Source of the DNA: Gemmatimonadota bacterium
Lineage (GTDB): Bacteria > Gemmatimonadota > Gemmatimonadetes > Palauibacterales > Palauibacteraceae
NCBI GenBank assembly: GCA_039585235.1
Contig: JBDGWG010000002.1
Location: 27,346 to 91,345 of the forward strand
Length of the DNA stretch: 64,000 nucleotides
Direction of reading: 5' to 3'
Each line of letters opens with the position of its first letter. Positions within the stretch are counted from its first letter, which is position 1. This document shows, piece after piece, positions 1 to 64,000 of the stretch. Below the pieces are notes generated by a model. It had not been told where the DNA came from. It searched no databases and worked only from the letters and a program-made list of their open reading frames with translations. The position numbers were made by a program, and so were the translations under genes.

Positions 1-95
1 CGAGCCACAGCAGGAATACGATGAAAAAGGCCGCCAGCTTGTAGGGCCAGTGGTGCCGGATGGAGTAATCCCAGTTCACCGTCGGGCCGCCTCGT

Positions 96-1088
96 TCATG
101 GCTGGCGCTCCGACCAGCGGCGGGTCGGGTCCACGACGTTTACATCGCCCGCGACGCGTACCTCGACGATACCACCCTCGCGGAGGCTGTAACCGGCGGG
201 CGGGTACTGGCCCACGATCCGGCCGGGCGCCTCGAGTGCCTGCGGGTCGTACGTGATCGCACCGAGCTCCAGACCGGCCCCGGACAGCGTGCCCTCGGCA
301 TCGTCCACGTGGCGACCTAACAGATCGGGGATCTGTACCACCGGACGACCCTCGCTGGTCACGAGTGTGACCTCGGCCGGTACGGCCAGTTCCGTCCCCG
401 CCTCCGGGCGAGTTTCGATGGCCCGTTCATACTCGAGAGTATGGGTAATGCGCTCGACGGTCACGTCGTACCCGAGACGTTCGAGAACGATCACCGCCTG
501 GCGCTCGGACAGCCCCGAGACGTCTGGAAGCACGTGGAGCTCGGGTCCGCGGCTCAGGGAAACGTACACGGGGGCGCCCGGCCGCGCGTACTGCCCCGGC
601 AGCGGATCCTGCGCGAGAATGGCACCCTCCGGGGCCAGGTGGTGCGTCACTCCAGAGCGCACGGTATACTCGAGACCGAACCGCTCGAGGCGACCCTGCG
701 CCTCGTCCTCCGTCAGGCCGACGAGCTCCGGCACCTTGACGATCGACGGATCCTCCACGACCGCACCGCCGGGAAAGGCCCACTGGGCGGCCGCGAGGTA
801 GCCTCCACCGAAGAAAGCCGCGACGACGACAGCGGAGATGAGCCACCGGGCCGATCGCCTGTCCCCCTCGGTTTGGGGCACTGCCTGCTCCGCCTCCGTC
901 GCAAACAGTTCGGAGAGCGTTGCGGTGCGAGGCGGAGCCGCGGCAGCGGCCGTACCATCGGTCACCTCCGGCTGCGTGTCGTCAGCGCTCGTTGCCTGTT
1001 CCTCCGGCGCAGAGCCCGGAGCCCGATCTCCACCCCTCTTCCCCCGTCCGCCTCCCAGCCCGCGGCGCCGCTTGTAGCTCATCCTCAT
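96..1088 (-). CDS. PASTA domain-containing membrane protein (N-terminal TM helix, repeated PASTA units; no kinase domain)
   Basis: 330-aa ORF with a hydrophobic segment ISAVVVAAFFGGGYLAA followed by several repeats of about 65 aa resembling the PASTA fold (VPDLVGL.../IPDLLGR...). Confidence 0.7.
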   Translation of the reverse strand: MRMSYKRRRGLGGGRGKRGGDRAPGSAPEEQATSADDTQPEVTDGTAAAAAPPRTATLSELFATEAEQAVPQTEGDRRSARWLISAVVVAAFFGGGYLAAAQWAFPGGAVVEDPSIVKVPELVGLTEDEAQGRLERFGLEYTVRSGVTHHLAPEGAILAQDPLPGQYARPGAPVYVSLSRGPELHVLPDVSGLSERQAVIVLERLGYDVTVERITHTLEYERAIETRPEAGTELAVPAEVTLVTSEGRPVVQIPDLLGRHVDDAEGTLSGAGLELGAITYDPQALEAPGRIVGQYPPAGYSLREGGIVEVRVAGDVNVVDPTRRWSERQP

Positions 1089-1106
1089 CCCCCTTTCGCC
1101 CGGATC

Positions 1107-2477
1107 TCAGCAGTCGAGACGCCTCAGTCGGCTCGCGAATGCTCCGTCGGTGTCCCACTGCCACGGCAGCACCCGCAGGTCACCCTTCTCGTCCGTCGAT
1201 GCCTCCCGGACCCACGCCGGCTCCGGCGCTTCCCGCCCGAAATTCCGGTGCCGGGCCAGAAACCTCTCGACCTGCTCCTCGTTTTCCTCCGGCTCGAGAG
1301 AGCATGTCGCGTACACGATCAATCCGCCGGGCTCGACCAGCCCGGCCGCGGCATCCAGCAGCTCGCCCTGTAGAGCGACGAGCGAATCGAGCTTCGCCTG
1401 GTCCAGGCGCCACCGCGAATCCGGACGCCGACGCAGCACGCCCGTGCCGGTGCACGGCGCATCGAGCAGGACCGTCCGCGCCCGGCCGATCGCGGGGGCA
1501 CGCGTGTCCATCCTGAGCAGGTGGACGTCCAGTCCCAGCCGAGCCACCGGATCGCGCAGCCGTTCGAGGCGCTGCCCGCTCAGGTCTGCGGCCACGAACG
1601 GCCGGGCCTCCGGAACCCGCCACGCCAGACCGAGCGTCTTGCCGCCAGGCGCCGCACAAGCGTCCAGTACAGGACCGGCAAACCGATCACCCACATAGTC
1701 TACCACCGCGGCGGCGGCGGGATCCTGCACGACCGACGGAAGACTCCGCACCGCCTCTTCGGGGTCTCCCTCGCGAAGGCGGAACATAGCCCTCCACCCG
1801 CGTTCCGGGACCAGATGGATCCCGGCGACCGGGCTGAGGTCACGCGCCGATTCCGCGTCGCCGTCCAGGACTCGAACCGTCACCTGCGGAGCCCGGTTAT
1901 CATTCTCCACCAGACGACGAACCGAAGCAAGCGGCCAGCGGGACAGCCACCGCCGGATGAGCCAGGCGGGGTGCGACCCCCACGTCGTTAGGTACCCCTC
2001 GGGATCGTGGTCCGGATTGGGAAAGGCGTCCTCCCGCTGCCCTTCCCGGATGGCTCGCCGGAGGACTGCGTTCGCCAGCCCGGTCGCCTTCGGCCCGGCG
2101 GTGTGCTCGACCCCCCGAACCGTCTGATCCACGGCCGCATGGTCAGGCACGCGGGTCTCCCGGACCTGGTATAGACCGAGACGCAGCCACCGGAGCACGC
2201 GAGAGTCGACGCGGCGGAGCGGCCGGTCGACCAGGGTCGCCAGCTCCGTATCCAGACGTGATCGGAGGCGGATCGTGCCGTACGCCAGCTCGAGAGCCAG
2301 CCCGCGGTCGGCTCCCCGGAGATTGACGAGGCGATGCGCCGCGGCGCGATTGGCGAACTCCCCGCGATCCACGTCGGAGAGGATGTGAAAGGCGGCGAGG
2401 CGCGGATCTGCCGCGGCACTCTCAGGGGCCGTTTTCAATCCAGCATGCCTGTGGACGGACTGGAGGGCACGGCCCAT
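1107..2477 (-). CDS. rsmB: 16S rRNA (cytosine-C5)-methyltransferase RsmB/Sun family
   Basis: DAPCTGTGV SAM-MTase motif, NusB-like N-terminus and PUA-less Sun architecture. The ORF-track start at 2627 would overlap thiG by about 190 nt, so I placed the start at the internal Met (2477). The start is uncertain. Confidence 0.8.
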   Translation of the reverse strand: MGRALQSVHRHAGLKTAPESAAADPRLAAFHILSDVDRGEFANRAAAHRLVNLRGADRGLALELAYGTIRLRSRLDTELATLVDRPLRRVDSRVLRWLRLGLYQVRETRVPDHAAVDQTVRGVEHTAGPKATGLANAVLRRAIREGQREDAFPNPDHDPEGYLTTWGSHPAWLIRRWLSRWPLASVRRLVENDNRAPQVTVRVLDGDAESARDLSPVAGIHLVPERGWRAMFRLREGDPEEAVRSLPSVVQDPAAAAVVDYVGDRFAGPVLDACAAPGGKTLGLAWRVPEARPFVAADLSGQRLERLRDPVARLGLDVHLLRMDTRAPAIGRARTVLLDAPCTGTGVLRRRPDSRWRLDQAKLDSLVALQGELLDAAAGLVEPGGLIVYATCSLEPEENEEQVERFLARHRNFGREAPEPAWVREASTDEKGDLRVLPWQWDTDGAFASRLRRLDC

Positions 2478-3241
2478 TCGCGCATCGGCATGCGGCCAGC
2501 CCGCCACGCGGCCCGGCCGGCCTCGACAGCCTGCCGCATCGCGTGCGCCATCAGCACCGGATCGTCGGCCGCCGCGAGCGCGGTGTTCATGAGGATTCCG
2601 TCGACGCCCTGCTCCATCGTGACACACGCGTCGGAGGCTGTCCCGACCCCGGCGTCCACGATGACTGGCACGTCCAGGCGGCTCTTGAGAAGGCGGATGT
2701 TCAGAGGATTGAGCAGTCCGAGCCCGCTGCCGATCGGCGAAGCCAGGGGCATGACGGCCGCCGCCCCCGCATCCTGGAGCTTCAGGGCCGTGATCAGGTC
2801 GTCGTTGGTATACGGCAGGACGGTGAACCCCTCCGCTACCAGTGTCCTCGTCGCCGCGAGCAGCGCCGCCGTGTCAGGAAGAAGCGTCTCCTGGTCGCCG
2901 ATCACCTCCAGCTTCACCCAATCGCTGAGTCCGGCTTCCTTGCCCAAGCGCGCGTATCGCACCGCATCCTCTTCGGTGTAGCAGCCCGCCGTGTTCGGAA
3001 GCAGGAAGAACTCTCGTGGATCCAGGTGGTGCAGAAGGCTCTCCTCGTTCGAGGCATCGAGATCCACGCGTCGCACCGCGACCGTGACCATCTCGGCGCC
3101 CGACGCTCTGAGGGCCGCCACCGTCTGCTCGGCGTCCCGGTACTTGCCGGTTCCGACGATCAGCCGGGACTCGAAGGTCCTGCCACCGATCGTCAGGGGA
3201 TCCGGATCCGGCGTCAGCCGGTTGTTCGTGACCGTATTCAT
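2435..3241 (-). CDS. thiG: thiazole synthase ThiG
   Basis: 268 aa with typical ThiG blocks (IVGTGKYRD, LLPNTAG, VMPLASPIGSGLG). Confidence 0.92.
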   Translation of the reverse strand: MNTVTNNRLTPDPDPLTIGGRTFESRLIVGTGKYRDAEQTVAALRASGAEMVTVAVRRVDLDASNEESLLHHLDPREFFLLPNTAGCYTEEDAVRYARLGKEAGLSDWVKLEVIGDQETLLPDTAALLAATRTLVAEGFTVLPYTNDDLITALKLQDAGAAAVMPLASPIGSGLGLLNPLNIRLLKSRLDVPVIVDAGVGTASDACVTMEQGVDGILMNTALAAADDPVLMAHAMRQAVEAGRAAWRAGRMPMREWAVPSSPSTGMLD

Positions 3242-3268
3242 ATCCTGACTCGATGTCCGTTTCGTGTT

Positions 3269-3472
3269 TCAACCACCGCCCACGAAGTGGACGATCTCGA
3301 CACGATCCCCGTCCTGCAGGACCACGTCCCCGATCTCGGTACTTCGAATGATCTGCCTGTTGAGCTCGACGACCACCAGGCGGCCGTCCAGCTCGAGGTC
3401 CTCCAGGAGGCCGGCCACCGTGCGGCCGTCCGATACGTCCCGGCCCGTGCCGTTGACTTCTACCCTCAGCAT
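3269..3472 (-). CDS. thiS: sulfur carrier protein ThiS
   Basis: 67 aa, ubiquitin-like, C-terminal GG, and sits between thiE and thiG. Confidence 0.85.
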   Translation of the reverse strand: MLRVEVNGTGRDVSDGRTVAGLLEDLELDGRLVVVELNRQIIRSTEIGDVVLQDGDRVEIVHFVGGG

Positions 3473-3491
3473 GCTCGTTTCGTCCTCCTCG

Positions 3492-4121
3492 TCATCCGCC
3501 CGGGCCGGAAACCCGTTCGATGAGCCGCAACACCGCTTCAGCCGGATCCGCGGCTTGCCAGACAGCGCGAATCACTGCGACCCCCGCGGCACCGGCGGCC
3601 ATGACCCGCTCCGCGTTACTCGCGTCGATACCCCCGATTCCCACGACCGGCACGCCTGAGATAGCGCACGATGTCACCAGCGCGGGCCCGTCCGGAGCTC
3701 GATCCGGGTGGGTCGCCGTGGAGAACACGGAACCCGCCACCAGGAAGTCGGCGCCCTCCTCGGCCCGTGCCCGTGCCTCATCAGCCGAGTGCACGGACGC
3801 CCCGATGGCGAGCCGCCGACCGGAGATCTTCCGAACCGCGCGCACCGGGAGCGCTCCCCATCCGAGCTGCACTGCCTGCACACCCGCGGTGAGAGCGATG
3901 TCTACTCGACCGTTGACCACGCACCATGCGCCGGTGTCGCCAGCCGTTTCGCCGAGCCGCTCGGCCAACCCGTGGAAGCTCCGTCCGTCGGTCCGCCGAA
4001 GTCGCAGGTGAAGCGCGACCCGGTCCCGTCCGGCTTCCATCAGTTCCCTGGCCGTTGGCTGGAAGGCCGGAGCTTCCACCAATTCATCCGTCGCGATCAC
4101 GTGCAGGAGCGGCACCTTCAC
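3492..4121 (-). CDS. thiE: thiamine-phosphate synthase ThiE
   Basis: 209 aa TMP-TENI family (LHLRLRR..., GGIDASNA, VAVIRAV). Its start overlaps the fmt stop (ATGA). Confidence 0.85.
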   Translation of the reverse strand: MKVPLLHVIATDELVEAPAFQPTARELMEAGRDRVALHLRLRRTDGRSFHGLAERLGETAGDTGAWCVVNGRVDIALTAGVQAVQLGWGALPVRAVRKISGRRLAIGASVHSADEARARAEEGADFLVAGSVFSTATHPDRAPDGPALVTSCAISGVPVVGIGGIDASNAERVMAAGAAGVAVIRAVWQAADPAEAVLRLIERVSGPGG

Positions 4122-5050
4122 TCGAACGACTGGCCCTCCGTCACGGCCCGCCCGTGAATCCAGGCCTCCGCGGACATGCGGGGGCGGCCCGCCGGTTTAA
4201 CTTCGCGAAGGCGGATCGCTCCCGACCCCGTCGCCACGACGAGGCCCTGCTCCGAGTTCGCCGCGAGCACGGTTCCCGGCGCACCGGTTCCCGCGGGAGG
4301 ACCCGGTTCCGGGCCGAACACCTGTACCGGCCGATCGTCGAGAGTAGTCCACGCTCCCGGCCACGGGTCGCAGCCCCGAATCCACCGATCGAGCTCGACC
4401 GTCGGCAGCCGCCAGTCCAGCCGTGCGCTTTCCCGGCTCATCTTGGGCGCGTACGTGGCGTGCTCGTGGACCTGCGGCTCCTCGCGCAGCGAGCCGGCCT
4501 CCATCTGCGCCAGGGCCTCGACCACTGCGGACGCGCCGATCTCGGACAGCATCTCGTATAGCTGGCCGGCCGTCAGTTCCGAGTCCAACTCGACCGCAAC
4601 CCGGTACAGCACTGGCCCGGCGTCCAGTTCCCGGACCATCCGCATGATGGTGACACCGGAGTGCTCGTGCCCGCGGATGATGGCCCAGTTCACCGGAGCC
4701 GCCCCGCGAAGCTCGGGAAGCAGCGAAGCGTGAACGTTCACCGAGCCCAGCGTCGGAAGATCCAAAACATCGTCCGTGAGGATCTCACCGTACGCCGCGA
4801 CGACCGACAACTCAGGCTCGAACTCACGCAGCTGGGCGAGGAACGACTCCCCGCGAGGTTTCTCCGGCTGGAGCACCGGGATCCCTTCCTCCTGCGCGAT
4901 CGCCTTGATCGGCCCGGGGCGCAGGACGCGTCCCCGGCCGGCCGGGCGGTCCGGCTGGGTCACGACGGCGGCGACCGCGTGTCCCTCTTCCTGAAGGGCT
5001 CGCAGGGACGGAACGCCGAAGTCGGGGGTACCCCAGAAGAGGATCCTCAT
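4118..5050 (-). CDS. fmt: methionyl-tRNA formyltransferase
   Basis: MRILFWGTPDFGVPSL N-terminus, SLLPELRGAAP motif, 310 aa. Confidence 0.93.
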   Translation of the reverse strand: MRILFWGTPDFGVPSLRALQEEGHAVAAVVTQPDRPAGRGRVLRPGPIKAIAQEEGIPVLQPEKPRGESFLAQLREFEPELSVVAAYGEILTDDVLDLPTLGSVNVHASLLPELRGAAPVNWAIIRGHEHSGVTIMRMVRELDAGPVLYRVAVELDSELTAGQLYEMLSEIGASAVVEALAQMEAGSLREEPQVHEHATYAPKMSRESARLDWRLPTVELDRWIRGCDPWPGAWTTLDDRPVQVFGPEPGPPAGTGAPGTVLAANSEQGLVVATGSGAIRLREVKPAGRPRMSAEAWIHGRAVTEGQSFE

Positions 5051-5093
5051 TCGCTTTTCCCGTCGGTTCCGCAGTCGGACTCCGGACCGGCGA

Positions 5094-5657
5094 CTATCGC
5101 CTGGACTCGTCCATCTTCGACCACTTCTTGAGCAGCATGCGGCGTTTGAGTGGACTCACGCGGTCAATGAACAGGACCCCGTCGAGATGGTCCTTCTCGT
5201 GCTGGAGACAGCGACTCAGGAGCTCCTCCGCCTCGATGCGGACGGGCTCTCCGTCCCGATCGAGGCCTTCGACCACGACGCTCGCGCTACGCTCGACGAT
5301 TTCCTCGAGCCCCGGAATGCTCAGGCACCCCTCCAGCTCCCGTTGCGTCCCCGTCGCTTCGACGATGCGGGGATTCACCAGCACGCCCGGCTCTATCTCG
5401 TCGTCCCTGATGTCATACACGAACACCCGCAGCGGAACCCCGATCTGGGGCGCCGCCAGACCGATCCCATCCGCCGCGTACATCGTCTCCAGGAGATCGT
5501 CCACGAGGGCGCGGACATCGTAGTCGATCGTCTCCACCTCTCGGCACATCTCCCGTAGTGCGGGATCGCCCAGATACCGAACCTCGCGCACGCTCACCGC
5601 GACTGACTCTCCGGGGTCCCCGCTGCCGCCCTCAGCTGTCCGACTGCGCACCGCCAC
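5094..5657 (-). CDS. def: peptide deformylase
   Basis: Motifs GIGLAAPQIG, EGCLSIPG, HEKDHLDG. The exact start is uncertain because the ORF-track start overlaps the yajC 3' end by 26 nt. Confidence 0.9.
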   Translation of the reverse strand: MAVRSRTAEGGSGDPGESVAVSVREVRYLGDPALREMCREVETIDYDVRALVDDLLETMYAADGIGLAAPQIGVPLRVFVYDIRDDEIEPGVLVNPRIVEATGTQRELEGCLSIPGLEEIVERSASVVVEGLDRDGEPVRIEAEELLSRCLQHEKDHLDGVLFIDRVSPLKRRMLLKKWSKMDESRR

Positions 5658-5952
5658 CGGCCCTGCCTCCGACCTTGGACCGCTGGACCTCGAGACGCGT
5701 GTCCTCGGCTGTCTTGATCGTCACCCGGTCGTCGGTGAGGTGTACGATCTTGCCGATGATCCCGCCGACCGTGACCACCTCATCGCCCCGGCTCAGGGAC
5801 TTCACCATCTCGTCATGCTCCTTCTGCTGCTTCCGCTGCGGCCGGATAAGCAGGAAGTAGAAGATCATGAAGATGGCACCGAACATGAACACCGTGCCAA
5901 ACGGATTCGGCCCGGTCGCGGTCTGCGCCTGAAGAAGTGAGAGGATCAGCAA
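5632..5952 (-). CDS. yajC: preprotein translocase subunit YajC
   Basis: 106 aa with a single TM and the YajC consensus FMFGAIFMIFYFLLIRPQRKQQKEHDEMVKSL. Confidence 0.9.
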   Translation of the reverse strand: MLILSLLQAQTATGPNPFGTVFMFGAIFMIFYFLLIRPQRKQQKEHDEMVKSLSRGDEVVTVGGIIGKIVHLTDDRVTIKTAEDTRLEVQRSKVGGRAGGGAQSDS

Positions 5953-6018
5953 TTTTCAACTCCTCGTGGCCTTCTCCGCGATCTGCGGGAGAGGCCTTCG
6001 CTAGTTCAGTTGTATCGT

Positions 6019-8225
<2,207 letters not shown>

Positions 8226-8236
<11 letters not shown>

Positions 8237-9272
8237 CCCCGAACAGTCCCGCCTGGGCCGATTCTCCGTCCGGTGGAAGCGCGTACCCGAACCGCTCGAA
8301 GGCCCGCGGCGTCGCGACCCTGCCACGGGTCGTGCGGTGCAGATAACCGTTCTGGATCAGGTAGGGCTCGTACACTTCCTCGAGCGTGGTAGCGTCTTCC
8401 CCCACGGCCACCGCGAGCGAGCTCAGCCCGACGGGTCCACCTCCGAAGTTCTCGATGATCGCCCGCAGGACCCGGGCATCCATCTCGTCCAACCCGTACT
8501 CATCCACGTTCAGCATTTCCAGCGCCCTGCGGGACGTTTCGCCGTCGATCCGACCGTCCGACTTCACCTCTGCGTAATCGCGAACCCGTCGCAGCAGACG
8601 GTTGGCTATGCGCGGCGTGCCACGTGCCCGGCGAGAGATTTCGGTCGCGCCGTCACCGTCGATCGCGACCCCGAAGATGTCGGCCGACCGATCAACGATC
8701 TCCAGAAGCTCCTCCGGCGGGTAGTAGTTCAGCCTTTCGATCACTCCGAATCGGGCCCTCATCGGCGCGGTGAGCAGTCCGAACCGGGTCGTGGCGCCCA
8801 CCAGAGTGAACTGCTCGATCTTCATCGAAACGGTCTGAGCCCGAGCGCCCTCGCTGAGCCGGATCTCGATCCGGTAGTCCTCCATCGCCGGATAGAGATA
8901 CTCCTCGATCACCGGCCGCAGGCGATGGATCTCGTCAATGAACAGGATGTCTCGGTGCTCGAGATTCGTAAGGAGGGACGCTAGGTCGCCGGGCTTTTCG
9001 AGCACCGGACCCGACGTGATCTTGATGTTCACCCCGAGCTCGCGCGCCATCAGGATGGCCAACGTGGTCTTCCCGAGGCCCGGCGGACCGAAGAACAGCG
9101 TGTGATCCAGCGCCTCCTCCCGCTGAAGGGCGGCGCGGATGTACACGTCCAACGCCTCCTTCACCTTGTGCTGGCCCACGAACTCCTCGAGACGGTCCGG
9201 GCGCAGGGACCGCTCGTGACCTGCCTCGCCGTTCAGCGGCTCGGGAGTCGTGACTTCCACGCGTTCGGACAT
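8226..9272 (-). CDS. ruvB: Holliday junction branch migration helicase RuvB
   Basis: AAA+ Walker [12 protein letters not shown] plus RuvB-specific blocks, 348 aa. Confidence 0.95.
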
Positions 9273-9291
9273 CGGGTTCTCCGGGTGGCCG

Positions 9292-9879
9292 CTACAGGTG
9301 CCGCAACGCGGCTCGGATCATCTCTTCGGTACCGACCTCGTCCCCCACCTCGCGCCGCGCCGCCTTCAGGGCGCTCTCGCTCTCGAGCTGGGAGTACCCG
9401 AGGGCCCGAAGCGCCTCGAGCGCTGCCAGCCCACCCTCCAGTGGCTCGTCGGCGGGCCCGGCCGAGGCCGCCAGGTCGTCCAGCTTGTCGGCGAGCTCGA
9501 GGGCCATGCGCTCCGCCGTCTTCCGCCCTACGCCACTCACCATCTGCAGCGTCTCGTGGTTGCGGCTCCGCAACGCACTCACGATCCGCTTCGCCGGAAG
9601 CGTCCCGAGGATGGCGAGCGCCAGTCGGGGGCCCACGCCGGACGCGCTCTGCAGGCGCAGGAACAGCTCACGATCCACCGCGCTTCCGAAGCCGAACAAC
9701 TCCAGCCCGTCATCGCGAGACACGAGAGCCGTGTGGAGATCCACCTCGCCTCCCGGCTCGGGCAACCCCTCGAACACGCGCGCCGGGACGGTCACGTCGT
9801 AGCCTACCCCGGCGACCGTCATGATCTCGAGCCGGTCGCCCCGGACCGCCGCCAGCTCTCCCCGGACCCGGCTGATCAT
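9292..9879 (-). CDS. ruvA: Holliday junction DNA helicase RuvA
   Basis: MISRVRGEL... N-terminus and HhH motifs. The start is at the internal Met that overlaps the ruvC stop. Confidence 0.9.
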
Positions 9880-10376
9880 GGGCCCTCCCTGCGGCGAGCG
9901 AGCGGACCTGTCCCGATCAGGATGTGGCACAGGGCGGCGGCACAGCCATCGGAGGCATCCGCCGGTCGGGGCGGCTCGGCGAGGCCGAGGAGCTTCTGTA
10001 CCATGTATCCCACCTGCGCCTTGGTTGCCCGGCCGTTTCCGACGACGGCCTTCTTGATCTCCGCCGGCGGGTACTCCGCCACCGGAAGACCGCTCTGCGC
10101 TCCGGCCAGCAGGGCTACGCCGCGTGCGTGCGCGAGGACGACCGCCGTACGGGGGTTCTCGCGGTAGAATACTCCCTCGACCGCCATGCAGTCCGGCTGC
10201 AGCCGTTCGATCACGGCCTGTATGTCACTGTAGATGTGCAGGAGGCGAACGGCCAGATCGCCCTTCCTCGGTGATCGGATCACTCCGCATTCGATGAGCC
10301 GGCAGTCGGTCCCACGGCCATCGACCACGCCATACCCGGTCACCGTGGATCCGGGGTCGATTCCCAGGACTCGCAC
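9876..10376 (-). CDS. ruvC: crossover junction endodeoxyribonuclease RuvC
   Basis: MRVLGIDPGSTVTGYGVV N-terminus, 166 aa. Confidence 0.93.
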   Translation of the reverse strand: MRVLGIDPGSTVTGYGVVDGRGTDCRLIECGVIRSPRKGDLAVRLLHIYSDIQAVIERLQPDCMAVEGVFYRENPRTAVVLAHARGVALLAGAQSGLPVAEYPPAEIKKAVVGNGRATKAQVGYMVQKLLGLAEPPRPADASDGCAAALCHILIGTGPLARRREGP

Positions 10377-10426
10377 CGGTTCTCTAACGCGGTGTCCGGG
10401 CGGTGCCGGACCCGGCCCGGGCGGCT

Positions 10427-11176
10427 TCAGCCTTCGAGAGACGCGAACGCTTCGTCATCCACCTCGAAGTTCGAGTAGAGCTTCAGAACGTCGTCCTGCT
10501 CTTCCAGCGCGGTCACCAGCTTGATGAGCTTGCCGGCATTTCGGCCTTCGACGTTCACCGTGGTCATAGGAATCATCGCCAGCTCGGCCTCCTCGAACTC
10601 GATGCCCTGCTCGCGGAGCCCGTCCTGCACTACGTGGAAGTCGGCTACCGAAGTGGTGAAGATGTGCAGGTCGTCCTCGGTGCGCATGTCCTCGGCCCCC
10701 GCCCCAAGCGCCGACTCGAGGGCCGCCTCCTCGGTGTACCGGTCCGCGTCGAGATAGATCTGACCCTTTCGCTCGAACATCCAGGCGACCGATCCGCTCT
10801 GTCCGAGGTTGCCTGCTCCCTTGCTCATGATGTGCCGGATCTCGGCTATCGTGCGGTTCGTGTTGTCGGTCACGCATTCGAGGTAGATGGCCACGCCGCC
10901 GGGCCCGTAGCCCTCGTACGTAGTCTCCTCGAACGTCATGCCCGGCAGCTCTCCCGTGCCCCGCTTGACGGCACGGTCGATGTTCGCCTGTGGCATGTTC
11001 TCGGCTTTCGCGTTGGCGATCGCCGTGCGCAGACGCGGATTGAAGTTGGGGTCGCCGCCGCCTTGGCGCGCCGCTACTGCGATCTCGCGCCCCATCTTCG
11101 AGAACCGTTTGCCCCGGGCCTGATCGTTGACCGCCTTCTGGCGCTTGATCTGGGCCCACTTGCTATGTCCCGCCAA
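10427..11176 (-). CDS. yebC: YebC/PmpR family DNA-binding transcriptional regulator
   Basis: MAGHSKWAQIKRQKA... signature, 249 aa. Confidence 0.93.
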   Translation of the reverse strand: MAGHSKWAQIKRQKAVNDQARGKRFSKMGREIAVAARQGGGDPNFNPRLRTAIANAKAENMPQANIDRAVKRGTGELPGMTFEETTYEGYGPGGVAIYLECVTDNTNRTIAEIRHIMSKGAGNLGQSGSVAWMFERKGQIYLDADRYTEEAALESALGAGAEDMRTEDDLHIFTTSVADFHVVQDGLREQGIEFEEAELAMIPMTTVNVEGRNAGKLIKLVTALEEQDDVLKLYSNFEVDDEAFASLEG

Positions 11177-11206
11177 GCGTCCTCACTCCCTGCCTGGGCA
11201 CCGCGA

Positions 11207-13303
11207 TCAGCGGTGCTCTTCTACCTTCCGCTCTTCGGCCTCTGCGATGATCTTCCTTGTCACGTCCGGGGGCGCCGGTTCGTAGCCCGCCAGGTCTCGT
11301 GAATGACCACCCTTGCCCTGGGTCAGGGAGCGCAGGGCCGTCGAATAACGATACATCTCGGCCTGCGGGACCTTCGCCCTGACCACCTGCCAGCGCCCGT
11401 CGGTGTCCATACCCATGATCCGGCCCCGGCGCTGGTTGAGATCGCCGATGACCTCGCCCATGAACTCCTCGGGCGTACGGACCTCCACGTCCAGGATCGG
11501 CTCGAGCACGATCGGTCCGGCGTCCCGCGCGACCTTCTGAAACGCCAGCGAACCGGCGACCTTGAACGCCTGCTCCGAGCTGTCCACCGCGTGGTAGGAC
11601 CCGTCGTAGCACTCCACCTCGACGTCGACCACCGGGTACCCGGCGAGAATCCCCCTGGCGAGGGCTTCCTGGACGCCCTTGCCAACGGCCGGCACGAACT
11701 TACCGGGGATCACGCCGCCCACGATCTTGCTGACAAACTCGAAGCCCTCGCCGCGAGTGCGCGGCGCCACGCGAAGCCAGCAGTCCCCGTACTGACCCCG
11801 ACCACCGGTCTGCTTCTTGTATCGGCCCTGACCCTGGGCCTTTCTCGTGATCGTCTCGCGATACGCGATCCGAGGAGCTTCCGTCTCGACGTGCACAGCG
11901 AACTTTCGCTTCAGGCGCTCCAGCGCGACGTTGAGGTGCAACTCGCCAAGCCCGCGGGCGATCGTCTGGCCGAGCTCCGGTTCGAACGCGGCGATGAACG
12001 TGGGGTCCTCCTCGTGAACCCGGTTCAATCCGTTCGCCAGCTTGTCTTCCTCGCCGCGCGAAGCCGGGAATATGGCAATCGAGATGTCCGGCTTCGGCCA
12101 GTCGATCCCGGCCAGCCGAAGATCCTTGCCCTGGGTGCACAGGGTGTCCCCCGTGTGCGTGTCTTTGAGCTTGGCGATGACCCCGATGTCCCCGGCGTGC
12201 AGGACCTCGACCTCCAGACGGCCCGCTCCGTCCGGAGTGCCAGGATGCGACAGGCGCTCCGTCGTGTTCCGGCCGGGATTGGAAACGGTGATGCCTCCGC
12301 GAACGCAGCCCGAGAACACCCGGAAATAGGTCAGCTCTCCGACCCGCGGCTCCTGCGTCGTCTTGAAGACGATCGCCGTGAGAGGCTCCGAGTCCGACGG
12401 CTGCAGTTCCGTGACTTCACCCTTCGCGTTCGAGGCGTCGACCGGACCTGAATCGACGGGCGACGGCATGAGCTCGACCAGCTTGTTCATCACGGCGCGC
12501 ACGCCGCGTCCCGTGTCGCCCGATCCGCAGAAGATCGGGAACAGCTCGCCGCGCCACATCGCCGCCGACATGGCGGCCAGCACCTTGTCGCGATCCAGCT
12601 CTTCGCCCTCGAGATAGGCCTCCAGCAACTCGTCATCCGTCGCCGCGATCGTTTCGATCAACTGCTCCCGGTACCGCTCGACCGTGTCCAGCAGCTCACC
12701 GGGGATATCCGTTTCCTCGTACTCGCCCCTGGACGACCCGGCCTTGTACATGTGCGCCTTGTTGGAAAACAGGTTGACGATCCCGCCGAAGCTTTCGCCG
12801 GCGCCGATCGGCACCTCGACCGGGATCGCCTCCCCCGAGAGCGTGTCACGAATCTGATTGAAGCACTTCTCGAAGCTGGCGTTTTCCCGATCCATCATCG
12901 ACACGAATAACATTCGCGGCAGAGAGCGGCGGGCACAGGTCGACCACACGCGCTCCGTACCGACCTCCACTCCGCTCGTGGCGCTCACGACGACGAGGCC
13001 GCCGTCGGCTACCCGGACGCCGGCTTCCACCTCGCCGAAGAAGTCCAGGTAACCCGGTGTGTCGATCAGGTTGATCTTCGCGCCCATCCACTCGGTCCGG
13101 CCCACCGCCAGGTTGATCGAGATGCCGTGATCGTTCTCTTCGGGAGTGAAGTCCGTGTGCGCGGTGCCGTTTTCGACCGAACCACGCCGCGTGGTGGAGC
13201 CCGCTATGAAGCACATGGCATCGACCAGCGTCGTCTTGCCGCTGCCGCCGTGACCGAGAACCGCGATATTTCTGATGTCGGAGGAACCGTACTCGGTACC
13301 CAT
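11207..13303 (-). CDS. elongation factor G family GTPase (EF-G paralog, EF-G2-like)
   Basis: 698 aa with a G domain AVLGHGGSGKTTL, DTPGYLDF, and EF-G domains II-V. The N-terminus is divergent from canonical FusA. Confidence 0.85.
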   Translation of the reverse strand: MGTEYGSSDIRNIAVLGHGGSGKTTLVDAMCFIAGSTTRRGSVENGTAHTDFTPEENDHGISINLAVGRTEWMGAKINLIDTPGYLDFFGEVEAGVRVADGGLVVVSATSGVEVGTERVWSTCARRSLPRMLFVSMMDRENASFEKCFNQIRDTLSGEAIPVEVPIGAGESFGGIVNLFSNKAHMYKAGSSRGEYEETDIPGELLDTVERYREQLIETIAATDDELLEAYLEGEELDRDKVLAAMSAAMWRGELFPIFCGSGDTGRGVRAVMNKLVELMPSPVDSGPVDASNAKGEVTELQPSDSEPLTAIVFKTTQEPRVGELTYFRVFSGCVRGGITVSNPGRNTTERLSHPGTPDGAGRLEVEVLHAGDIGVIAKLKDTHTGDTLCTQGKDLRLAGIDWPKPDISIAIFPASRGEEDKLANGLNRVHEEDPTFIAAFEPELGQTIARGLGELHLNVALERLKRKFAVHVETEAPRIAYRETITRKAQGQGRYKKQTGGRGQYGDCWLRVAPRTRGEGFEFVSKIVGGVIPGKFVPAVGKGVQEALARGILAGYPVVDVEVECYDGSYHAVDSSEQAFKVAGSLAFQKVARDAGPIVLEPILDVEVRTPEEFMGEVIGDLNQRRGRIMGMDTDGRWQVVRAKVPQAEMYRYSTALRSLTQGKGGHSRDLAGYEPAPPDVTRKIIAEAEERKVEEHR

Positions 13304-13408
13304 CGCACCTCACCTCCTGTCGGGGGTTGCGTCCAGCGGATCCCACCGCGTGGCGGGGGGCCACATAGTAGAAAAGACGTCGCGCTCTGGAAAGGGGCGC
13401 CTCGCGCT

Positions 13409-14341
13409 TCAGTTGGGGCCGCGGTACCGGCGGCTCATCTCGTCCAGATACGTCTTCTCCTTCGCGGTCAACGACTCGATGCCGGAGTCCCGTATCTTGT
13501 CCAGAATCCGATCTACCTCGTCCAGCGTATCGCCGTCCACCGGTCGGTCCTTCCGCCGCTTGTCGGCATGGCCGCTTTCGCCGGACGCCCTGCCGCGCTC
13601 GACGCCGAGATGTGCCCGCCGCGGGTTCATGCGTCGCAGTGTGGCCTCGATCCGGTCACCGTACCGGAGGTAGATCCACGCGGTCGCGGCCCCTCCGAGA
13701 TGCGCCCACGTGGCCACCCCCCCGCCCACTTCCCCGCCCAGGGCGGAGCGGGTGGCGAGAAGATCGAACGCGATCATGACCCCGACCAGGTATTTCACCT
13801 TGACCGGTAACACGAACCACAGAAGCACGCGCGCGTCTGGCCACTTCATGGCGAACGCGAGCATCACCCCCATCAACGCGCCGGACGCCCCGATGACCAT
13901 GACCGAACCTATCCATCGGTACAGCAGCACTGAAGTCAGAGCCGCGCCCACGCCACACAGCACGTAGAATTTCAGGAACTCCCGCCCTCCCCAGGCCCGT
14001 TCGAGCGGGGGACCGAAGAAGAAGAGGATCAGCATGTTGAAGAAGATGTGCCCGAAGTTCGCGTGCACGAACATGTAGGTGATGGGCGACCAAGGGTGCC
14101 TGAGCAGGTCCGGCGTGGAGAATCCGAGGGTGTCTACCGCCCACCGGAAAGGCACCAGGCCGAGTACGCTGATCGTCAGGAAGACCACGAAGTTCGCGAT
14201 GAGAAGCCGCTTCACCCATGGGGTGAGCGAATAGCCGAACAGGCCGGCCCCCTCGCCCCGACCAGTGTGGCCGCCGCTCCACCCTCCTCCGCCGTAGCCG
14301 CGCGGGCGCGGAGAATTGTATCTCCGGTCGGCGAAGCCCAT
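13409..14341 (-). CDS. rhomboid family intramembrane serine protease with about 70-aa charged C-terminal tail
   Basis: Multi-TM protein with GASGALMG (GxSG) and a HLGGA catalytic His. The start at Met 105 of the ORF overlaps the ddl stop as ATGA. Confidence 0.8.
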   Translation of the reverse strand: MGFADRRYNSPRPRGYGGGGWSGGHTGRGEGAGLFGYSLTPWVKRLLIANFVVFLTISVLGLVPFRWAVDTLGFSTPDLLRHPWSPITYMFVHANFGHIFFNMLILFFFGPPLERAWGGREFLKFYVLCGVGAALTSVLLYRWIGSVMVIGASGALMGVMLAFAMKWPDARVLLWFVLPVKVKYLVGVMIAFDLLATRSALGGEVGGGVATWAHLGGAATAWIYLRYGDRIEATLRRMNPRRAHLGVERGRASGESGHADKRRKDRPVDGDTLDEVDRILDKIRDSGIESLTAKEKTYLDEMSRRYRGPN

Positions 14342-15366
14342 CAGCCGCGCTCCGGGTCCCGGTTCGGCCGCGAAACCGCCGACCGGACGATGCGCTCGCA
14401 TAACTCCGGAAACCCGATCCCCGCAGCGGCCGCCGCCTTCGGCACCAGGCTGGTCGATGTGAGTCCAGGCAGGCTGTTCGCCTCGAGACACCATAAAGAC
14501 CCGTCGTCCGCCCGCTTGAAATCGATGCGGCTGTAGGATGTCTGGCGGAGCGCCCCGTAGGCCCGCACCGCGAGGTCCTGCAACCGGGTCGTCTCGACGG
14601 GAGACAGATCGGCCGGGGCCTCGTATCGGGACATGCCCGCCGTGTACTTGCACTCGTAGTCGTAAGTCTCGTGACTCGGGATGATCTCCACCGGCGGCAT
14701 CGGGTCGCCCTCGAGGACCGCTACCGTCAGTTCACGCCCGGGCACGAATTCCTCACACAGCACGTCTTCGTCGTACCGGGCCGCGAGCGCCAGAGCCGAT
14801 TCCAGGTGCTCCGCCGCCCGTACAACCGTGAGACCCACGCTCGAACCACCTGACGCCGGCTTCGCGACGAGGGGAAGGCCGAGCGCCTCCACGATCTCGG
14901 CGGGTGACGCCGAGGCGGGTGACCAGGCCGGTGTCGGAACGCCTTCGTGAACCAGCAGCTCCTTCGAGATCCGCTTGTCGAACGCCACGGCGCTCCCCAG
15001 GCACCCACTGCCCGTGTAAGCCACTCCGGCCAGGTCGAGCAGGCCCTGGACCGTACCGTCTTCCCCGAACTCCCCGTGCAGCCCGAGAAACACGACATCG
15101 GCCCGCCGGACGGCCGGCAGCTCCGCCAGCGCCGCTCCGACCGACGAGCTGCCGAGCCGCGCCAGCTCGTCCAGTCCGGGGGGATCCGCACCGACGGCCC
15201 CACCGAGCATCCTGGCTTCATCTTCGGGCAGCACGGCTCCGTGAGCGGGGTCGACCGCGACGACCTCGTGGCCGCGTTCGCGGAGCGCGGCCACCACGGC
15301 TCGACCGGTCGCAAGCGACACGTTGCGCTCTTCGTTCGTCCCGCCGAGCACGACGGCCACTCTCAT
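14341..15366 (-). CDS. ddl: D-alanine--D-alanine ligase
   Basis: MRVAVVLGGTNEERNVSL N-terminus and ATP-grasp blocks. The start was chosen at the internal Met after the cysK-like stop. Confidence 0.9.
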   Translation of the reverse strand: MRVAVVLGGTNEERNVSLATGRAVVAALRERGHEVVAVDPAHGAVLPEDEARMLGGAVGADPPGLDELARLGSSSVGAALAELPAVRRADVVFLGLHGEFGEDGTVQGLLDLAGVAYTGSGCLGSAVAFDKRISKELLVHEGVPTPAWSPASASPAEIVEALGLPLVAKPASGGSSVGLTVVRAAEHLESALALAARYDEDVLCEEFVPGRELTVAVLEGDPMPPVEIIPSHETYDYECKYTAGMSRYEAPADLSPVETTRLQDLAVRAYGALRQTSYSRIDFKRADDGSLWCLEANSLPGLTSTSLVPKAAAAAGIGFPELCERIVRSAVSRPNRDPERG

Positions 15367-15370
15367 CGCC

Positions 15371-16405
15371 TCACTCATGCTCTCGCCCCAGGGATGCGGG
15401 CTCACGATCGACCAAATCGCCCATACCGTTAGCCTCGAGCCACTCGTCGTTGAACACCTTGGAGAGGTAGCGCTCGCCCGTGTCGCACAGGAGGGCCACG
15501 ACGCAGGCTTCCGAATCGTCCACCTCGCGGGCCACTTCCGCCGCGATATGCACGATCAGTCCGGTGGATCCGCCAACGAACAACCCTTCTTCTCGCGTAA
15601 TGCGGCGCGCCATGTGGAAGGAGGTGTGGTCATCGACCGTGCGAAACTCGTCGATCCACTCGAAGTGGAGAGTGCCGGGCAGCTTGTCGTTCCCGATTCC
15701 TTCGACCTTGTACGGGAATCCCTCTCCGATCTCGCCCGTCCTGGAGTACCTCGCGAACACCGACCCTTCGGGGTCACCCGCGATCACACGTACCGTCGGG
15801 TCCATTTCCTTCAGATACCGTGCGGCGCCGCTGATCGTCCCGCCGGTGCCCGGGGACGCGACGAAGTGCGTGACTCGGCCATCCGTCTGCTCCCAGATCT
15901 CGGGACCGGTCGTCCGGTAATGCGCCTCCGGGTTCACAGGGTTGTAGAACTGGTCCGCCAGGTAGGAATTCGGCGTCTCGTCGGCGATGCGGCGTGCCAC
16001 CGTACCGTAATACTCGGGGTGATCGGGATCGACCGTGGGCGTGACGATGACCTCCGCGCCGAACGCCCGGAGAAGGCGGATCTTCTCATCGCTCATCTTG
16101 TCCGGGATCGTGAACACGCACCGATAGCCCTTCACGGCCGCCGCTATGGCGATGCCGATTCCGGTGTTGCCCGACGTACCCTCGACTATGGTGCCTCCGG
16201 GTCGCAGCAGCCCCTCCTCCTCCGCCGCCTCGATCAGGGCCACGCCGATCCGGTCTTTCACCGACCCCCCCGGGTTGAACGATTCGGCCTTCACGTATAC
16301 CGGGGTGCGAGCCCCGTCGGTGACGCGATTGAGACGGATCATAGGCGTCCACCCGATGGTCTGGAGCACGTCGTCGTACGGTCTCGGATGCGGTCTATGG
16401 CTCAT
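15371..16405 (-). CDS. cysteine synthase family PLP enzyme (CysK/CysM-like)
   Basis: GGSVKDRIG lysine motif and GTSGNTGIG glycine loop, 344 aa. Confidence 0.85.
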   Translation of the reverse strand: MSHRPHPRPYDDVLQTIGWTPMIRLNRVTDGARTPVYVKAESFNPGGSVKDRIGVALIEAAEEEGLLRPGGTIVEGTSGNTGIGIAIAAAVKGYRCVFTIPDKMSDEKIRLLRAFGAEVIVTPTVDPDHPEYYGTVARRIADETPNSYLADQFYNPVNPEAHYRTTGPEIWEQTDGRVTHFVASPGTGGTISGAARYLKEMDPTVRVIAGDPEGSVFARYSRTGEIGEGFPYKVEGIGNDKLPGTLHFEWIDEFRTVDDHTSFHMARRITREEGLFVGGSTGLIVHIAAEVAREVDDSEACVVALLCDTGERYLSKVFNDEWLEANGMGDLVDREPASLGREHE

Positions 16406-16838
16406 CGGGACGTTCCTCGGGTCTTGGATAGACGACCGGCAATCTTCCCCAGATGGGGATCGGGCGGCCGCCCTGCTCCGCCGGTTCCCACTCGAGATTT
16501 CGTGAATTGGCCACCGCCGCCGAATCGAGAGCCTGGTCGCCGCTGGACTGGATCACGAACGCCGAATCGACCGATCCCGACTCGGAGATCAGGATCTTGA
16601 GCACGGTCGTTCCGCTGGCGCCGTGCGACCATGCGGTTGTCGGGTACTCGAACGGGTGTAGAGAGTCGATTCGCACCGGCGGCTTGAGCGGCGCGCTCTG
16701 AACCCCGAGCCTGAGCCCTCCCACCGTCGGGTTCACGGTGTCCGCGCAACCGCCGGCTCCGGACAGCAGCGCGGCTGAAAAGACCGTGGGCCACACGCGG
16801 ATTCGGGCGTTTCGTGCGCCCGCGCCGGCCGTCCTCAT
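16395..16838 (-). CDS. TonB C-terminal domain-like periplasmic protein
   Basis: 147 aa with an N-terminal hydrophobic/lipoprotein-like segment and a C-terminal fold resembling TonB-CTD (TTVLKILISESGSV...). Its start overlaps the mutS stop. Confidence 0.5.
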   Translation of the reverse strand: MRTAGAGARNARIRVWPTVFSAALLSGAGGCADTVNPTVGGLRLGVQSAPLKPPVRIDSLHPFEYPTTAWSHGASGTTVLKILISESGSVDSAFVIQSSGDQALDSAAVANSRNLEWEPAEQGGRPIPIWGRLPVVYPRPEERPDEP

Positions 16839-19414
16839 GCCCCGTCCTCCTCCGCCAGCCGGCGAAGCTCCTCCAGAGCCACGAGGGCCTCGATGGGCGT
16901 CAGTCGCTCCGGATCGAGCTCCGACAGCTTTTCCATCAGTTGGGAGGGTCGCAGGTCGAACAGCGTCAACTGGCCGCGCTCGCGCTCTCCGAGGTGACTC
17001 AGGCGCGTTCCGCCTCCGGGACCATCTTCCAGCTCATGCAGCACGGCGAAGGCGCGCTGGATCACCTCGCGCGGCACGCCGGCGAGCCGGGCCACGTGAA
17101 CGCCATACGAGCGGTCGCACCCCCCGGGCTCGAGGCGCCGCAGGAACACGATGTCCTCGCCCGTCTCCCGCACGGCCACGTTCCATGCCGTGACACCCTC
17201 GAGCTTGTCCGCCAGCTCCACGAGCTCGTGATAGTGTGTGGCGAACACCGTGCGCGCCCCAATCCGGTCGTGGACGAACTCCGTGACGGCCCACGCGATT
17301 GCCACACCGTCGTAGGTGGACGTACCTCTCCCGATCTCGTCGAGCAGGATCAGGCTGCGGTCCGTGGCTCCGCTGAGAATGGCGGCCGTCTCCGTCATTT
17401 CCACCATGAACGTGCTCTGTCCGTGCGCCAGGCTGTCGGACGCCCCGACGCGCGTGAAGATCCTGTCGCAGACGCCGAGGCGGGCAGAGTCGGCCGGCAC
17501 GAACGATCCACTCTGAGCCATGAGCGCGATCAGACCCACCTGCCGGAGCAGCGTCGATTTCCCGGCCATGTTGGGACCCGTGAGGATCATGGCGAAGCCG
17601 TGGCGATCCAGCTTCACGTCGTTCGGGATGAAGTCCTCCCGCGCGATCGTGTACTCGACCACCGGGTGCCTTCCCGCCCGGATCTCCAGACCGAACCCGG
17701 CGCTCATCTCCGGTCGGACGTAGCCGTTCCGCTCCGCCACGTCCGCGAGCGCCGCGTGCACGTCCAGTTCCGCCACGCGTTCAGCCGTATCCTGGAGCCG
17801 GCCCGTGGCAGACTCCAGGGACTTCCGGAGTGCAATGAACAGGCGGTTTTCCTCGGCTGCGATCCCTGTCTCGGCGTCCAGGATCTTCTCTTCCCACTCC
17901 TTGAGCTCCGGCGTCACGTACCGCTCGGCGTTCGTCAGTGTCTGTTTCCGGATGTATCGATCGGGCACACGAGGCAGGTTGGAGCGGGTGACCTCGATGT
18001 AGTACCCGAAGACCTTGTTGTATCCGATCTTGAGGCTCTCGATGCCCGTGCTCTCGCGCTCGCTCTGCTGCAGTCGGGCGATCCAGTCCACGGCGCCCTC
18101 GCGCAGGGCCCGCAGCTCGTCCAGATCGGACGAGTATCCCGTGCGGATCACTCCGCCACCCGACATGAGGGCCGGCGCTTCCGGATCGATCGCACCCTCG
18201 ATCGCCTCCCGCACGTCGTCCAGCACTTCGAAATCCCGTAGAAGAGCCCGCAAGCGGGCCGTGTCCGGATCGCCCATCGCCCGGGCGATCGCGGGGAGGG
18301 CGTCGAGCGATCTGGCGAGGGCGAGAAGCTCCCGCGGCTTGATCCGTCCGGCAGATATCTTGGCGGCGATACGCTCGAGATCCTGGACGTGGCGCAGTGA
18401 CTCCCGCATCGCCCTTCGGTCGCCCGCCGACTCGTGCAGCTCGCCGACCGCCTCCAGTCTCGAGTCGATCTCCGCCAGGTCGACAAGGGGAGCCAGGAGG
18501 CGACGCCGCAGCATCCGACGACCCATCGGAGTCAGCGTGCGGTCGAGCACCTGGAGCAGGGTGGCGCCCGCGTCGTCCCGAAGCGGCTCCACCACCTCGA
18601 GGTTTCGCCGGGTCATTTCGTCCAAGTGGAGGTAGCGGCCCGATCGTTCGACCCGCGGGGCCTTGAGGTGGCCGATTCCGCCGGGACGAACCTCCTCCAG
18701 GTAGCCGAGCACGGCGCCGACGGCGCCCAGCATGTGCGGTGTGTCTCCGGCATCGAGCCCGAAGCCGGAGACGTCCCGAACCCGATACACGCGCTTGACC
18801 ACCTCGGCGGACACGTCCGGCGCGAAGCGCCACGCCTCACGCTCCGTGAGGACCCATGGGCCCGTGAGCGCCAGGCTCGAATCCGATGTTCCCACGACCT
18901 CCGCCGGCTCGAGACGCGTGAGCTCGTCTGCCAGCTCACCGGCGGCGCACTCCCTCACCTCCACTTCACCGGTGGACAGATCGGCCGTCGCGATTCCCAC
19001 GGGATCGTCTCCCGCCACGGCCGCGACGAAGTTGTTGCGCCCGGCGCTCAGGAGAGAGTCTTCCAGGGTGGCCCCCGGCGTCACGACTTCCGTGACCTCC
19101 CGGCGGACGATCCCCTCCGCCTCGGACGGATCCTCGACCTGCTCGCAGATGGCGACCCGCCTTCCCTGGCGGACGAGCTTCGGCAGATAGTCGTCGATCG
19201 CCTTTGCGGGTACGCCGGCCAGAGGCACGTCGCCCGAACCTCCGTTATTTCGCGACGTCAACGTGATTCCGAGCAGCCGGCTCCCCTCCTCGGCATCCTC
19301 GAAGAACATTTCGTAGAAGTCGCCGACCCGGAAGAACAGGATGGAATCGGGATGGCTCGCCTTGATGTCCAGGTACTGCTGGATGAGCGGCGTGTTGGCT
19401 GCAGCCTGGCTCAC
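16835..19414 (-). CDS. mutS: DNA mismatch repair protein MutS
   Basis: 859 aa with MutS domains I-V, Walker A GPNMAGKST, and a C-terminal HTH region. Confidence 0.95.
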   Translation of the reverse strand: MSQAAANTPLIQQYLDIKASHPDSILFFRVGDFYEMFFEDAEEGSRLLGITLTSRNNGGSGDVPLAGVPAKAIDDYLPKLVRQGRRVAICEQVEDPSEAEGIVRREVTEVVTPGATLEDSLLSAGRNNFVAAVAGDDPVGIATADLSTGEVEVRECAAGELADELTRLEPAEVVGTSDSSLALTGPWVLTEREAWRFAPDVSAEVVKRVYRVRDVSGFGLDAGDTPHMLGAVGAVLGYLEEVRPGGIGHLKAPRVERSGRYLHLDEMTRRNLEVVEPLRDDAGATLLQVLDRTLTPMGRRMLRRRLLAPLVDLAEIDSRLEAVGELHESAGDRRAMRESLRHVQDLERIAAKISAGRIKPRELLALARSLDALPAIARAMGDPDTARLRALLRDFEVLDDVREAIEGAIDPEAPALMSGGGVIRTGYSSDLDELRALREGAVDWIARLQQSERESTGIESLKIGYNKVFGYYIEVTRSNLPRVPDRYIRKQTLTNAERYVTPELKEWEEKILDAETGIAAEENRLFIALRKSLESATGRLQDTAERVAELDVHAALADVAERNGYVRPEMSAGFGLEIRAGRHPVVEYTIAREDFIPNDVKLDRHGFAMILTGPNMAGKSTLLRQVGLIALMAQSGSFVPADSARLGVCDRIFTRVGASDSLAHGQSTFMVEMTETAAILSGATDRSLILLDEIGRGTSTYDGVAIAWAVTEFVHDRIGARTVFATHYHELVELADKLEGVTAWNVAVRETGEDIVFLRRLEPGGCDRSYGVHVARLAGVPREVIQRAFAVLHELEDGPGGGTRLSHLGERERGQLTLFDLRPSQLMEKLSELDPERLTPIEALVALEELRRLAEEDGA

Positions 19415-20220
19415 GGCTCCCCCGGGACGACGATGCTCTCGAAGCCGGCGTCGGCCAGACGCAGCGCGTGGCGCGCGGCGGCCTCGCGGCCGTCAAAACG
19501 GCCCGACCGAACCCGGTACAGTCCGTCCGGTTCCGGAGGATCCAGCACGCGCGCGGTCGCCCCGGAGGCCACCACCCGGTTCCGTACCTCCTCCGCCGTC
19601 TCCCGCGAACCGAAAGCCCCGAGCTGCACGGAGAACGACTCCGTGTGTGCCGGCGCTCCGCCGGGGCGGCAGCTTTCCAACGCCGTCCGAACGAGCTCGC
19701 GGTCTGACTCGGCGGCAGGAGTCCCGCGCAGTGAGGCAGCGGTCTCCCATGCGGCACAGGCCCCGGGCCGATCACCTGAGGCGGCAAGCACGTTGCCCGT
19801 CCACAGCCAGGACGTGAAGGTCAATGGACTCCCGGGGAAATCAGCCCGCATCCTCGCCAGGTCCGCCTCCGCGCGGTCGAGACGACCCTCGGCGACGTAC
19901 AGCTGCGCCAGCCTGAGCCGCGCCGCGGCGCCGTAACGCGCGTCCCCTCGCACGGCGACCCACAGGTAGTCGACGCGGGCGGAGTCAAGATCCGCGGTCA
20001 GACGCGCCCTGAGGAACCGCGCCCTCTCGACGTCAGCCCGCCTATCCGAAGCTCCCGGCGAGGCAAACCACCCGGCGAGCATTCGCCGCGCTTCGTCAGC
20101 TTCCCCGAGATCGGCCGCACGTTCCACAGAATCGAGGACCGGCGTCGACTGCCCGGCAAGCGGCGGCGCCAGCCCGGCGCCAGCGGTCAACAGCAGGACC
20201 GTCCTCACGAGGCGCTTCAT
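19411..20220 (-). CDS. SPOR domain-containing protein with TPR-like N-terminal region
   Basis: Signal peptide, helical repeats, and a C-terminal SPOR-like FSVQLGAF...RVRSG...A block. Confidence 0.6.
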   Translation of the reverse strand: MKRLVRTVLLLTAGAGLAPPLAGQSTPVLDSVERAADLGEADEARRMLAGWFASPGASDRRADVERARFLRARLTADLDSARVDYLWVAVRGDARYGAAARLRLAQLYVAEGRLDRAEADLARMRADFPGSPLTFTSWLWTGNVLAASGDRPGACAAWETAASLRGTPAAESDRELVRTALESCRPGGAPAHTESFSVQLGAFGSRETAEEVRNRVVASGATARVLDPPEPDGLYRVRSGRFDGREAAARHALRLADAGFESIVVPGEP

Positions 20221-21278
20221 GATCCTCGCCCCGCCTGTAGCGCCTGGAGCCCGAGGAGAAGCTCCTCGAGAACGGCTCGGTCGCGACCGCCGGTGGTCTT
20301 GGAGCGGGCATCGGCCCGCCGAAGCAACCGAAGAGCCCCGTCGATCTCCCCGCCGGTCCAGCGACTGGACTGACTCGTGAACGTGCGCACCTTGAACTTC
20401 AGGTACGGCTTGCCCGCTTCGCCCAGTGTGCGCTCGAGAAGGGCGGCGCCTCCTTCGGTCGCGATGCCGAGAAGCACGTGGTGGTCCGTCATCGCGCTGA
20501 TCAGCCCCACGGCGCTCGAGTCAGGCGCCGAGAGGAGCGTCGGCAAGTCGGCCAGAGCCGCCCGGTAGTCGCGTTCGGCGACCGAATCGAGCCAGGCCCA
20601 CCGATTGACGGGTCGGACGTTGGGAACGAGCTCGGCGATCCGCTCGACCGTAACTGGCCCTCCGTTTCCGGCGGAAGCCAGCTTGTCCAGCTCCGCCTCC
20701 AGCAGGCCGAGGTCGGAGCCGACGGCCGCCGCCAGCGCTTCCGCGGCCCGCGCGTCGAGGACGACCCCGTGTCTCTCAGAAGAACGCTCGATAAGCCATC
20801 CCGGTATCTCGACGTCGCGTGGAGCGGCCCATTCCAGGGCGACGGCCCCCTCCTTCATCTTCCGGTAGAACGCCTTACGGGAGCCCTTGGGAATCGTCGC
20901 CGTGACCACGAGGGTCAGCTCGGGCGGCGTGCGGTCGAGCACCTCCTGCACCACGGTGCACCCCGTCGGCGTGAGGCGCTCCGCCCCGAACAGGGCGACC
21001 ACACGGCGAGGCGCCATCACCGGAGGCATCGCCAACGACGACGCCAGTGTCTCAGGGCTGACTTCCGAGGCGCGAAAGGTGTCGAGATTGAAGTCTCGCG
21101 TAGCCGGATCGACGGCCGCTTCTACGAGGGCTCGGGCCGCGTCGTCGCGCAGTCGGTCCGCATCGCCATAGAAGAAGAAGACGCCCTCCACTTCGCCTCG
21201 GTCGACGAGGGTGGCCAGACGACGGTCCGCCGCGAGACTCAAAAGACCCCCCGCCCCGGGCTTCCCCGGTCCATGAAC
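20217..21278 (-). CDS. holA: DNA polymerase III subunit delta
   Basis: HolA-like N-terminal Rossmann region (FFFYGDADRL...) and C-terminal helical domain. The ORF-track start at 21413 overlaps the upstream anti-sigma gene, so the true start is probably an alternative codon near 21278. Confidence 0.7.
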   Translation of the reverse strand, partial: VHGPGKPGAGGLLSLAADRRLATLVDRGEVEGVFFFYGDADRLRDDAARALVEAAVDPATRDFNLDTFRASEVSPETLASSLAMPPVMAPRRVVALFGAERLTPTGCTVVQEVLDRTPPELTLVVTATIPKGSRKAFYRKMKEGAVALEWAAPRDVEIPGWLIERSSERHGVVLDARAAEALAAAVGSDLGLLEAELDKLASAGNGGPVTVERIAELVPNVRPVNRWAWLDSVAERDYRAALADLPTLLSAPDSSAVGLISAMTDHHVLLGIATEGGAALLERTLGEAGKPYLKFKVRTFTSQSSRWTGGEIDGALRLLRRADARSKTTGGRDRAVLEELLLGLQALQAGRGS

Positions 21279-21288
21279 ATCGTCGGAC

Positions 21289-21849
21289 TCAGCGGTTGAA
21301 GAGGTCGGGCTCCGACCGGAGGTACGAGACTTCGATGGTGACGGCGGTACGCGCTTGTGGAAGAAGCCACTCGGACTCCGTGAGATATCCGTCCAGGTAC
21401 GAAGCGTCTTCAACCAGCAGGGTACTTACGAACGGACCGCTACGGAAGAGCGCCGGCAACTCCTCGGATCCCGGCGGAGGAAGTTGAGCCGACACCGCCG
21501 CCAATTCCATCTCCAGGGGTACGCTCGCCGCAAAGGGAAGCCAGAACAGCGCCAGCAGGCCGACGGCCGCCACGCCGACGAGTGCAGCGCTCCCACCGAA
21601 GCTCCTGCGACCTTCCGCGACACCGCAGTCCACGTTGTACAAGCGGTGCCGCAGCCGAGGCATGAAGTCGTCGGAACTCTCGGCGAGGGGGATGTCCGAC
21701 AGGAGCTCGAGGCCACGCTGCATGACGCGGTGATAGCGAGCACAACAGGGACAGTCCGCCAGATGGGTCTCGAACTCCGCCAGTCCTGCGGCGTCGAGGA
21801 GACCGTCTCCGTAGTCCGTGTACCGTTCAATGAATTGGTCGCACGACAT
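21289..21849 (-). CDS. zinc-finger (ZAS) anti-sigma factor, single TM
   Basis: HLADCPCCARYH (HxxxCxxC) N-terminal motif, a central TM helix, 186 aa, immediately downstream of an ECF sigma gene. Confidence 0.8.
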   Translation of the reverse strand: MSCDQFIERYTDYGDGLLDAAGLAEFETHLADCPCCARYHRVMQRGLELLSDIPLAESSDDFMPRLRHRLYNVDCGVAEGRRSFGGSAALVGVAAVGLLALFWLPFAASVPLEMELAAVSAQLPPPGSEELPALFRSGPFVSTLLVEDASYLDGYLTESEWLLPQARTAVTIEVSYLRSEPDLFNR

Positions 21850-21965
21850 CGCGAATGCCAGATCTCGTCCGTTAGCACCCCAGCGGCCCGATGCGGGCCG
21901 ATCGACTCCAGCGTGCGATTACTACGCGCGTGTCGAGAGGTTGTTCCACGGGTTCCCTGATGCAG

Positions 21966-21991
21966 GAGAGGCGGCCATCGGGCCGCCTCTC
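21966..21991. repeat. perfect 11-bp stem / 4-nt loop hairpin (GAGAGGCGGCC-ATCG-GGCCGCCTCTC) in the 170-nt spacer between the ECF sigma and ZAS anti-sigma genes
   Basis: Read directly from the sequence. Confidence 0.65.
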
Positions 21992-22019
21992 TGCGTGTTT
22001 GCGTCGGGTTTTGCGGCGG

Positions 22020-22673
22020 CTACTCCAGCATCGGCCCGATAATCAGGGCGAACTTGTTCCGCGCCCGGTTCAGCCGTGATTTCACAGTCCCCAGCGTGAC
22101 GCCGGTGATCTCCGAAATTTCCTCGTATGTCTTGCCCTCCATCTCGCGCAGGACGAACACGACCCGGTGATGCTCCGGAAGCTCGGCCACCGCCTTTTCG
22201 ACCTGCTCCCTCAGGTGCCGCTTGCGGAACAGATCGTCCGGCGAGTAGGTGCTGTCCTCCCACTGCAGGGGCCTGTGATCGGCCTCCCAGTGCTTCTTGA
22301 TCGCCTGGAACAGCACCAGAGGATTGCGGGACCGGTTTCGCAGTTCGTTCTTCGCCAGGTTGCTCGCGATCGTGTAGATCCACGTCGAGAACTTCTTGGT
22401 CGGGTCGAACCTGTGCAGGTGACGGTACACGCGCACGAACGTCTCCTGGACCAGGTCTTCGGCTCGATCCCGGTCTCCGATCGTACGGTAGATGAAGTTC
22501 AGGAGACGCGTGTGGTAGCGCTCGGCGAGCTCGTGGAAGGCGTGCCGTCGGCCCTCCAGATACGCCGCCACCAGCGCTGCGTCATCCAGTTCCTTGAGGT
22601 TCGATCGCAGCGTCCGCTCGCCGACACGCGCCTCGGAACCTTCGAGTCTCCCGATCTCTATCGCGTTGGCCAT
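22020..22673 (-). CDS. RNA polymerase ECF-type sigma factor
   Basis: Sigma-70 region 2 (LVQETFVRVYRHL, FSTWIYTIA) and region 4 HTH, 217 aa. Confidence 0.9.
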   Translation of the reverse strand: MANAIEIGRLEGSEARVGERTLRSNLKELDDAALVAAYLEGRRHAFHELAERYHTRLLNFIYRTIGDRDRAEDLVQETFVRVYRHLHRFDPTKKFSTWIYTIASNLAKNELRNRSRNPLVLFQAIKKHWEADHRPLQWEDSTYSPDDLFRKRHLREQVEKAVAELPEHHRVVFVLREMEGKTYEEISEITGVTLGTVKSRLNRARNKFALIIGPMLE

Positions 22674-22884
22674 CGTTTTCTCCCGCGTTCCCCGTCTGTC
22701 CCGGCTTCCCCGCCCGGCAGCGGACCGTGAACCGGGTGCCGAGCCTGGAAGGGCACCCCGAAGGTCACTCGCTGTCGTTTCTATGAATCTCCCGGCGCAG
22801 TCACCACCGGGTCAGGTCTTCTCCCTGCCCTTCTGACACCTGCCGGTCGACGATTGTTGCTCTGCACACGTGAGCGAAAGGCAA

Positions 22885-23472
22885 TCACGCTCTCCACAGT
22901 CCCGGCGCAACCGCCGCCATCAGCACCAGGCTGACAGTCTTTCCGTCCACGATGTCACCGGACAAGACCAGTTCCACTGCCCGCGCCAGGGGCATCCTGT
23001 GGCACTCGATGACCTCGTGCTCCTCCAGGGCCTGCTGGCCTTCCGTCAGGCCCGTGGCCAGGAAGAGGTGAATGCGCTCGTCCGAGAATCCCGGCGTAGT
23101 GAGGAGGGTCGTGAGCGGAACCAGCCGGCTGGCCGTGACACCCGCCTCCTCTTCGAGTTCCCGGGCTGCACAGGCCTCCGGGGACTCCCCCTCATCCAGC
23201 TTGCCCGCCGGTGCTTCCCAAAGCGTGCCGCCCGCGGCGTACCTGTACTGCCGTAACAGGATCACGTCCGGGCCCGTTCCGCGCTCGCAATCCTCACGTC
23301 GGTACAACGGGAGGACGGCAGCAGCACCCCGATGCCGAACGATTTCGAGGATACCCTCGCTTCCGCTCGGGAACCGCACGGTGTCCTCTCGAACGTTCAG
23401 AATCGTGCCGCAGTACACGGAACGGCTCGCCCGCACTTCGACGTCTTCGGGCGTCATGTCTGAATCGGTCAA
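22885..23472 (-). CDS. NUDIX hydrolase (ADP-ribose pyrophosphatase-like)
   Basis: Nudix box GKLDEGESPEACAARELEEEAGV. Confidence 0.85.
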   Translation of the reverse strand: MTDSDMTPEDVEVRASRSVYCGTILNVREDTVRFPSGSEGILEIVRHRGAAAVLPLYRREDCERGTGPDVILLRQYRYAAGGTLWEAPAGKLDEGESPEACAARELEEEAGVTASRLVPLTTLLTTPGFSDERIHLFLATGLTEGQQALEEHEVIECHRMPLARAVELVLSGDIVDGKTVSLVLMAAVAPGLWRA

Positions 23473-23520
23473 TCGGTCACCGTGGACACATATTCAGAAT
23501 AACCGAAAACATACCGAAGC

Positions 23521-24867
23521 TCAAGGCGCCTCACGGAGCGTGACGGATCCCAGGTTCTCGAGGCCCGGCAACACGGCCTCGGCGTCGCCCACCACGAGAA
23601 CCACGAGCGTGCCGGGGTCCAGCAGCCGAACGGCCAGTTCCTGCACGTTGCGGCGCGAAACTGCCTCGATCCGGGCCGGGAAGGCGCTCCAGTAGTCGTC
23701 GGGGAGGTCGTAGACCACTTGTTCGACGAGCGTCGCCGCGATCTGGCGGTTCGTCTCGAAGCGGAGGGGCAGCGATCGGGTCAGTGCCCCGGCAGCCGTC
23801 CGCATCTCGCCGTCGGTGGGCAGCGAGTCGCCCATCCGACCGGCCTCCCCGAGCATCTCGCGCACCGCGTCCGCAGTGACAGCCGTCTCGACTGCGGCCT
23901 GCACGGTCGCGGGGCCGGGCAAGCGCCGAAGCGCGAGCCTGGATCTGGCGCCGTACGTCCACCCTTTGTCTTCGCGGAGGTTCAGATTGAGACGCGAGTT
24001 GAACAGCCCACCGAAGATCGCGTTGGTCACGCGGGCGGCTGGCTCGTCGGGATCCCCCCGGCGCAGGCCGATGCCTGCGATCCGGATCTCCGACTGGCCG
24101 CTTCCGGGACGGTCCACGAGCACGATTCCGGGACTCGAAACTCGCTGGACGGAGGCCGCAGGCCGGCCGTCTACCTCGGGGCCGCGCCAGCTGCCGAACC
24201 GCTGCGTCACCAGGTCCTCGAAGTCGTCCGGCAGATCGCCGCACGCGACCAGTGTCGCCACACGGGGGCTGAACCGGTCTCCATGAAACTCGGCCAGGTC
24301 CGCGCGTCCCAGGTGCTCGACCGTTTCCAGGCGGCCACGGGGCAGCCGTCCGTACGGATGTTCCCCGTACAGGAGTTCGGCCAGGACGTCGGCGGCGACG
24401 TCCGCAGGGTCGTCCCTCGATCTTCGGATCGCGTCCAGACGCTCGCCGCGGCATCGCTCGACCTCGATTTCCAGGAAATCGGGCTCGAGCGCCACGGCCG
24501 ACAGAGCGTCCAGGGCGGGCTCGAGCTGCTCGGACAGTGCGTGTACGCGCAGGATCATCGCATCGTACCCGACCGCCACGTCGAAGTGGAGACCCAGTCC
24601 ATCCAGCCACACGGCCATCTCGCGGGCGCTTCTTCCGCCAGCGCCCTCCGGCAGGACCTTTGCCACGAGGGATGCGAGCCCCGCGTCGCCGGCGCTCGTG
24701 GAGTCCGCACCCGCGGGCAGTACCAGACTCAGTGCCGCCTCGGGCAATCGGTCCCGACGCACGGCGGCCACGCTCATCTCGTTTTCGAGACAGCCGCGGC
24801 CGGGACGAGGAGTCTCCAGGACCGGGGCCACACCCGGCTCCGGGGCACGCGATCGATCCAGGCTCAC
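23521..24867 (-). CDS. M16 family peptidase, non-catalytic subunit (lacks HxxEH)
   Basis: 448 aa with the insulinase fold but no zinc-binding inverzincin motif. It overlaps the upstream M16 gene by ATGA. Confidence 0.75.
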   Translation of the reverse strand: MSLDRSRAPEPGVAPVLETPRPGRGCLENEMSVAAVRRDRLPEAALSLVLPAGADSTSAGDAGLASLVAKVLPEGAGGRSAREMAVWLDGLGLHFDVAVGYDAMILRVHALSEQLEPALDALSAVALEPDFLEIEVERCRGERLDAIRRSRDDPADVAADVLAELLYGEHPYGRLPRGRLETVEHLGRADLAEFHGDRFSPRVATLVACGDLPDDFEDLVTQRFGSWRGPEVDGRPAASVQRVSSPGIVLVDRPGSGQSEIRIAGIGLRRGDPDEPAARVTNAIFGGLFNSRLNLNLREDKGWTYGARSRLALRRLPGPATVQAAVETAVTADAVREMLGEAGRMGDSLPTDGEMRTAAGALTRSLPLRFETNRQIAATLVEQVVYDLPDDYWSAFPARIEAVSRRNVQELAVRLLDPGTLVVLVVGDAEAVLPGLENLGSVTLREAP

Positions 24868-26180
24868 CGGGGGTCCTCGAGCAGTGGGGCCGGCGGACCA
24901 CCCGGCTCGCGCGGAATCACGTGCACCACGGTTCGGCGCTCTGTAAGCAGAAGCGTCGACGCGAGATCCCTCAGGCCTGCCTCATCGACAGCGTCGTATC
25001 GATCGAAGGATGTGTTCACGTACTCGGCCTCGCCGCGCACGACCGCGGCATGGGCGAAGGCGCTCGCGCGTCCGCCCATACTCCCGAGTTGAAGGAGCAG
25101 CTGACGACGGGCGCGACGGCGGGCCCCCGAGACCTCCTCCCCGCCGGGCGGCAAGTCGGCAAGCCGAGCGATCGTCTCATCCACACCGGTCTGAAGAGCC
25201 TCCGCGCTCACGCCGGGTCGCGCCGTCGCCACCACCCACAGCATCCCGACGCTCTCGAGGGGCCACACGAAGGCATGCACGTCGGCAGCGAGGCGCCGTT
25301 CGTACACGAGATCCTGGTACAGGCGCGAGGAGCGCCCTCCGGCGAGAAGAGAGGCGAGCAACGCGGACGTCTCGTAGTCGGAGGACCGAACGGACGGACC
25401 GTGGTACATCGTGTAGACACGTGGGACACTCACCGAATCCTCGAGCCGGACGATGGACGGAGAGCCGCGCACGGCGGTGCTTACAGACGGCCGCTCGGGA
25501 GGCGGTCGCGAGGGGATCTCGCCGAAGTACCGGTCCGCCCGGCGCAGCGCGTCTTCCGGGTCGATGTCTCCGCAAATCACCAGCACGGCGTTCCCGGGCC
25601 CGTACCAGGTGCGGAAGAAGTCCTTCACGTCGTCCAGGCTCGCCCGGTCCAGGTCGTCCATGTAGCCGATGGTCGGGTGGCGGTATGGATGCCCGGACGG
25701 GAAGGCCTGCTGGAGAACCGTCTCCGCGGCCAGTCCATACGGACGATTCTCGTACGATTGCCGGCGTTCGTTCTTCACGACATCGCGCTGGTTGTCCAGC
25801 TTCGCCTGCGTGATCGAAGCGAGGAACCAGCCCATGCGATCGGCCTCCAGCCACAGGGCGAGATCCAGCTGATGAGAGGGGACCGTCTCGAAGTAGTTGG
25901 TCCGGTCGAACCACGTCGAGCCGTTCAGCGTCCCCCCCGCCTCCTGGATGAGGCGGAAGTGCTCTGCCTCGTCGACGTGCTCCGATCCCTGAAACAGCAG
26001 GTGCTCGAACAGGTGCGCGAAGCCTGTCCCGCCGCGACGCTCATTCGTCGACCCGACGTGATACATGAGATGCACGGCGACGACGGGGCTCGAGCGATCC
26101 GGATGCAGGATCACTCTCAGCCCGTTGTCGAGCTCTCGTGTCTCGAACGGAAACCGAATGGCGCGCGTCGGGGTGGTCAC
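24864..26180 (-). CDS. M16 family zinc peptidase, catalytic subunit
   Basis: HLFEHLLFQG (HxxEH) with a downstream glutamate region, 438 aa. Confidence 0.85.
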   Translation of the reverse strand: MTTPTRAIRFPFETRELDNGLRVILHPDRSSPVVAVHLMYHVGSTNERRGGTGFAHLFEHLLFQGSEHVDEAEHFRLIQEAGGTLNGSTWFDRTNYFETVPSHQLDLALWLEADRMGWFLASITQAKLDNQRDVVKNERRQSYENRPYGLAAETVLQQAFPSGHPYRHPTIGYMDDLDRASLDDVKDFFRTWYGPGNAVLVICGDIDPEDALRRADRYFGEIPSRPPPERPSVSTAVRGSPSIVRLEDSVSVPRVYTMYHGPSVRSSDYETSALLASLLAGGRSSRLYQDLVYERRLAADVHAFVWPLESVGMLWVVATARPGVSAEALQTGVDETIARLADLPPGGEEVSGARRRARRQLLLQLGSMGGRASAFAHAAVVRGEAEYVNTSFDRYDAVDEAGLRDLASTLLLTERRTVVHVIPREPGGPPAPLLEDPR

Positions 26181-26224
26181 GGTGGCCGAAGGTATCGGCC
26201 ACCGCGGCTCACCTCAACGGTCGT

Positions 26225-27331
26225 TCAGTCCGCTTGCTCGACCCGTGCCGCCAGAAGCGGTCCCGGCCGCAGGTCGTACGACAGCACGGCCGGGGTCGGC
26301 AGGTGCCGTACGGCGAGAAGGCGGTCCCTACGAGCGTCCACCGCGATCGCCATGGCATCCGCGTCCAGGTGCAGGACCGAATGCAGCGTGCCGTCCCAGT
26401 CGAACACGTGTACCTCGCGTCCATACACCGCGTCGTCCGGGTGGCCGGCGCGCGTCCGGCCGGAGAACAGCGCGTAGATCCGGTCTCTCGTGGCAGCCAC
26501 GTCCACGTAACCGAAGCGTAGGTCGTCGCCTGTCGCCAGGCTGGGACCCCGTTCACCCATCCTCACATCGAACGCTGGCTCGAAGCTGAACGGTCCGTCG
26601 ATGCGGTGCACAGGCTCTCCATCGGACGTGAAGATCTCCAGGAATCCGGCGTGCCGATTGGCGAACACTAACCGGCTGCCAGTCGGGTCGGCCTTCAGGT
26701 TGCCCCGATAGGCGTGCTGCAGTACCTCGGGTGGGGCCTCGATGGCGGAGGTCGGCAGGGTGCCCGAGGCCCCCTCGTATTCGCCGTCCTCCGTGAAGTG
26801 CCCCAGGCGCCCCTCGGCGAACAGCCCTGCCGCAAGGAAGCCTTCATCCCAGCGCCGCACGAGGTTTGTGACCATCGCCGGCCCGTGGATGGAAAGCGTC
26901 ACCCGCGCGGACGCGGGAATCGCCTCCCACCGATCCGGCTCGACCAGCGTGAGGCGGGACAGCGCGGCGTCGAATACCCAGAATCCGTGCCCGTCCGCGG
27001 TCGGCTCCAGCGCGCGCGGTCCTTCGAACTCCCCCGGGCCTTCTCCGGCACGGCCGAGCCCCGCGACGTAGCCACCGGCCGCGTCCAGCACGTGGACCGG
27101 GCGTTCGGCGATTCCGTCGACCAGCGCGATGCGGTCATTCCCGACGGCGATCTGGGTAGGCATCGCCAGCACGTCGCCGTCGTACAGCGTCGTGGCCGTC
27201 AACTGGATTCCCGCGATCGACGCCGGCCCCAGGTCGTCATCCGGGGGGGGAGGCGTGTACGAACCGAAGGCCAACCCCATCCAGGCGATGAACGCGGCGC
27301 CGCCGAGTGGGGCCTTCACGAGCGTGTTCAC
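26225..27331 (-). CDS. secreted beta-propeller (NHL-repeat-like) protein of unknown function
   Basis: N-terminal hydrophobic signal, then repeated Gly/Asp-rich blade-like segments (VHVLDAAGGYV..., FWVFDAALSRL...). Its start overlaps the stop of the 67-aa peptide gene as ATGA. Confidence 0.5.
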   Translation of the reverse strand: MNTLVKAPLGGAAFIAWMGLAFGSYTPPPPDDDLGPASIAGIQLTATTLYDGDVLAMPTQIAVGNDRIALVDGIAERPVHVLDAAGGYVAGLGRAGEGPGEFEGPRALEPTADGHGFWVFDAALSRLTLVEPDRWEAIPASARVTLSIHGPAMVTNLVRRWDEGFLAAGLFAEGRLGHFTEDGEYEGASGTLPTSAIEAPPEVLQHAYRGNLKADPTGSRLVFANRHAGFLEIFTSDGEPVHRIDGPFSFEPAFDVRMGERGPSLATGDDLRFGYVDVAATRDRIYALFSGRTRAGHPDDAVYGREVHVFDWDGTLHSVLHLDADAMAIAVDARRDRLLAVRHLPTPAVLSYDLRPGPLLAARVEQAD

Positions 27332-27531
27332 TCCGCCACCGTGTAGGCGTTCCAGACATCCGCGCTACCGGCCATGCATACTGAGTCGATCTCCCGTTGG
27401 CAGTCGCCCCCGTGCTGTCTGGAACAGGCCAGGTTGTCCTGCACGCCTCCTTGCGCGCTGAACGTGACCGGCGTGAGCACGAACAGAGCGCACACGAGGG
27501 CCGAGCGGGTGACCAGCTTGATGAGACGCAT
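27328..27531 (-). CDS. small secreted cysteine-containing peptide (67 aa precursor)
   Basis: Classic Sec signal (MRLIKLVTRSALVCALFVLTPVTFSA|QGG) and a mature part of about 40 aa with 3 Cys. It is translationally coupled to the beta-propeller gene. Confidence 0.5.
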   Translation of the reverse strand: MRLIKLVTRSALVCALFVLTPVTFSAQGGVQDNLACSRQHGGDCQREIDSVCMAGSADVWNAYTVAE

Positions 27532-27645
27532 GACAACCTCCGCTATGGAGTAGACGAGGCCGGGAAACGGGACGGCCAGAGACGGCGGATCGACGTGAAC
27601 TCGCGACCAGCCGGTACCGTTGGACGGCGAGGCAGGCCCGCCGAC

Positions 27646-29793
27646 TCAGGCCGTGTCGCGAGATCCGAGCAGCAGGACCTCGAGGTGCCTGACGGCCTCC
27701 ATCAGGCTATCGGTACGGGCCCGGATCATTCCGGCCCGATCGATGACGTAGTAGCCGCGACTCCCCCACTCTCCAAGTGCCGTGCCGAGCTTGGAGCGCG
27801 GGTCGTGGTGCGCCGGAAGTCCAAGGCCGGCCTCGCGGATGAACACCTGGAGCGATTCGGAATCCAACTCCGACGTGACCCACAGCAGCTGACCGGGCCC
27901 GCCCGCGAGCAGGTTCCGCGCCCGGACGACCTCCTCCGTGTCTTCCGCCGAGCCGAACACCCGGCGGTCCCACACCAGCAAGACCGCAGGCCGGCCGGCC
28001 AGGAGGCTCTCAAGCGTGATAGGCTGTCCGGTCGATGTGCGAAGTTCGCTCGGCGGAAGTCCACGGCGGAACTGATTCGCGAGCACGCGCTGGACCATCT
28101 CACTCTCGGCCCGCTCGCGGCCCGCTCGCAGATCAGCCGTCGACACGGGCGGAAGCCGGTGCCGAAGGGAATCGACCGATTTCCGGGAATAGACCGGGTC
28201 GGCGTCGAGTCGATGGAAGTCAGCGAGTGCGGCCTGCTTGCCTCCCTCGAGAAGACGTGCCTCGAGCCGCGCCCGGTACAGCTCCGGGAGCCACTGGCCG
28301 AGGGAGTCAGCGGCCTCGAGCTCCCGCATTGCCGCGTCCAAGTCTCCGGAGGCCATGAGCTGCTCGGCGAGCTCGACTCGGAGGTTCGCCCGAAGTCGAA
28401 GGGACCCGCGGTGGACCTCCTCCAGCGTGGAGTTGAGCGGCCGCACTTCGTCCGCCGCTTCGCCTAGGTGAGCCAGGAGTCTTCGGATCTCCGAGATCCC
28501 GCGTTCGCGGGTCTCGGGATCCATCACAAGGGCCAGTGCCAGGTCCCGGATCCACAGGTCGTCACCATCCACGTCGAGGCCTCGCAAGGCCCACCTGTGC
28601 GCCGCTTTCCTGTCACCGGCCCGTATTGCTGCCTGGAAGCCCTCCTTGTAGATCGCGTTCGCTTCTGACCCGTGAGTGGACCACAGTCTCTCCAGATACG
28701 CCAGCGCCTGAACCGGCTCAGTATAGAATGCAGACACCCGAGCGCTCACGACCAGGCGATGGGCCGCGTCCAACGCTTCCAGTCGCGCCAACCACTCACC
28801 GAAGGCCGCCGTGTCCTCCAGAGAAGCCGCGTAGCGCGCCATCGCGGCTGTTTCCTCGGCCGAGGACTCGAGCCGCTCGGCACGATTCTGAAGTCCGCGG
28901 AAGATCTCGCGGTGCCGGGCCAGCCCGGCCGCCGCCTCGTCGGGCAGCTGCACCGGCAGCTCATGCGCCAGCTGAAGGGACCATCCCTCAGCCCGCTCCG
29001 GGTAGAGCAGAGTCATCTCGTGGAGTACTGCCGCGGCATCTGGCCAGCTCCGATTCTGCAGCACGAGGAACTCCTGGCGGAGAGCTCCGAGACGCGGAGT
29101 GCCATCGTCGCCGTGCGCCCGCATGCTCCACAGGCGGCCGCCACGATCGTCCACTCGGTCGCCGGCAGAAGTCTCAACGGCCATGGACGCGAAAGCGAAA
29201 TCCGGCGGAAGCTGGAAGCTGCCGATGTACCGTCCCTCTGCGTCGGGACGGAGGATCACCTCCGCATGCGTTCCCAGGGTCTCGCGCGGAGGTTCGGAAT
29301 CGGGCCGCCTGAGACGCAGGCGCAGGCGCACTTCCGCCTCGCCCGCCAGCTCGGTCGCCGGCCTGTACGACAGGTGGACTTCCTCTCCTGGAACGGGTCT
29401 CGGTGGATCGAACTTGAGCTCGCTGACGCCCGCGCCGGCCTCAGGTGCGAAAAACAGGGGCGCGAGAAGTGCCAGGCTTGCGATGATCGCGACGGCAGCG
29501 ACAGCCGGCAGCGCCCGGCGTGGCGAGCGCTGCGGCGCCGATATGGCCGGGAGAATCGACCTCAGGCCCTCCGACCGGCTCCGCAGAACGTCCTCCAGCA
29601 GCTCCCGGGGCGGCGTGGGGTGCCTCATGTCGCGGCCGGCATTACGAAGGCTCCCGAGGAACGACAGGCGCCCCGAGCACTTCGGGCAGGCCGCGACGTG
29701 CTCGATCGCAAGACCGCGCGAATCGGCATCCAGCTCGTCGTCCGCGAGCCGATTCAGCTCGCGCCACGAGAGGTGTCTGCTCAGCCTGACCAT
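27646..29793 (-). CDS. ZAS-type anti-sigma factor with large periplasmic TPR-like region and C-terminal thioredoxin-like (TlpA-like, Cys-less) domain
   Basis: N-terminus EHVAACPKCSG (HxxxCxxC), one TM, helical repeats, and a C-terminus with LLVWDRRVFG...YYVIDRAGMIR resembling the redoxin fold but without a CxxC motif. It overlaps the upstream ECF sigma gene by 13 nt. Confidence 0.7.
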   Translation of the reverse strand: MVRLSRHLSWRELNRLADDELDADSRGLAIEHVAACPKCSGRLSFLGSLRNAGRDMRHPTPPRELLEDVLRSRSEGLRSILPAISAPQRSPRRALPAVAAVAIIASLALLAPLFFAPEAGAGVSELKFDPPRPVPGEEVHLSYRPATELAGEAEVRLRLRLRRPDSEPPRETLGTHAEVILRPDAEGRYIGSFQLPPDFAFASMAVETSAGDRVDDRGGRLWSMRAHGDDGTPRLGALRQEFLVLQNRSWPDAAAVLHEMTLLYPERAEGWSLQLAHELPVQLPDEAAAGLARHREIFRGLQNRAERLESSAEETAAMARYAASLEDTAAFGEWLARLEALDAAHRLVVSARVSAFYTEPVQALAYLERLWSTHGSEANAIYKEGFQAAIRAGDRKAAHRWALRGLDVDGDDLWIRDLALALVMDPETRERGISEIRRLLAHLGEAADEVRPLNSTLEEVHRGSLRLRANLRVELAEQLMASGDLDAAMRELEAADSLGQWLPELYRARLEARLLEGGKQAALADFHRLDADPVYSRKSVDSLRHRLPPVSTADLRAGRERAESEMVQRVLANQFRRGLPPSELRTSTGQPITLESLLAGRPAVLLVWDRRVFGSAEDTEEVVRARNLLAGGPGQLLWVTSELDSESLQVFIREAGLGLPAHHDPRSKLGTALGEWGSRGYYVIDRAGMIRARTDSLMEAVRHLEVLLLGSRDTA

Positions 29794-30356
29794 GGGCTGC
29801 CTCGCAATATGTCGCTCAACCGCTTCCGGGCCCTGTGGAGGCGGACCGCGGTCGCGCTCTTCGTGATCCCGAGAAGATCCGCGATCTCCTGGTACTTCAG
29901 CCCTTCCAGTTCCCTGAGCACCAGGACCGACCGGAGGTCCGGGCTCAACTCGTCGAGCGCCTTCTCCAGTGTGATCCGATCGACGACCGCCTCCTGCCGG
30001 GGCCGGACCGCCAGCTCGCGCAGCGCGGGTAATGGCACTTCACGGCGTCGCCGGGAGGCACGGAGGCGCATCTGCGAAGTCCGCACGGCGACCCCGCGAA
30101 GCCACGACGGAAAAGGGCGCTCTGGGTCGTAGCGTTGTATCGCCTCGGGTAAGCCGAGGAACAGGTCGTGCGTCACGTCATATGCGTCGGCGGACGAGCC
30201 GGTGAGCCGAAGGGCGATCCGATACACGTCATCCGCGTACCACAGGTAGATCTCCCGCAAGGCTTCCGTGTCACCGCGCGCCAGGCGCGACAGTAGGTCC
30301 GGATTCGGTCTCTTCTCGCTCACGCTCGCTCGTCGGTCATCGACCCGATGCTGCAT
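29781..30356 (-). CDS. RNA polymerase ECF-type sigma factor
   Basis: Regions 2 and 4 present (DVTHDLFLGL, ELEGLKYQEIADLLGITKSATAVRLHRARKRL). The start was chosen at the internal Met (MQHRV...) because the 79-aa N-terminal extension in the ORF track looks non-coding. Confidence 0.85.
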   Translation of the reverse strand: MQHRVDDRRASVSEKRPNPDLLSRLARGDTEALREIYLWYADDVYRIALRLTGSSADAYDVTHDLFLGLPEAIQRYDPERPFPSWLRGVAVRTSQMRLRASRRRREVPLPALRELAVRPRQEAVVDRITLEKALDELSPDLRSVLVLRELEGLKYQEIADLLGITKSATAVRLHRARKRLSDILRGSPWSG

Positions 30357-30568
30357 CGAGGGGCTCAACCAGATCTCAACCGACCCTACCTTAGTATTTG
30401 CCGGTCGGCACCCTAATATTACAGATATGCACCGCATCCGCTCTGTTGACGGTCCGCTCGAGCAGCCTGCGAGCCGTACTCGCGGGAGCCACATGTAATT
30501 ATTCAGGGTCGAAAGGCATATACTTAGTAGAGAGTTGTATCGACTCACCCCAATGCGAGGGTGCGAGT

Positions 30569-30961
30569 ATGGGGGAAGGACGAGTCCCAACCTGGTATGC
30601 GGCCACGGGCCTGCACGGAGAAAACTCGCTCGTCTATGGGGCCTTTCAGAGGTTCCTCCATAACCTCCCGATTTCCTACACCGCCCTCGCCGGGGCGGTC
30701 GGGGTCTCGCAGCCGGCGGTCAGCCGCTGGGCCAGCGACGTGACGCACCCATCGTTGAGCGAGATGGCCATGGCAGTCGACGTCGTGCGGGCTCGACTCG
30801 ATGAGCTCCAGAGTCAGACGGAGCGTTTCTCGGAGGTTCTTCGGCTCATCGAGGAAGCGATGCGCCTGTACGATCTGGAAGCGGATGGGCGCGCCGACAT
30901 CGATCGGCACCAGCAGCGCATTACGGAGCGTCTACGGGCGGAGCTCGGACTGGCTTCCTGA
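30569..30961 (+). CDS. XRE-family helix-turn-helix transcriptional regulator
   Basis: ISYTALAGAVGVSQPAVSRWAS HTH motif and a coiled-coil C-terminus. It is divergent from the ECF sigma gene, and I used the ATG at 30569. Confidence 0.65.
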   Translation: MGEGRVPTWYAATGLHGENSLVYGAFQRFLHNLPISYTALAGAVGVSQPAVSRWASDVTHPSLSEMAMAVDVVRARLDELQSQTERFSEVLRLIEEAMRLYDLEADGRADIDRHQQRITERLRAELGLAS

Positions 30962-31002
30962 CGTCAGCGCCGACCGCGCAGCAACACAGCAACACGGGGA
31001 TC

Positions 31003-31397
31003 GGAGATCCGCGGAGGGGGGTAAGCCGGGTTCTGTAACGGGCCGTGAGACCCGCTGAGGTCATCTCTCTGGGACGCCGGTCACCCGGCGCCTCGTGCAG
31101 CCTACCCGGAGCTCGAGCGGGGCGGGCCGCCCCATCGCTCCTGCTTGGCCTTGCTCCCGGTGGGGTTTGTCGTGCCGCGGCCGTTGCCGGCGCGCGCGGT
31201 GGGCTCTTACCCCACCGTTTCACCCTTGCCTGTGCGGTCGGCCGAAGCCAACCGCCATCGGCGGTCTATTCTCTGTGACACTTTCCGTCGCCTCGCGACG
31301 CCCGGGCGTTACCCGGCACCGTGCCCTGCGGAGCCCGGACTTTCCTCGAGCCGAGCCTTGTGGCCGACCCGCGACCTCATCCCCCTCCGCAGCTCCG
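31003..31397 (-). ncRNA. rnpB: RNase P RNA (bacterial type A)
   Basis: The minus strand contains GAGGAAAGUCCGGGCUCC (P4 5' strand) near the 5' end, GGGUAACGCC in the middle, and ACAGAACCCGGCUUAC (P4 3' strand) near the 3' end. The terminal helix pairs GCGGAGGGGG with CCCCCUCCGC. A TATACT -10 box lies just upstream at about 31403-31408. Boundaries are +/-10 nt. Confidence 0.85.
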
Positions 31398-31432
31398 GAA
31401 CTAGTATACACTGTTCCCGGGTCCTTTGTTTA

Positions 31433-31485
31433 CGCGGTGGCGAGGCATCCCGTCGCCGGACTAGACTGTGCGCCTCGCCACCGCG
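31433..31485. repeat. perfect 14-bp GC-rich inverted repeat (cgcggtggcgaggc ... gcctcgccaccgcg) with 25-nt loop, immediately upstream of the rnpB promoter
   Basis: Read directly from the sequence. Confidence 0.7.
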
Positions 31486-31591
31486 TCCCGGGGGTAGCCC
31501 TAACATGCCGGGGGCGGAGCGTGTTCTTTGATGAGGGTGCCGGGCGCGGAGGCACCCGGCGTCGGCCAGGAAGGGAGAGCCTCGAGTCTCG

Positions 31592-32734
31592 ATGATTCGG
31601 TCCGGATGGAGAGCGCTGCTCGTCACGACGGTCGTGGCGGCCCCGTTCGTGGGGCGACTGGGAGCGCAGGAGCCGCCTCGGGCGGACTACTACGTGTACG
31701 TGGCCGCGGAATCGCAGGACGAGGTGGCGCTGATCCGCTTCGGAACGCGGGGTGCGGAGGTCGTCCGGACGATCGAGGCCTCTATCAACCCGGCTGACAT
31801 CGACGGCCCGCACGGAATCGCGGTCGCGCCCGACGGGTCTAATTGGTACGTGTCGATCGCGCACGGGTTGCCGTACGGGCAGATTCAGAAGTTCACGACC
31901 GGTTCCGATCGGAAAGTGGGAGCGGCGGAGGTCGGACTCTTCCCGGCCACCCTGGCGGTGACTCCGGGCGGGCTGCTGTTCGCAGTGAATTTCAACCTGC
32001 ACGGTGATCCGGTACCGAGCTCAGTATCCGTCGTGGAAACGGAGGCGATGACCGAGATCCGGCGGATCGCCACCTGTTCGATGCCCCATGGGTCGCGGCT
32101 ATCGCCGGACACGAGACGGCACTACTCGGTATGCATGATGGACGACCAGCTGGTGGAGATCGACGTTCGCGAGCTCGCGGTCAGCCGCCGGCTGTACCTC
32201 GCACCGGGGGGTGAGCGCGATCTCCCGCCGGAGACGCTGGAATCGGCCGACGTCGTAGGGAGCCGGCCGGGAGCGGACGGCGCCGCGCGGTGCGGCCCGA
32301 CCTGGGTACAGCCGTCGCCGGACGGAAGCCGGGCCTGGATCGCGTGCAACAAGAACCGGGAGGTCCTGGAAGTGGACCTGGAAGGCTGGCAGGTGAGTCG
32401 CCGGCTCGGTACTGGAGCCGGCCCGTACAACCTCGGCGTCACGCCGGATGGGGCCACCCTGGTGGTTACCTACAAGGGCAATCATGCGGTGGGGGTGTTC
32501 GATCTCGGCGACGGATCCGAGCGAGCGGCGGTTCCGAGCTCGAGGCGCATACCGCACGGTGTTGCGGTGAGCCCGGACTCCAGGTACGCCTTCATCACCG
32601 TGGAGGGCATAGGCAACGACCCGGGCACCGTGGACGTGATCGAACTGGACAGCGGGTCGCGCGTGGCATCGGTGGATGTCGGCCGGCAGGCGGGCGGCAT
32701 CGGGTTCTGGAAGATGGAGCGGGCGGAAGACTGA
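31592..32734 (+). CDS. YVTN-family beta-propeller repeat protein, secreted
   Basis: Signal peptide followed by repeats of about 40 residues, each containing P(D/N)G (IAVAPDGSNWYVS, LAVTPGG, LGVTPDGATLVVT, VAVSPDSRYAFIT). Confidence 0.75.
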   Translation: MIRSGWRALLVTTVVAAPFVGRLGAQEPPRADYYVYVAAESQDEVALIRFGTRGAEVVRTIEASINPADIDGPHGIAVAPDGSNWYVSIAHGLPYGQIQKFTTGSDRKVGAAEVGLFPATLAVTPGGLLFAVNFNLHGDPVPSSVSVVETEAMTEIRRIATCSMPHGSRLSPDTRRHYSVCMMDDQLVEIDVRELAVSRRLYLAPGGERDLPPETLESADVVGSRPGADGAARCGPTWVQPSPDGSRAWIACNKNREVLEVDLEGWQVSRRLGTGAGPYNLGVTPDGATLVVTYKGNHAVGVFDLGDGSERAAVPSSRRIPHGVAVSPDSRYAFITVEGIGNDPGTVDVIELDSGSRVASVDVGRQAGGIGFWKMERAED

Positions 32735-32853
32735 GCGCTGGCGCGGACGGGGCTGAAACCTCGGCGCCGTGCTTCTCGTCGAACCGTGCAGGGTCGGGCG
32801 AGGAGATGGGCGCCGCGACCTTCATAGAAACGTCAGGATACCAGGAGATGGAA

Positions 32854-33528
32854 ATGCCCAACTGGACGAAGGGATGGCCGGCGCAACTCACGGGTTCCGT
32901 GATCGCGACCGTCCTGGTGGCGCTCGCGGTCCCCGGCACGGCAATGGCCCAGTCGGCGGACGACGAGCGGTCTCCCGACGGCTTCGAACTGACGGGTTAC
33001 CTCGGAGCCTACCTCCCGTTGGCCAAGCTGGCCGACTCCGGTGACACGCTGTCAGCCGAGTTTTCGACCAAGGTGGCGTTCGGTCTCGGGGTCGAATACT
33101 GGTTCGGTAATTTCGGGATCGCAGTGAACGGGAACTACTCCAACCCGGACCTTACCCTCCAGATCTCGGAAGACCAGGGTTTTCCGACGTCCATCGCGCT
33201 CGGGGCGACGGACCTGTGGATGGCGGCGGCCAACATTCTGTGGCGACCTCAACTGAAGGGAAGCGCAACCATCGTCCGCCCGTACTTCGGCGCCGGGCCG
33301 GGCGTCGTGAAGGTCGGGTACCCGCAGGACGAGGCATTCGACATCCAGGACGAGACGCGTTTTGCGATCTCCCTCGTCGGAGGCGCTCAGGTCGAGCTCA
33401 GCTCGGGCTGGTTCGTGCGTCTGGACGTGCGGGATTATATTTCCAAGCTTGACACTGAGCCGTTTGCCGACACCAAGACTCAGCACGACCTGATCACATC
33501 GATCGGCGTCGGCTACGCGTTCCACTGA
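32854..33528 (+). CDS. outer membrane beta-barrel protein (OmpW/OmpA-like porin family)
   Basis: Signal peptide ending AMAQSA, alternating amphipathic beta-strands, and an aromatic C-terminus ...GVGYAFH. The start was chosen at MPNW, where an AGGAG RBS is well spaced. Confidence 0.65.
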   Translation: MPNWTKGWPAQLTGSVIATVLVALAVPGTAMAQSADDERSPDGFELTGYLGAYLPLAKLADSGDTLSAEFSTKVAFGLGVEYWFGNFGIAVNGNYSNPDLTLQISEDQGFPTSIALGATDLWMAAANILWRPQLKGSATIVRPYFGAGPGVVKVGYPQDEAFDIQDETRFAISLVGGAQVELSSGWFVRLDVRDYISKLDTEPFADTKTQHDLITSIGVGYAFH

Positions 33529-33577
33529 GGCCGGCACGCCCGGCTCACTGCGAAGCCGCGCCAGGCCGGGGAGCGCC

Positions 33578-34123
33578 ATGGGAAACGCACAGCCACGAGT
33601 TCTCATATCCGAGGAGGACATTCGCCGCCGAGTTGGCGAGCTCGGCGCGACGATCGAACGGGACTACGCCGGGGTGGACGAAATACTCCTCCTCGGCGTC
33701 CTTCGTGGGGCCTTCATCTTTCTCGCCGACCTGGTCCGCCAGCTCACGATCCCCCGACGCATCGACTTCATCGCGCTTTCGAGTTACGAGTACGGTTCCA
33801 ATTTCGCCGGCGGCGTGCGGTTGATCATGGACTCACGGATCAACGTGACGGGCCGGCACGTGCTCATCGTCGAGGACATCCTCGATTCCGGCCGGACTCT
33901 TTCCTATCTCCTCGAGACGTTCCAAGCCCGCCATCCGGCTTCCCTCAAGAGCTGCGTCCTCGTCCGCAAGCCGGGGCAGGAGGTTCCGGTTCCGGTCGAC
34001 TACGTGGGCTTCGACATCCCCGACGAGTGGGTCGTGGGCTACGGTCTCGACTACGGTGACCATTTCCGCGCTCTTCCCTACATTGGCGTGGTGGAGCCCG
34101 AGGCTGGGAACGCGGCCGGCTGA
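33578..34123 (+). CDS. hpt: hypoxanthine phosphoribosyltransferase
   Basis: PRTase motif LIVEDILDSGRTL and an N-terminus typical of Hpt, 181 aa. Confidence 0.92.
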   Translation: MGNAQPRVLISEEDIRRRVGELGATIERDYAGVDEILLLGVLRGAFIFLADLVRQLTIPRRIDFIALSSYEYGSNFAGGVRLIMDSRINVTGRHVLIVEDILDSGRTLSYLLETFQARHPASLKSCVLVRKPGQEVPVPVDYVGFDIPDEWVVGYGLDYGDHFRALPYIGVVEPEAGNAAG

Positions 34124-34463
34124 CGGTCCGTCGGGATGCGGCAGCCCGCCGTCACTGGGAGCGTGGCGCGCCGACCGTTCGGGAAGGGCATACTTTACGC
34201 GGCCTCCAAAGCGTGTTACGTCACAACGTCCCATGCCGGGACCTTGTGACAGGATGTCCCACGTCGCCGGCTCCGCCCCGGTTCGACCACGAAGGTGAAG
34301 GCCCGGTTTTCGGGCACGTCCAGTGTCCCCGGGGGGTACTGTCCACGGGCATGGATGATGCACCACCCGGTGCGGTTTCGTTTGTCTCCCAGTCGGAGCC
34401 ACGCCGGTCCGCCGGCACGCAGGTCGGCGGCCGCCGGAAGGAGAGGCGAGGATAACTTGAACG

Positions 34464-36377
34464 ATGACGAGAGTTCTCTTGGTTGACGATACAGCTGTGA
34501 AGACGCGCGTGGAGACGAACCGGGTCCAGGCGACCCGGTCCCCGCAGTGCACGGTCGAGGTGGTCTCCGATTCCGGCGAGGGCGCCCAGAAGTGCGGGCA
34601 GACTTTCGGCGCGGTCAGCGCGAAGATGGGCAACGGCGTGTGGACGGTGGAGATCATCCCGGCGGAGATCCAGCCGCCCCCCCGGAGCCCGGCCGGCGCC
34701 AGCGGCAACCGGATCCGGATCGGCGAGGAAGTGGTGACCAACTGGGGCGACCGCACGAACGTCGCCATCGCCTTCAACGAGCAGGTCCTGCTCGCCCGGC
34801 ACCGGCTCGATGCGATCGAGGACGATGCGATCCTCCTGGTCGAGAACATGTGGGCCACGCACAAGGACGAGGACATCCGGGCGGAGTGGACCGCGGCGAT
34901 GGAGGAGCTCGGCGCGGCGAACTACCGGATCATCGAAGTCCCGATGGAGGAGGAGTGCCTCACCATCGTGGACAACGCGCGCAAGGGCAAAAATATGTTC
35001 GCGCTCGGCGTCCTGTGCTGGATGTTCGATCGCGACATGGACATCACTCGCGACCAGATCGCGCATGCCTTCCGGAAGAAGGCCCCCGAGATCACCGAGC
35101 GAAACCACGAGCTGCTCGAGCTCGGGTACTCGTGGGCAGACGCTCACCTGGACGTCCGTATCGACGTGCCACCGGGCCTGTCGCCCGAGAACACCCTTGT
35201 GATGAACGGCAACCAGGCGATCGCCTATGGCGCGGTGGCGGCCGGAATGGACCTGGCCGCCATGTACCCGATCACCCCGGCCACGTCGGTCTCGCATCAG
35301 CTCGGTGAAATGTTCTACAAGTTCGGTGGGGTCGTTCACCAGGCGGAGGACGAAATCGCTGCCGCAGGAGTCGCGATAGGCGCTTCGTACTCCGGGAAGG
35401 TGGCGTTCACGATCACCTCGGGCCCCGGCCTCGCCCTGAAGACCGAGTTCCTCGGTTTGTCCGTTATGTCGGAGATCCCCCTCGTGGTGGTGGACGTGCA
35501 GCGGGGCGGCCCGAGCACCGGTCTGCCCACGAAGGTGGAGCAGTCGGATCTCCTGGCGGCCCTTTTTGGCCAGCCGGGCGACGCGCCGCACGTGGTGATG
35601 GCTCCGGCCACGATCGAGGAGTGCTTCCACGCCATGATCACGGCCCGCAGGATCGCCGAGACGTTCCGCACGCTGGTCATCGTGATGACGGACGCCAATC
35701 TGGCCACCGGTGTGCAGCCGTTCGCCCGCCCCGCGCTCGATCCGGCGTGGCAGGGTTCGGCCCCCGACATGTCGCCGGTCGCGGAGGGAAAGGCTCCGTA
35801 CGCTTGGGACGAGGAGACTGGACTTTCGAGGCGCTTCATTCCGGGCACGCCGGGCGGCATGCACACGCTCACCGGTCTGGCGCACGATGAGAACAGCCGG
35901 GTGGCCTACGCCTCTGCCATCAACCAGAAGAGCTCGGCCATGCGGAGCCGTAAGATGGCCGTGCTGCACAGCACGCTCAGGCCTCCCGTGGTGCACGGTC
36001 CGGAATCGGGTGACCTGCTGGTCGTCGGCTGGGGAAGCACCAAGGGCGCGATCGAGGAAGCCGTGGACCGGGCACGCGAGGAAGGCTTCTCGGTCTCGTC
36101 GCTCCACCTGCGCTTCCTGTCGCCGCTCGAGCCCGGTCTGAAGGCGATATTCGGGAGGTTCAAGAAGGTCATGACGGTCGAGATCAACTACAGCGACGAT
36201 CCCGACATGCCGTACATCACGGACGAGAACCGGCGGCGCGGCCAGCTGGCGTGGTTGCTTCGGGCCCAGACGCTGGTGGACCTGGACTGCTGGACACGCG
36301 TGCTGGGTGAGCCCCTGAAGCCGGGGGAGATCCGCGACGTGATCCGGGCCAACGTTGCGAAAGGGGGCGCGGCATGA
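34464..36377 (+). CDS. korA: 2-oxoacid:ferredoxin oxidoreductase alpha subunit (KorA-type, fused gamma/alpha domains)
   Basis: 637 aa with an N-terminal gamma-like domain (SGEGAQKCGQTFGAV) and pyruvate-flavodoxin oxidoreductase core domains. Confidence 0.88.
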   Translation: MTRVLLVDDTAVKTRVETNRVQATRSPQCTVEVVSDSGEGAQKCGQTFGAVSAKMGNGVWTVEIIPAEIQPPPRSPAGASGNRIRIGEEVVTNWGDRTNVAIAFNEQVLLARHRLDAIEDDAILLVENMWATHKDEDIRAEWTAAMEELGAANYRIIEVPMEEECLTIVDNARKGKNMFALGVLCWMFDRDMDITRDQIAHAFRKKAPEITERNHELLELGYSWADAHLDVRIDVPPGLSPENTLVMNGNQAIAYGAVAAGMDLAAMYPITPATSVSHQLGEMFYKFGGVVHQAEDEIAAAGVAIGASYSGKVAFTITSGPGLALKTEFLGLSVMSEIPLVVVDVQRGGPSTGLPTKVEQSDLLAALFGQPGDAPHVVMAPATIEECFHAMITARRIAETFRTLVIVMTDANLATGVQPFARPALDPAWQGSAPDMSPVAEGKAPYAWDEETGLSRRFIPGTPGGMHTLTGLAHDENSRVAYASAINQKSSAMRSRKMAVLHSTLRPPVVHGPESGDLLVVGWGSTKGAIEEAVDRAREEGFSVSSLHLRFLSPLEPGLKAIFGRFKKVMTVEINYSDDPDMPYITDENRRRGQLAWLLRAQTLVDLDCWTRVLGEPLKPGEIRDVIRANVAKGGAA

Positions 36378-37327
36378 GCCTCTCCTGCTGCTCGCTGCTC
36401 ACGCCGGTCGAGGAGGACCGCGAGTTCAGCCTCGAGGATTACGAGGGAGCCCGCCCCCGCTGGTGCTCGGGGTGTGGCGACCACTCCGTGCTCACGGCGG
36501 CGCAGCGGCTCCTGGTGGACGAACAGCTGAAGCCCGAGGAGACGGTGTTCGTCTCGGGGATCGGCTGCTCCAGCCGCTTCCCGCACTACATGAAGACCTA
36601 CGGTTTTCACGGGCTGCACGGCCGGGCGCTCCCGGTCGCCACGGGCGTCAAGCTGAATCGGCCGGATCTCAACGTGTTCGTGGTGATGGGCGACGGCGAC
36701 TGCGTGTCGATTGGCGCCGGACACTGGGTGCACGCCATCAGGTACAACGTGGACATGGTCGCCATGATGCTGGACAACAACATCTACGGCCTGACCAAGA
36801 TGCAGACGTCGCCCACGACGCCGCAGGGCTACAAGAGCAACACTCAGCCGCAGGGAAGCTGGCTCCCGGCGCTCGATCCGCTCGAGGCGACGCTCGGGAT
36901 CACGAACGCTTCCTTCGTGGCGCAGACGGCGGAGTGGATCCCGGCGCACCTGTTCGCGACTCTCCAGGCGGCGTACCGCCATCGGGGATTCGCGTTCGTC
37001 CGCGTGCTTCAGCGTTGCCCGGTGTTCACGGAAGACATCTATTTGGACGCCGTGCGAAACCCGGAGATGGTCGAAATGCTAGATCATCCCGACGGAGTCG
37101 AGGTCCCCGAGTCACTGCGGCAGATATACCCGAACCAGATGCGGCACGACCCGCGTAACCTGGCCGCGGCGCGGGAGATCGCGGCCGACTCATCGCGTCT
37201 CCGGATCGGCGTGTTGTATCGTGACGAGTCCAATCCGCGGTACGAAGAAACCCGACATCTTCCGCTGCACACGGCGGAAGACAAGATCCGAATCCTGAAC
37301 GAAGAGCTGGACAAATATGCCGTCTGA
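36374..37327 (+). CDS. korB: 2-oxoacid:ferredoxin oxidoreductase beta subunit (TPP-binding)
   Basis: CSGCGDHS and the TPP motif GDGDCVSIG. ATGA overlap with korA. Confidence 0.9.
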   Translation: MSLSCCSLLTPVEEDREFSLEDYEGARPRWCSGCGDHSVLTAAQRLLVDEQLKPEETVFVSGIGCSSRFPHYMKTYGFHGLHGRALPVATGVKLNRPDLNVFVVMGDGDCVSIGAGHWVHAIRYNVDMVAMMLDNNIYGLTKMQTSPTTPQGYKSNTQPQGSWLPALDPLEATLGITNASFVAQTAEWIPAHLFATLQAAYRHRGFAFVRVLQRCPVFTEDIYLDAVRNPEMVEMLDHPDGVEVPESLRQIYPNQMRHDPRNLAAAREIAADSSRLRIGVLYRDESNPRYEETRHLPLHTAEDKIRILNEELDKYAV

Positions 37328-38348
37328 CAAGACGACCGACGAGCGCACCGCACGTGCGCTGGACGTCCTCGAAAAGGCACGCGGAGACTTCCACTCGGCC
37401 CTCGTGGCGACGTCGGAGGAGCTCCGCGGCCTGTTGGACGCCGGGAGCGCCACCGCGGAAGCACGGGCCGAGCGCACGGCGGCCGAGCTCGGCGCGTTCG
37501 CCGTAGGGCATATCGATATCGAGAGATTCGCGTCCTTCCAGGAGACCGGTGAGCCGGTGGCGGTCACCGAGGCTCCGAGGATCGAAGCGGCGACCCGGGC
37601 TCTTCAGTCCCTCCTGGAGCACGGCAGCGACCTCTACTTCGTCAGCGTGGAGCCGGGCTCCGACCTGCGCGACGCGGCGACGCGGGCGCTCGGAAGGGCC
37701 GGGCGGGCGTTCGGCGCGGCACGGACGGTGGAGCTGGCGCGCGCCGGCAAGTACGACGAAGGCGCGCACGGCGGGTGGCTGGACAGTTTCCCACCCTCGC
37801 TGTGGAGCCAGCGGGAAAGAGAGCTCGCTCCGCCGCTCGTGATGGAGGTGGAAGGAGCCGACCTGCGACCGGGCGGGCTGGCCGATTTCCTTGATGGCGG
37901 TCAGAAGATCGTGTTGGTGGTTCGCGGGTCCGCCCCTCCAGCCTCGTTGTCCCGGCTCATTACGCCCGGACTACTGGTGGTACAGACCGAGGACCCGGCG
38001 GAGCTGGCCATCGTGGCGGAGGCCGAAGGACCGGCGATCGCCGCGCTCGTCCCGAGCGACGCATGCCGCTTCGTGCACTATCCGGCCCCGGATGGCGGCG
38101 CGGGACGGCTCACGGTGCACCACATGCCTGCGGAGGAGCCGCGACGCGCCCTGGGAAGCATCAGCGTTTTTCAGCAGGTCGAGGCGATGCGGCAGTTGGC
38201 AGCGCTGTCCGCTGGATGGGGACTCGGCGCTTCCGAGACGGCCGTATCGTCCGACGACGGAGCCTCCGGGCCGCCGCCCGCTGCCTCAGCGGCGGACAAG
38301 CTGGCGGCGTGGGTCCTCCGCCAGGCAGACATTTCGGGAACGGGCTGA
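37317..38348 (+). CDS. hypothetical protein (343 aa, Ala/Gly/Leu-rich, no TM, no recognisable motif) embedded between korB and rnfB
   Basis: Long ORF overlapping the korB 3' end by 11 nt, with a 12-nt gap to rnfB. No conserved family was recognised. Confidence 0.5.
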   Translation: MPSDKTTDERTARALDVLEKARGDFHSALVATSEELRGLLDAGSATAEARAERTAAELGAFAVGHIDIERFASFQETGEPVAVTEAPRIEAATRALQSLLEHGSDLYFVSVEPGSDLRDAATRALGRAGRAFGAARTVELARAGKYDEGAHGGWLDSFPPSLWSQRERELAPPLVMEVEGADLRPGGLADFLDGGQKIVLVVRGSAPPASLSRLITPGLLVVQTEDPAELAIVAEAEGPAIAALVPSDACRFVHYPAPDGGAGRLTVHHMPAEEPRRALGSISVFQQVEAMRQLAALSAGWGLGASETAVSSDDGASGPPPAASAADKLAAWVLRQADISGTG

Positions 38349-38359
38349 GGGGGGGACGC

Positions 38360-39211
38360 TTGGACCCTCATGCCATCCTGTCTTCCGTCGCCGTGCTGGG
38401 CGGGGTGGGGCTCACGTTCGGTACCCTGATCGCGATCGCGAACAGGAAGTTGTACGTGTGGGAGGACCCCCGCATCGACGAGATCACCGACATCCTCCCG
38501 GGCGCCAACTGCGGAGCGTGCGGTCTCGCGGGTTGCCGTGCGTTCGCAGAAGCGGCGATCGACGGTCAGATCGCCCCGGCCGGGTGCACGGTGATGGGCG
38601 AGGCCGAGCTGGAGGACGTGGCGGCCATGCTGGGCGTAGATGCCGGCGAGGCCTCGAAGGTCGTGGCCCGCCTGCTGTGCGCAGGTGGCAGCGACGTCGC
38701 GCCGCAGAAGGCCCTGTACGACGGCATCGAGAGCTGCGCGGCCGCCGTTGCGGTGAGTGGCGGCGGGAAGGCGTGTGCGTGGGGGTGCGTCGGACTGGCA
38801 GATTGCGCGGTCGTGTGCACGTTCGACGCGATCCGGATGAACGACGTGGACCTTCCGGTCGTGGTCACGGAAAGGTGCACGGCGTGCAACGACTGCGTGG
38901 AGGCATGCCCGCTCGACCTGTTCGTGCTCATGCCGATGGACCACAAGCTGATCGTGCAGTGCAGGAACCTGCTGGATGGCGACGCGGCGACTGATGTGTG
39001 CGCCGTGGCCTGCAACGCGTGCGGGCGGTGCGCACAGGACGCGCCCGAAGTAGTGACAATGGACGGCGGCCTGGCCGTCGTGGACTATGATAAGATCGAT
39101 TTCGCCGACCCGACGGCGGCGGCGCGCTGCCCCACTGGAGCGATCCGGTGGGTGGAGGGCGCCCAGCACTTCGAGGTCGAGCTGACAGCGGCAGGGAGTC
39201 TAACAGGATGA
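38360..39211 (+). CDS. rnfB: Rnf electron transport complex subunit B (polyferredoxin)
   Basis: N-terminal TM helix, the RnfB signature LPGANCGACGLAGCRAFAEAA, and two further 4Fe-4S CxxCxxCxxxCP motifs. TTG start with a GAGGGGGG RBS. Confidence 0.85.
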   Translation: MDPHAILSSVAVLGGVGLTFGTLIAIANRKLYVWEDPRIDEITDILPGANCGACGLAGCRAFAEAAIDGQIAPAGCTVMGEAELEDVAAMLGVDAGEASKVVARLLCAGGSDVAPQKALYDGIESCAAAVAVSGGGKACAWGCVGLADCAVVCTFDAIRMNDVDLPVVVTERCTACNDCVEACPLDLFVLMPMDHKLIVQCRNLLDGDAATDVCAVACNACGRCAQDAPEVVTMDGGLAVVDYDKIDFADPTAAARCPTGAIRWVEGAQHFEVELTAAGSLTG

Positions 39212-42200
39212 TCAGGCGAAACAGAGGCGACGACCCGGCACCCGAAGCGCGGTACCCGGGCGTTCCGGTGGCGATGGACGGCAGCGAGGCGGTCGTGGAG
39301 ATGGAGACCGCCGCCAGCGAGGGGGCGGGAGCGTACCCGATCACCCCGTCCACTCAGATGGGCGAGGGGTGGGCCGCAGCGAAGGCCGCGGGAAGGACCA
39401 ACGTCAATGGCCGGCGGCTGCTGTTCTTCGAGCCGGAGGGGGAACACGCGGCGGCGGGGGTCACGGCCGGAATGAGCATGACCGGGCTCCGGGCGACCAA
39501 CTTCTCGAGCGGACAGGGCATCGCGTACATGCACGAGTCCCTGTACGCGGCCGTCGGAAAGCGCCTCACGTACGTGCTCAACGTCGCGGCCCGCGCCATG
39601 ACGAAGCACGCCCTGAACGTGCACGCCGGCCACGACGACTACCACGCCGTCGACGACACGGGGTTCTTTCAGGTATTCGCCAAGGACGTCCAGGGGATCG
39701 CCGACCTGACGCTGATCGCCCATCGGATCGCGGAGCTCAGCCTGAATCCGGGGCTCGTGGCGCAGGACGGCTTCCTGACGAGCCATGTGATCGAATCGGT
39801 GCGCTTGCCCGAGCGGGATCTCATCAAGGAGTACCTCGGAGATCCGGCGGACATGATCGAGTCTCCCACCCCGGCGCAGGTGCTCACGTTCGGCGCTACC
39901 CGCCGCCGGATCCCGGAAATGTTCGACCTGGACTACCCCGCCCTCCTCGGGTCGGTGCAGAACCAGGACGCGTACATGCAGGGTGTGGCGGCCCAGCGGC
40001 CGTTCTACTTCGATCACGTGCGGGAGCTCACTGATCAGGCCATGGCGGAGTATGCGGAGCTGACGGGCCGCCGGTACGAGCGGACCCTGGGCTACCTCAT
40101 GGATGACGCCGAGTACGTCCTGGTGGGCCAGGGCTCCGTCGTGTCGAACGCCGAGGCCGTGGCGGACTACCTGCGGGCGGAGCGCGGGCTCAAGGTCGGG
40201 GTGATGGACGTCGTGATGTTCCGCCCGTTCCCCGCCGATCTGATCAGCGCCATGCTGAAGGGCAAGAAGGGCGTCACGGTGCTGGAACGCTGCGACCAGC
40301 CGCTGGCCGTGGACCAGCCGCTGCTGCGGGAAATCCGGGCGGCCATGTCGCAGGGCCAGGAAAACAACCGCGCTTCTCGAGCCGCGAAGAACGGCTCGCG
40401 CCCCTTCCCTCTGGTGGCCGATGTCGCACCCGAGCAGGTGCCCGACTTCTACTCGGCCGGGTTCGGATTCGGGAGCCGGGACCTCCAACCGGCGGACCTC
40501 GTCCTCGCGGTGGAGAACATGCTTCCCGGAGGACGGACGCGGCGCCAATACTATCTCGGGATCGACTTCGTTCGTGAGGGCACGAAGCTCCCGAAGCTGG
40601 AGATCTGGCAGGAAGAACTGCTCGAGCATTACCCGGACCTCGGAGAGCGCGCGCTCGTGCCCGCAGGTGACATCAACCTGCTGCCCGAGGACGCCATCTC
40701 GATGCGCATCCACTCGGTGGGCGGCTGGGGTGCGATCACGATGGGTAAGAACGTGGTCATGACCGCGTTCGAGCTCGCGGGCCTCAACGTCAAGGCGAAT
40801 CCCAAGTACGGGTCCGAGAAGAAGGGCCAGCCGACCACGTTCTACGGCGTGCTCTCCCGCAAGCCGCTGCGCCTGAACGGTGAGCTCCAGTTCGTGAACG
40901 TCGTGCTGTCTCCGGATCCCAACGCGTTCAGCAACTCGAACCCGCTCGCCGGGCTGCAGCCGGGAGGCGTGTTCGTGATCCAGAGCGAACACGAGCCCGA
41001 TGCCCTGTGGGCCTCCCTGCCCGCGCAGGCGCGCCAGGTCATCCAGGAGAACGACATCAAGGTGTTCTCGGTCGACGCGTTCAAGATCGCCACCGAGGAG
41101 GCCACCGATCCGGATCTCCGATACCGGATGCAGGGAACCGCGTTCATGGGCGCCTTCTTCCGCACGTCGCCGTTCATGGAGGCGGAGGGCCTGGACGAGG
41201 AGACCCTGTTCGAGGGGATGCGGAAGCAGCTCGAGAAGAAGTTCGGGCACCTGGGCGAGCGCGTGGTGGAAGCCAACCTCAAGGTGATCCGGCGAGGCTT
41301 CGACGAAGTCCGGCCCATGGTGGTGCAGGGCGAGCTCGTGGGCGCCGGCCAGGTGATGGCGGAGGCGGCGGTGGGCCAGATTCCGACGCTACTCGATCAC
41401 TCCGACCAGGAGTGGGGGATCGGGAACCAGGGCCGGTTCTGGGAGCAGGTGTGCTCGCTGTGCGGACTCGACCAGGACGTGATCGCCGACCCGTTCGCGG
41501 CGATCAGCGCCATTCCGGCCGCCACCAGCACCGTGCGCGACATGTCGGACATCCGTTTCGAGATTCCGGAGTTCATCGCGTCGAAGTGCACGGGGTGCTC
41601 CCAGTGCTGGACGCAGTGCCCGGATGCGGCGATCCCGGGAGTGGTCAACTCGGTGGAGGACGTCCTCCAGGCGGCCATCAGGACCGCCCAGAACGGCAAG
41701 CCCCTGGACCGTATCCAGTCGGTGTCGGCCAACCTGGCCCGCGAGGCGCGCAAAGTCCTGAAAGCCGTCCCGTTCAAGACGTTCGGCGATACCGTCTCGA
41801 CGGCTTACGCCAACCTCGCGGAAAAGCTGCCTTGGGACGCCGAGCGCAAGAAGGAACTGGACGAGGAGTTCGCCGCCGTGTACTCGGTGCTCGCGGACTT
41901 CCCTCTCGCGAAGACGGTTCCGTTCTTCGACAACCACGAAAGCAAGGAAAAGGGCGCGGGCGGCCTCCTGTCGATCACCGTGAATCCCGAGGCCTGCAAG
42001 GGCTGCAACATCTGCGTGGACGTGTGCGCCGACGGCGCGCTCGTGACGGTGCATCAGAACGAGGAGAACCTGGACCTGCTGCGCCGCAACTGGAAGCTGT
42101 GGGAGAACCTTCCCGACACGGCCGACCGGTTCATCAACATCCGGAATCTGGAAGAGGGAATCGGAGTTCTTCCGTCGCTGCTGTTGAAGAAGGAGAACTA

Positions 42201-44337
42201 CCGCACGATGGCGGGAGGTGACGGGGCGTGCATGGGGTGCGGAGAGAAGACGGCCGTGCACCTGATCGTCTCGGCAGTCGAATCGCTGATGCAGCCCCGG
42301 GTCGAGAACTTCGTGGCCCGGATAGAGGAGCTGATCGAGACGCTGGACGGCCAGGCCCGCGAGCTGCTGTCCGCCGATGCGGACCTCGATCTTGCGGCGC
42401 TCGCCGATGGTGAGGCCGCGGAAGTCCCCCTGGACGACGAGAAGCGGGCGCAGCTCAAGCTGTACACGGATGCGATCGCCGCCCTCAAGGACCTGTTGTG
42501 GCGCTACACCAAGGGGCCGAGCGGCCAGGGACGCGCCAACATGGGAATCAGCAACAGCACCGGCTGCTCGTCGGTGTGGGGCAGCACCTTCCCGTACAAC
42601 CCGTATCCGTATCCGTGGGTGAACCACCTGTTCCAGGACTCGCCGTCCGTGGCTATCGGGATCTTCGAAGGCCACATGCGGAAGATGGCGGACGGGTTCA
42701 CCGCCGTGCGCCGGGCCCGGTTGCTCGCCGCCGGCGAGTACGACGCCGAGGTCCACGAGCCCGAGTTCGTCGAGCTCACGTGGCAGGACTTCACGGACGA
42801 GGAGTTCGACCTGTGTCCGCCGATCGTGGCGATGGGCGGCGACGGGGCGATGATGGACATCGGGTTCCAGAACCTGTCCCGGCTCCTCGCCTCAGGTAAG
42901 CCGATCCGGGTGGTCGTGCTGGACACCCAGGTCTACTCGAACACCGGCGGCCAGGCCTGCACGAGCGGGTTCATCGGACAGGTGTCCGACATGGCCGCGT
43001 ACGGCAAGGCCCAGCACGGCAAGGAGGAGACCCGCAAGGAGCTGGCGCTGATCGCCCTCGCGCACCGGGGAGCCTTCGTGCTCCAGTCCTCGCAGGCCTC
43101 GGCGTCGCACATGATCGGCGGCGTGATCCGGGCGCTGAAGTCGCCGCGGCCCGCCGTCATGAACATCTACACGCCGTGTCCGGTGGAGCATGGCCTTGCC
43201 GACGAGTGGGCGCCCAACGCCTCCCGCTTCGCCCTCGAGGGGCGCGCGTTCCCGTTCCTGATCTTCGATCCGGACGCCGGGTCGACGATCGCCGACTGCC
43301 TGGACCTGAGCGGCAACCCCGATCTCGACCAGACGTGGCCAACGTACGAGCTGGAGTACGCAGACGAGGACGGACATTCCCAGAAGATGGAGCTTCCGGT
43401 CACGACCGCGGACTGGGCGGCCACGGAGGGCCGGTTCAAGAAGCACTTCAAGCGGATCAAGCCGGCGGACTGGGACGACGAGCAGGTGCTGTTCCATGAA
43501 TTCCTGGACCTGTCGGAGGACGCGCGGGTCGGCAAGAAGCCCTTCATCTGGGTGATCGACGCGGACAAGAAGCTCGGCCGCCTGGCGTGCTCGATGGAGA
43601 TGGTGCTGCTCGGCGAGGACCGGCTCCTGTACTGGTCGCAGATGAAGGAGCTGGCGGGTCTCGAGGTCCCCGCATCGGTGCGGGCCGACATCGCAGACGA
43701 CATGGAGGCCGAGTTCGAGGCGAAGGCCGCGGCGATCCGCACGGATTACGAGGCGCAGCTCGCGGAGCTCCGCATGAGCTACCCGGCGCTCGTCGCCCGA
43801 CGGATGGCCGAAGGTCTCCTGGCCTCCGGAGACGGGAACCTGACGGTGGCCGAGATCCTGGCCCGGGCGAACGCCGATCCGGACCTGCAGCCGATCACCG
43901 CCGAGGCCGTGGCCGGGCTGGCCGGCGGACTGGGCGTGGACGTGGGCGGCGGAAACGGTGGCGCGACGATCACGGTCGCCCCGGCGGAAGCCGTCGCGGG
44001 GTCCGTGGCGATCGCGGAGGCCACCGAGGTCGCGGAAGTGCCGGTCGCCCCGGCGCCGGCCGCCGAAGACGACGAGGACGATGCCCTCGTGATGGACCCG
44101 TACATCGAGACGGCCCGCTGCACCTCGTGCGACGAGTGCATCAACATCAACAAGAAACTGTTCGCATACGACGAGAACAAGCAGGCGTACATCAAGGACA
44201 GGAACGCCGGCACGTTCGCCGAAATCGTTCAGGCGGCCGAGAAGTGCACCGCCGAGATCATCCACCCGGGCACGCCGCTCAACAAGAAGGAGAAGGACAT
44301 CGAGAAGTGGATCGAGCGGGCGCAGCCGTTCAACTGA
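39208..44337 (+). CDS. pyruvate:ferredoxin (flavodoxin) oxidoreductase, unusually long (1709 aa) with internal insertion and about 385-aa C-terminal extension ending in a ferredoxin-like CxxCxxC...C domain
   Basis: PFOR domains I-VI are recognisable (GAYPITPSTQM, the 2x[4Fe-4S] domain CTGCSQCWTQCP / CKGCNICVDVCA, and the TPP domain GGDGAMMDIG...VLDTQVYSNTGGQ). An insertion of about 100 aa lies between CMGCGEKT and STGCSSVWGS. The C-terminal extension holds a coiled-coil, an Ala/Gly/Val/Glu-rich linker, and RCTSCDECIN...EKCTAEII. ATGA overlap with the rnfB stop. Confidence 0.85.
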   Translation: MIRRNRGDDPAPEARYPGVPVAMDGSEAVVEMETAASEGAGAYPITPSTQMGEGWAAAKAAGRTNVNGRRLLFFEPEGEHAAAGVTAGMSMTGLRATNFSSGQGIAYMHESLYAAVGKRLTYVLNVAARAMTKHALNVHAGHDDYHAVDDTGFFQVFAKDVQGIADLTLIAHRIAELSLNPGLVAQDGFLTSHVIESVRLPERDLIKEYLGDPADMIESPTPAQVLTFGATRRRIPEMFDLDYPALLGSVQNQDAYMQGVAAQRPFYFDHVRELTDQAMAEYAELTGRRYERTLGYLMDDAEYVLVGQGSVVSNAEAVADYLRAERGLKVGVMDVVMFRPFPADLISAMLKGKKGVTVLERCDQPLAVDQPLLREIRAAMSQGQENNRASRAAKNGSRPFPLVADVAPEQVPDFYSAGFGFGSRDLQPADLVLAVENMLPGGRTRRQYYLGIDFVREGTKLPKLEIWQEELLEHYPDLGERALVPAGDINLLPEDAISMRIHSVGGWGAITMGKNVVMTAFELAGLNVKANPKYGSEKKGQPTTFYGVLSRKPLRLNGELQFVNVVLSPDPNAFSNSNPLAGLQPGGVFVIQSEHEPDALWASLPAQARQVIQENDIKVFSVDAFKIATEEATDPDLRYRMQGTAFMGAFFRTSPFMEAEGLDEETLFEGMRKQLEKKFGHLGERVVEANLKVIRRGFDEVRPMVVQGELVGAGQVMAEAAVGQIPTLLDHSDQEWGIGNQGRFWEQVCSLCGLDQDVIADPFAAISAIPAATSTVRDMSDIRFEIPEFIASKCTGCSQCWTQCPDAAIPGVVNSVEDVLQAAIRTAQNGKPLDRIQSVSANLAREARKVLKAVPFKTFGDTVSTAYANLAEKLPWDAERKKELDEEFAAVYSVLADFPLAKTVPFFDNHESKEKGAGGLLSITVNPEACKGCNICVDVCADGALVTVHQNEENLDLLRRNWKLWENLPDTADRFINIRNLEEGIGVLPSLLLKKENYRTMAGGDGACMGCGEKTAVHLIVSAVESLMQPRVENFVARIEELIETLDGQARELLSADADLDLAALADGEAAEVPLDDEKRAQLKLYTDAIAALKDLLWRYTKGPSGQGRANMGISNSTGCSSVWGSTFPYNPYPYPWVNHLFQDSPSVAIGIFEGHMRKMADGFTAVRRARLLAAGEYDAEVHEPEFVELTWQDFTDEEFDLCPPIVAMGGDGAMMDIGFQNLSRLLASGKPIRVVVLDTQVYSNTGGQACTSGFIGQVSDMAAYGKAQHGKEETRKELALIALAHRGAFVLQSSQASASHMIGGVIRALKSPRPAVMNIYTPCPVEHGLADEWAPNASRFALEGRAFPFLIFDPDAGSTIADCLDLSGNPDLDQTWPTYELEYADEDGHSQKMELPVTTADWAATEGRFKKHFKRIKPADWDDEQVLFHEFLDLSEDARVGKKPFIWVIDADKKLGRLACSMEMVLLGEDRLLYWSQMKELAGLEVPASVRADIADDMEAEFEAKAAAIRTDYEAQLAELRMSYPALVARRMAEGLLASGDGNLTVAEILARANADPDLQPITAEAVAGLAGGLGVDVGGGNGGATITVAPAEAVAGSVAIAEATEVAEVPVAPAPAAEDDEDDALVMDPYIETARCTSCDECININKKLFAYDENKQAYIKDRNAGTFAEIVQAAEKCTAEIIHPGTPLNKKEKDIEKWIERAQPFN

Positions 44338-44370
44338 TCCTGAAACGCGCGGGCGGCTGAGAGGAAGGCA

Positions 44371-45696
44371 ATGCTCGGATCCAGCACATTCAGACACGGC
44401 GTGCACCCGCCGGAGACCAAGCAGCTGACCGAGAGCGTGCCGGTGCGGCGCATGCCGTTCCCCGAGGAGATCGTCCTTCCTCTACGCCAGCACGCCGGCC
44501 GGCCGGCCCGTCTGCTCGTGAAGGTCGGCGATCACGTCGAGCGGGGCGACAAGGTGGCCGAGGCGGACGGTTTCGTCTCGGTCCCGATCCATGCTTCCGC
44601 CGCCGGCACGGTGAAGGGCATGCGGCTGTGTCCCCATCCGGACGGGTCGATGGCCGAGTCAGTGGTCATCGCAGTGGACCGGTACTCCCCACAGGTACCG
44701 AGGCCGCGCATCGTCCCCAGGTGGGAAGGCCTGTCGCCGCAGCAGGTGGTGGAGGAGGTCCAGAAGGCCGGAGTCGTGGGTCTCGGGGGCGCCGCCTTCC
44801 CGACGCACGTGAAGCTGCTCCCTCCGGAGGACGTCCCCGTTCACACTCTGATCATCAACGGAGCGGAGTGCGAACCGTACCTGACCACCGATCACCGCAC
44901 GATGGTCGAGTATCCGGAGAGAGTGCAGTTCGGGAGCCGGATCATGATGAAGGCGCTGGGCGTCGAGAAGGCGGTCATCGGAGTCGAGAAGAACAAGCCG
45001 GACGCCATCGCCCGGCTGCGCGCGACCTTGCCCGACGACCTCGACGTTTCCGTGGTGCCGCTCACGGTAAAGTATCCGCAGGGCGCCGAGAAGATGCTGA
45101 TCAAGGCGGTGACGGGGCGTGAGGTCCCTTCCGGCAAGCTTCCGATGAACGTGGGCGTCGTGGTGCAGAACGTCGGGTCCATCGCCTGTATCGGAGAGAT
45201 CTTCGAGACCGGTTACCCCCTGATCGAGCGCGTCGTGACCGTCACCGGGCCCGGGGTCCGGAAGCCCTCGAACCTGATCGTCCCCGTGGGCACGCGGCTC
45301 CGGGACGTCCTGGAGTTCTGCGACGGGCTGACCGAGGACGCCGCCCAGATCGTGTTTGGCGGCCCCATGATGGGGGCCGCGCAGCCCGACCTCGACACCC
45401 CCCTCATCAAGGGCACGACAGGCGTGGTCGTGCTCACGAGCGAGGAGGCCCGGTCCGTGGAGCGCTATCCGTGCATCCACTGCGGTCGCTGCCTCGAGGC
45501 GTGTCCCGTGTTCCTCAACCCATCGCTCCTCGGCACGCAGGCGCAGGCGGGCCGGTACGAGGAGATGGAAGCCTCGCACCTCATGGACTGCATGCTGTGC
45601 GGGTGCTGCTCGTACGTATGCCCGTCGAACATCCCGCTGTCGCAGATGTTCGCGCTCGGAAAGAACATGCTCCGCAAGCGGAAGGCGGCGGCATGA
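44371..45696 (+). CDS. rnfC: Rnf complex subunit C
   Basis: GAAFPTHVKL motif and two ferredoxin motifs CIHCGRCLEACP / CMLCGCCSYVCP, 441 aa. Confidence 0.9.
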   Translation: MLGSSTFRHGVHPPETKQLTESVPVRRMPFPEEIVLPLRQHAGRPARLLVKVGDHVERGDKVAEADGFVSVPIHASAAGTVKGMRLCPHPDGSMAESVVIAVDRYSPQVPRPRIVPRWEGLSPQQVVEEVQKAGVVGLGGAAFPTHVKLLPPEDVPVHTLIINGAECEPYLTTDHRTMVEYPERVQFGSRIMMKALGVEKAVIGVEKNKPDAIARLRATLPDDLDVSVVPLTVKYPQGAEKMLIKAVTGREVPSGKLPMNVGVVVQNVGSIACIGEIFETGYPLIERVVTVTGPGVRKPSNLIVPVGTRLRDVLEFCDGLTEDAAQIVFGGPMMGAAQPDLDTPLIKGTTGVVVLTSEEARSVERYPCIHCGRCLEACPVFLNPSLLGTQAQAGRYEEMEASHLMDCMLCGCCSYVCPSNIPLSQMFALGKNMLRKRKAAA

Positions 45697-46760
45697 GCGA
45701 TGCGAGCCCCGGACGCGGACCGGGCGCTGGTACCTATCTCGATTCCCTGACCGAAATCCGGCTGAGGATCGCGGCCTCGCCGCACCTGCGGTCCTCCCAC
45801 TCCACGCCCCGCATCATGTGGAACGTGGTGGGATCGCTCGTGCCGATCCTGGCGGTCGCGACGTACTTCTTCGGCCCGAGCGCGCTCCTGGTCGTCGGCG
45901 CCGCCACTATCGGCGCCGTGGGCACGGAGCGCCTGTTCGGCCACAAGGGCAGCACGGCGGACGGCTCGGCCGTGATCACGGGCCTTCTGCTCGGCCTGAT
46001 CCTGCCACCTGGTTTTCCCCTGTGGATGGCTTTCCTCGGCGGCGTGTTCGGGGTCGGGTTCGGCAAGCTCATCTTCGGTGGGCTGGGACAGAACGTGTTC
46101 AACCCGGCCCTCCTGGGGCGGGCGTTCCTGCAAGCGGCCTTCCCGATCGCGATCACCACCTGGCCGGTCCAGCCGGTGAGCTGGTGGTCGCTGCGGGGCG
46201 ACAACTTCGCGTTGCCCCTGATGTCTCCGGGCGCACCCGACGTAGCCACCGGCGCCACGCCGCTCGGCCTCATGAAGTTCGAGGGACTGTCCACGAACAC
46301 GCTCGATCTCATGATGGGTTCGACCGCCGGCTCGATCGGCGAAACGGCCGGGCTGCTGATCCTGGTGTGCGGGGGCTATCTGGCTCTGAGGAAGTATCTC
46401 GACTGGCGGATCCCCCTGAGCATCTTTCTCACGGTGTTCGCGTTCTCGGGCCTCCTGTACCTGATCGGCCCCGACCGCTTCCCCAACCCCGTGTTCATGC
46501 TGTTCTCCGGTGGCCTCATGCTCGGCGCCCTGTACATGGCCACCGACCTGGTCACGTCACCCGTGACGCCAGCAGGCTCGTGGATCTTCGGCATCGGCAT
46601 CGGGCTGCTCGTCGTCCTCATCCGGGTATGGGGTGGGCTGCCGGAAGGGGTGATGTACGCGATCCTGTTCATGAACGCGCTCGTGCCGTTCATCGACCGG
46701 GCCACGCAACCGCGGGTGTTCGGGCAGCCGCGCCGGAAGCCGAAGGGAGCGGAGGCATGA
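45693..46760 (+). CDS. rnfD: Rnf complex subunit D
   Basis: Polytopic NqrB/RnfD-like sequence (IGAVGTERLF, the flavinylation region TGATPLG). ATGA overlap with rnfC. Confidence 0.85.
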   Translation: MSDASPGRGPGAGTYLDSLTEIRLRIAASPHLRSSHSTPRIMWNVVGSLVPILAVATYFFGPSALLVVGAATIGAVGTERLFGHKGSTADGSAVITGLLLGLILPPGFPLWMAFLGGVFGVGFGKLIFGGLGQNVFNPALLGRAFLQAAFPIAITTWPVQPVSWWSLRGDNFALPLMSPGAPDVATGATPLGLMKFEGLSTNTLDLMMGSTAGSIGETAGLLILVCGGYLALRKYLDWRIPLSIFLTVFAFSGLLYLIGPDRFPNPVFMLFSGGLMLGALYMATDLVTSPVTPAGSWIFGIGIGLLVVLIRVWGGLPEGVMYAILFMNALVPFIDRATQPRVFGQPRRKPKGAEA

Positions 46761-47527
46761 AGGAGCTCCCCACGGCCCAGGTCGACGACGGCGGCTCGGA
46801 TTCCGGTATGCCAGGACCTCCGCAGGTAGCCTCCGGGAAGCTGATGGCCACACTGGCCATCGCGGGTGCTGTCGCGGGCCTGGCGATCGTGCTCGTGTTC
46901 CAGTGGGCCGATCCGCAGATCCAGGCGCACCGGGCAGCCGCGCTCCGCGCCGCCGTGCTCGAGGTCCTGAGCGAGCCGGCGAGCTATCAGTCCCTGTACG
47001 TGACTGACGCAGGTCTCAGTGATGCGGCGCCGGCGGGGGTGGACACGGTCAGGGCGGAGAAGGTGTTTCTCGGCTTCGACGAAGCGGGGGATCCGGTCGG
47101 CTACGCCGTCACGGGGGCCGAGCCTGGTTTTCAGGACTTCATTCACCTGATCTTCGGGTTCGATCCGGGCGCGGGGCGCCTGCTCGGGATGAAGGTCCTC
47201 GAGAGCAAGGAGACGCCCGGCCTCGGCGACAAGATCTACAAGGACATGGACTTCGTGACCGAATTCCAGGGGGTGGAAGCTCCGATCGTGGGGGTTAAGC
47301 CGGGAAGGGCGACGGGCGCCGCCAACGAGGTGGATATGATCACCGGAGCCACGATCTCCTCGCGCACCGTGATCGGGATCATCAACCACCGGGTCGAGGA
47401 GCTGGGCTCCGACATGGAAGCGCACGCGGCTACCGGCCCCCGGGCGATGGAAAGACCTGATCCGGCCGCCACGGACGAAGCCGGCGGGGACGAAGCCGGC
47501 GCGCACGGGGGTGAGGCAGGGTCATGA
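46757..47527 (+). CDS. rnfG: Rnf complex subunit G (FMN-binding)
   Basis: N-terminal TM and the FMN_bind motif MITGATISSRTV. ATGA overlap with rnfD. Confidence 0.85.
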   Translation: MKELPTAQVDDGGSDSGMPGPPQVASGKLMATLAIAGAVAGLAIVLVFQWADPQIQAHRAAALRAAVLEVLSEPASYQSLYVTDAGLSDAAPAGVDTVRAEKVFLGFDEAGDPVGYAVTGAEPGFQDFIHLIFGFDPGAGRLLGMKVLESKETPGLGDKIYKDMDFVTEFQGVEAPIVGVKPGRATGAANEVDMITGATISSRTVIGIINHRVEELGSDMEAHAATGPRAMERPDPAATDEAGGDEAGAHGGEAGS

Positions 47528-48186
47528 GAGAAACCACGCCGCGCGAAGACCTGATCCGGGGCATCTGGAAGGAAAACCCGGTGCTGGTGCAGCTCCTCGG
47601 ACTGTGCCCTGCCCTGGCGGTCACCAACACGGTTCCCAACAGCATCGCCATGGGTCTCGCCACCTTCTTCGTGCTCATGGGGTCGAGCCTTCTCGTTTCC
47701 TTGTTCAAGAACTGGATCCCCTCCGAGGTCCGGATCTCCGCGTACATCCTGATCATAGCGACGTTCGTCACCATCGCCGACTTCGTGCTCGCGGCGGTCG
47801 TGCCCCTGATCCACAAGGAGCTTGGCGCTTTCATCGCGCTGATCGTCGTCAACTGCATGATACTCGGCCGTCAGGAGGCGTTCGCGTCCAAGAGGCCCGT
47901 CGGAAGGTCTCTTCTCGACGCGGCGGGAACCGGTGCCGGCTTCATGATCGCGATGCTGATGATGGGCACGTTTCGTGAAGTACTCGGGAACGGATCCATC
48001 ATGGGATACAGCGTCCTCGGCGAGAACTTCGAGCCGTGGATCGTGATGATCCTGCCACCGGGCGGCTTCCTCACACTGGGCTTCATCCTCCTCGGCTTCG
48101 GCTGGTGGAAGCAGCGCCAGGCGGAATCGATCCGGGTGCGGCAGTGGCCGCACGGGGTGGCGAGCGGAGAGGAGGAGGCGGCGTGA
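47524..48186 (+). CDS. rnfE: Rnf complex subunit E
   Basis: NPVLVQLLGLCPALAVTN... NqrD/RnfE signature. ATGA overlap with rnfG. Confidence 0.9.
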   Translation: MRETTPREDLIRGIWKENPVLVQLLGLCPALAVTNTVPNSIAMGLATFFVLMGSSLLVSLFKNWIPSEVRISAYILIIATFVTIADFVLAAVVPLIHKELGAFIALIVVNCMILGRQEAFASKRPVGRSLLDAAGTGAGFMIAMLMMGTFREVLGNGSIMGYSVLGENFEPWIVMILPPGGFLTLGFILLGFGWWKQRQAESIRVRQWPHGVASGEEEAA

Positions 48187-48761
48187 TGGGCGAGCTGTTC
48201 TGGATCCTCCTCTCGGCGATGCTGGTCAACAACTTCACCCTGCATCTGTTCCTCGGCCTGTGCCCGTTCATGGGCGTGTCGGCGAAGGTAGAGACGGCGC
48301 TGCGCATGGGGCTCGCGAACATCTTCGTCCTTGTGATGACCTCGGTGTGCGTGTGGCTCCTGAACACGTTCATCCTGGTCTACGCCCCGTATTTGAGGCT
48401 GATTTCGTTCATAGTCGTGATCGCGTCCTTCGTGCAGATCACGGAGATGGCGATCAAGAAGTTCAGCCCCACCCTGTTTCGGCAGCTCGGGATCTTCCTG
48501 CCGCTGATCACCACGAACTGCGCGATCCTCGGATACGCGATCTTCAATACGAACCGGGGCTATGGCTTCCTGCAGGGCCTGTTCTTCGCCATTGGGGCCG
48601 GCCTCGGACTCACTCTGGCCCTCGTGCTGATGGCGTCGATCCGCGAGACGTCGGAGACCGCCAGCATCCCGGCCGTGGCCCGCAACATGGGCCTGGTGCT
48701 GATAATCGCGGGTAGTCTTTCGCTGGCGTTCATGGGCTTCGCGGGGCTGTTCACATCGTGA
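48186..48761 (+). CDS. rnfA: Rnf complex subunit A
   Basis: LVNNFTLHLFLGLCPFMGVS... NqrE/RnfA signature. TGATG overlap with rnfE. Confidence 0.9.
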   Translation: MGELFWILLSAMLVNNFTLHLFLGLCPFMGVSAKVETALRMGLANIFVLVMTSVCVWLLNTFILVYAPYLRLISFIVVIASFVQITEMAIKKFSPTLFRQLGIFLPLITTNCAILGYAIFNTNRGYGFLQGLFFAIGAGLGLTLALVLMASIRETSETASIPAVARNMGLVLIIAGSLSLAFMGFAGLFTS

Positions 48762-48810
48762 TTATCGCGCGGCAACTTTGCGGGCAGGGCGTACGTAGAG
48801 GGGCACAGAA

Positions 48811-48966
48811 ATGACCACGTTTCTGGCGATCGCCGGACTCGCCTTGCTGTTCGTGGTGTTCGGTGCCTTCCGTCCCGGTGCGAAGGGGACGTGCGGCGAC
48901 TGCTCGTGCGCCGAGGGCACGTGCCAACTCGAAGAAGAGGAAGCGTCGGACCTCCACCATTCCTGA
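48811..48966 (+). CDS. small Cys-rich membrane protein (51 aa; FeoB-associated Cys-rich membrane protein-like: TM helix followed by CGDCSCAEGTC)
   Basis: Not in the ORF track because it is under 60 aa. It has an AGAGGGG RBS 7 nt upstream and reads MTTFLAIAGLALLFVVFGAFRPGAKGTCGDCSCAEGTCQLEEEEASDLHHS. Confidence 0.55.
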   Translation: MTTFLAIAGLALLFVVFGAFRPGAKGTCGDCSCAEGTCQLEEEEASDLHHS

Positions 48967-48979
48967 GGAAGGACCACAG

Positions 48980-49213
48980 ATGGACAGGCATTGGGCCTAC
49001 TGTTCGGCGTGCGACAGGCAGGTCGAGGTCATGGTGAGACCAGCCGGGCCGGCGGACCCTTCGACCGGAAAGCGGGTGGACGAACTCGTGTGCCTGGAGG
49101 TGGGTCATACGTGCACGGGTGCGTTGTGCCCGATCGCGGACGTCACGCCGGAAGAGATGCGCGACGCCCTGGACCGCACCTGGGCGCAGCCTGACTCAAG
49201 GGGAGAGGAGTAA
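48980..49213 (+). CDS. small cysteine-containing protein (77 aa, CxxC...C...C...C, putative zinc-ribbon-like)
   Basis: MDRHWAYCSACDRQVEV... with a GGAAGGA RBS. The upstream extension of the ORF-track ORF is Arg-rich and overlaps the 51-aa gene out of frame. Confidence 0.5.
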   Translation: MDRHWAYCSACDRQVEVMVRPAGPADPSTGKRVDELVCLEVGHTCTGALCPIADVTPEEMRDALDRTWAQPDSRGEE

Positions 49214-49216
49214 GCC

Positions 49217-49501
49217 ATGCCGACGGGAGTCGACTGGATACCGATCGTAGCGATCGTGATGGGAACGCTTACCGTGCTCATTCCGCTATCTCTGATCACT
49301 TTACGCTATGCGATCAAGCCGATCGCCGAGGCCGTGGCCCAGATGCGGTCATCTGGCGCCTCACAAGAGCAGATCGCCGTGATGCAGCAGCGGCTGGCGC
49401 TCCTCGAGCAGCAGTTCGGCGGGCTGGAGACGGAGGTGCACCGGATCGGTGAGGCGCAGGACTTCCAGGCGGAGCTGCTGAAGCCGGCCGAAGACGCCTG
49501 A
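49217..49501 (+). CDS. small membrane protein with C-terminal coiled-coil (94 aa)
   Basis: TM segment IPIVAIVMGTLTVLIPLSLI followed by a heptad-like QQRLALLEQQFGGLETEV. Confidence 0.5.
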   Translation: MPTGVDWIPIVAIVMGTLTVLIPLSLITLRYAIKPIAEAVAQMRSSGASQEQIAVMQQRLALLEQQFGGLETEVHRIGEAQDFQAELLKPAEDA

Positions 49502-49708
49502 TCGGTAACGCCGCAGCAGATAGACGCTTCGGCGCGGACTCCGACCTCCCGCCTTGCCTGCGCATCGGTCCACGGCTACCGTGTGGCAGTCCCCCCGCGG
49601 AGGCTGCTTCAAACTCACCTCAAGCAGGAGGCCGCGATGAGGCATTTTCTACTATCGCATCCGTTTCCCGCGCTTTCTCTCGCCCACCGGCAGTCCACTC
49701 TTCATTCC

Positions 49709-52700
49709 ATGCTTCGCCGCGCCACGCTCCCAGTTCTGACCGTGGCGTTTCTGCTGCTCACGAGCGGCGATGTGCTGGCGCAGGGCGTGACGACGGGTGG
49801 CGTAGACGGAGTGGTGACGAGCGCGGCGGCCCTGCCGCTGGTTGGTGTCACCGTAACGGCCGTGCACGAGCCCAGCGGAACCACGTACGAGACCACAACC
49901 CGTTCGGGCGGCGTGTTCACGATCGGGGGCATGCGCGTCGGAGGCCCCTACACGGTGACGGCTGCCATTCTAGGCCACCAGCAGGAGATCCAGCAGGGAA
50001 TCAACGTCGTCCTGGGCCAGAACGCTCGGTTGAGCTTCACGCTGGCAGAGACGGCGATCGAGCTGGAGGCGCTGACGGTTCGGGCCGACCAGGACTTGGT
50101 CCTGAACAGCGACCGGACGGGTGCGGCGACGACCATCCCGCACACGGAAGTGCTGGCCCTGCCTTCGGTCCAGCGGAGCGTGCGCGACCTGACGCGGCTC
50201 GATCCGCGCAACGACGGGAACTTCAGCTTCGGTGGGCGGAACTGGCTGTACAACAACATCACGCTGGATGGCTCCTACTTCAACAACTCGTTCGGTCTGG
50301 ACGACCCGGCGCCCGGTGGCCAGACGGCTACCGAGCCGGTTCCGTACGACGCCGTGGAGCAGGTGAGCGTCCAGGTGGCCCCGTTCGACGTACGTCAGAG
50401 CGGGTTTACGGGCGCCAGTATCAATACGGTCACCCGGAGCGGAACCAACAAGTGGAAGGTCTCGGGCTTCGCCTTCTTCCGTAACGACAACCTGGTGGGG
50501 AACAAGGTGAGCGGCGAAGACGTGATCGCGAATCCCGACCTGAGCTTCGGCCAGTATGGCTTCAGCGTGGGCGGGCCTATCATCCAGGACAAACTGTTCT
50601 TCTTCTTAAGCGGCGAGTTGACGCAGCGGGATGATCCGGGATCGAACTTCGTTCCGTCCAGCGGCGGCACGCCGGCGTTCGGAGAGTCGCGGGTCGAGCA
50701 GGCGACGCTGGACGCGATCACGGAACGTATGGCCACGGTTTACAGTTACGACACGGGCCCTTACTCCGGCTTCGTCCACGAGACCAACAGCAACAAGGTG
50801 TTGCTGAAGGTGGACTGGAACGTGAGCTCGAATCACAACATCATGTTCCGCTACAACCGGCTCGACGCGGAGCGCGACCTGCCGCCGCACCCGTTCGTGC
50901 TCAGCATCTTCGACTCGGGTCGCGGGCCCAACAACACCAGCCTCCCATCCCAGAACTCCGGGTATCGGATCACCAACGAGCTCAACTCGTACGCGTTCGA
51001 GTGGAACGCTCGGGCCGGCCGGGGGCAGTGGGCCAACCGGTTCTACGCGAGCTATAACCGGTTCCGGGACTTCCGCGATGCGAACAGCGTGCCGTTCCCG
51101 ACGCTCGAGATCGCCGATGGCGGCGTCACGTACACAACGGTCGGACACGAGCCGTTCTCGATCGAGAACAACCTCGACACGGACGTGTGGCAGTTCACGA
51201 ACGACTTCACGTACTTCACGGGCCGGCACAGCCTAACGCTCGGCGCCAACTTCGAGCAGTTCCGGTTCTTCAACTCGTTCAACCTGTTCCGGTACGGGAC
51301 CTTCGGATTCCCCGGCGGCGCGGGCAACTTCAGCAGCCTGGATGACTTCTTCACCCGAACTGACCCGACCGATCCTAATTTCTATGACGCGGAGTCCTTC
51401 ATTGTAACGGGTGACTACAAGGGCGAGAAGTTCAACCTGGGACAGCTGGGCGTGTACTTGCAGGACCAGTTCGTGATCAGCCCGACGTTCACCCTCAACG
51501 CCGGGCTCCGCGTGGACTTCCCCATGTACTTCACCGATCCGGTGGACAACCAGTTCTCGCGAGATCTCATTGCAATCAACGGCGACGGCGAGTCGGTCAC
51601 GGTCGACCAGAGTCAACTGGCCGGTAGCACGCCCCTGTGGTCGCCCCGGATCGGCTTCAACTGGGACGTCACCGGAGACCGTTCGACGCAGTTGCGCGGC
51701 GGGACCGGGATCTTCACGGGCCGTCTGCCGTTCGTGTGGATCGGAAACGTGTTCTCCAACCCGAGCACGAATCCCAATATTTGGCCTGACGCGCCCAAAG
51801 TGGTCACGAGCGGCCCACGGCCGGGCTCCGGCGAGGATAGCTTCATCCTGCAGCAGTCGTTCGACGGCGTCGCCGCGATGGATCCCGACTTCAAGTGGCC
51901 GCAGATGTGGACGAGCAACATCGCCATCGATCAGCGGCTGCCGTGGGACATGGTGGGAACGCTGGAGTTCATCTACGGCAAGGACATCAACAACATCTAC
52001 ATGCAGAACATGGACCTCCCCGTTGCGACGGAGTTTCTCGCGGATGGGAGGCCGAACTACCAGGGCCTGCGCAACAATCCTGATCCCAACTTCCTGGGCA
52101 GGTCGATGTACGTTCTGAGCAACACCGACGAGGGCCGCAACTACAACATTACGGTGCAGCTCCGGAAACAGTGGGAGAGCGGCCTCGGACTCGGGCTGTC
52201 CTACGCCTACCTGGACGCCACCAACACGCTCAAATCGACGGAGATCGCGAGCGTTCTGTGGGGTGGTCAGCCGACGAACGGGAACCCGAACCTGCCGGTC
52301 GCCTCCCCCTCCGAGTTCGGCCAGCGGCACCGGATCGTGGCCACGGGAACGTACAACAAGAGGTGGAGCGATCTACTCCGGACGAGCTTTGGCCTGTTCT
52401 GGGAGGTCGCCGAAGGCAATACGTTCCGTAACGGCGGCAACCGCTACTCGTTCATCTACTCCGGTGACGTGAACGGAGACGGGGCGACCAACGACCTGAT
52501 CTTCATTCCGGAGACTCAGAGCGACGTCAACCTCGAGGATCCGACGCAGTGGAGCGCGCTCAACGCGTTCATCGAGCAGGACAGCTACCTGAGCAGCCAC
52601 CGGGGAGAGATCGCCGAGCGGTTCGGCCTGCTGAACCCGTGGTACACGGACCTGTCCCTGCGGATTCTGCAGGACTTCATCTTCGGTAGCGGCGACACGG

Positions 52701-52957
52701 ACAACGTGCTCCAGGTCAGCTTCGACTTCGAGAACCTGCTGAACCTGTTCAGCTCGAGCTGGGGCGTGCGGCAGGTGGCGAACCCGGCAGCCACGAACTT
52801 CCTCGGGTGCACAACTGATGGGGAAGCCTCCCCCTGCGTGATCGAGAACGGCCAGCCGCAGGTCTCGTTCACCGGCGTGCAGGAGACGTTCGTTGACGAC
52901 CTGAGCGAGTTCTCCCGCTGGCGGATCCAGCTCGGTCTCAGGTACTTCATGGACTGA
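49709..52957 (+). CDS. TonB-dependent outer-membrane receptor, Oar-like (N-terminal carboxypeptidase-regulatory-like domain)
   Basis: Signal peptide MLRRATLPVLTVAFLLLTSGDVLAQ, a CarbopepD_reg-like GVVTSAAALPLVGVTVTAV...GGVFTI, a plug and a long beta-barrel, with C-terminal RYFMD. About 1082 aa. Confidence 0.8.
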   Translation: MLRRATLPVLTVAFLLLTSGDVLAQGVTTGGVDGVVTSAAALPLVGVTVTAVHEPSGTTYETTTRSGGVFTIGGMRVGGPYTVTAAILGHQQEIQQGINVVLGQNARLSFTLAETAIELEALTVRADQDLVLNSDRTGAATTIPHTEVLALPSVQRSVRDLTRLDPRNDGNFSFGGRNWLYNNITLDGSYFNNSFGLDDPAPGGQTATEPVPYDAVEQVSVQVAPFDVRQSGFTGASINTVTRSGTNKWKVSGFAFFRNDNLVGNKVSGEDVIANPDLSFGQYGFSVGGPIIQDKLFFFLSGELTQRDDPGSNFVPSSGGTPAFGESRVEQATLDAITERMATVYSYDTGPYSGFVHETNSNKVLLKVDWNVSSNHNIMFRYNRLDAERDLPPHPFVLSIFDSGRGPNNTSLPSQNSGYRITNELNSYAFEWNARAGRGQWANRFYASYNRFRDFRDANSVPFPTLEIADGGVTYTTVGHEPFSIENNLDTDVWQFTNDFTYFTGRHSLTLGANFEQFRFFNSFNLFRYGTFGFPGGAGNFSSLDDFFTRTDPTDPNFYDAESFIVTGDYKGEKFNLGQLGVYLQDQFVISPTFTLNAGLRVDFPMYFTDPVDNQFSRDLIAINGDGESVTVDQSQLAGSTPLWSPRIGFNWDVTGDRSTQLRGGTGIFTGRLPFVWIGNVFSNPSTNPNIWPDAPKVVTSGPRPGSGEDSFILQQSFDGVAAMDPDFKWPQMWTSNIAIDQRLPWDMVGTLEFIYGKDINNIYMQNMDLPVATEFLADGRPNYQGLRNNPDPNFLGRSMYVLSNTDEGRNYNITVQLRKQWESGLGLGLSYAYLDATNTLKSTEIASVLWGGQPTNGNPNLPVASPSEFGQRHRIVATGTYNKRWSDLLRTSFGLFWEVAEGNTFRNGGNRYSFIYSGDVNGDGATNDLIFIPETQSDVNLEDPTQWSALNAFIEQDSYLSSHRGEIAERFGLLNPWYTDLSLRILQDFIFGSGDTDNVLQVSFDFENLLNLFSSSWGVRQVANPAATNFLGCTTDGEASPCVIENGQPQVSFTGVQETFVDDLSEFSRWRIQLGLRYFMD

Positions 52958-53005
52958 TACTCTGACTGGCGAGGCGTTGACCCTGACGTCCCGCACCACT
53001 TCTTC

Positions 53006-53044
53006 CCGGGCCGTTCGCGCAAGCGGGCGGCCCGGTGTTCTTTG
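53006..53044 (+). terminator. putative Rho-independent terminator after the TonB-dependent receptor gene
   Basis: CCGGGCCG...CGGCCCGG 8-bp stem followed by TGTTCTTTG. Confidence 0.5.
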
Positions 53045-53138
53045 CGGGCCGGAGCTATATTCGGGGTGCGTCTGGCCGCCGGTTCCGAGACGAAAATACC
53101 GCTGAGATACAGCCGGAGAACCTGTGAGGAGCAACCCG

Positions 53139-54350
53139 ATGACCAATCCCCAGCTTTTTCTTCCGCATCCCGTGTTTGCCGACGAGGAGGCCGATCCACC
53201 CAGCGTGCCGCGCGTCCTGGTCGCGCCGCAGCGCTACGTTCAGGCCGCGGGCGCGCTGGATCACCTCGGTCGCTACCTGTCGCTCATCCCGAGCCGGCGC
53301 GCGGCCGTGCTGATCAGTGAGGGCGGGCAGCGCCGCTTCGGTGAACGAATCACTCAGAGTCTCGAGCGCGGTGGAGTCGAGTCGATCATGGTGCAGTTCG
53401 GCGGCGAATGTTCGACAGCGGAGGCGGACCGCGTCGCGGCCGAGCTCCGGAGCAACGGACGTCCCGTCGATGCGGTGCTCGCCGTCGGGGGCGGCAAGTG
53501 TCTCGACGCCGGCAAGTGTGTCGCGTACCGACTGTCGGTTCCCGTGGTGAGCTGCCCGACGATCGCATCCACGGATGCGCCCTGCTCGGCGGTGTCGGTC
53601 GTGTACACCGACGAGGGCGTGCTGGAAGGCGTCGAGTACTTCCCCGCGAACCCGGCGATCGTGGTGGTGGACACCGGGGTGGTGGCCGACGCGCCCGTGC
53701 GCTACCTGGTCGCCGGCATCGGCGACGCCCTGGCGACATGGTATGAAGCCCGCACCTGCTTTCGGAACCCGGCGGCCCGATCCATGGTGGGAGGACGTAT
53801 CACCATCGCCGCCGCCGCGATCGCGGAGCTGTGCGCGAACACCGTGCGGGAGCATGCGGAGGAGGCCGTCGCCTCCGTCCGCGCCGGACGGATCGATGAA
53901 GCGGTCGAGCGGGTGGTGGAAGCCAACACGCTTCTCAGCGGCGTCGGCTTCGAGAGCGGGGGCCTGGCCACGACGCATGCGATCGCGAGCGGGCTCACCT
54001 TCGTCCCGCAAGCGCACCACGACTCCTTGCACGGCGAGCTCGTGACGATCGGAATCCTCACCCACCTCGTCCTCGAAGACGACGTGGACGAGGCCCGGGA
54101 CGCGGCTGAATTCCTGGCCGAGATCGGCCTTCCGGTGCATCTGGGGCAGATCTCGCTGGACCTGAAGCGCGATGCGGAGGGCCTGCAGACCGCCATGGCG
54201 GTCGCCGCGAGCTTCCCCTTCATCCGGAACGAGCCGTTCGAGGTCACACCCGAGTCGTTGTTCGAGGCCCTTTCACGTGCTCACGAGCTGGGTCTCGAGG
54301 TGACGGAGTCGGTGGGAGACGCGGCCTATAGAGAATTGCGCGCCGAGTAG
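53139..54350 (+). CDS. gldA: iron-containing alcohol dehydrogenase family, glycerol dehydrogenase-like
   Basis: AVGGGKCLDAGK NAD motif and HAIASGLT metal site. GAGGAG RBS. Confidence 0.8.
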   Translation: MTNPQLFLPHPVFADEEADPPSVPRVLVAPQRYVQAAGALDHLGRYLSLIPSRRAAVLISEGGQRRFGERITQSLERGGVESIMVQFGGECSTAEADRVAAELRSNGRPVDAVLAVGGGKCLDAGKCVAYRLSVPVVSCPTIASTDAPCSAVSVVYTDEGVLEGVEYFPANPAIVVVDTGVVADAPVRYLVAGIGDALATWYEARTCFRNPAARSMVGGRITIAAAAIAELCANTVREHAEEAVASVRAGRIDEAVERVVEANTLLSGVGFESGGLATTHAIASGLTFVPQAHHDSLHGELVTIGILTHLVLEDDVDEARDAAEFLAEIGLPVHLGQISLDLKRDAEGLQTAMAVAASFPFIRNEPFEVTPESLFEALSRAHELGLEVTESVGDAAYRELRAE

Positions 54351-54439
54351 CCGACGGTCGATTCCCTCGTACGAGTCCAGTGACCGGAACCTACGTCCGC
54401 ACCGTCGTCCGGGAATGTCTCACCGGGCCTCGTGCGGGA

Positions 54440-55110
54440 TCAGGGTGTTGATCTCGGCAGCGTTCCGGCCCTGGAAGTAGCCGGGATCACCCGCGTGGGA
54501 GGCGGAAGAGGTCTCACTCCAGGCGGCACGGCACCTTCCGGTGGGTACGTCGGCGGTATCGCGTCGCCACCTGCCGGAGTCTCGCCCTCAGGAGCTTCCG
54601 GGTCGTCCGGATCCACCGGCACGAAGATCGGGACGGCGATCGGATAGTAGATCCCCAAGCGGTAGCCGCGGTAGTATGGGTCGTCCGTTCCATAGGCGCT
54701 CCCGCTCGTAGCGCCCACGGCTACGGTCGTGACCCGGACATCGGGTTTGAGATTGAGGGCGACGATCGTCTCGTAGGACACGCACCCGCACTGGTACAGC
54801 CCGCGCTCCTCCTGGAGCTCGTTAAGGGCCTTCACGGTGCCTTGATCGAGCTGGCCCGTCCAGCCGACGCCCAGGTAGCCGTCCTCGCGAAGGGCCCGCT
54901 GCACCGCCTTGATCTCCTTCTTCGTGAGATCGTACACGGCCTGTCGGTATCTGGCGCCGCTCACCGGGTCCACGGTCTCGACGACGCGTACGGCGTCATC
55001 TGAAGACGAGCCCTGGGCGTGGGCAGGGTGGGGGAGCAGCGATCCGAGTGCGCATGCGGTCAGGATTGCCCTGCCGGCTCGAATTGTCGAGATGTGGTCG
55101 GCCAACGACA
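54440..55110 (-). CDS. putative peptidoglycan-binding domain protein, secreted, Pro-rich C-terminus
   Basis: PG_binding_1-like IKAVQRALREDGYLGVGWTGQLDQGTVKALNELQ and a signal peptide AILTACALGSLLPHPAHA. A GTG start was chosen, so the start is uncertain. Confidence 0.55.
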
Positions 55111-55185
55111 CGATACTACCCGCCTTTCGGCCTCCGGAAACCGTTTTCCTGAGGGTAGTACCATAACGAAGCGGGGTGGTTTCCG

Positions 55186-55221
55186 CAGAAAGCAAGAGCC
55201 CCGGCGCTTCCGCACCGGGGC
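55186..55221 (-). terminator. putative Rho-independent terminator (minus strand) downstream of the 55328..55915 gene
   Basis: GCCCCGG...CCGGGGC stem, then CTTGCTTTCT on the minus strand. Confidence 0.4.
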
Positions 55222-55327
55222 CCTTCCAGCTGAGAGGGCGAGGCCACATCCCTATCCCATCATCATCATCCCATCAGCCCCACAGCGTCATCCCGCTCGC
55301 CGCCCTCAGTGAATCTCCGTTCGGGTC

Positions 55328-55915
55328 TCAGTCCGCCGCTGCCAGCGTCATCGGCCAGCCCAGCCGCACGGCCAGCGCTACTCGTGCCGAGGCCGGTCCC
55401 GCCGGTGCGCCTTCGATCCGCGCGAGGATCTCGGCCTTCTCCTCGGCCGTGATCCACTCGGAATCCACCAGCTCACGCGCTTCGCGAACATACTCGCGCT
55501 TCTTGCCGGCGAACCCCTCGGCGATCGCAACGAAAGCCGCGTCCACGTAGGTGTTGGCAGCGACGTACATGTCGCCCGTCGCCTCGGCGACCTGAGCCGC
55601 CTCTTCCATGGCCCGGCGGGAATCGTCGAATTCGCCCGCGTGGAAGTACAGGACTGCGGCCCGGTTGTATCCGAAGAACTGTCCCGCATCGTTCCGCGGA
55701 AGGTTGTCCGCTGCCTGCTTGTGGAGGTCCCCGGCCAGCTCCCAGAACTGCGGGAGCTCATACAGCGAGATCGCCGTCTGGTGCAGATCGGACTGCAGAA
55801 CTGCCACTTCGATCGCCGGCAGCTCGTACGACGGCCGATCCTGCGCCGCCGCCGGAGCTGCAATTGCGCAGGTCGCCACTGACGCTGCCACCGCCCTGAG
55901 AAGGTTCATCTTCAT
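55328..55915 (-). CDS. secreted helical hypothetical protein
   Basis: Signal peptide MMKMNLLRAVAASVATCAIAAPAAAQ preceded by a GGGAGG RBS. No family was recognised. Confidence 0.5.
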   Translation of the reverse strand: MKMNLLRAVAASVATCAIAAPAAAQDRPSYELPAIEVAVLQSDLHQTAISLYELPQFWELAGDLHKQAADNLPRNDAGQFFGYNRAAVLYFHAGEFDDSRRAMEEAAQVAEATGDMYVAANTYVDAAFVAIAEGFAGKKREYVREARELVDSEWITAEEKAEILARIEGAPAGPASARVALAVRLGWPMTLAAAD

Positions 55916-56247
55916 CATCGTCAGCCTCCCGTTCCTCTCAACCTCATCCACACTCGCGTCCGGCTCCCTGCCGGCCCTGCCCTTCCGGTGTAGAGTGAGT
56001 GCAACGGGTGTGCCAGAACCATCATCTACTCATAACGCGCCCTGCCACAACGTATTACATGGTTTTCAACACCTGAGACCCGGTGGTTCCATTGTTCCGT
56101 CGGCGGGATCAGCTGTATCGGATCCGAACACTTCGAGGCGCCGCTACGGCGCCGAGCGGAACGGATGTGGAGGAGGGCTCCGACCGTTAGTTTCTTCGCT
56201 TGGCGTTCGACCACTCACTGAAAGCCTTCCAGGGCGTGGAGCAAGAC

Positions 56248-57954
56248 ATGAGACGCAACGTCAGTCTGGGGATCGTACTGGGAGCGCTTGGAACCGCGGC
56301 GTGCCTGCAGGCGCAGGAAGCAGACACCGATTGGCGCGACCCGTACGACTCGGGCGGGCCCCTCATCGTCGAGCAGGCGGCGTACGATGTCACCTACTAC
56401 GACCTGGCGCTCACGGTCGACCCGTCCGACAGCACGATCTCCGGCAGCCTGCGCATGGAAGCCCGCATGGTGGCACCGACGGAGGTGGTCGCTCTCGACC
56501 TCGACACACTTCTCGCCATCGAATCGGTGTTCCTCACGGACCTCGAGTCGGCTGCTCCCCTTCCGTTTCGGCGTTCCGGGAGCCGCGTGTTCGTGATGCT
56601 TCCGCTCACCAGGCAGCCGGGAGACCCGCTCTCGCTGACGGTGGAGTACAGCGGCAAGCCTCGCGTGGCGCCCCGGCCTCCGTGGGACGGAGGCGTGCAG
56701 TGGACCACGACCCCGTCTGGCGCTCCGTGGATCGCGACGTCGAACCAGATGATCGGGGCGGACGTATGGTGGCCCAACAAGGACCACGTGTCCGACAAGC
56801 CCGACTCGATGGCGATCCGTATCACAGTGCCGGATCCCCTGGTCGTGGCGTCGAATGGCCGGCTGGAGGAAGTGACGGTGAACGGGGACGGAACCCGGAC
56901 GTACGACTGGTTCGTATCCACGCCGATCTCCAACTACAACGTCGCGCTAAACATAGCGCCGTACGAGGTACTCGAGGAGGAATACAGCAGCGTCACCGGT
57001 GAGACGTTCCCTGTCATCTTCTGGGTCCTGCCGGAAAGCCTCGAGGATGGCCGTGCGCTGATGCCGGAGATCCTGGCACACCTGCGCTGGTTCGAGAAGA
57101 CGCTTGGGCCGTACCCCTTCCGGGCGGACAAGTACGGAGTCGCGCAGACCCCCCACCTCGGCATGGAACACCAGTCGATCATCGCCTACGGCGCCAACTT
57201 CGACAACGGGGCCATGACTCTAGGCGAAGACTGGGGGTTCGACGCCCTGCACCACCACGAGCTGTCGCACGAATGGTGGGGCAACCTGGTCACGAACGCC
57301 GACTGGAAGGACATGTGGATCCACGAGGGCTTCGGGACCTACATGCAGGCGCTGTGGCTGGAGGACACCCAGGGCATCGATCGCTACCACGAGTTCATGG
57401 CCAGCATACGGCCGCGCATCGGGAACCAGCAGCCCACGGCGCCGAGGCACTCGCTGTCAGCCCAAGAGGTGTACGGAAGCGACATCTATTTCAAGGGCGC
57501 CTGGGTGCTGCACACCTTGCGCTTCCTTCTGGGCGAGGAAGTCGTGCGTGAAGCGCTGCGCCGCATGGCCTACCCCACCGAAGCCGTGGCGCTTGCAACG
57601 GACGGATCGCAGGCGCGTTTCGTCTCCACACCGGACGTGGTGGCGGTTTTCGAGGAGGTTTCGGGGCGGGAGCTCGACTGGCTGTTCGAGGCCTACCTGC
57701 GACGGGCGGGATCACCGATGCTTCTGATGCATGGCGGGCCCGGCGACGGCGAGCGGACCGTGGAATTGCGCTGGCAGGTCCCCGACGACCTGCCGTTCCC
57801 GATGCCGCTGGATGTGCGTGTGGGCGGACGGACGGTTCGCGTCGAGATGACCGACGGCACCGGCTCGTTGCAGGTGCCGTCCGGCGTCGAGCCCGTGATC
57901 GACCCGGACAACTGGGTGCTGCGCGCCAAGCCTCGGCCGGGCATGACCGAGTGA
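56248..57954 (+). CDS. M1 family metallopeptidase (aminopeptidase N-like), secreted
   Basis: Signal peptide, the HExxH motif HHELSHEWWGN with a downstream WIHEGFGTY (third zinc ligand), and GAMT/GAME-like LGME. Confidence 0.85.
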   Translation: MRRNVSLGIVLGALGTAACLQAQEADTDWRDPYDSGGPLIVEQAAYDVTYYDLALTVDPSDSTISGSLRMEARMVAPTEVVALDLDTLLAIESVFLTDLESAAPLPFRRSGSRVFVMLPLTRQPGDPLSLTVEYSGKPRVAPRPPWDGGVQWTTTPSGAPWIATSNQMIGADVWWPNKDHVSDKPDSMAIRITVPDPLVVASNGRLEEVTVNGDGTRTYDWFVSTPISNYNVALNIAPYEVLEEEYSSVTGETFPVIFWVLPESLEDGRALMPEILAHLRWFEKTLGPYPFRADKYGVAQTPHLGMEHQSIIAYGANFDNGAMTLGEDWGFDALHHHELSHEWWGNLVTNADWKDMWIHEGFGTYMQALWLEDTQGIDRYHEFMASIRPRIGNQQPTAPRHSLSAQEVYGSDIYFKGAWVLHTLRFLLGEEVVREALRRMAYPTEAVALATDGSQARFVSTPDVVAVFEEVSGRELDWLFEAYLRRAGSPMLLMHGGPGDGERTVELRWQVPDDLPFPMPLDVRVGGRTVRVEMTDGTGSLQVPSGVEPVIDPDNWVLRAKPRPGMTE

Positions 57955-57955
57955 G

Positions 57956-59071
57956 TCAGAGGGTCGTGTTCGTGCCCTCGTATTTACGGTAGCCTGCGGC
58001 GTCCATAACGGATATGTGTGGGACTCCGTCGCCGATATTCCACGCGCAGCCGAAGTCGCCGTCCTTGTTGATGGCCACGAACTTCTCGCCCGGCCGGTAG
58101 TCGATCCCGACGGCCGCGTATCTCCTGTCGATCTCGTTCAGGGCGTCCTCGCAGGCTTCCTGCGGGGTCCTGCCCTCTCGCATGCGTGACACGATGAAGA
58201 ACGACGAGCATGCCTTGATCACGTCCTCGCCGCGCCCAGTCGCTCCGGCGGCTCCCACCTCGTTGTCCACGTAGAGTCCCGCCCCGATGATCGGTGAGTC
58301 CCCGACCCGTCCCGGGACCTTCCAGGACATGCCGCTGGTGCTGGTGATTCCAGAAATGTCGCCCCGGACATCCACGGCCAGGACGTTCACGGTCCCGTGC
58401 GTGGACTCGATGGGCTGACGCGGGAAGGAGTCCAAGTCGGCGCGGGCGTCCGCGTTGCCGATCGGTTCGTCGTCCCGCCATCCCTGGAGGTGCTCCGAAG
58501 GGCCCCAGTCGTCGCTGTCGGAATGGCTCTCTCGCCACTGCAGCCACGCCCGCCGGGACTTCTCCGTCATCAGGTCCTCTTCCGGGAACCCGAAGGTAAG
58601 GGCGAACTGCTTCGCCCCCTCGCCGACCAGCATCCCGTGATCTGTGCGTTCCATCACCAGGCGCGCCACCGACGAAGGGTGCTTGATGTTCTCGATCGCC
58701 CCGACGGCACCCGCATTGTAGGTACGCCCGTCCATGATCGACGCATCCAGCTGCACGGCCCCGGCTTCGTTCGGGAGGCCGCCGTATCCGACGCTCACGT
58801 CCTCGGGATCCAGCTCGATCACGTTTGTGGCCTTCTCGACCGCATCGAGCGCCGAACCGCCTCCCGCGAGAGCCTCCCACACCTCTTCCAGCGCGGACTG
58901 CCCGGTAGCGTTCGCATGGCTGGTGATGATCATCGGCGTGGCTCCGGCCCGCCGGACGGCCCGGCCGCCCAGACTCCCGGCATTGAGGCCCAGCGATCGG
59001 GCGAGGATGGCGCCCGTCGTGATTCCGAAGCTCTGTCCGAAGAAGCGGCGACGCGAAATGGGGAGGATCAT
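57956..59071 (-). CDS. Ntn-hydrolase isoaspartyl peptidase / L-asparaginase (Asparaginase_2 family) with twin-arginine signal peptide
   Basis: MILPISRRRFFGQSFGITTGAILA (Tat motif SRRRFFG), the threonine nucleophile region HGTVNVLAVD, and GAGATGRGEDVI. Confidence 0.8.
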   Translation of the reverse strand: MILPISRRRFFGQSFGITTGAILARSLGLNAGSLGGRAVRRAGATPMIITSHANATGQSALEEVWEALAGGGSALDAVEKATNVIELDPEDVSVGYGGLPNEAGAVQLDASIMDGRTYNAGAVGAIENIKHPSSVARLVMERTDHGMLVGEGAKQFALTFGFPEEDLMTEKSRRAWLQWRESHSDSDDWGPSEHLQGWRDDEPIGNADARADLDSFPRQPIESTHGTVNVLAVDVRGDISGITSTSGMSWKVPGRVGDSPIIGAGLYVDNEVGAAGATGRGEDVIKACSSFFIVSRMREGRTPQEACEDALNEIDRRYAAVGIDYRPGEKFVAINKDGDFGCAWNIGDGVPHISVMDAAGYRKYEGTNTTL

Positions 59072-59194
59072 GAAGTGTCTCCTGGCCGTGAATTGCCAGC
59101 GGCTGTGCCCCGGTTGAGGGGCTGTTGACGGCGTTCGACAAGGTAGTGCGGCACCGGGCGAGGCGCCCGCGAGGCAGCCGGAGCTTCGCTTCAT

Positions 59195-59230
59195 TTGACA
59201 AATGTAGCTACATGTAGCTACATTGACGAC
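59195..59230 (+). promoter_or_regulatory. promoter/operator of the toxin-antitoxin operon: TTGACA, then two tandem copies of the 10-bp palindrome TGTAGCTACA, then TTGACG, 8 nt before the ATG
   Basis: Read directly: ttgacaaaTGTAGCTACATGTAGCTACAttgacgacATG. Confidence 0.7.
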
Positions 59231-59521
59231 ATGAGAGCCGTGGGAATCCGAGAGCTGAAGAATCGCTTGAGCGAGTACATCCGTCTCGTGCGAGACGGAG
59301 AGCGCGTCCTGGTTACCGATCGCGGCGTGATCGTGGCCGAGATACGCTCCCCCGGAACGCCGGTCGAAGACGACCATTATCCTCTTCTAAGCGCCGCCGC
59401 ACGGAAGGGTAAGGTGCGACTCGGGGCACCCAACCGGCCGGACCTGTATCCGAAGTTCGAGAAGGTCACCCCGGATGGTCTGGCCCTCGAGATACTGGAC
59501 TGGTCGCGAGGCGAGCGTTGA
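59231..59521 (+). CDS. type II antitoxin, Phd/YefM family
   Basis: MRAVGIRELKNRLSEYIRLVRDGERVLVTDRGVIVAEI is typical of Phd/YefM. Its stop overlaps the toxin start. Confidence 0.8.
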   Translation: MRAVGIRELKNRLSEYIRLVRDGERVLVTDRGVIVAEIRSPGTPVEDDHYPLLSAAARKGKVRLGAPNRPDLYPKFEKVTPDGLALEILDWSRGER

Positions 59522-59958
59522 TTCTGTATGCGGAGTCGAGCGCCGTCCTGGCCTGGCTTCTGGACGAAGATCCCGTGGAGGAGATCAGGGCCGCCCTCGC
59601 GGAGGCGGAGCTCGTGATCACTTCGGACCTCACGCTCATCGAGTGCCAGCGTGGGTTGATCCAGGCCAGAGCCCGCGGGCGAGTCAGCGAGAGCGAAGTC
59701 ACCCGTCGGGCAGCGCAGCTGCGGCAAACAGCCCACCACTGGGTGTGCATGACGCTCGAGCCAGAGGTCGCGGATCGGGCCATGGCCCCGTTCCCGAACG
59801 AACCTGTCCGAACCCTGGACGCCCTGCACCTCGCTTTCGCACTCGCGGCCCAATCCCTGGTGGGTGCCGCGCACGTACTGACCCTGGACCGGCGCGTCAG
59901 GGGCACAGCTTCGGCTCTCGGGATGGCGGTCTTTCCGGATTCCGATCAACCCGTTTGA
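59518..59958 (+). CDS. vapC: type II toxin, PIN domain (VapC family)
   Basis: 146 aa. An N-terminal LD...D acidic residue, TLDALHLAFA, and a C-terminal ...LDRR are characteristic PIN residues. TTG start overlapping the antitoxin stop. Confidence 0.75.
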   Translation: MILYAESSAVLAWLLDEDPVEEIRAALAEAELVITSDLTLIECQRGLIQARARGRVSESEVTRRAAQLRQTAHHWVCMTLEPEVADRAMAPFPNEPVRTLDALHLAFALAAQSLVGAAHVLTLDRRVRGTASALGMAVFPDSDQPV

Positions 59959-60926
59959 TCCCTCGCCAGGTGGCACGCGACCCGGTGCCCCGGCGCCTCC
60001 TCCTCGAGCTGCGGCACCTCCGTGTGACATACGTCCTGCACGATCGGACACCTTCCGGCGACCGGGCAGGAGTGAACCGCGTGTCCCGGTGGCCCGAGAT
60101 CGTCCCGCAGCCGCACACGCTTCCGGCGGAGAGCGGGATCCACGCTCGGGACCGCGAAGAGGAGCGCCTGCGTGTAGGGATGAAGAGGCCGGCGGATCAG
60201 GCTGGCCGTCGGCGCCGATTCGACGATCGTTCCCCGGTACATGACCGCGATCCGGTCCGCGATCCGCTCCACCACCGCGAGGTCGTGCGAGATGAACAGC
60301 ATCGCGAGCCGTTTCTCCCGCTTCAGATCGAGCAGCAGATTCAGGATTTGGGCCTGCACCGACACGTCGAGGGCCGAGACCGGCTCGTCCGCCACCAGGA
60401 GCTCCGGATCTGTCGCCAGCGCGCGAGCGATGGCCACGCGTTGCCGCTGGCCGCCGCTCATCTCGTGCGGGTACCGAGTCGCGAAGTGGGGCTCGATCCC
60501 TACCAGCTCCAACAGCTCCGACACCCGCTCACTGATCTCGGGACCCGGCACGATGCCGTGCGCCCGCAGGGGCTCGGCCACGATCCGTCCGATCTGCATG
60601 CGCGGGTTGAGCGAGGAATACGGGTCCTGGAAGACGACTCCGAGCCGTTTTCGACGGCGCCGCAGATCTCTGCCCCTGAGGGCCAGAAAGTCGCTGCCCT
60701 CCAGCTCCACTTCGCCACTCGAAGGCTCGATGAGACGAAGAACACACCGGCCCAACGTCGTCTTCCCGCTCCCCGATTCCCCGACGATCCCGAGGACTTC
60801 TCCCGGGTGAAGATCCAGGTCCACGCCGGCCAGAGCTTCCAGCTGACCTGTTCGGCCGGCCCACCCCCGGCCGGTCGGGAAGTACTTGCTGAGTCCGCGC
60901 ACAGAGAGGATCGGCTGGTAGTTCAT
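59946..60926 (-). CDS. oppF: oligopeptide/dipeptide ABC transporter ATP-binding protein
   Basis: Walker A GESGSGKTT, the LSGGQRQR signature, and a C-terminal oligopeptide-transporter extension with CP..GRC. Confidence 0.9.
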   Translation of the reverse strand: MNYQPILSVRGLSKYFPTGRGWAGRTGQLEALAGVDLDLHPGEVLGIVGESGSGKTTLGRCVLRLIEPSSGEVELEGSDFLALRGRDLRRRRKRLGVVFQDPYSSLNPRMQIGRIVAEPLRAHGIVPGPEISERVSELLELVGIEPHFATRYPHEMSGGQRQRVAIARALATDPELLVADEPVSALDVSVQAQILNLLLDLKREKRLAMLFISHDLAVVERIADRIAVMYRGTIVESAPTASLIRRPLHPYTQALLFAVPSVDPALRRKRVRLRDDLGPPGHAVHSCPVAGRCPIVQDVCHTEVPQLEEEAPGHRVACHLARDQTG

Positions 60927-61888
60927 CTGGCCCGCTCCACCCGGTAGCAGGCGCACAGGCGGTCGCCCACGTCCTCGAGCGGCGGGGATGCGGCGCGGCA
61001 GTCCTCGTCGGCTTCTGGACAGCGTGCGTGGAACGAGCAGCCCGCAGGGAGGTCGGCGAGGTCCGGGACCGTTCCGGGGATCCCGCCGAGCGGTTGGTCG
61101 GGTCCCGCTCCCAGGTGCGGAATCGCCGCCATCAGCCCTTTCGTGTACGGATGACGAGGCTCGCGGGAGATCGCGGTCCAGTGTCCGATCTCCACGATCC
61201 GGCCGGCGTACATCACCATGATCCGGTCCGCCACGTCCGTGACCATCGCCAGGTCATGCGAGATGAGGAGGATCGCCATCCCGAATTCTCCCTGGATGTA
61301 CTTCAGCAGGTCGCAGACCTCCGACTGCACGGTGGCGTCGAGCGCCGTGGTGGGCTCGTCCGCGATCAGGAGCTTCGGCCGGCCCGCTATCGCGACGGCG
61401 ATCTGGGCTCTCTGTCGCATCCCTCCGGAGAGCTCGAACGGATACGCGCGGGCCTTCTTCTCCGGCTCCTGGAGCCCGAGATCCCCGAGCAGGTGGACCG
61501 CATCGCGCCAGGCTTCGGCCCTGCCCAGGCCGCGGTGCAGGCGGCCGACATCGGCGATCTGGTCCCCGATTCGATAGACGGGATTCAGACTGGCCGCCGG
61601 GTCCTGGAACACCATCCCGATTTCACCACCGCGCACCCTGCGCTTTTCGGCCCGACTCAGTAAGAGGATGTCCTGACCCTCGAACTCGATCTCTCCGGCC
61701 ACGATCCGGCCTGGAGATGGGACGAGATCCAGGATGGACAGGGCCACCATGCTCTTTCCGCTGCCCGTTTCCCCGACCAGGCCGAGGGTCTCTCCGCCCG
61801 CGACGCCGAACGATACTCCGTTGACGGGCCACAGCTCGCCTTCGTTCGCCTCGAATCGGGTGCTCAGGCTGCGGACGGATAAGAGCAT
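60923..61888 (-). CDS. oppD: oligopeptide/dipeptide ABC transporter ATP-binding protein
   Basis: Walker A GETGSGKS, LSGGMRQR, and C-terminal Cys motifs. Confidence 0.9.
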   Translation of the reverse strand: MLLSVRSLSTRFEANEGELWPVNGVSFGVAGGETLGLVGETGSGKSMVALSILDLVPSPGRIVAGEIEFEGQDILLLSRAEKRRVRGGEIGMVFQDPAASLNPVYRIGDQIADVGRLHRGLGRAEAWRDAVHLLGDLGLQEPEKKARAYPFELSGGMRQRAQIAVAIAGRPKLLIADEPTTALDATVQSEVCDLLKYIQGEFGMAILLISHDLAMVTDVADRIMVMYAGRIVEIGHWTAISREPRHPYTKGLMAAIPHLGAGPDQPLGGIPGTVPDLADLPAGCSFHARCPEADEDCRAASPPLEDVGDRLCACYRVERAR

Positions 61889-62781
61889 CACACGTACTTC
61901 TGGTCCACGGCCTTCGGGTCGAGCGCGTCGCGCAGACCGTCCGCCACAAGGCTGAAAGAGATGAGGGTGATCGTGAGCAATGCACCCGGGAAGAACGAGA
62001 TCCACCAGGCGCTCGCCAGCGTGTCCTTACCGGCCGCCACCATGTTGCCCCAGGACGGAGTCGGGGGGCTGATGCCGAGCCCGAGAAAGGACAGGCCGGC
62101 CTCGGCCCCGATCATTCCCACCACGGTCAGGGCCGCCGTCACGAGAACGGGCGACAGGGCGCCGGGGATCAGGTGGCGCAGGATGATCCGGTACGCGGGG
62201 AGCCCCATGGCCCGTGCCGCCTCGACGTAGTCGCGCCCCCTGAGGGACAGGATCTCACCGCGAATGAACCGGGCGGTCGCGGGCCACGCAGTGAGAGCGA
62301 GGATCAGGATGAGGACCGGTACGCTGGCCTCGAACACGCCGACCAGTAGAAGCATGAGATAGAATGCGGGAAACGCGATCCACACGTCCACGATGCGCAT
62401 CATGGCGCCGTCCACCACGCCGCCGAAGTACCCGGCGACGGCCCCGTACAGGCTGCCTATCGACGTGGCGAGCAGCATGGCTAAGATACCCACCGACAGG
62501 GAGATGCGTGCTCCGTACAGCGCCCGGCTGAACAGGTCGCGACCGAACTCGTCCGTGCCGAACGGGTGCGCCCACGAGGGCGGCTGGAAGCGCGTGGCCA
62601 TCACATCGCCGATGGCGACCGGGTCGTGTGGCGCGAGGATCGGTGCGAGAAGCGCGGACAGGATGAGAATCGCGATCGCGTAGATGGACCACAGGGCGAG
62701 CCGGTTCTCCCGGAATCGCCCCACGGCCATGCCCCAGGGGCCTCGAGACCTCGTCCTCTTCCACGCCGCGTCGGGAGCCAT
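61888..62781 (-). CDS. oppC: oligopeptide ABC transporter permease
   Basis: BPD_transp_1 permease with an OppC-type N-terminus. Start is uncertain (62781 or 62811). Confidence 0.85.
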   Translation of the reverse strand: MAPDAAWKRTRSRGPWGMAVGRFRENRLALWSIYAIAILILSALLAPILAPHDPVAIGDVMATRFQPPSWAHPFGTDEFGRDLFSRALYGARISLSVGILAMLLATSIGSLYGAVAGYFGGVVDGAMMRIVDVWIAFPAFYLMLLLVGVFEASVPVLILILALTAWPATARFIRGEILSLRGRDYVEAARAMGLPAYRIILRHLIPGALSPVLVTAALTVVGMIGAEAGLSFLGLGISPPTPSWGNMVAAGKDTLASAWWISFFPGALLTITLISFSLVADGLRDALDPKAVDQKYV

Positions 62782-62794
62782 CAGGCCCTCTTTC

Positions 62795-63778
62795 TCAGCG
62801 CCGGGAGGCATCGAACGATACCCTGGGATCGACGGCGGCGTAGCCCACGTCCGCCAGGAGATTCCCGAGCACCGTCAGCACGGCCGCCACCATGGTCGTC
62901 GCCAGTATCACGGGATAGTCACGTCCGACTACCGCGTCCACCGTGAGGCGCCCCATTCCGGGCCACGCGAAGATGGTCTCGACGATGGTGGCAGCCCCGA
63001 GCATGAGCGGAATGCTCATGCCGTAGATCGTGATGATGGGGATCATCGCGTTTCGCAGCGCGTGCCGCCGGACGATCGTCCCGCCTCTGAAGCCGCGAGC
63101 CCTGGCTGCGGTGATGTAATCCTCGCTCAGGACATCCAGCAGACGGCCGCGCATGTACCGCGCGGTGGCCGCGGCGCCTGCCACTCCCAGCACGGTGACC
63201 GGAAGCACGAGGTGCCACAGGCGGTCGAGAAGTTTTCCGAAGACGCTGAGGTCCGCGTAATCGAGAGATGTGGCCTGTGAGGTCGGAAACCAGCCCAGAT
63301 GCACCGAGAATACGAGGATGAGCATCAGGGCCAGCCAGAACCCGGGCATCGCGTACAGGGTCAGGGAGCCGAGGGTGACCGCCCGGTCGAGCCTCGTACC
63401 TCTCCTCACGGCCGACACGACGCCGAGCGTGATTCCCAGAAGGGCGTCCACGAGCAGGGCAGCCAGGATGAGAAGCAGGGTGTAGGGCACTGTCCTGGCG
63501 AGAATATCCCTGACGGGTCTGTGCAGAAGGAACGACTCGCCGAAATCCCCGCGGGCCGTGTTCGCGAGCCACGTCACGTACTGGACGTGAATGGGATGGT
63601 CCAGCCCCCGGTCCTGCCGCACCCGCTCGATGACCGCGGGATCTACCTGGCCGTGCGGCTGCAGGTAGAGGTCCACCGGATCGCCAGGGGCGAGGTGGGA
63701 GATGAAGAATGTCGCCGTCACGATCCCGAGGATCAGTGGCACCGACAGCAGCAGGCGTTTGACGATGTGCGCGAGCAT
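62795..63778 (-). CDS. oppB: oligopeptide ABC transporter permease
   Basis: MLAHIVKRLLLSVPLILGIVTATFF... OppB/DppB signature, 327 aa. Confidence 0.9.
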   Translation of the reverse strand: MLAHIVKRLLLSVPLILGIVTATFFISHLAPGDPVDLYLQPHGQVDPAVIERVRQDRGLDHPIHVQYVTWLANTARGDFGESFLLHRPVRDILARTVPYTLLLILAALLVDALLGITLGVVSAVRRGTRLDRAVTLGSLTLYAMPGFWLALMLILVFSVHLGWFPTSQATSLDYADLSVFGKLLDRLWHLVLPVTVLGVAGAAATARYMRGRLLDVLSEDYITAARARGFRGGTIVRRHALRNAMIPIITIYGMSIPLMLGAATIVETIFAWPGMGRLTVDAVVGRDYPVILATTMVAAVLTVLGNLLADVGYAAVDPRVSFDASRR

Positions 63779-63844
63779 GCAGTCCCTGGGGTTCGGTGGG
63801 CTCAGCGTAAGCTAGGCGGCAGGTGGAGGTACGTCTATTGGAGT

Positions 63845-63880
63845 AGACCGCCGGACGACGTGACGGCCGTCCGGCGGTCT
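63845..63880. repeat. perfect 13-bp inverted repeat (agaccgccggacg / cgtccggcggtct) with 10-nt loop upstream of oppB
   Basis: Read directly from the sequence. Confidence 0.65.
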
Positions 63881-64000
63881 CAGGCTCTGCGATGCGCGCT
63901 ACAGAACCATCTACAGGGCGATGGTCAGACCCGCGGACACGTCTCCCTGCCAGAATCCCCAGCCACTCAGGCCCACGCCGCATCCTCCGGTGCCACACCA

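Follow-up and report, generated by a model that had tools for sequence, protein, structure and literature searches.

A giant pyruvate:ferredoxin oxidoreductase encoded within an rnf cluster of Gemmatimonadota and its proposed part in a ferredoxin-centred electron module

The window analysed here (the whole stretch of 64,000 nucleotides) carries on its + strand, at 34464-49501, a 15-kb operon-like string of genes: korA; korB; unk343; rnfB; a gene for a giant, 1709-aa pyruvate:ferredoxin oxidoreductase (PFOR); rnfCDGEA; and three small ORFs (Table 1). In our best explanation the cluster is a single operon for a ferredoxin-centred electron module, which would provide a ferredoxin-channelled link between the oxidation of 2-oxoacids on one side and the reduction of NAD+ and pumping of ions on the other; to this explanation as a whole we give a probability of roughly 0.65. 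A preliminary description had read the string as two 2-oxoacid:ferredoxin oxidoreductases combined with Rnf, an interpretation that is supported by the gene identities and by the placement of the PFOR.

Gene order and its conservation

Every gene named in the preliminary description was recovered in place on the + strand, and the same gene set is present in an independent gene call (record GCA_039592555.1, contig JBDHBN010000005.1). The most likely start of rnfB, TTG at 38360, is also used in the independent gene call of the database record; since it lies 11 nt past the stop of unk343, these two genes do not overlap. Start and stop codons overlap at 7 of the 12 junctions, the same seven that had been listed: there are five 4-nt ATGA overlaps (korA/korB, rnfB/PFOR, rnfC/D, D/G, and G/E), one of 1 nt at rnfE/A (GTGATGG), and one of 11 nt at korB/unk343. 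The PFOR gene is separated from rnfC by 33 nt, while the gaps after rnfA measure 49 nt (to s51, the widest of all), 13 nt (s51 to s77), and 3 nt (s77 to s94). ATGA overlaps are frequent in this genome and do not imply the fixed stoichiometry that had been deduced as probable; elsewhere on the same contig, a housekeeping stretch has overlaps at 8 of its 23 junctions, and by themselves the overlaps in the cluster are unexceptional. A scan of the cluster interior, in itself weak evidence, revealed neither a sigma-70-like promoter nor a convincing + strand terminator.

Table 1. Genes of the cluster and parts of the PFOR C-terminus, with profile matches (bits, cutoff in parentheses).
Feature	Position	Length (aa) or residues	Description	Profile matches
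korA	34464..36377 (+)	637	fused gamma+alpha subunit, two-subunit 2-oxoacid:ferredoxin oxidoreductase	POR, POR_N, PFOR_II; TIGR03710 531 (482.75)
korB	36374..37327 (+)	317	TPP-binding beta subunit	TPP_enzyme_C 96, PFO_beta_C; TIGR02177 232.6 (261.9)
unk343	37317..38348 (+)	343	cofactor-less relative of PFOR TPP-binding (PP) domain	
rnfB	38360..39211 (+)	283	membrane-anchored polyferredoxin subunit, long type; TTG start	FeS and Fer4 families; TIGR01944 74.5 (68.7)
Giant PFOR	39208..44337 (+)	1709	homodimeric-type PFOR; domains I, II, III, V, VI	POR_N, PFOR_II, POR, Fer4 x2, TPP_enzyme_C, Fer4_13; TIGR02176 394 (911)
PFOR C-terminal extension	43279..43824 (+)	1358-1539	compact beta/alpha domain, then long helix	
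PFOR linker	43825..44097 (+)	about 1540-1630	Ala/Pro/Gly-rich; variable length and sequence	
PFOR ferredoxin domain	44098..44337 (+)	C-terminus	single-cluster; CxxCxxC...C (C1638, C1641, C1644, C1680)	Fer4_13 25.4 (24.5)
rnfC	44371..45696 (+)	441	NADH/FMN-binding subunit, two 4Fe-4S motifs	RnfC_N, Complex1_51K, SLBB, Fer4_8; TIGR01945 529.7 (245.95)
rnfD	45693..46760 (+)	355	membrane subunit; covalent-FMN motif TGATPL seen in translation	NQR2_RnfD_RnfE 352; TIGR01946 307.5 (207)
rnfG	46757..47527 (+)	256	FMN-binding subunit; TGATIS seen in translation	FMN_bind; TIGR01947 102.5 (102)
rnfE	47524..48186 (+)	220		Rnf-Nqr 210; TIGR01948 224.6 (213.4)
rnfA	48186..48761 (+)	191		Rnf-Nqr (precomputed); TIGR01943 219.5 (229.3)
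s51	48811..48966 (+)	51	one TM helix, Cys-rich tail	FeoB_associated, weak, 18.8 (27)
s77	48980..49213 (+)	77	Cys-rich, zinc-ribbon-like	
s94	49217..49501 (+)	94	N-terminal TM helix, coiled-coil-like tail	

It is the conserved gene order, and not the overlaps, that marks the cluster as more than chance. Among 82 related loci, with adjacency counted only where enough flank was available, rnfC lies immediately 3' of the giant PFOR gene in 56 of the 60 with sufficient downstream sequence and rnfB immediately 5' in 59 of 69 (counting two overlapping HSPs). The arrangement is carried by Gemmatimonadota, Acidobacteriota, Woeseiaceae, Ectothiorhodospira, Myxococcota, Hydrogenedentota, and Bacteroidota, and at the distant loci with PFOR-rnfC adjacency the PFOR is only about 50% identical; essentially all Gemmatimonadota loci of sufficient length keep the full order korA-korB-unk343-rnfB-PFOR-rnfCDGEA. 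The placement of a PFOR among the rnf genes is confirmed and is widely conserved across several phyla. Our literature search, like the preliminary description, found no account of it, and it appears to be unstudied so far. At one locus (L036) a full-length tailed PFOR is not followed by rnfC; one giant-type PFOR (L054) has no ferredoxin tail and no rnf genes within 10 kb, so that tail loss coincides with rnf absence, a correlation resting on this single locus. Gene adjacency indicates functional linkage, not physical contact.

A variant order, korA-korB-X-rnfB-PFOR-like-rnfCDGEA, occurs in a Chromatiaceae MAG (L086) and on a metagenome contig (L087), X being an 840-aa pseudo-beta protein homologous to unk343. 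In contrast to our operon, the ferredoxin tail sits on X and not on the PFOR-like protein, in which the TPP and proximal-cluster motifs are gone but the two domain-V clusters remain. That such a catalytically dead gene is retained between rnfB and rnfC speaks for a role connected with Rnf, either structural or in electron transfer. The L086 cluster also differs in its surroundings, directly following ATP-citrate-lyase-like genes and pntAB. In tubeworm symbionts and Thioflavicoccus, Rnf and pntAB have been located within rTCA gene clusters, and a 'PFOR-like' gene with dimeric korAB has been reported in Ca. Endoriftia persephone (PMC6315080, PMC11636981); the PFOR-like and X architectures given here are not described there.

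The giant PFOR, its tethered ferredoxin and unk343

Domain order and a full set of catalytic motifs bear out the earlier assignment of the middle ORF as a PFOR. Two features had been overlooked: the protein is, judging from its sequence, a distinct subfamily of about 1700 aa with a tethered ferredoxin domain, and in unk343 the TPP-binding domain of the PFOR has a degenerate paralog. Both within phyla and between them, conservation extends to the motifs YPITPST, R129, two CxxCxxCxxxC, GACMGCGE, STGCSS, GGDG, DTQVYSNTGGQ, and YTPCP, and the catalytic motifs are complete in every full-length giant PFOR. Its nearest relatives of solved structure, 6cin, 7plm, and 1b0p, are genuine PFORs. With these enzymes of Moorella thermoacetica and Desulfocurvibacter africanus the giant PFOR shares the order of domains, the TPP-binding GDG...NTGGQ motif, three [4Fe-4S] cysteine sets, and the pyruvate-contact residues: Thr31, Arg114, and Asn996, presumably the contact residues in D. 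africanus, correspond to T46, R129, and N1245, which are conserved among giant PFORs together with the surrounding motifs. It differs by about 500 additional residues. Part of these form three insertions (near residues 387-488, 813-913, and 1022-1111 in a segment-wise alignment to 6cin), one of them separating the two domain V cluster motifs; the remainder form a C-terminal extension of 350 aa, which includes a flexible linker and the ferredoxin domain with a fourth cluster. Unlike the solved homodimeric PFORs, it falls well below the curated family cutoff (TIGR02176).

In the AF2 model of the extension, residues 20-125 reach a pLDDT of 83-92 and helix 132-182 about 70; a Foldseek search against the PDB gave no structural relative, and the extension is homologous to the C-terminal part of an approximately 850-aa 'ferredoxin' family. 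The linker (identity 0.10-0.23 and gap fraction 0.39-0.63 in the cross-phylum alignment; pLDDT 22-34 in AF2) is predicted to be disordered. AlphaFold confidence is low for the ferredoxin domain itself, which matches ferredoxin I (1dax, E 5e-4) and has its four cysteines invariant in A1 and across phyla. This architecture of tether and ferredoxin is observed; the mobility of the arm is inferred only from sequence and low pLDDT. An analogy is offered by the E2 component of 2-oxoacid dehydrogenases, whose lipoyl domains are swinging-arm carriers on Ala/Pro-rich linkers; the PFOR tail likewise pairs a small carrier domain with a low-complexity linker that is rich in Ala and Pro and varies in length, although here an iron-sulfur ferredoxin domain takes the place of a lipoyl or acyl carrier. 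In the pyruvate:NADP+ oxidoreductase of Euglena and Cryptosporidium (about 1800 aa) a PFOR is covalently joined to its electron acceptor, a flavoprotein that resembles NADPH-cytochrome P450 reductase and passes electrons straight to NADP+, whereas the partner in the giant PFOR is a small tethered ferredoxin, and NAD+ reduction would require the membrane-bound Rnf.

In the unk343 protein a helical bundle leads into the PP-like domain, after which come a disordered stretch and, at the C-terminus, a conserved helix (LAAWxLxQA); its family also holds Chromatiaceae members of about 850 aa that bear the same ferredoxin tail as the PFOR. In the proposed module it is a PFOR-beta-derived pseudoenzyme that probably serves as a structural adaptor.

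KorAB, the Rnf subunits and the small ORFs

The best PDB match of KorA, which exceeds the TIGR03710 cutoff, is the 2-oxoglutarate:ferredoxin oxidoreductase (OGOR) of Magnetococcus marinus (6n2n, E 6.6e-75). As in that enzyme, KorA is a gamma+alpha fusion, KorB carries the TPP domain, and there is no delta ferredoxin subunit; it differs in that KorB stays under the TIGR02177 cutoff and that the genes are translationally linked to the pseudo-PFOR-beta gene. KorAB is probably specific for 2-oxoglutarate, a substrate that is inferred.

Profile searches corroborate the Rnf assignments: RnfB, C, D, G, and E score above their NCBIfam cutoffs, and rnfA, just below, is nonetheless the best match. RnfB is closest to its counterparts in Acetobacterium woodii (9eri_B, E 1.3e-50) and Clostridium tetanomorphum (7zc6). 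The complex resembles the Rnf of these organisms (9eri, 7zc6) in its six subunits RnfCDGEAB, its long polyferredoxin RnfB, and the covalent-FMN motifs of RnfD and RnfG; it differs in the 5.1-kb PFOR gene between rnfB and rnfC, the pseudo-PFOR-beta gene and korAB upstream, and the small Cys-rich ORFs downstream. A point against the module as explained here is that the 64-kb window lacks ApbE, on which flavinylation of RnfD and RnfG depends. Many of the organisms that carry the module come from lineages commonly classed as aerobic or facultative (Flavobacteriaceae, Algoriphagus, Woeseiaceae, Gemmatimonadota), unlike the strict anaerobes with Rnf of the A. woodii and C. tetanomorphum type.

Counterparts of s51 (47-49 aa) follow rnfA in relatives. 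Many Gemmatimonadota loci have a homolog of s77 downstream of rnfA; s77 itself has no Pfam match, and its homolog in L001 has a weak treble-clef match. Among related loci s94 is limited to the closest relatives (L006, L007, L060), and a family search gave no match.

Electron flow and its direction

Two TPP/iron-sulfur 2-oxoacid oxidoreductases, the two-subunit KorAB and the PFOR (catalytically intact by its motifs), would feed the module. The tethered [4Fe-4S] ferredoxin domain would swing on its flexible Ala/Pro-rich linker between the distal cluster of the PFOR and the polyferredoxin RnfB, and RnfCDGEA would connect the electrons to NAD+/NADH and ion translocation. Channelling through the tether and physical association with Rnf are inferences without experimental or co-purification evidence, as are ion specificity, substrate specificity, and physiological direction. 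The genes might merely be co-regulated, with a soluble PFOR whose fused ferredoxin serves as one more internal cluster or as a shield against oxygen and with free ferredoxins serving Rnf, if at all, without a dedicated complex or channelling. Adjacency alone does not prove contact, L036 has a tailed PFOR without adjoining rnfC, and PFOR insertions or C-terminal extensions can modulate oxygen stability (domain VII of the D. africanus enzyme is an example); we still think this unlikely, given the PFOR between rnfB and rnfC in several phyla, the dead gene kept at that position in Chromatiaceae, and a long, variable, disordered linker more typical of a mobile carrier domain than of a fixed internal cluster. 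Quite doubtful is a PFOR that is not pyruvate-specific and would oxidise 2-oxoglutarate, a branched-chain or aromatic 2-oxoacid, or oxalate: its low score on the equivalog TIGR02176 and its large insertions would fit, but its best solved relatives are true PFORs, the three presumed contact residues are conserved, and the operon already encodes a separate KorAB. Because the score is so far under the cutoff, specificity is nevertheless inferred from a few conserved residues only.

The module could also run mainly in reverse, NADH and the respiratory ion gradient driving Rnf to reduce the tethered ferredoxin for pyruvate synthase and 2-oxoglutarate synthase activity, whether to assimilate CO2 anaplerotically or mixotrophically or within a reverse TCA cycle. 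Aerobic and facultative organisms, which many hosts presumably are, have ample NADH and ion-motive force, and the Algoriphagus locus has a DabA inorganic-carbon uptake gene just upstream. The ATP-citrate-lyase-like genes and pntAB before the Chromatiaceae cluster point the same way, as do the Rnf, pntAB, 'PFOR-like', and korAB genes of the published clusters (PMC6315080, PMC11636981). The Chromatiaceae context is not directly transferable to an active PFOR, however, since the PFOR-like protein there is dead; the window holds no ATP-citrate lyase or other rTCA-specific gene, and RnfB resembles the long type found in A. woodii and C. tetanomorphum, whose Rnf oxidises ferredoxin. We regard predominant reversal as possible but hold it only tentatively; the enzymes being reversible, sequence cannot decide the direction.

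For the ferredoxin-channelled link that we favour, both directions thus remain possible, and the reductive one gains indirect support from the Chromatiaceae cluster and the published rTCA-Rnf clusters (PMC6315080, PMC11636981). In the oxidative direction the module would convert pyruvate (or 2-oxoglutarate), CoA, and NAD+ to acyl-CoA, CO2, and NADH with export of ions, a net reaction that is reversible in principle.

Gene order and the Rnf and KorAB subunits

The feature occupies window positions 34464-49501 (window GC ca. 67%) and consists of 13 co-directional ORFs on the plus strand. The preliminary description had read them as a single string of korAB, an unknown gene, rnfB, a pyruvate:ferredoxin oxidoreductase (PFOR) gene, rnfCDGEA and three small ORFs, and this string is indeed present: the public gene calls (Gemmatimonadota metagenome-assembled genome GCA_039592555.1, contig JBDHBN010000005.1) give the same ORFs, including the TTG start of rnfB. 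The start/stop overlaps on which that description also relied are seen at most junctions when these are read directly: ATGA overlaps at korA/korB, rnfB/PFOR, rnfC/rnfD, rnfD/rnfG and rnfG/rnfE; 1 nt at rnfE/rnfA; and 11 nt at korB/unk343 (the gene of a 343-aa protein), the remaining junctions being gaps of 11, 33, 49, 13 and 3 nt. As a distinguishing trait, however, the overlaps had to be rejected: they are common in this genome and, in a run of housekeeping genes on the same contig, occur at 8 of 23 junctions. They are compatible with an operon and not special in themselves. Inside the cluster we found no sigma-70-type promoter and no convincing plus-strand terminator (only weak terminator-like sites); both results are weak evidence, and the scan is uninformative in a phylum with promoters that may differ. 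An Rfam scan of the cluster detected neither riboswitches nor any other RNA element.

Coordinates of the features (window positions for the genes of the cluster, residues for the domains of the giant PFOR, locus positions for the two PFOR-like genes)
Feature	Position	Strand	Remark
korA	34464-36377	+
korB	36374-37327	+
unk343	37317-38348	+
rnfB	38360-39211	+	TTG start
PFOR	39208-44337	+
rnfC	44371-45696	+
rnfD	45693-46760	+
rnfG	46757-47527	+
rnfE	47524-48186	+
rnfA	48186-48761	+
s51	48811-48966	+
s77	48980-49213	+
s94	49217-49501	+
POR_N	39-267		Pfam
PFOR_II	301-386		Pfam
POR	505-699		Pfam
Fer4 (two)	788-809 and 923-945		Pfam
TPP_enzyme_C	1205-1320		Pfam
PFOR-like, 1524 aa	L086 13400-17974		between rnfB and rnfC
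PFOR-like, 1402 aa	L087 13310-17518		between rnfB and rnfC

Elsewhere in the window, positions 1-23000 (minus strand) hold ordinary housekeeping genes (mutS, EF-G, ruvABC, tgt, queA, yajC, def, fmt and thiE/thiS/thiG) with 4-nt overlaps at many junctions, and a full-length bacterial RNase P RNA of class A (255 bits) lies at 31006-31391 on the minus strand; no tRNA gene was found in the whole window. Directly downstream of the cluster, at 49583-52957 (+), is the gene for a large outer-membrane protein resembling TonB-dependent receptors (CarboxypepD_reg and OMP_b-brl_4), and the next gene encodes an iron-containing alcohol dehydrogenase.

In the usual picture, Rnf and the free-ferredoxin pool exchange electrons, and the complex is discussed mostly for anaerobes and nitrogen fixers. 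The Rnf gene set had been described as complete, and family searches bear this out: all six subunit genes match their own family, with support from Pfam as well as NCBIfam (bits, with cutoffs in parentheses): rnfC, 529.7 (245.95); rnfD, 307.5 (207.05); rnfG, 102.5 (102); rnfE, 224.6 (213.4); and rnfB, 74.5 (68.7). Only rnfA, with 219.5 bits, falls slightly under its cutoff of 229.3, yet the rnfA family remains its best match. The translations carry the S/T-G-A-T motif of covalent FMN attachment as TGATPL in RnfD and TGATIS in RnfG, and RnfB has its nearest relatives in the long polyferredoxin type (A. woodii, C. tetanomorphum) and not in the short type of Azotobacter. ApbE, the flavin transferase for Rnf maturation, is not encoded in the 64-kb window; this does not exclude a functional Rnf, since the gene may reside elsewhere in the genome. 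It directly follows rnfA in 31 related loci, and in most Gemmatimonadota relatives rnfA is followed by a Cys-rich membrane ORF of 47-49 aa and then by ApbE (L001 19924-21064; L002 19324-20479), whereas in the clade of the window the place is taken by a 51-aa ORF and then ORFs of 77 and 94 aa (48762-49501 in the window). KorA (531 bits on TIGR03710, cutoff 482.75) is an alpha subunit with a fused gamma domain; among solved structures it is closest to a two-subunit 2-oxoglutarate:ferredoxin oxidoreductase, that of Magnetococcus (6n2n). On sequence grounds alone, 2-oxoglutarate is the probable substrate of KorAB. KorB, the beta subunit with the TPP domain, shows TPP_enzyme_C and PFO_beta_C (Pfam) and stays under the cutoff of TIGR02177 (232.6 versus 261.9 bits).

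The giant PFOR and its ferredoxin tail

The identification of the 1709-aa protein between rnfB and rnfC as a PFOR holds: Pfam and a collinear alignment with the Moorella enzyme (6cin) give the domain order I-II-III-V-VI in one polypeptide, and the catalytic motifs are present. On the equivalog TIGR02176, however, its score is only 394.3 bits, spread over three stretches, where the cutoff is 911.35, and therefore we class it, on sequence grounds, as a distinct PFOR-like subfamily and not as canonical NifJ; its nearest taxon-named homologs are labelled Candidatus Palauibacterales and Gemmatimonadota. Insertions relative to the Moorella PFOR lie at ca. 387-488, 813-913 (which keeps the two domain-V cluster motifs apart) and 1022-1111, and a C-terminal extension begins at about residue 1358. 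The TPP/Mg site (GGDG 1210-1213; DTQVYSNTGGQ 1239-1249) and the three [4Fe-4S] cysteine sets (C794/797/800/804; C930/933/936/940; C1008/1011/1120/1324) are invariant in our alignment of giant PFORs and kept across phyla; the substrate contacts YPITPST and R129 are likewise invariant among relatives. The residues equivalent to T31, R114 and N996 of D. africanus, which we take to be pyruvate contacts, are conserved too; they are the only evidence on specificity, so that CoA-dependent activity and pyruvate specificity remain inferred.

Three segments make up the extension: a beta/alpha domain, modelled with confidence, and a long helix; some 90 Ala/Pro/Gly-rich residues predicted to be disordered; and a single-cluster ferredoxin domain of ca. 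75 residues. The last is recognized as Fer4_13 (residues 1634-1686; 25.4 bits, Pfam cutoff 24.5), matches ferredoxin I (1dax, E 5e-4), and has the CxxCxxC...C(P) motif of the ca. 60-aa single-cluster [4Fe-4S]/[3Fe-4S] ferredoxins, with all four cysteines invariant. Across phyla the ferredoxin domain is well conserved, while the linker before it has a length of anything between about 20 and 90 residues and a sequence that is hardly conserved; the pattern suggests a tethered, mobile carrier domain. A fold search with the model of the extension, which is only partly confident, found no relative in the PDB (best E 0.54).

PFOR-derived proteins and synteny across phyla

A search with this extension against 1.8 billion cluster representatives gave 1654 matches with a clear length mode at ca. 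810-880 aa, a large, uncharacterised family in which Fer4_13 is the only Pfam match and whose named members (Chromatiaceae, a Gammaproteobacteria MAG, a metagenome contig) are annotated simply as ‘ferredoxin’. Its member P0401 (L086 10001-12523) aligns with residues 1000-1709 of the giant PFOR (E 4e-73) and lacks the GCGE cysteines, GDG and NTGGQ. The family, to which its relatives P0284, P0301 and P0330 also belong, is a degenerate version of the C-terminal half of the giant PFOR and shares its linker and ferredoxin tail. Two longer proteins, P0250 (1565 aa) and P0264 (1432 aa), have two such ferredoxin domains each. The family occurs in the order korA-korB-[840 aa]-rnfB-[PFOR-like]-rnfCDGEA in L086, a Chromatiaceae MAG cluster directly following ATP-citrate-lyase-like genes and pntAB, and in L087, a metagenome contig cluster. 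The Chromatiaceae-type PFOR-like protein is 31% identical to the PFOR of the window; it no longer carries YPITPST, the cysteines of the proximal cluster, GDG, NTGGQ or the tail, and only the two clusters of domain V are left. Judged from these losses the two PFOR-like proteins appear to be pseudoenzymes, and with the 840-aa proteins they appear to have an electron-transfer or structural job alongside Rnf. The PFOR of the window, considered as a comparable dead scaffold, has all catalytic motifs, and that reading was rejected.

The 343-aa protein between korB and rnfB has 314 homologs, all annotated as hypothetical and the few taxon-named ones from Gemmatimonadota, and it is devoid of cysteine. 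Its AlphaFold model (pLDDT 81) begins with a bundle of helices and continues with an alpha/beta domain, a disordered stretch and a terminal helix that is conserved. Profile comparison aligns residues 121-274 with the TPP-binding region of the giant PFOR (1156-1376, E 1.1e-4), with VEGADL in place of GDG and the TPP-Mg loop deleted, and the protein also aligns with the middle of P0284 (probability 91%). It corresponds to PFOR residues ca. 1000-1380, a helical region and a degenerate PP domain as in the ca. 850-aa family, and stops there, without extension, linker or ferredoxin domain; in this operon the ferredoxin tail sits on the PFOR instead. Since fold, profile and family evidence agree, though individual scores are moderate, unk343 is likely, though not certain, to be a cofactor-less derivative of PFOR domain VI. 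Kinship with KorB (probability 0.1%) and a shared origin with the 329-aa FNR-like protein before rnfB in Algoriphagus (hhalign probability 0.3%) were rejected.

The adjacency rnfB-PFOR-rnfC proposed in the preliminary description recurs in several phyla. In a scan of one genome per species, relatives turned up in at least 528 loci; the window proteins were mapped onto the best 80 of these and two metagenome loci. Among these 82, every Gemmatimonadota-type locus of sufficient length has korA-korB-unk343-rnfB-PFOR-rnfCDGEA, and rnfC lies directly 3' of PFOR in 56 of the 60 loci with enough flank. At ca. 50% PFOR identity, rnfB-PFOR-rnfCDGEA is found in Acidobacteriota, Woeseiaceae, Ca. Multivoradales, Myxococcota, Hydrogenedentota and Ectothiorhodospira magna. 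The Bacteroidota (Algoriphagus kandeliae, Aquiflexum, Flavobacteriaceae, Saprospiraceae) have the order PFOR-rnfCDGEA-x-rnfB, x being in A. kandeliae the FNR-like protein (L068 19190-20179; NAD_binding_1) between rnfA and rnfB. In the same locus a DabA inorganic-carbon transporter subunit (5238-7682) is encoded ca. 2.3 kb upstream of PFOR, with a peptidase-like gene and a 119-aa ORF in between; it might point to a role connected with CO2. There are exceptions: in one Gemmatimonadota locus (L036 15213-17684) korAB-unk343-rnfB-tailed PFOR is followed by unrelated genes and not by rnfCDGEA, which could be a rearrangement or a misassembly; and a deltaproteobacterial MAG (L054 9842-14614) encodes a giant-type PFOR of 1591 aa without ferredoxin tail and with no rnf gene in the 10 kb to its left or right, the sole such case in the 82 loci.

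Inferred electron route, direction and significance

The sequence shows one operon, conserved as a unit, that encodes two oxidoreductases of the 2-oxoacid:ferredoxin type, the full Rnf set, a ferredoxin on a tether and a pseudoenzyme derived from PFOR. In the mechanism we infer, the tethered ferredoxin would shuttle electrons between PFOR, possibly also KorAB, and RnfB, and Rnf would couple them to NAD+/NADH and ion translocation; its ferredoxin:NAD+ activity and the translocation of Na+ or H+ are likewise inferred. That the products form a functionally channelled module is probable; that they assemble into a stable supercomplex is a more tentative proposition. The strongest indirect argument for an Rnf-bound role comes from the Chromatiaceae type, where a dead PFOR is kept between rnfB and rnfC and the ferredoxin arm sits on the neighbouring pseudo-subunit. 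A further-reaching reading, to which we give a probability of roughly one in three, is that the PFOR-derived proteins are genuine accessory subunits in an Rnf subtype that is both distinct and widespread. With it they would make up a supercomplex in the membrane, an ion-translocating 2-oxoacid:NAD+ oxidoreductase with a swinging-arm ferredoxin replacing free ferredoxin. In Chromatiaceae and tubeworm symbionts the PFOR would have degenerated to a mere electron wire or scaffold, and the arm would now belong to a pseudo-beta subunit working for KorAB in the reverse TCA cycle.

For those organisms a reductive direction is favoured by the genomic context and by the literature on tubeworm symbionts, in which Rnf and pntAB are located in reverse-TCA (rTCA) clusters of Chromatiaceae and symbionts, and a ‘PFOR-like’ gene as well as a dimeric korAB are reported for Endoriftia (PMC6315080, PMC11636981). 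The window has no rTCA genes near the cluster, and we consider a predominantly reductive role in the present organism less likely than not. The same papers give cluster-level notes only, and the architecture of neither the ‘PFOR-like’ gene nor the korAB is described there (PMC6315080, PMC11636981).

The component families (Rnf, PFOR, OGOR, ferredoxin) are already known. In the full-text literature that could be searched we met no account of rnf operons containing a giant PFOR fused to ferredoxin; the combination of a ca. 1700-aa tethered-ferredoxin PFOR subfamily in rnf operons across phyla with pseudoenzymes derived from it did not turn up there. The closest functional analogy is the pyruvate:NADP+ oxidoreductase of Euglena, a fusion of PFOR with a flavoprotein.

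The system offers testable handles on the protection of low-potential electrons in oxygen-exposed organisms, on the role that the ‘PFOR-like’ gene and the gene of the 840-aa ‘ferredoxin’ play in tubeworm symbionts, within their reverse-TCA clusters, and on enzymes turning into scaffolds (pseudoenzymes) inside respiratory complexes; experiments are possible because cultured carriers exist (Algoriphagus kandeliae, Aquiflexum sp., Ectothiorhodospira magna). The conserved operon with a PFOR and its own tethered ferredoxin between rnfB and rnfC, seen in Gemmatimonadota, Bacteroidota, Woeseiaceae, Acidobacteriota and others, suggests that electrons pass from pyruvate to NAD+, or the opposite way, along a hard-wired route linked to ion pumping. 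For abundant bacteria of soils and sediments this would mean either an alternative to pyruvate dehydrogenase that conserves energy or a pyruvate synthase driven by respiration.

Follow-up and report, generated by a model that had tools for sequence, protein, structure and literature searches.

Electron exchange between Rnf complexes and 2-oxoacid oxidoreductases is normally attributed to ferredoxin that diffuses freely. Domain VII of the Desulfovibrio africanus PFOR is a C-terminal, non-catalytic appendage with a protective or regulatory role as a cap, and the E2 component of 2-oxoacid dehydrogenase complexes carries Ala/Pro-rich linkers and peripheral-subunit-binding domains. Gemmatimonadota are a widespread, poorly studied phylum, and a literature search on Rnf and PFOR in this phylum gave nothing relevant. 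The locus described here was found in a stretch of 64,000 nucleotides (the window, from whose first letter all positions are counted) of a Gemmatimonadota genome (assembly GCA_039585235.1, contig JBDGWG010000002.1). Two OFORs sit inside its rnf operon, and the 1729-aa PFOR carries a tethered ferredoxin domain. Judged from the sequence, all genes of the operon are translationally coupled, and what appears to be a cofactor-less relic of a ThDP domain, encoded by gene X, lies between the two OFORs. Its likeness to the D. africanus domain VII and to the E2 tethers lies in the idea alone: an element that is non-catalytic, or a flexible Ala/Pro-rich tether with a small docking element at its end, joined to a ThDP-dependent 2-oxoacid enzyme. 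Unlike either of these, X is a separate polypeptide.

The features of the operon are given in Table 1. The original prediction had placed an open reading frame between korB and rnfB that overlaps korB by 11 nt, and both its position and its overlap are confirmed: the shared nucleotides are ATGCCGTCTGA, and almost all of 80 related loci preserve the junction TATGCCGTCTGA. The conserved N terminus of X, M-P-S-(D/E), at least partly reflects the dual-coding constraint imposed by this overlap. The gap between X and rnfB (11 nt) contains a G-rich Shine–Dalgarno-like run, and the probable start codon of the PFOR gene overlaps the stop codon of rnfB within ATGA. The order korA-korB-X-rnfB-PFOR-rnfC was found in every related locus of sufficient length and likewise in locus L082; an apparent loss of PFOR in two loci (L035 and L042) proved to be an artefact of 100-N scaffold gaps. 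The giant PFOR between rnfB and rnfC, the apparent parent of X, had been left out of the original prediction. The link then proposed between X and Kor or Rnf is strongly supported by context, through fixed synteny, the conserved korB/X overlap and purifying selection, and a role as assembly factor, docking subunit or adaptor is plausible from the sequence.

Table 1. Features of the operon, with positions in the window (X, gene X or its product; residue numbers refer to the respective protein).
Feature	Position	Strand	Remarks
korA-like alpha subunit, 2-oxoacid:acceptor oxidoreductase (TIGR03710)	34464..36377	+	ATGA overlap with korB
korB-like beta subunit (TPP_enzyme_C)	36374..37327	+	Pfam/NCBIfam
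korB stop/X start overlap (ATG CCG TCT GA)	37317..37327	+	11 nt, conserved translational-coupling junction
Gene X, conserved protein of unannotated family	37317..38348	+	343 aa, ATG start, stop codon 38346–38348
X N-terminal helical region (residues 1–107)	37317..37637	+	pLDDT mixed, 53–94
X alpha/beta core (residues 104–300), predicted degenerate ThDP-binding-fold domain	37626..38216	+	AF2 pLDDT 95, pTM 0.89
X residues 124–278, aligned to PFOR residues 1176–1398	37686..38150	+	hhalign
X Ala/Pro/Gly/Ser-rich variable linker (residues about 301–325)	38217..38291	+	predicted disordered
X conserved C-terminal short helix A-D-x-L-A-A-W-(I/L/V)-L-x-Q-A (residues 326–339)	38292..38333	+	candidate docking motif
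rnfB (TTG start; N-terminal TM helix, FeS and Fer4 domains)	38360..39211	+	
Giant PFOR-like gene, 1729 aa	39208..44337	+	probable start ATG 39208; ORF opens 39148
PFOR domain VI segment (residues 1176–1398)	42673..43341	+	putative parent of X core
PFOR C-terminal single-cluster ferredoxin domain (Fer4_13, residues 1654–1706)	44107..44265	+	behind variable linker
rnfC, rnfD, rnfG, rnfE, rnfA	44371..48761	+	

X is a real gene under purifying selection. Its homologues number at least 314 at 90% clustering and 582 representatives at 50% identity; relatives are present in 123 species genomes, chiefly Gemmatimonadota MAGs. The GC contents at the three codon positions (0.75/0.55/0.82) are as usual for coding sequence in the host genome, and dN/dS between genome pairs amounts to 0.13–0.23; in those pairs korA, korB and rnfB give 0.06–0.12. 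The faster evolution of X (about 2–3 times the rate of the neighbouring genes) and the loss of all catalytic motifs would fit the decaying remains, without function, of a disrupted PFOR gene, a reading of negligible probability that is effectively refuted by the conservation data: the full-length frame is kept across those genomes and clusters, dN/dS is low, and protein length, 32 invariant columns of the family alignment (A1) and the C-terminal motif are all conserved. Conservation in related genomes with the same operon, on which the original prediction had been made to depend, was found, with X retained and the gene order the same. The earlier description of the protein also agrees with the data. 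The 19-residue Kyte–Doolittle average peaks at 1.24, so that a TM segment is not expected; the single Cys (C250) is non-conserved, 13 of the 80 orthologues having no Cys at all; and the composition is rich in Ala, Leu, Gly and Glu (17.8, 10.2, 9.9 and 8.2%, respectively), with a pI of 4.8.

The view that X has no assignable motif and is uncharacterisable is superseded by a profile match to PFOR domain VI and by a predicted core resembling the ThDP fold. When the remote-homology search recommended with the original prediction was carried out with hhalign, X proved remotely but reproducibly similar, in its sequence profile, to the beta-subunit-like, ThDP/pyrophosphate-binding domain VI of the adjacent PFOR (probability 84.9, E 6.4e-6, score 49.5; second run, probability 82.4, E 9.9e-6), a score to be read with the shallowness of both profiles (Neff 2–3.4) and with one 46-column segment contributing most of it. 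Ten other segments of the operon scored 11–29 against X, the reversed profile 22.7 and 40 block shuffles 24.2±2.2 (maximum 32.6), which places the match about 11 SD above the shuffles; a control with true homologues (PFOR domain VI against KorB) scored 41. KorB, itself a homologue of domain VI, gave no hhalign match with X. Three segments of X scored separately and are colinear with domain VI: residues 125–170 (probability 93, E 3e-7), residues 251–278 (21.9; null 13.6±1.8) and residues 77–101 (22.1), the last of which align weakly with a helical insertion of that domain.

The PFOR segment matched by X corresponds to domain VI of the solved PFORs 6cin and 1b0p, and the best-matching segment is specific to the clade of the neighbouring PFOR gene. 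By BLASTP, X and domain VI are 32% identical over 74 aa. Relative to the domain VI/OFOR beta family (PF02775; 6CIN, 1B0P, 9BT4 chain C), the colinear profile similarity covers X residues 124–278 and extends weakly over residues 2–306; conserved F, R, E, PP, G, V.Q and P are common to both, and the beta-alpha-beta order is the same in the AF2 model of X. The same residue was found at 17 of the 33 positions conserved in both the X and the PFOR families, a count made on an alignment already optimised by hhalign (shifted registers gave 0–5). The aligned part of X contains the motifs GRAFGAAR, W..ER..APPLV, V-x-G-x-D (at the GDG position), QKIVLVV, V.QT and F.H.P. Profile similarity, colinearity and core residues thus agree with common ancestry of X and the OFOR beta/PFOR domain VI family.

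Database searches were largely negative. Pfam gave 0 matches for X, at a limit as loose as E ≤ 10 none of the 32 members of its family matched TPP_enzyme_C, and PDB sequence searches with X and with the family alignment gave nothing real; a match to the NCBIfam streptamidine RiPP model was spurious (16 bits; cut-off 40). With the full-length model, Foldseek against the PDB gave nothing beyond helical-bundle noise (best E 0.23). With the isolated core, 16 of the 18 best matches were ThDP enzymes of the transketolase type (transketolase, 6YAJ; PDH/BCKDH E1alpha, 3DV0, 1W88 and 1UMB; DXS, 8A5K and 2O1S), at E values of 0.018–0.5 and TM-scores of 0.24–0.31; these matches are non-significant (best probability 0.75). 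PFOR was absent among the best 50 matches of either model. Because the matches mix PP-type and PYR-type domains, the model suggests a resemblance of the core to the ThDP fold (three-layer alpha/beta/alpha with a six-stranded parallel sheet) at the level of the general fold only.

These searches bear on the reading that the likeness to domain VI is due to chance or convergence and that X is an unrelated, lineage-specific Rossmann-like protein, which may bind a small ligand (a nucleotide or CoA) and have a regulatory or enzymatic role of its own. The lack of any Pfam, NCBIfam or PDB sequence match and the non-significance of the Foldseek matches are in keeping with it, and the invariant polar residues R136, W163, E167, Q223 and H254 (alignment A1) could shape a ligand site. 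It is nevertheless unlikely in view of the distance of the hhalign score from the block-shuffle nulls, the three colinear segments that each score on their own, the many coinciding conserved residues, the enrichment of ThDP enzymes among the core matches and the clade specificity of the best-matching PFOR segment.

The cofactor sites of domain VI are lost in X. The GDG-X(24–27)-N ThDP–Mg2+ motif is missing, the aligned position reading V-x-G-x-D (x = E/D/S/R/A); the Asn-bearing ThDP loop is deleted (about 30 residues), and the four cysteines that ligate the proximal [4Fe-4S] cluster are all absent. In the PFOR alignment (A2), C2, C111 and C315 are invariant. X thus differs from OFOR beta subunits and PFOR domain VI in lacking the GDG...N motif, the cluster Cys residues and a Pfam match, and from domain VI also in being a stand-alone protein of 343 aa that has a disordered tail and a helix at its C terminus; unlike the transketolase-type enzymes it has no cofactor motif. 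Without a conserved Cys, X is ruled out as a delta-type ferredoxin. Among the accessory proteins of Rnf and OFOR systems, RnfH, ApbE flavin transferase and the OFOR gamma/delta subunits resemble X in their location in kor/rnf operons, and none of them was matched by X in Pfam or NCBIfam. The models of the Rnf subunits (RnfA–H) in the same databases were likewise unmatched, and hhalign probabilities were 0.2 with RnfB and RnfC and 11.7 with PFOR domain III.

On balance, a little more speaks for than against X being a non-catalytic, cofactor-free paralogue of PFOR domain VI that serves a Kor–PFOR–Rnf module as structural or docking subunit. It would have arisen as a duplicate of domain VI from the PFOR gene two genes downstream, kept the helix-loop-beta core together with a number of core residues, lost the ThDP/Mg loop with its GDG...N motif and all four proximal [4Fe-4S] cysteines, and either acquired or retained a flexible tail, rich in Ala and Pro, with a conserved terminal LAAW helix. 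The overlapping stop and start codons would allow X to be made in a fixed ratio with KorB, and as a stable subunit of the electron-transfer module it might hold its partners together by the old domain VI surfaces and by the tethered C-terminal helix. A possible bridged pair is KorAB, which has no ferredoxin domain, and a ferredoxin-type module belonging either to RnfB or to the PFOR tail. We infer the origin by duplication of a neighbour, the status as a stable subunit, the identity of the partners and the docking role of the tail.

The same ancestry without cofactor sites, the faster evolution of X relative to the catalytic subunits and its coupling to korB could be expected of a transient assembly or maturation factor that is absent from the mature complex. 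As a mimic of domain VI, X might cover the face formed by the PYR domain (domain I) in KorA or PFOR and hold the place until the real beta subunit or domain VI, ThDP or the Fe-S cluster arrives. Such a role is improbable: the coupling suggests stoichiometric production, which is not usual in a catalytic chaperone, a stable docking element is suggested by the conserved tether and helix, and in Pfam and NCBIfam X is unlike known Fe-S/ThDP maturation factors.

By analogy with domain VII of the D. africanus PFOR, X might instead act as a protective or regulatory cap that shields an exposed cluster of KorB or PFOR from O2 or gates the exit of electrons. Bacteria carrying X are often aerotolerant, and a non-catalytic protein with a flexible tail that is tied to O2-sensitive enzymes in Gemmatimonadota would suit this role; its probability is put lower still, since X lacks the conserved Cys that a redox switch would need, resemblance of X to domain VII was seen neither in sequence nor in fold, and covering the KorB cluster would also bar ferredoxin.

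A bolder extension of the docking-subunit reading, considered rather doubtful, takes the operon to encode a self-contained, ion-translocating 2-oxoacid:NAD+ oxidoreductase supercomplex that works without soluble ferredoxin and uses X as its adaptor. The ferredoxin of the giant PFOR would sit on a flexible arm, and X, by its relic domain VI surface and its tethered LAAW helix, would dock the ferredoxin-less KorAB to this swinging ferredoxin or to the ferredoxin domains of RnfB. If this holds, X would become the first described example of a pseudo-enzyme subunit among OFORs, and the complex the first hard-wired OFOR–Rnf machine. Should X glue such an assembly together, it would represent a new type of pseudo-enzyme subunit and provide a handle for isolating a direct OFOR–Rnf supercomplex in Gemmatimonadota. 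On a smaller scale, a large family of 'hypothetical proteins' (more than 580 clusters at 50% identity) gains a probable evolutionary origin and a testable role.

Evidence for a physical association of X with KorAB, PFOR or RnfB is indirect, consisting of the invariant gene order, the coupled start, one fusion contig and mirror-tree signals. As to the partner of X, mirror-tree partial correlations were 0.43 with PFOR domain III, 0.24 with domain VI and 0.22 with the PFOR C terminus, and ≤0 with KorB and RnfB; at the sequence level, this signal weakly favours PFOR over KorB or RnfB. In the X tail, 28 to 62 residues, depending on the orthologue, separate the LAAW motif from the helix before it, and the LAAW helix has low pLDDT when modelled alone. 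Homology of this tail (linker and LAAW helix) to the PFOR tail (YPxLVARRL helix, linker and ferredoxin) was considered and rejected (hhalign score 12.5, probability 0.2). A link of X to the ferredoxin tail of PFOR is suggested by one contig (L081, a single metagenome contig of 3.7 kb that may be a chimera), on which korB is followed by X (residues 1 to about 300) running on in frame into the C-terminal tail of PFOR with its ferredoxin domain. The longer members of the X family mostly carry low-complexity N- or C-terminal extensions; the only true fusion among them is P0151, in which X is joined to the PFOR tail and ferredoxin domain.

The 343-aa protein encoded between korB and rnfB (X) is the product of a real, conserved gene. 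The reading frame of the original prediction was recovered unchanged at 37317-38348 (+), with an ATG start, as was the 11-nt overlap with korB (ATGCCGTCTGA), which ends at 37327. The stop codon of X occupies 38346-38348, and rnfB starts with TTG at 38360, preceded by a G-rich Shine-Dalgarno-like run. The GC profile across the three codon positions (0.75/0.55/0.82) is as expected for coding sequence. The described composition also held: Ala, Leu, Gly, and Glu are abundant, a maximum 19-residue hydropathy average of 1.24 predicts no transmembrane segment, and C250 is the sole Cys. This Cys is not conserved (13 of 80 orthologues are Cys-free), and the protein is acidic (pI 4.8). A database search returned 314 homologues at E≤1e-3, all named "hypothetical protein" and none with a Pfam domain; those with a named source came from Gemmatimonadota or Longimicrobiales. 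An exhaustive profile search gave 582 family representatives at 50% identity (324 with E≤1e-30), nearly all full length (320-370 aa). The family is conserved across related genomes: scanning one genome for each species turned up relatives in 123 genomes, nearly all Gemmatimonadota MAGs, and the few labelled Planctomycetota, Rokubacteria, or Akkermansiaceae carried the same operon. Purifying selection on X is clear (dN/dS 0.13-0.23 versus 13 close orthologues) and 2-3 times more relaxed than on korA, korB, and rnfB (0.06-0.12).

The gene order in the window (+) is korA, korB, X, rnfB, a gene for a 1729-aa PFOR-like protein (giant PFOR), rnfC, rnfD, rnfG, rnfE, and rnfA. The order korA-korB-X-rnfB-PFOR-rnfC was found in every locus reaching far enough (tblastn of the neighbours, 80 loci). 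Loci L035 and L042 were considered as exceptions and rejected, both being interrupted at 100-N scaffold gaps. Within the block, X varies most between loci (41-86% identity, neighbours 57-97%). From the gene junctions, the entire korA-korB-X-rnfB-PFOR block is predicted to be translationally coupled. The korB/X junction TATGCCGTCTGA is nearly invariant across related loci, and the dual-coding constraint that this imposes accounts for much of the conservation of M-P-S-(D/E) at the N-terminus of X. Given the rnfB/PFOR overlap, translation of the PFOR probably begins at ATG 39208 rather than at GTG 39148. The korAB-X-rnfB-PFOR-rnfC arrangement was also seen in L011, L057, L065, L068, L072, L075, and L079, from MAGs labelled Akkermansiaceae, Phycisphaera/Planctomycetota, or Rokubacteria, with identities in the range of distant Gemmatimonadota; this operon in MAGs so labelled points to mis-binning (binning contamination) or to horizontal transfer of the whole operon.

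Table. Coordinates of X, its segments, and neighbouring features (window positions unless given as residues).
Feature	Position	Strand	Remarks
Phosphoribosyltransferase gene, upstream flank of operon	33578-34123	+	syntenic in closer relatives too
korA/korB overlap	36374-36377	+	ATGA
korB/X overlap	37317-37327	+	11 nt
X	37317-38348	+	ATG start, 343 aa
X, helical region	residues about 9-107
X, alpha/beta core	residues about 104-300
X, short conserved C-terminal helix	residues 326-339		A-D-x-L-A-A-W-(I/L)-L-x-Q-A; low confidence in X-alone model
X-rnfB gap	38349-38359	+	11 nt, G-rich SD-like run, TTG start after
Giant PFOR-like, between rnfB and rnfC	39148-44337	+	1729 aa
rnfB/PFOR overlap	39208-39211	+	ATGA
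Outer-membrane beta-barrel protein, downstream flank	49583-52957	+	1124 aa; Pfam OMP_b-brl_4, carboxypeptidase-regulatory-like domain

Pfam searches gave no matches for X or, at E≤10, for 32 family members; an NCBIfam search of X gave nothing real, and a PDB sequence-profile search gave no match. Among the proteins of its own operon X matched the giant PFOR alone (X 132-202 versus PFOR 1184-1257, 32% identity), where the ThDP-binding core of the beta-subunit-like domain VI begins, the "CPPIVAMGGDGA" strand included. With locus-built alignments, hhalign matched X 124-278 to PFOR 1176-1398 (probability 84.9, E 6.4e-6, score 49.5). Ten other operon segments, including KorB, PFOR domains I, II, and III, RnfB, and RnfC, scored 11-29, the reversed profile 22.7, and 40 block-shuffled profiles 24.2±2.2 (maximum 32.6); for scale, PFOR domain VI versus KorB, genuine but distant homologues compared through profiles just as shallow, scored 41. 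A second profile-profile run against domain VI gave a probability of 82.4 (E 9.9e-6). When the alignments were split, three colinear pieces scored on their own, so the signal is not confined to one spot; X 125-170 matched PFOR segment 148-193 with a probability of 93 (E 3e-7). X 251-278 scored 21.9 against the "FP.L.YDP...L.L.GNP" region of PFOR (null 13.6±1.8), and X 77-101 scored 22.1 against the helical insertion of domain VI. Both families are conserved at ≥85% at 33 aligned positions, and 17 of these are identical (shifted registers 0-5), a count taken on the hhalign-optimised alignment and thus not independent of that match: F132, R136, E167, P172, P173, G180, L188, L192, V202, G204, L211, V221, Q223, P239, A249, P256, and P271.

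In solved PFORs the matching segment corresponds to domain VI (6cin 960-1109, 1b0p 956-1115). These canonical enzymes do not share the pre-GDG helix-loop, the part of the giant PFOR that matches X best, an indication that X derives from the neighbouring PFOR clade. Descent of X from PFOR domain VI is considered highly probable. The profile match to this domain (probability 82-85) does not bear out the original label "uncharacterisable": its probable fold and ancestry are those of a familiar type, the OFOR ThDP-binding domain.

The layout of X was drawn from the family alignment and an AF2 model (pLDDT 81). Foldseek with the full-length model found nothing (best E 0.23). Modelled by itself from a 75-sequence alignment, the core (residues 104-300) reached pLDDT 95 and pTM 0.89. 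ThDP enzymes (split-gene transketolase, PDH E1alpha, DXS) made up 16 of the top 18 Foldseek PDB hits of this core, with BCKDH E1alpha (1umb) at rank 26. None of the core matches was significant (best E 0.018, best probability 0.75, TM about 0.3), and PFOR was not among the best 50. The enrichment in ThDP enzymes is supportive of the proposed ancestry, not proof of it. An unrelated Rossmann-like ligand-binding protein resembling PFOR by chance, a reading to be weighed between these insignificant structural matches and the shuffled-profile scores, is unlikely. Conserved core motifs are GRAFGAAR, W..ER..APPLVVEV.G.DL, LDG.QKIVLVV.G.APPA.L.RLITPG, V.QT, GPAIAAL, F.H.P, and LP..EP.R.LG..S.FQQ.EELRQL. 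The linker after the core is disordered (Ala/Pro/Gly/Ser) and variable in length, so that 28-62 residues separate the preceding helix from the LAAW motif among orthologues. Some orthologues carry a long acidic or Ala/Pro/Gly-rich low-complexity N-terminal extension or a far longer linker; long members are P0074, P0132, P0147, P0231, P0167, and P0191 (locus L082). P0191 has F-x-F-D-P where others have F-x-H-x-P, nearer to the PFOR "YDP" motif.

X lacks the ThDP/Mg motif GDG-X(24-27)-N: V-x-G-x-D, in which x varies, stands at the GDG position, and the cofactor loop has a deletion of about 30 residues relative to domain VI. The segment with the third cluster cysteine (STGCSS) is likewise deleted, and the other ligand positions are without Cys. 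Having lost these sites, X should be unable to bind ThDP canonically or to carry an Fe-S cluster; it falls outside OFOR beta subunits and domain VI by membership, though most likely descended from one. The conservation data effectively rule out that such a protein is a functionless relic.

The traits of X, a cofactor-less protein under purifying selection with a start inside the korB stop region and a flexibly tethered, conserved hydrophobic helix, are best matched by a structural or docking subunit, and X is probably structural or accessory. In our working model it would serve a Kor/PFOR/Rnf assembly as an adaptor without catalytic activity. PFOR domain VI packs on PYR domain I, and its surface bears the ferredoxin-like domain V (1B0P, 6CIN); a relic domain VI could reuse the old surfaces that contact domains I and V. 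KorAB, a two-subunit enzyme, has no ferredoxin domain. A specific ferredoxin-docking picture remains doubtful. A transient assembly factor mimicking domain VI would share the same ancestry and is improbable; a protective or regulatory cap is less probable still. Mirror-tree partial correlations with X were 0.43 for PFOR domain III, 0.24 for domain VI, and 0.22 for the C-terminus, and ≤0 for KorB and RnfB; this weak signal would favour PFOR segments as the partner, without settling it. The proposed functional link to Kor and Rnf stands as far as gene order and the retained korB overlap go; the role of PFOR had been overlooked. Literature searching turned up no work on X or on Gemmatimonadota operons with Rnf and PFOR, and to our knowledge a stand-alone, cofactor-less domain VI copy conserved within a kor-rnf-por operon has not been described previously.

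The giant PFOR is about 500 aa longer than canonical PFORs and scored 394 bits against TIGR02176 (cut-off 911). Its domain V holds two Fer4 motifs (808-829, 943-965) about 110 aa apart, and its domain VI a helical insertion. A variable C-terminal linker (about 1586-1652, unaligned in most loci) leads to a Fer4_13 single-cluster ferredoxin domain (1654-1706) that, by sequence, looks like a tethered ferredoxin. In L081, a single 3.7-kb metagenome contig (JGI 3300041084, Ga0452213_138004), one reading frame joins X(1-~300) to the C-terminal tail of the PFOR with its ferredoxin domain (P0151, 639-2012). The order there is korB, fusion, dCMP deaminase, and ABC transporter, with no rnfB, PFOR core, or rnfC on the contig. 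L081 may represent a true deletion/fusion variant or may be an assembly chimera; if genuine, it would hint, in Rosetta-stone fashion, at X working together with KorAB and the ferredoxin module.

Follow-up and report, generated by a model that had tools for sequence, protein, structure and literature searches.

A small four-cysteine membrane peptide linked to rnfA in a PFOR-containing rnf operon, a candidate Rnf helper or small subunit, and two further small genes at the operon's 3' end

ORF1, the first of three small open reading frames that close an rnf operon in the 64-kb window (the whole stretch of DNA analysed here), belongs to a large unnamed family of membrane peptides whose genes are linked to rnfA, and its sequence and position suggest an unrecognised Rnf helper or small subunit. 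Our best reading, held tentatively and at somewhat less than an even chance, is that ORF1 would be a metal- or Fe-S-handling accessory factor for Rnf, a functional analogue of NqrM, with ORF2 and ORF3 in the roles described for them below. Both Rnf and NQR are redox-driven ion pumps of central importance. Experimental work on the assembly of their unusual intramembrane Fe-S centre is so far known for NQR only, through NqrM, and neither of two reviews searched (PMC12174285 among them) mentions an Rnf equivalent of NqrM. The ORF1 family provides a concrete candidate for a Rnf cluster-assembly factor or for an overlooked small subunit. Annotation easily overlooks peptides of some 45-60 aa, and genes of this family are frequently left out by gene finders, so that the Rnf gene sets of these lineages are incomplete as they now stand.

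Operon layout and coding status of the small ORFs

The genes of the operon are arranged in the order rnfB, PFOR-ferredoxin fusion, rnfC, rnfD, rnfG, rnfE, rnfA, ORF1, ORF2 and ORF3 (Table 1). The set comprising rnfB, the PFOR-ferredoxin fusion and rnfCDGEA is flagged here as a distinct operon type, and our literature search found no paper on a PFOR-containing rnf operon. The positions and lengths of the three small ORFs, and the gaps of 49 nt between rnfA and ORF1, 13 nt between ORF1 and ORF2 and 3 nt between ORF2 and ORF3, were all as the first-pass annotation had given them when the coordinates were re-read. The PFOR gene is preceded by a full-length rnfB, an addition to the picture of the operon in that annotation; this gene was located by tblastn with three RnfB proteins as queries (match at about 38369-39163; the Parabacteroides RnfB matched over 38375-39157 with E=4e-48). 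The related loci used for comparison were cut at 6 kb upstream, and no rnfB was present within that stretch. The PFOR protein ends in a single-cluster ferredoxin domain attached via a linker (Fer4_13, residues 1634-1686, scoring 25.4 bits where the cut-off is 24.5). RnfA carries Cys26 and Cys112 and RnfE carries Cys28 and Cys111, the residue positions having been checked; from Rnf/NQR structures we take the RnfA pair to be ligands of the intramembrane [2Fe-2S] cluster and the RnfE pair to be their presumed partners. No apbE was found by tblastn anywhere in the 64-kb window.

Table 1. Genes of the rnf operon and the small ORFs at its 3' end, in order of position in the window
Gene	Position	Strand	Features
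rnfB	38360..39211	+	first gene of operon; TTG start inferred; transmembrane helix, CGACGLAGC Fe-S motif, ferredoxin domains
PFOR (pyruvate:ferredoxin oxidoreductase)	39208..44337	+	about 1709 aa; POR_N, PFOR_II, POR and TPP_enzyme_C domains
rnfC	44371..45696	+	RnfC_N and Complex1_51K domains in the equivalents from related loci
rnfD	45693..46760	+	start codon inferred; equivalents in related loci carry PF03116
rnfG (FMN_bind subunit)	46757..47527	+	start codon inferred; equivalents in related loci L045-L050 carry PF04205
rnfE	47524..48186	+	PF02508, E=2.9e-62
rnfA	48186..48761	+	PF02508, E=1.4e-54; TIGR01943
ORF1	48811..48966	+	51 aa; one-helix four-Cys peptide; MTTFLAIAGLALLFVVFGAFRPGAKGTCGDCSCAEGTCQLEEEEASDLHHS
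ORF2	48980..49213	+	77 aa; soluble, acidic, five Cys
ORF3	49217..49501	+	94 aa; without Cys; one transmembrane helix and coiled coil

ORF1, ORF2 and ORF3 are real genes that encode proteins and close the operon at its 3' end. This conclusion follows from the Shine-Dalgarno sites, the coding-like GC3 and the dN/dS values. Purine-rich ribosome-binding sites precede the starts of all three ORFs, which confirms for ORF1 what had been claimed earlier and extends it to the other two; GC3 in the proposed frames is 0.80-0.82 and frame-specific; and dN/dS, computed in pairs with relatives, is 0.15-0.31 (ORF1), 0.09-0.50 (ORF2) and 0.07-0.60 (ORF3), with most values at 0.07-0.3. Homologues of the small ORFs occupy the same position in related loci. 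The alternative that they are untranslated chance frames in GC-rich DNA draws on the 66.6% GC of the window, on the many long spurious ORFs on both of its strands and on the length of ORF1, which is below the usual limits of gene finders (the caller also skipped the family peptide in related locus L061, where the gene is present). This alternative is effectively refuted by dN/dS well below 1, by the frame-specific GC3 and the ribosome-binding sites, by the existence of hundreds of homologues and by the invariance of the Cys and transmembrane motif of the ORF1 family down to about 20-30% identity.

The ORF1 family and its linkage to rnfA

Hydropathy analysis of ORF1 revealed one strong hydrophobic segment at residues 4-20 (KD17 2.69), which is followed by basic R21 and K25, by a Cys cluster (C28, C31, C33 and C38, spaced as Cx2CxCx4C) and then by an acidic tail, so that the transmembrane helix and Cys cluster reported in the first-pass annotation are both present. 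An exhaustive HMMER search of 1.84 billion proteins retrieved 461 representatives of the family at E<=1e-3, and those among them that carry a name are all called 'hypothetical'. Another search for relatives of ORF1 returned 69. Family members are 43-79 aa long and built alike, with a single transmembrane helix at the N-terminus (motif LFxxFGL), basic residues behind it and a four-Cys cluster after these; in the alignment L13, F17, C28, C31 and C38 are invariant, F14 and G18 are conserved as well, and the position of the fourth Cys is variable. Both Cys spacing and tail length differ greatly between family members, and the variable spacing fits loose metal binding and yields no specific cofactor prediction. 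No Fe-S or ferredoxin domain of Pfam matched ORF1, NCBIfam gave no match to it, and profile searches of the PDB with the families of ORF1, ORF2 and ORF3 returned only transmembrane-helix or coiled-coil noise. Our literature search found no paper on a small Cys-rich peptide in rnf operons.

The linkage to rnfA was observed from both sides. Among 38 related loci retrieved by RnfA, 37 have a one-helix, four-Cys ORF directly 3' of rnfA, and all nine loci retrieved from the peptide side, which include MAGs labelled Lysobacterales and Planctomycetota, have the peptide after rnfA. The start of the peptide gene lies 0 to -3 nt from the rnfA stop, 23-50 nt from it in the closest relatives and 59 nt in one locus (L023). 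The next gene is apbE in 7/7 of the peptide-retrieved loci that have downstream sequence; its product is a flavin transferase responsible for the maturation of RnfD and RnfG. Within the clade of the window ORF1 and apbE do not adjoin, whereas elsewhere apbE follows the peptide directly. Conservation downstream of rnfA, which the earlier annotation had named as the check for its proposal, is thus very strong for ORF1 in both sets of loci and extends to the adjoining apbE. Wherever the upstream gene is visible, the family occurs with the PFOR-containing operon type. The peptide is absent from the Parabacteroides locus, where rnfA is followed by galE, and from the Monoglobus locus, where it is followed by rnfB. 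Since the well-studied Rnf complexes come from operons without the peptide, it is not generally required for cluster insertion.

Candidate roles of ORF1

The first-pass annotation had described ORF1 as bearing the hallmark of the FeoB-associated Cys-rich membrane peptides (PF12669). The architecture agrees with this description: each is a very small protein in which a single transmembrane helix at the N-terminus leads into a short, Cys-rich, presumably metal-binding tail, and no Pfam family other than PF12669 was matched recurrently by the ORF1 family. The score, the Cys motif and the genomic context do not agree with it. ORF1 scored 18.8 bits (E=0.002) against the PF12669 HMM and did not reach the gathering threshold of 27 bits; 96 of 140 family representatives matched at E<=1 but only three of the 140 scored at about the gathering level, and in a smaller set 14 of 25 members gave weak matches. 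The Cys motif of PF12669 is Cx3-5Cx2-3Cx6-8C (PMC8749426), as against Cx2CxCx4C in ORF1. Peptides of PF12669 are found mainly in Firmicutes and Bacteroidetes, adjoining or fused to feoB (PMC8749426), whereas the ORF1 family follows rnfA in high-GC Gemmatimonadota and in Lysobacterales- and Planctomycetota-labelled MAGs and was never near feoB in the loci examined, no feoB being found among the called genes and ORFs of the loci whose gene content was listed. From its sequence, ORF1 resembles PF12669 and may be distantly related to it, and it is not a member of the family as curated. An FeoC-like role has been proposed for PF12669 peptides, whose Cys motif is associated with the binding of iron (PMC8749426), and ORF1 might likewise be a generic metal-sensing or iron-handling peptide of this type that would serve the iron supply of the cell or redox sensing and is placed in the rnf operon only for co-expression with an iron-hungry complex. 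We regard this as improbable: the recurrence of PF12669 alone among Pfam matches speaks for it, but the sub-threshold scores and differing Cys motif do not, no feoB was found nearby in the loci examined, and a linkage to rnfA with coupled starts in every case is far tighter than loose co-regulation would need.

The main rival to an accessory role is that ORF1 is a permanent single-helix subunit of this Rnf variant, packing against RnfA/RnfE, with a cytoplasmic Cys4 site (Fe, Fe-S or Zn) that would be structural or would take part in electron transfer and would possibly dock the PFOR-tethered ferredoxin domain. Starts that overlap or abut the rnfA stop in most loci would suit production in equal amounts, and such translational coupling fits a stoichiometric subunit equally well as a helper. 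The peptide gene also occupies the slot that rnfB has in clostridial rnfCDGEAB operons, a transmembrane helix followed by CGxC is a layout shared with the N-terminus of RnfB, and operons of the PFOR-containing type are where the family occurs wherever the upstream gene is visible. Against this, the operon itself has a gene for a full RnfB, membrane anchor and Fe-S domain included, and lacks no RnfB function; an hhalign comparison with the N-termini of RnfB proteins gave a 22% probability and needed a 20-residue gap; the wide variation in Cys spacing and in tail length would be unusual for a precisely positioned redox centre; and the adjoining apbE is a maturation gene, not a structural gene. 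On balance we consider a permanent subunit rather unlikely. The related idea that ORF1 is a 'mini-RnfB' was downgraded in view of the full rnfB found by tblastn in the window and of the hhalign result. In both proteins a lone transmembrane helix precedes a Cys motif of the CGxCG type, but RnfB proteins are about 190-355 aa long and contain ferredoxin domains, as against the 51 aa of ORF1.

In the accessory-factor reading that we prefer, the Cys cluster of ORF1 would lie on the cytoplasmic side, as the positive-inside rule predicts, and would bind iron or an Fe-S cluster; the weak but repeated PF12669 matches are in favour of a kinship with metal-binding peptides. ORF1 would help to build or maintain the intramembrane [2Fe-2S] centre held by Cys26/Cys112 of RnfA and Cys28/Cys111 of RnfE, and would thereby act as NqrM is proposed to act in Na+-NQR, the homologous pump, without being an NqrM homologue. 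Of the two, it is NqrM whose maturation role has experimental support (Kostyrko 2016 and Agarwal 2020, as cited in PMC12174285). NqrM and ORF1 are both small proteins that have a transmembrane helix at the N-terminus together with basic residues and four Cys, and both are encoded at the tail of the operon of a homologous RNF/NQR-type pump and adjoining apbE, which for ORF1 holds in most relatives and not in the window and its closest clade. The presumed target is alike as well, namely a Cys4-ligated cluster between two subunits of the Rnf-Nqr family, and the ligand Cys are found in RnfA and RnfE. The two differ in that NqrM has an invariant GSCGG motif where ORF1 has GTCGDC, in length and tail, NqrM having 75-82 aa and a basic helical tail and ORF1 being shorter and ending in an acidic one, and in gene order, which is nqrF, apbE, nqrM in nqr operons and rnfA, peptide, apbE in the ORF1 family. 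Homology to NqrM was rejected: for the comparison, nqrM genes from Leisingera and Providencia plasmids and their relatives were collected, hhalign against the 18 NqrM sequences aligned only seven N-terminal columns, and PF04400 (DUF539) gave no match at E<=10. The comparison with NqrM is accordingly one of analogy alone.

A narrower form of the accessory reading makes ORF1 a dedicated insertion or repair factor for the RnfA/RnfE [2Fe-2S] centre, an independently evolved counterpart of NqrM, with ORF2 as its cytoplasmic metal donor in Gemmatimonadota. In this specific form the proposal is doubtful, and if true it would add a maturation step not recognised before to a PFOR-coupled Rnf variant that is widespread and, according to MAG labels, present in several phyla. 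The RseC family offers a further comparison. RseC has an N-terminal Cys motif and two transmembrane helices. Like ORF1 it is a small Cys-containing membrane protein linked to Rnf/Rsx operons, and in the Parabacteroides locus an RseC-family gene (annotated, 139 codons) lies directly upstream of rnfB; its gene thus stands before rnfB whereas ORF1 stands after rnfA, and the RseC Pfam family gave no match to ORF1.

ORF2, ORF3 and their relation to Rnf

The first-pass annotation had proposed all three small ORFs as accessory factors of the Rnf/PFOR module. Their linkage to the operon is uneven, being very strong for ORF1, moderate for ORF2 and weak for ORF3, and the accessory function itself is one that we infer. 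ORF2 carries the CxxC and the three further Cys that had been noted before (C8, C11, C38, C45 and C50), and all five are invariant in the family alignments. Their layout is zinc-ribbon-like: a CxxC knuckle is followed about 27 residues later by a second Cys group, C-x6-C-x4-CP. The knuckle and the later second group recall zinc-ribbon and rubredoxin-like proteins, from which ORF2 differs in having one CxxC only, an unusual second half and five invariant Cys. Its hydropathy profile contains no strong hydrophobic segment. Searches of Pfam, NCBIfam and the PDB gave no significant match to ORF2, apart from which a weak match to BsaP of NCBIfam was recorded (E=0.019 over 17 residues). An AF2 model built from a 44-sequence alignment (pLDDT 57) consists of beta-hairpins and a C-terminal helix, with the CxxC between two predicted beta-strands, and a Foldseek search of the PDB with this low-confidence model gave a best E of 0.87.

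ORF2 brings in a further uncharacterised family, one with five Cys and 880 relatives at E<=0.001, that is linked to this operon as well. None of these has a Pfam domain, and their source names are all 'hypothetical' except for two automatic JGI labels. Genes of the family are located in the tail of the rnf operon in 22 related loci, and both loci looked up from the ORF2 side (2/2) place them there too. They follow the peptide directly or follow apbE, often two together, one short and one long, the long paralogue having a second CxxC...CxxC unit with weak matches to zinc-ribbon families of Pfam. We conclude that ORF2 belongs to a Gemmatimonadota family linked with moderate strength to the rnf operon, and it is most simply read as a putative cytoplasmic metal-binding partner or regulator in the Rnf module.

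The gaps of 13 and 3 nt, together with a scan of positions 48600-49800 that found no terminator or promoter on the + strand, argue that ORF2 and ORF3 are co-transcribed with rnfA and ORF1. Both may instead be unrelated to Rnf, as lineage-specific genes that precede a TonB-dependent receptor gene and serve envelope or uptake functions or nothing essential. ORF3 is restricted to the window's own clade, from which all of its 14 homologues come, and in related loci L001-L011 it is followed by a syntenic TonB-dependent receptor; ORF2 and ORF3 alike have neither a family assignment nor a structural match. But genes of the ORF2 family remain in the rnf operon tail despite changed neighbours, the short gaps contain no terminator or promoter that the scan could find, and the synteny with the receptor gene does not hold in L003 and L013. 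An origin unrelated to Rnf is hence possible for the pair, on the unlikely side.

The architecture of ORF3 is as the first-pass annotation had described it, with one transmembrane helix and a coiled coil. No Pfam family matched it, and NCBIfam returned only noise. A hydrophobic segment occupies residues 11-27 (KD17 2.40), which places the transmembrane helix at about residues 8-30, and in PDB searches the ORF3 profile matched only designed or GCN4-type coiled coils, over residues 50-80 approximately. ORF3 is a membrane-anchored protein with a cytoplasmic coiled coil, and would be a lineage-specific add-on of the window's clade. An alignment of the 14 homologues contains a conserved motif by the membrane, LR(F/Y)AIKPIAEA.

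The small genes behind rnfA and the rnf/PFOR operon

Chance ORFs are frequent in GC-rich DNA (66.6% in the window), and the coding status of the three small ORFs following rnfA was therefore tested directly. Their coordinates, lengths and spacings agreed with those proposed by the first-pass annotation (see table). A purine-rich Shine-Dalgarno-like site precedes each start codon, GC3 in the proposed frames is 0.80-0.82, and pairwise dN/dS against relatives is 0.15-0.31 (ORF1), 0.09-0.50 (ORF2) and 0.07-0.60 (ORF3). ORF1, ORF2 and ORF3 are genuine genes, with purifying selection acting on each. The described architectures were also confirmed: in ORF1, R21 and K25 come after a single, strongly hydrophobic stretch (residues 4-20), and beyond them lie Cys28, Cys31, Cys33 and Cys38 and then an acidic tail; ORF2 lacks a hydrophobic segment and contains five Cys (8, 11, 38, 45 and 50), a CxxC and three more; ORF3 is Cys-free with a single hydrophobic segment (~8-30), its coiled coil being seen in homologues. 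The + strand from rnfA to the end of ORF3 showed no promoter or terminator pattern, consistent with co-transcription.

The gene order was found to be rnfB, PFOR::Fd (pyruvate:ferredoxin oxidoreductase with a C-terminal ferredoxin domain), rnfCDGEA, ORF1, ORF2 and ORF3. An operon without rnfB was ruled out, a full rnfB having been located by tblastn with RnfB queries from Parabacteroides, Monoglobus and E. coli. The insertion of PFOR::Fd between rnfB and rnfC (38360-48761) is unusual, and no description of a PFOR-containing rnf layout was found in the literature searched. A PFOR (1660-1750 aa) is again found ahead of rnfCDGEA in Gemmatimonadota and in MAGs labelled Lysobacterales and Planctomycetota (related loci L045-L050 and L061), and this layout could be a module specialised in pyruvate-to-NAD+ ion pumping. 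Upstream, 11 nt separate the inferred start of rnfB from the end of a 343-aa ORF (37317-38348), with which the operon may begin. Judged by eye, two adjoining genes just upstream of the operon (34464-37327; 637 and 317 aa) resemble those for the two subunits, alpha and beta, of a 2-oxoacid:ferredoxin oxidoreductase, and would then hint at a wider ferredoxin-centred neighbourhood.

Coordinates of features in the window and in related loci from other genomes or contigs (L handles)
Feature	Source	Position	Strand	Remarks
rnfB	window	about 38360-39211	+	tblastn, E=4e-48; membrane anchor, CGACGLAGC motif, ferredoxin domains
PFOR	window	39208-44337	+	~1709 aa; C-terminal single-cluster ferredoxin domain Fer4_13 (residues 1634-1686) on linker
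rnfC	window	44371-45696	+
rnfD	window	45693-46760	+
rnfG	window	46757-47527	+
rnfE	window	47524-48186	+	PF02508
rnfA	window	48186-48761	+	PF02508
ORF1	window	48811-48966	+	51 aa; 49 nt after rnfA
ORF2	window	48980-49213	+	77 aa; 13 nt after ORF1
ORF3	window	49217-49501	+	94 aa; 3 nt after ORF2
TonB-dependent outer-membrane receptor (by eye)	window	49637-52957		large gene; 135-nt gap after ORF3
Tandem ORF3-like genes	L001	4295-4555; 4611-4895
Tandem ORF3-like genes	L003	7042-7308; 7360-7635
Tandem ORF3-like genes	L007	7022-7291; 7370-7678		internal stop codon in second copy
ORF2 long paralogue	L012	6848-7237
ORF2 long paralogue	L020	7930-8337
ORF2 long paralogue	L024	7984-8364
ORF2 long paralogue	L032	7945-8325
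ORF2 long paralogue	L034	3786-4166
ORF2 long paralogue	L040	8033-8413
ORF2 long paralogue	L060	5667-6077
ORF2 long paralogue	L061	7001-7405
Artefact	L051	1-744		chimera: RibB-like gene and RnfA C-terminus
Artefact	L039	7040-8662		frameshift fuses ORF3 to TonB-dependent receptor
Artefact	L062	4285-5874		rnfG, rnfE and rnfA merged

Distribution and genomic linkage of the ORF1 family

An RnfA scan with one genome per species retrieved 44 loci, nearly all from Gemmatimonadota, MAGs of this phylum being the nearest relatives of the window; sequence 3' of rnfA was available for 38. In 37 of these, rnfA is followed by an ORF (41-69 aa) laid out like ORF1, and in the sole exception (L033) the contig ends there, tblastn still picking up the beginning of the peptide. 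Relative to the rnfA stop, the ORF1-type gene starts at 0 or -3 nt in most loci, 23-50 nt past it in the closest relatives of the window and 59 nt past it in L023. Nine family members, distant ones chosen on purpose, were then located by exact sequence, and all nine lie directly after rnfA, one of them (L051) on a chimeric contig keeping only the RnfA C-terminal end. Among these looked-up loci, which include MAGs labelled Lysobacterales and Planctomycetota, the upstream genes, where visible, are a PFOR of about 1660-1730 aa and then rnfCDGEA, and apbE is the next gene in all seven with downstream sequence. Since the loci found from RnfA and from the peptide agree (37/38 and 9/9), the linkage of ORF1 to rnfA, conservation of which the first-pass annotation had proposed to check, is essentially invariant across phylum labels and usually translationally coupled.

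The flavin transferase gene apbE adjoins the ORF1-type gene in most lineages and lies directly 3' of it in most related operons, though it is absent throughout the 64-kb window; it must therefore be located elsewhere in the genome in this clade, where ORF2 and ORF3 take its usual slot.

Among 5.8 billion proteins searched by word index, 69 matched ORF1, including the exact protein of the window (record P0011); none carries a precomputed Pfam domain, and their names are absent or 'hypothetical', save for one automatic JGI label that is clearly mistaken. When 1.84 billion cluster representatives were searched exhaustively with HMMER, 461 matched at E<=0.001, 18 of them at E<=1e-10. In the family alignment L13, F17, C28, C31 and C38 are invariant and F14 nearly so, the fourth Cys is present at a variable position, and the helix has negative or neutral residues before it and basic ones after it. 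On the 1.9-Mb contig L061 the gene caller overlooked the Cys-rich peptide, MSTLVGILVAAALFALFGLVGHRPRCGGSCGGCESACALKESE, although it is clearly encoded between rnfA and apbE (5866-5994), and annotations in general probably miss members of this family. Several public contigs (L051, L039 and L062) carry assembly or frameshift artefacts in the rnfA region, and these joins should not be taken for real fusions.

Relation of ORF1 to known families and its possible role

Small membrane peptides with Cys tails have precedents beside membrane metal systems, namely PF12669 and NqrM. The first-pass annotation had seen in ORF1 the hallmark of PF12669, the FeoB-associated Cys-rich membrane peptides, but strict membership did not hold: the match (E=0.002, 18.8 bits) falls below the gathering score of 27, and PF12669 was matched by 14/25 family members at E<=10 and 96/140 at E<=1, with only 3/140 reaching roughly the gathering score. 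PF12669, whose published motif is Cx3-5Cx2-3Cx6-8C, is chiefly a family of Firmicutes and Bacteroidetes, its genes lying 3' of feoB or joined to it; neither a function nor even translation has been proven for it (PMC8749426). In contrast, the window peptide has the spacing Cx2CxCx4C and no feoB nearby. ORF1 is a distant relative of PF12669 at best, and it belongs to a separate, unnamed, Rnf-linked family; no Rnf-dedicated Cys-rich peptide family in this position was found in Pfam, NCBIfam or the literature searched, and no related solved structures were found. A generic iron sensor of PF12669 type seems improbable, since the gene is linked to rnfA exclusively and is tightly coupled to it.

In a review (PMC12174285), apbE and nqrM are placed after the structural genes of the nqr operon, and NqrM is apparently needed for inserting the intramembrane [2Fe-2S] cluster of NQR. 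When the ORF1 family was compared with actual nqrM genes and 18 diverse NqrM sequences, a TM helix, basic residues and four Cys were common to both. ORF1 and NqrM are therefore analogous in architecture and genomic setting rather than homologous: profile-profile comparison aligned 7 N-terminal columns only, and no family member tested matched PF04400. A comparison with RnfB N-termini reached 22% probability and needed a 20-residue gap.

In sum, ORF1 encodes a membrane peptide that bears a Cys4 site, is conserved and linked to Rnf, and looks translated. Basic residues follow the helix, and the positive-inside rule would then put the Cys tail on the cytoplasmic side, the site of Fe-S assembly. 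The peptide may bind iron or a cluster and serve as an accessory factor building or maintaining the RnfA/RnfE centre, like the role proposed for NqrM in NQR; we tentatively regard this as the most likely reading. Its presumed target is in place: Cys26 and Cys112 are retained in RnfA, as are Cys28 and Cys111 in RnfE. Following established literature on RNF/NQR-type pumps (cf. review PMC12174285), we take both pairs to be ligands of their intramembrane [2Fe-2S] centre. The accessory-factor reading is weakened by the missing NqrM homology and by the rnf operons of well-studied types, which have no ORF1-like gene, so that such a peptide cannot be universally required. The main rival, a permanent small subunit, is equally compatible with translational coupling to rnfA, and we consider it less likely than an accessory factor. 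The full RnfB in the operon makes a replacement electron-entry module unnecessary. ORF1 is a concrete candidate for a hitherto undescribed Rnf maturation factor or subunit. The accessory role originally suggested as possible for the three genes stands up well in the case of ORF1, to a moderate degree for ORF2 and only weakly in that of ORF3.

ORF2, ORF3 and the downstream region

A profile search gave 880 ORF2 matches, none with a Pfam domain; all source names are 'hypothetical' but for two automatic JGI labels, and every taxon given in them is Gemmatimonadota. The five Cys, Y7, V15, G47 and P51 are invariant among homologues. Searches of ORF2 against Pfam and NCBIfam gave nothing significant, and its AF2 model (44 sequences, pLDDT 57), in which the CxxC sits among beta-hairpins and the C-terminus is helical, found nothing in Foldseek. 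ORF2 probably represents an uncharacterised, zinc-ribbon-like, metal-binding family. It directly follows the peptide in the clade of the window, which has the short form only; the order in other clades is rnfA, peptide, apbE, ORF2 short form and ORF2 long form, and in L012 the long form directly follows the peptide. Both look-ups from the ORF2 side (2/2) fell downstream of rnfA and apbE, and the family is genuinely tied to the rnf operon. The long form (126-136 aa), usually right behind the short one, has the same N-terminal five-Cys domain, a second, zinc-ribbon-like CxxC...CxxC unit and a conserved beta-rich tail.

ORF3 homologues are confined to the clade of the window (14 loci, 33-92% identity) and share LR(F/Y)AIKPIAEA after the TM helix, plus the coiled coil. 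ORF3 is linked to Rnf weakly, and solely by close spacing and co-orientation. The putative downstream TonB-dependent receptor gene, which may be a separate transcription unit, lies 3' of ORF3 in most of the clade (L001-L011); this synteny is broken in L013, and a ThiC-like gene intervenes in L003. Some loci carry a tandem second ORF3-like copy, ~46-48% identical to the single ORF3 of the window.
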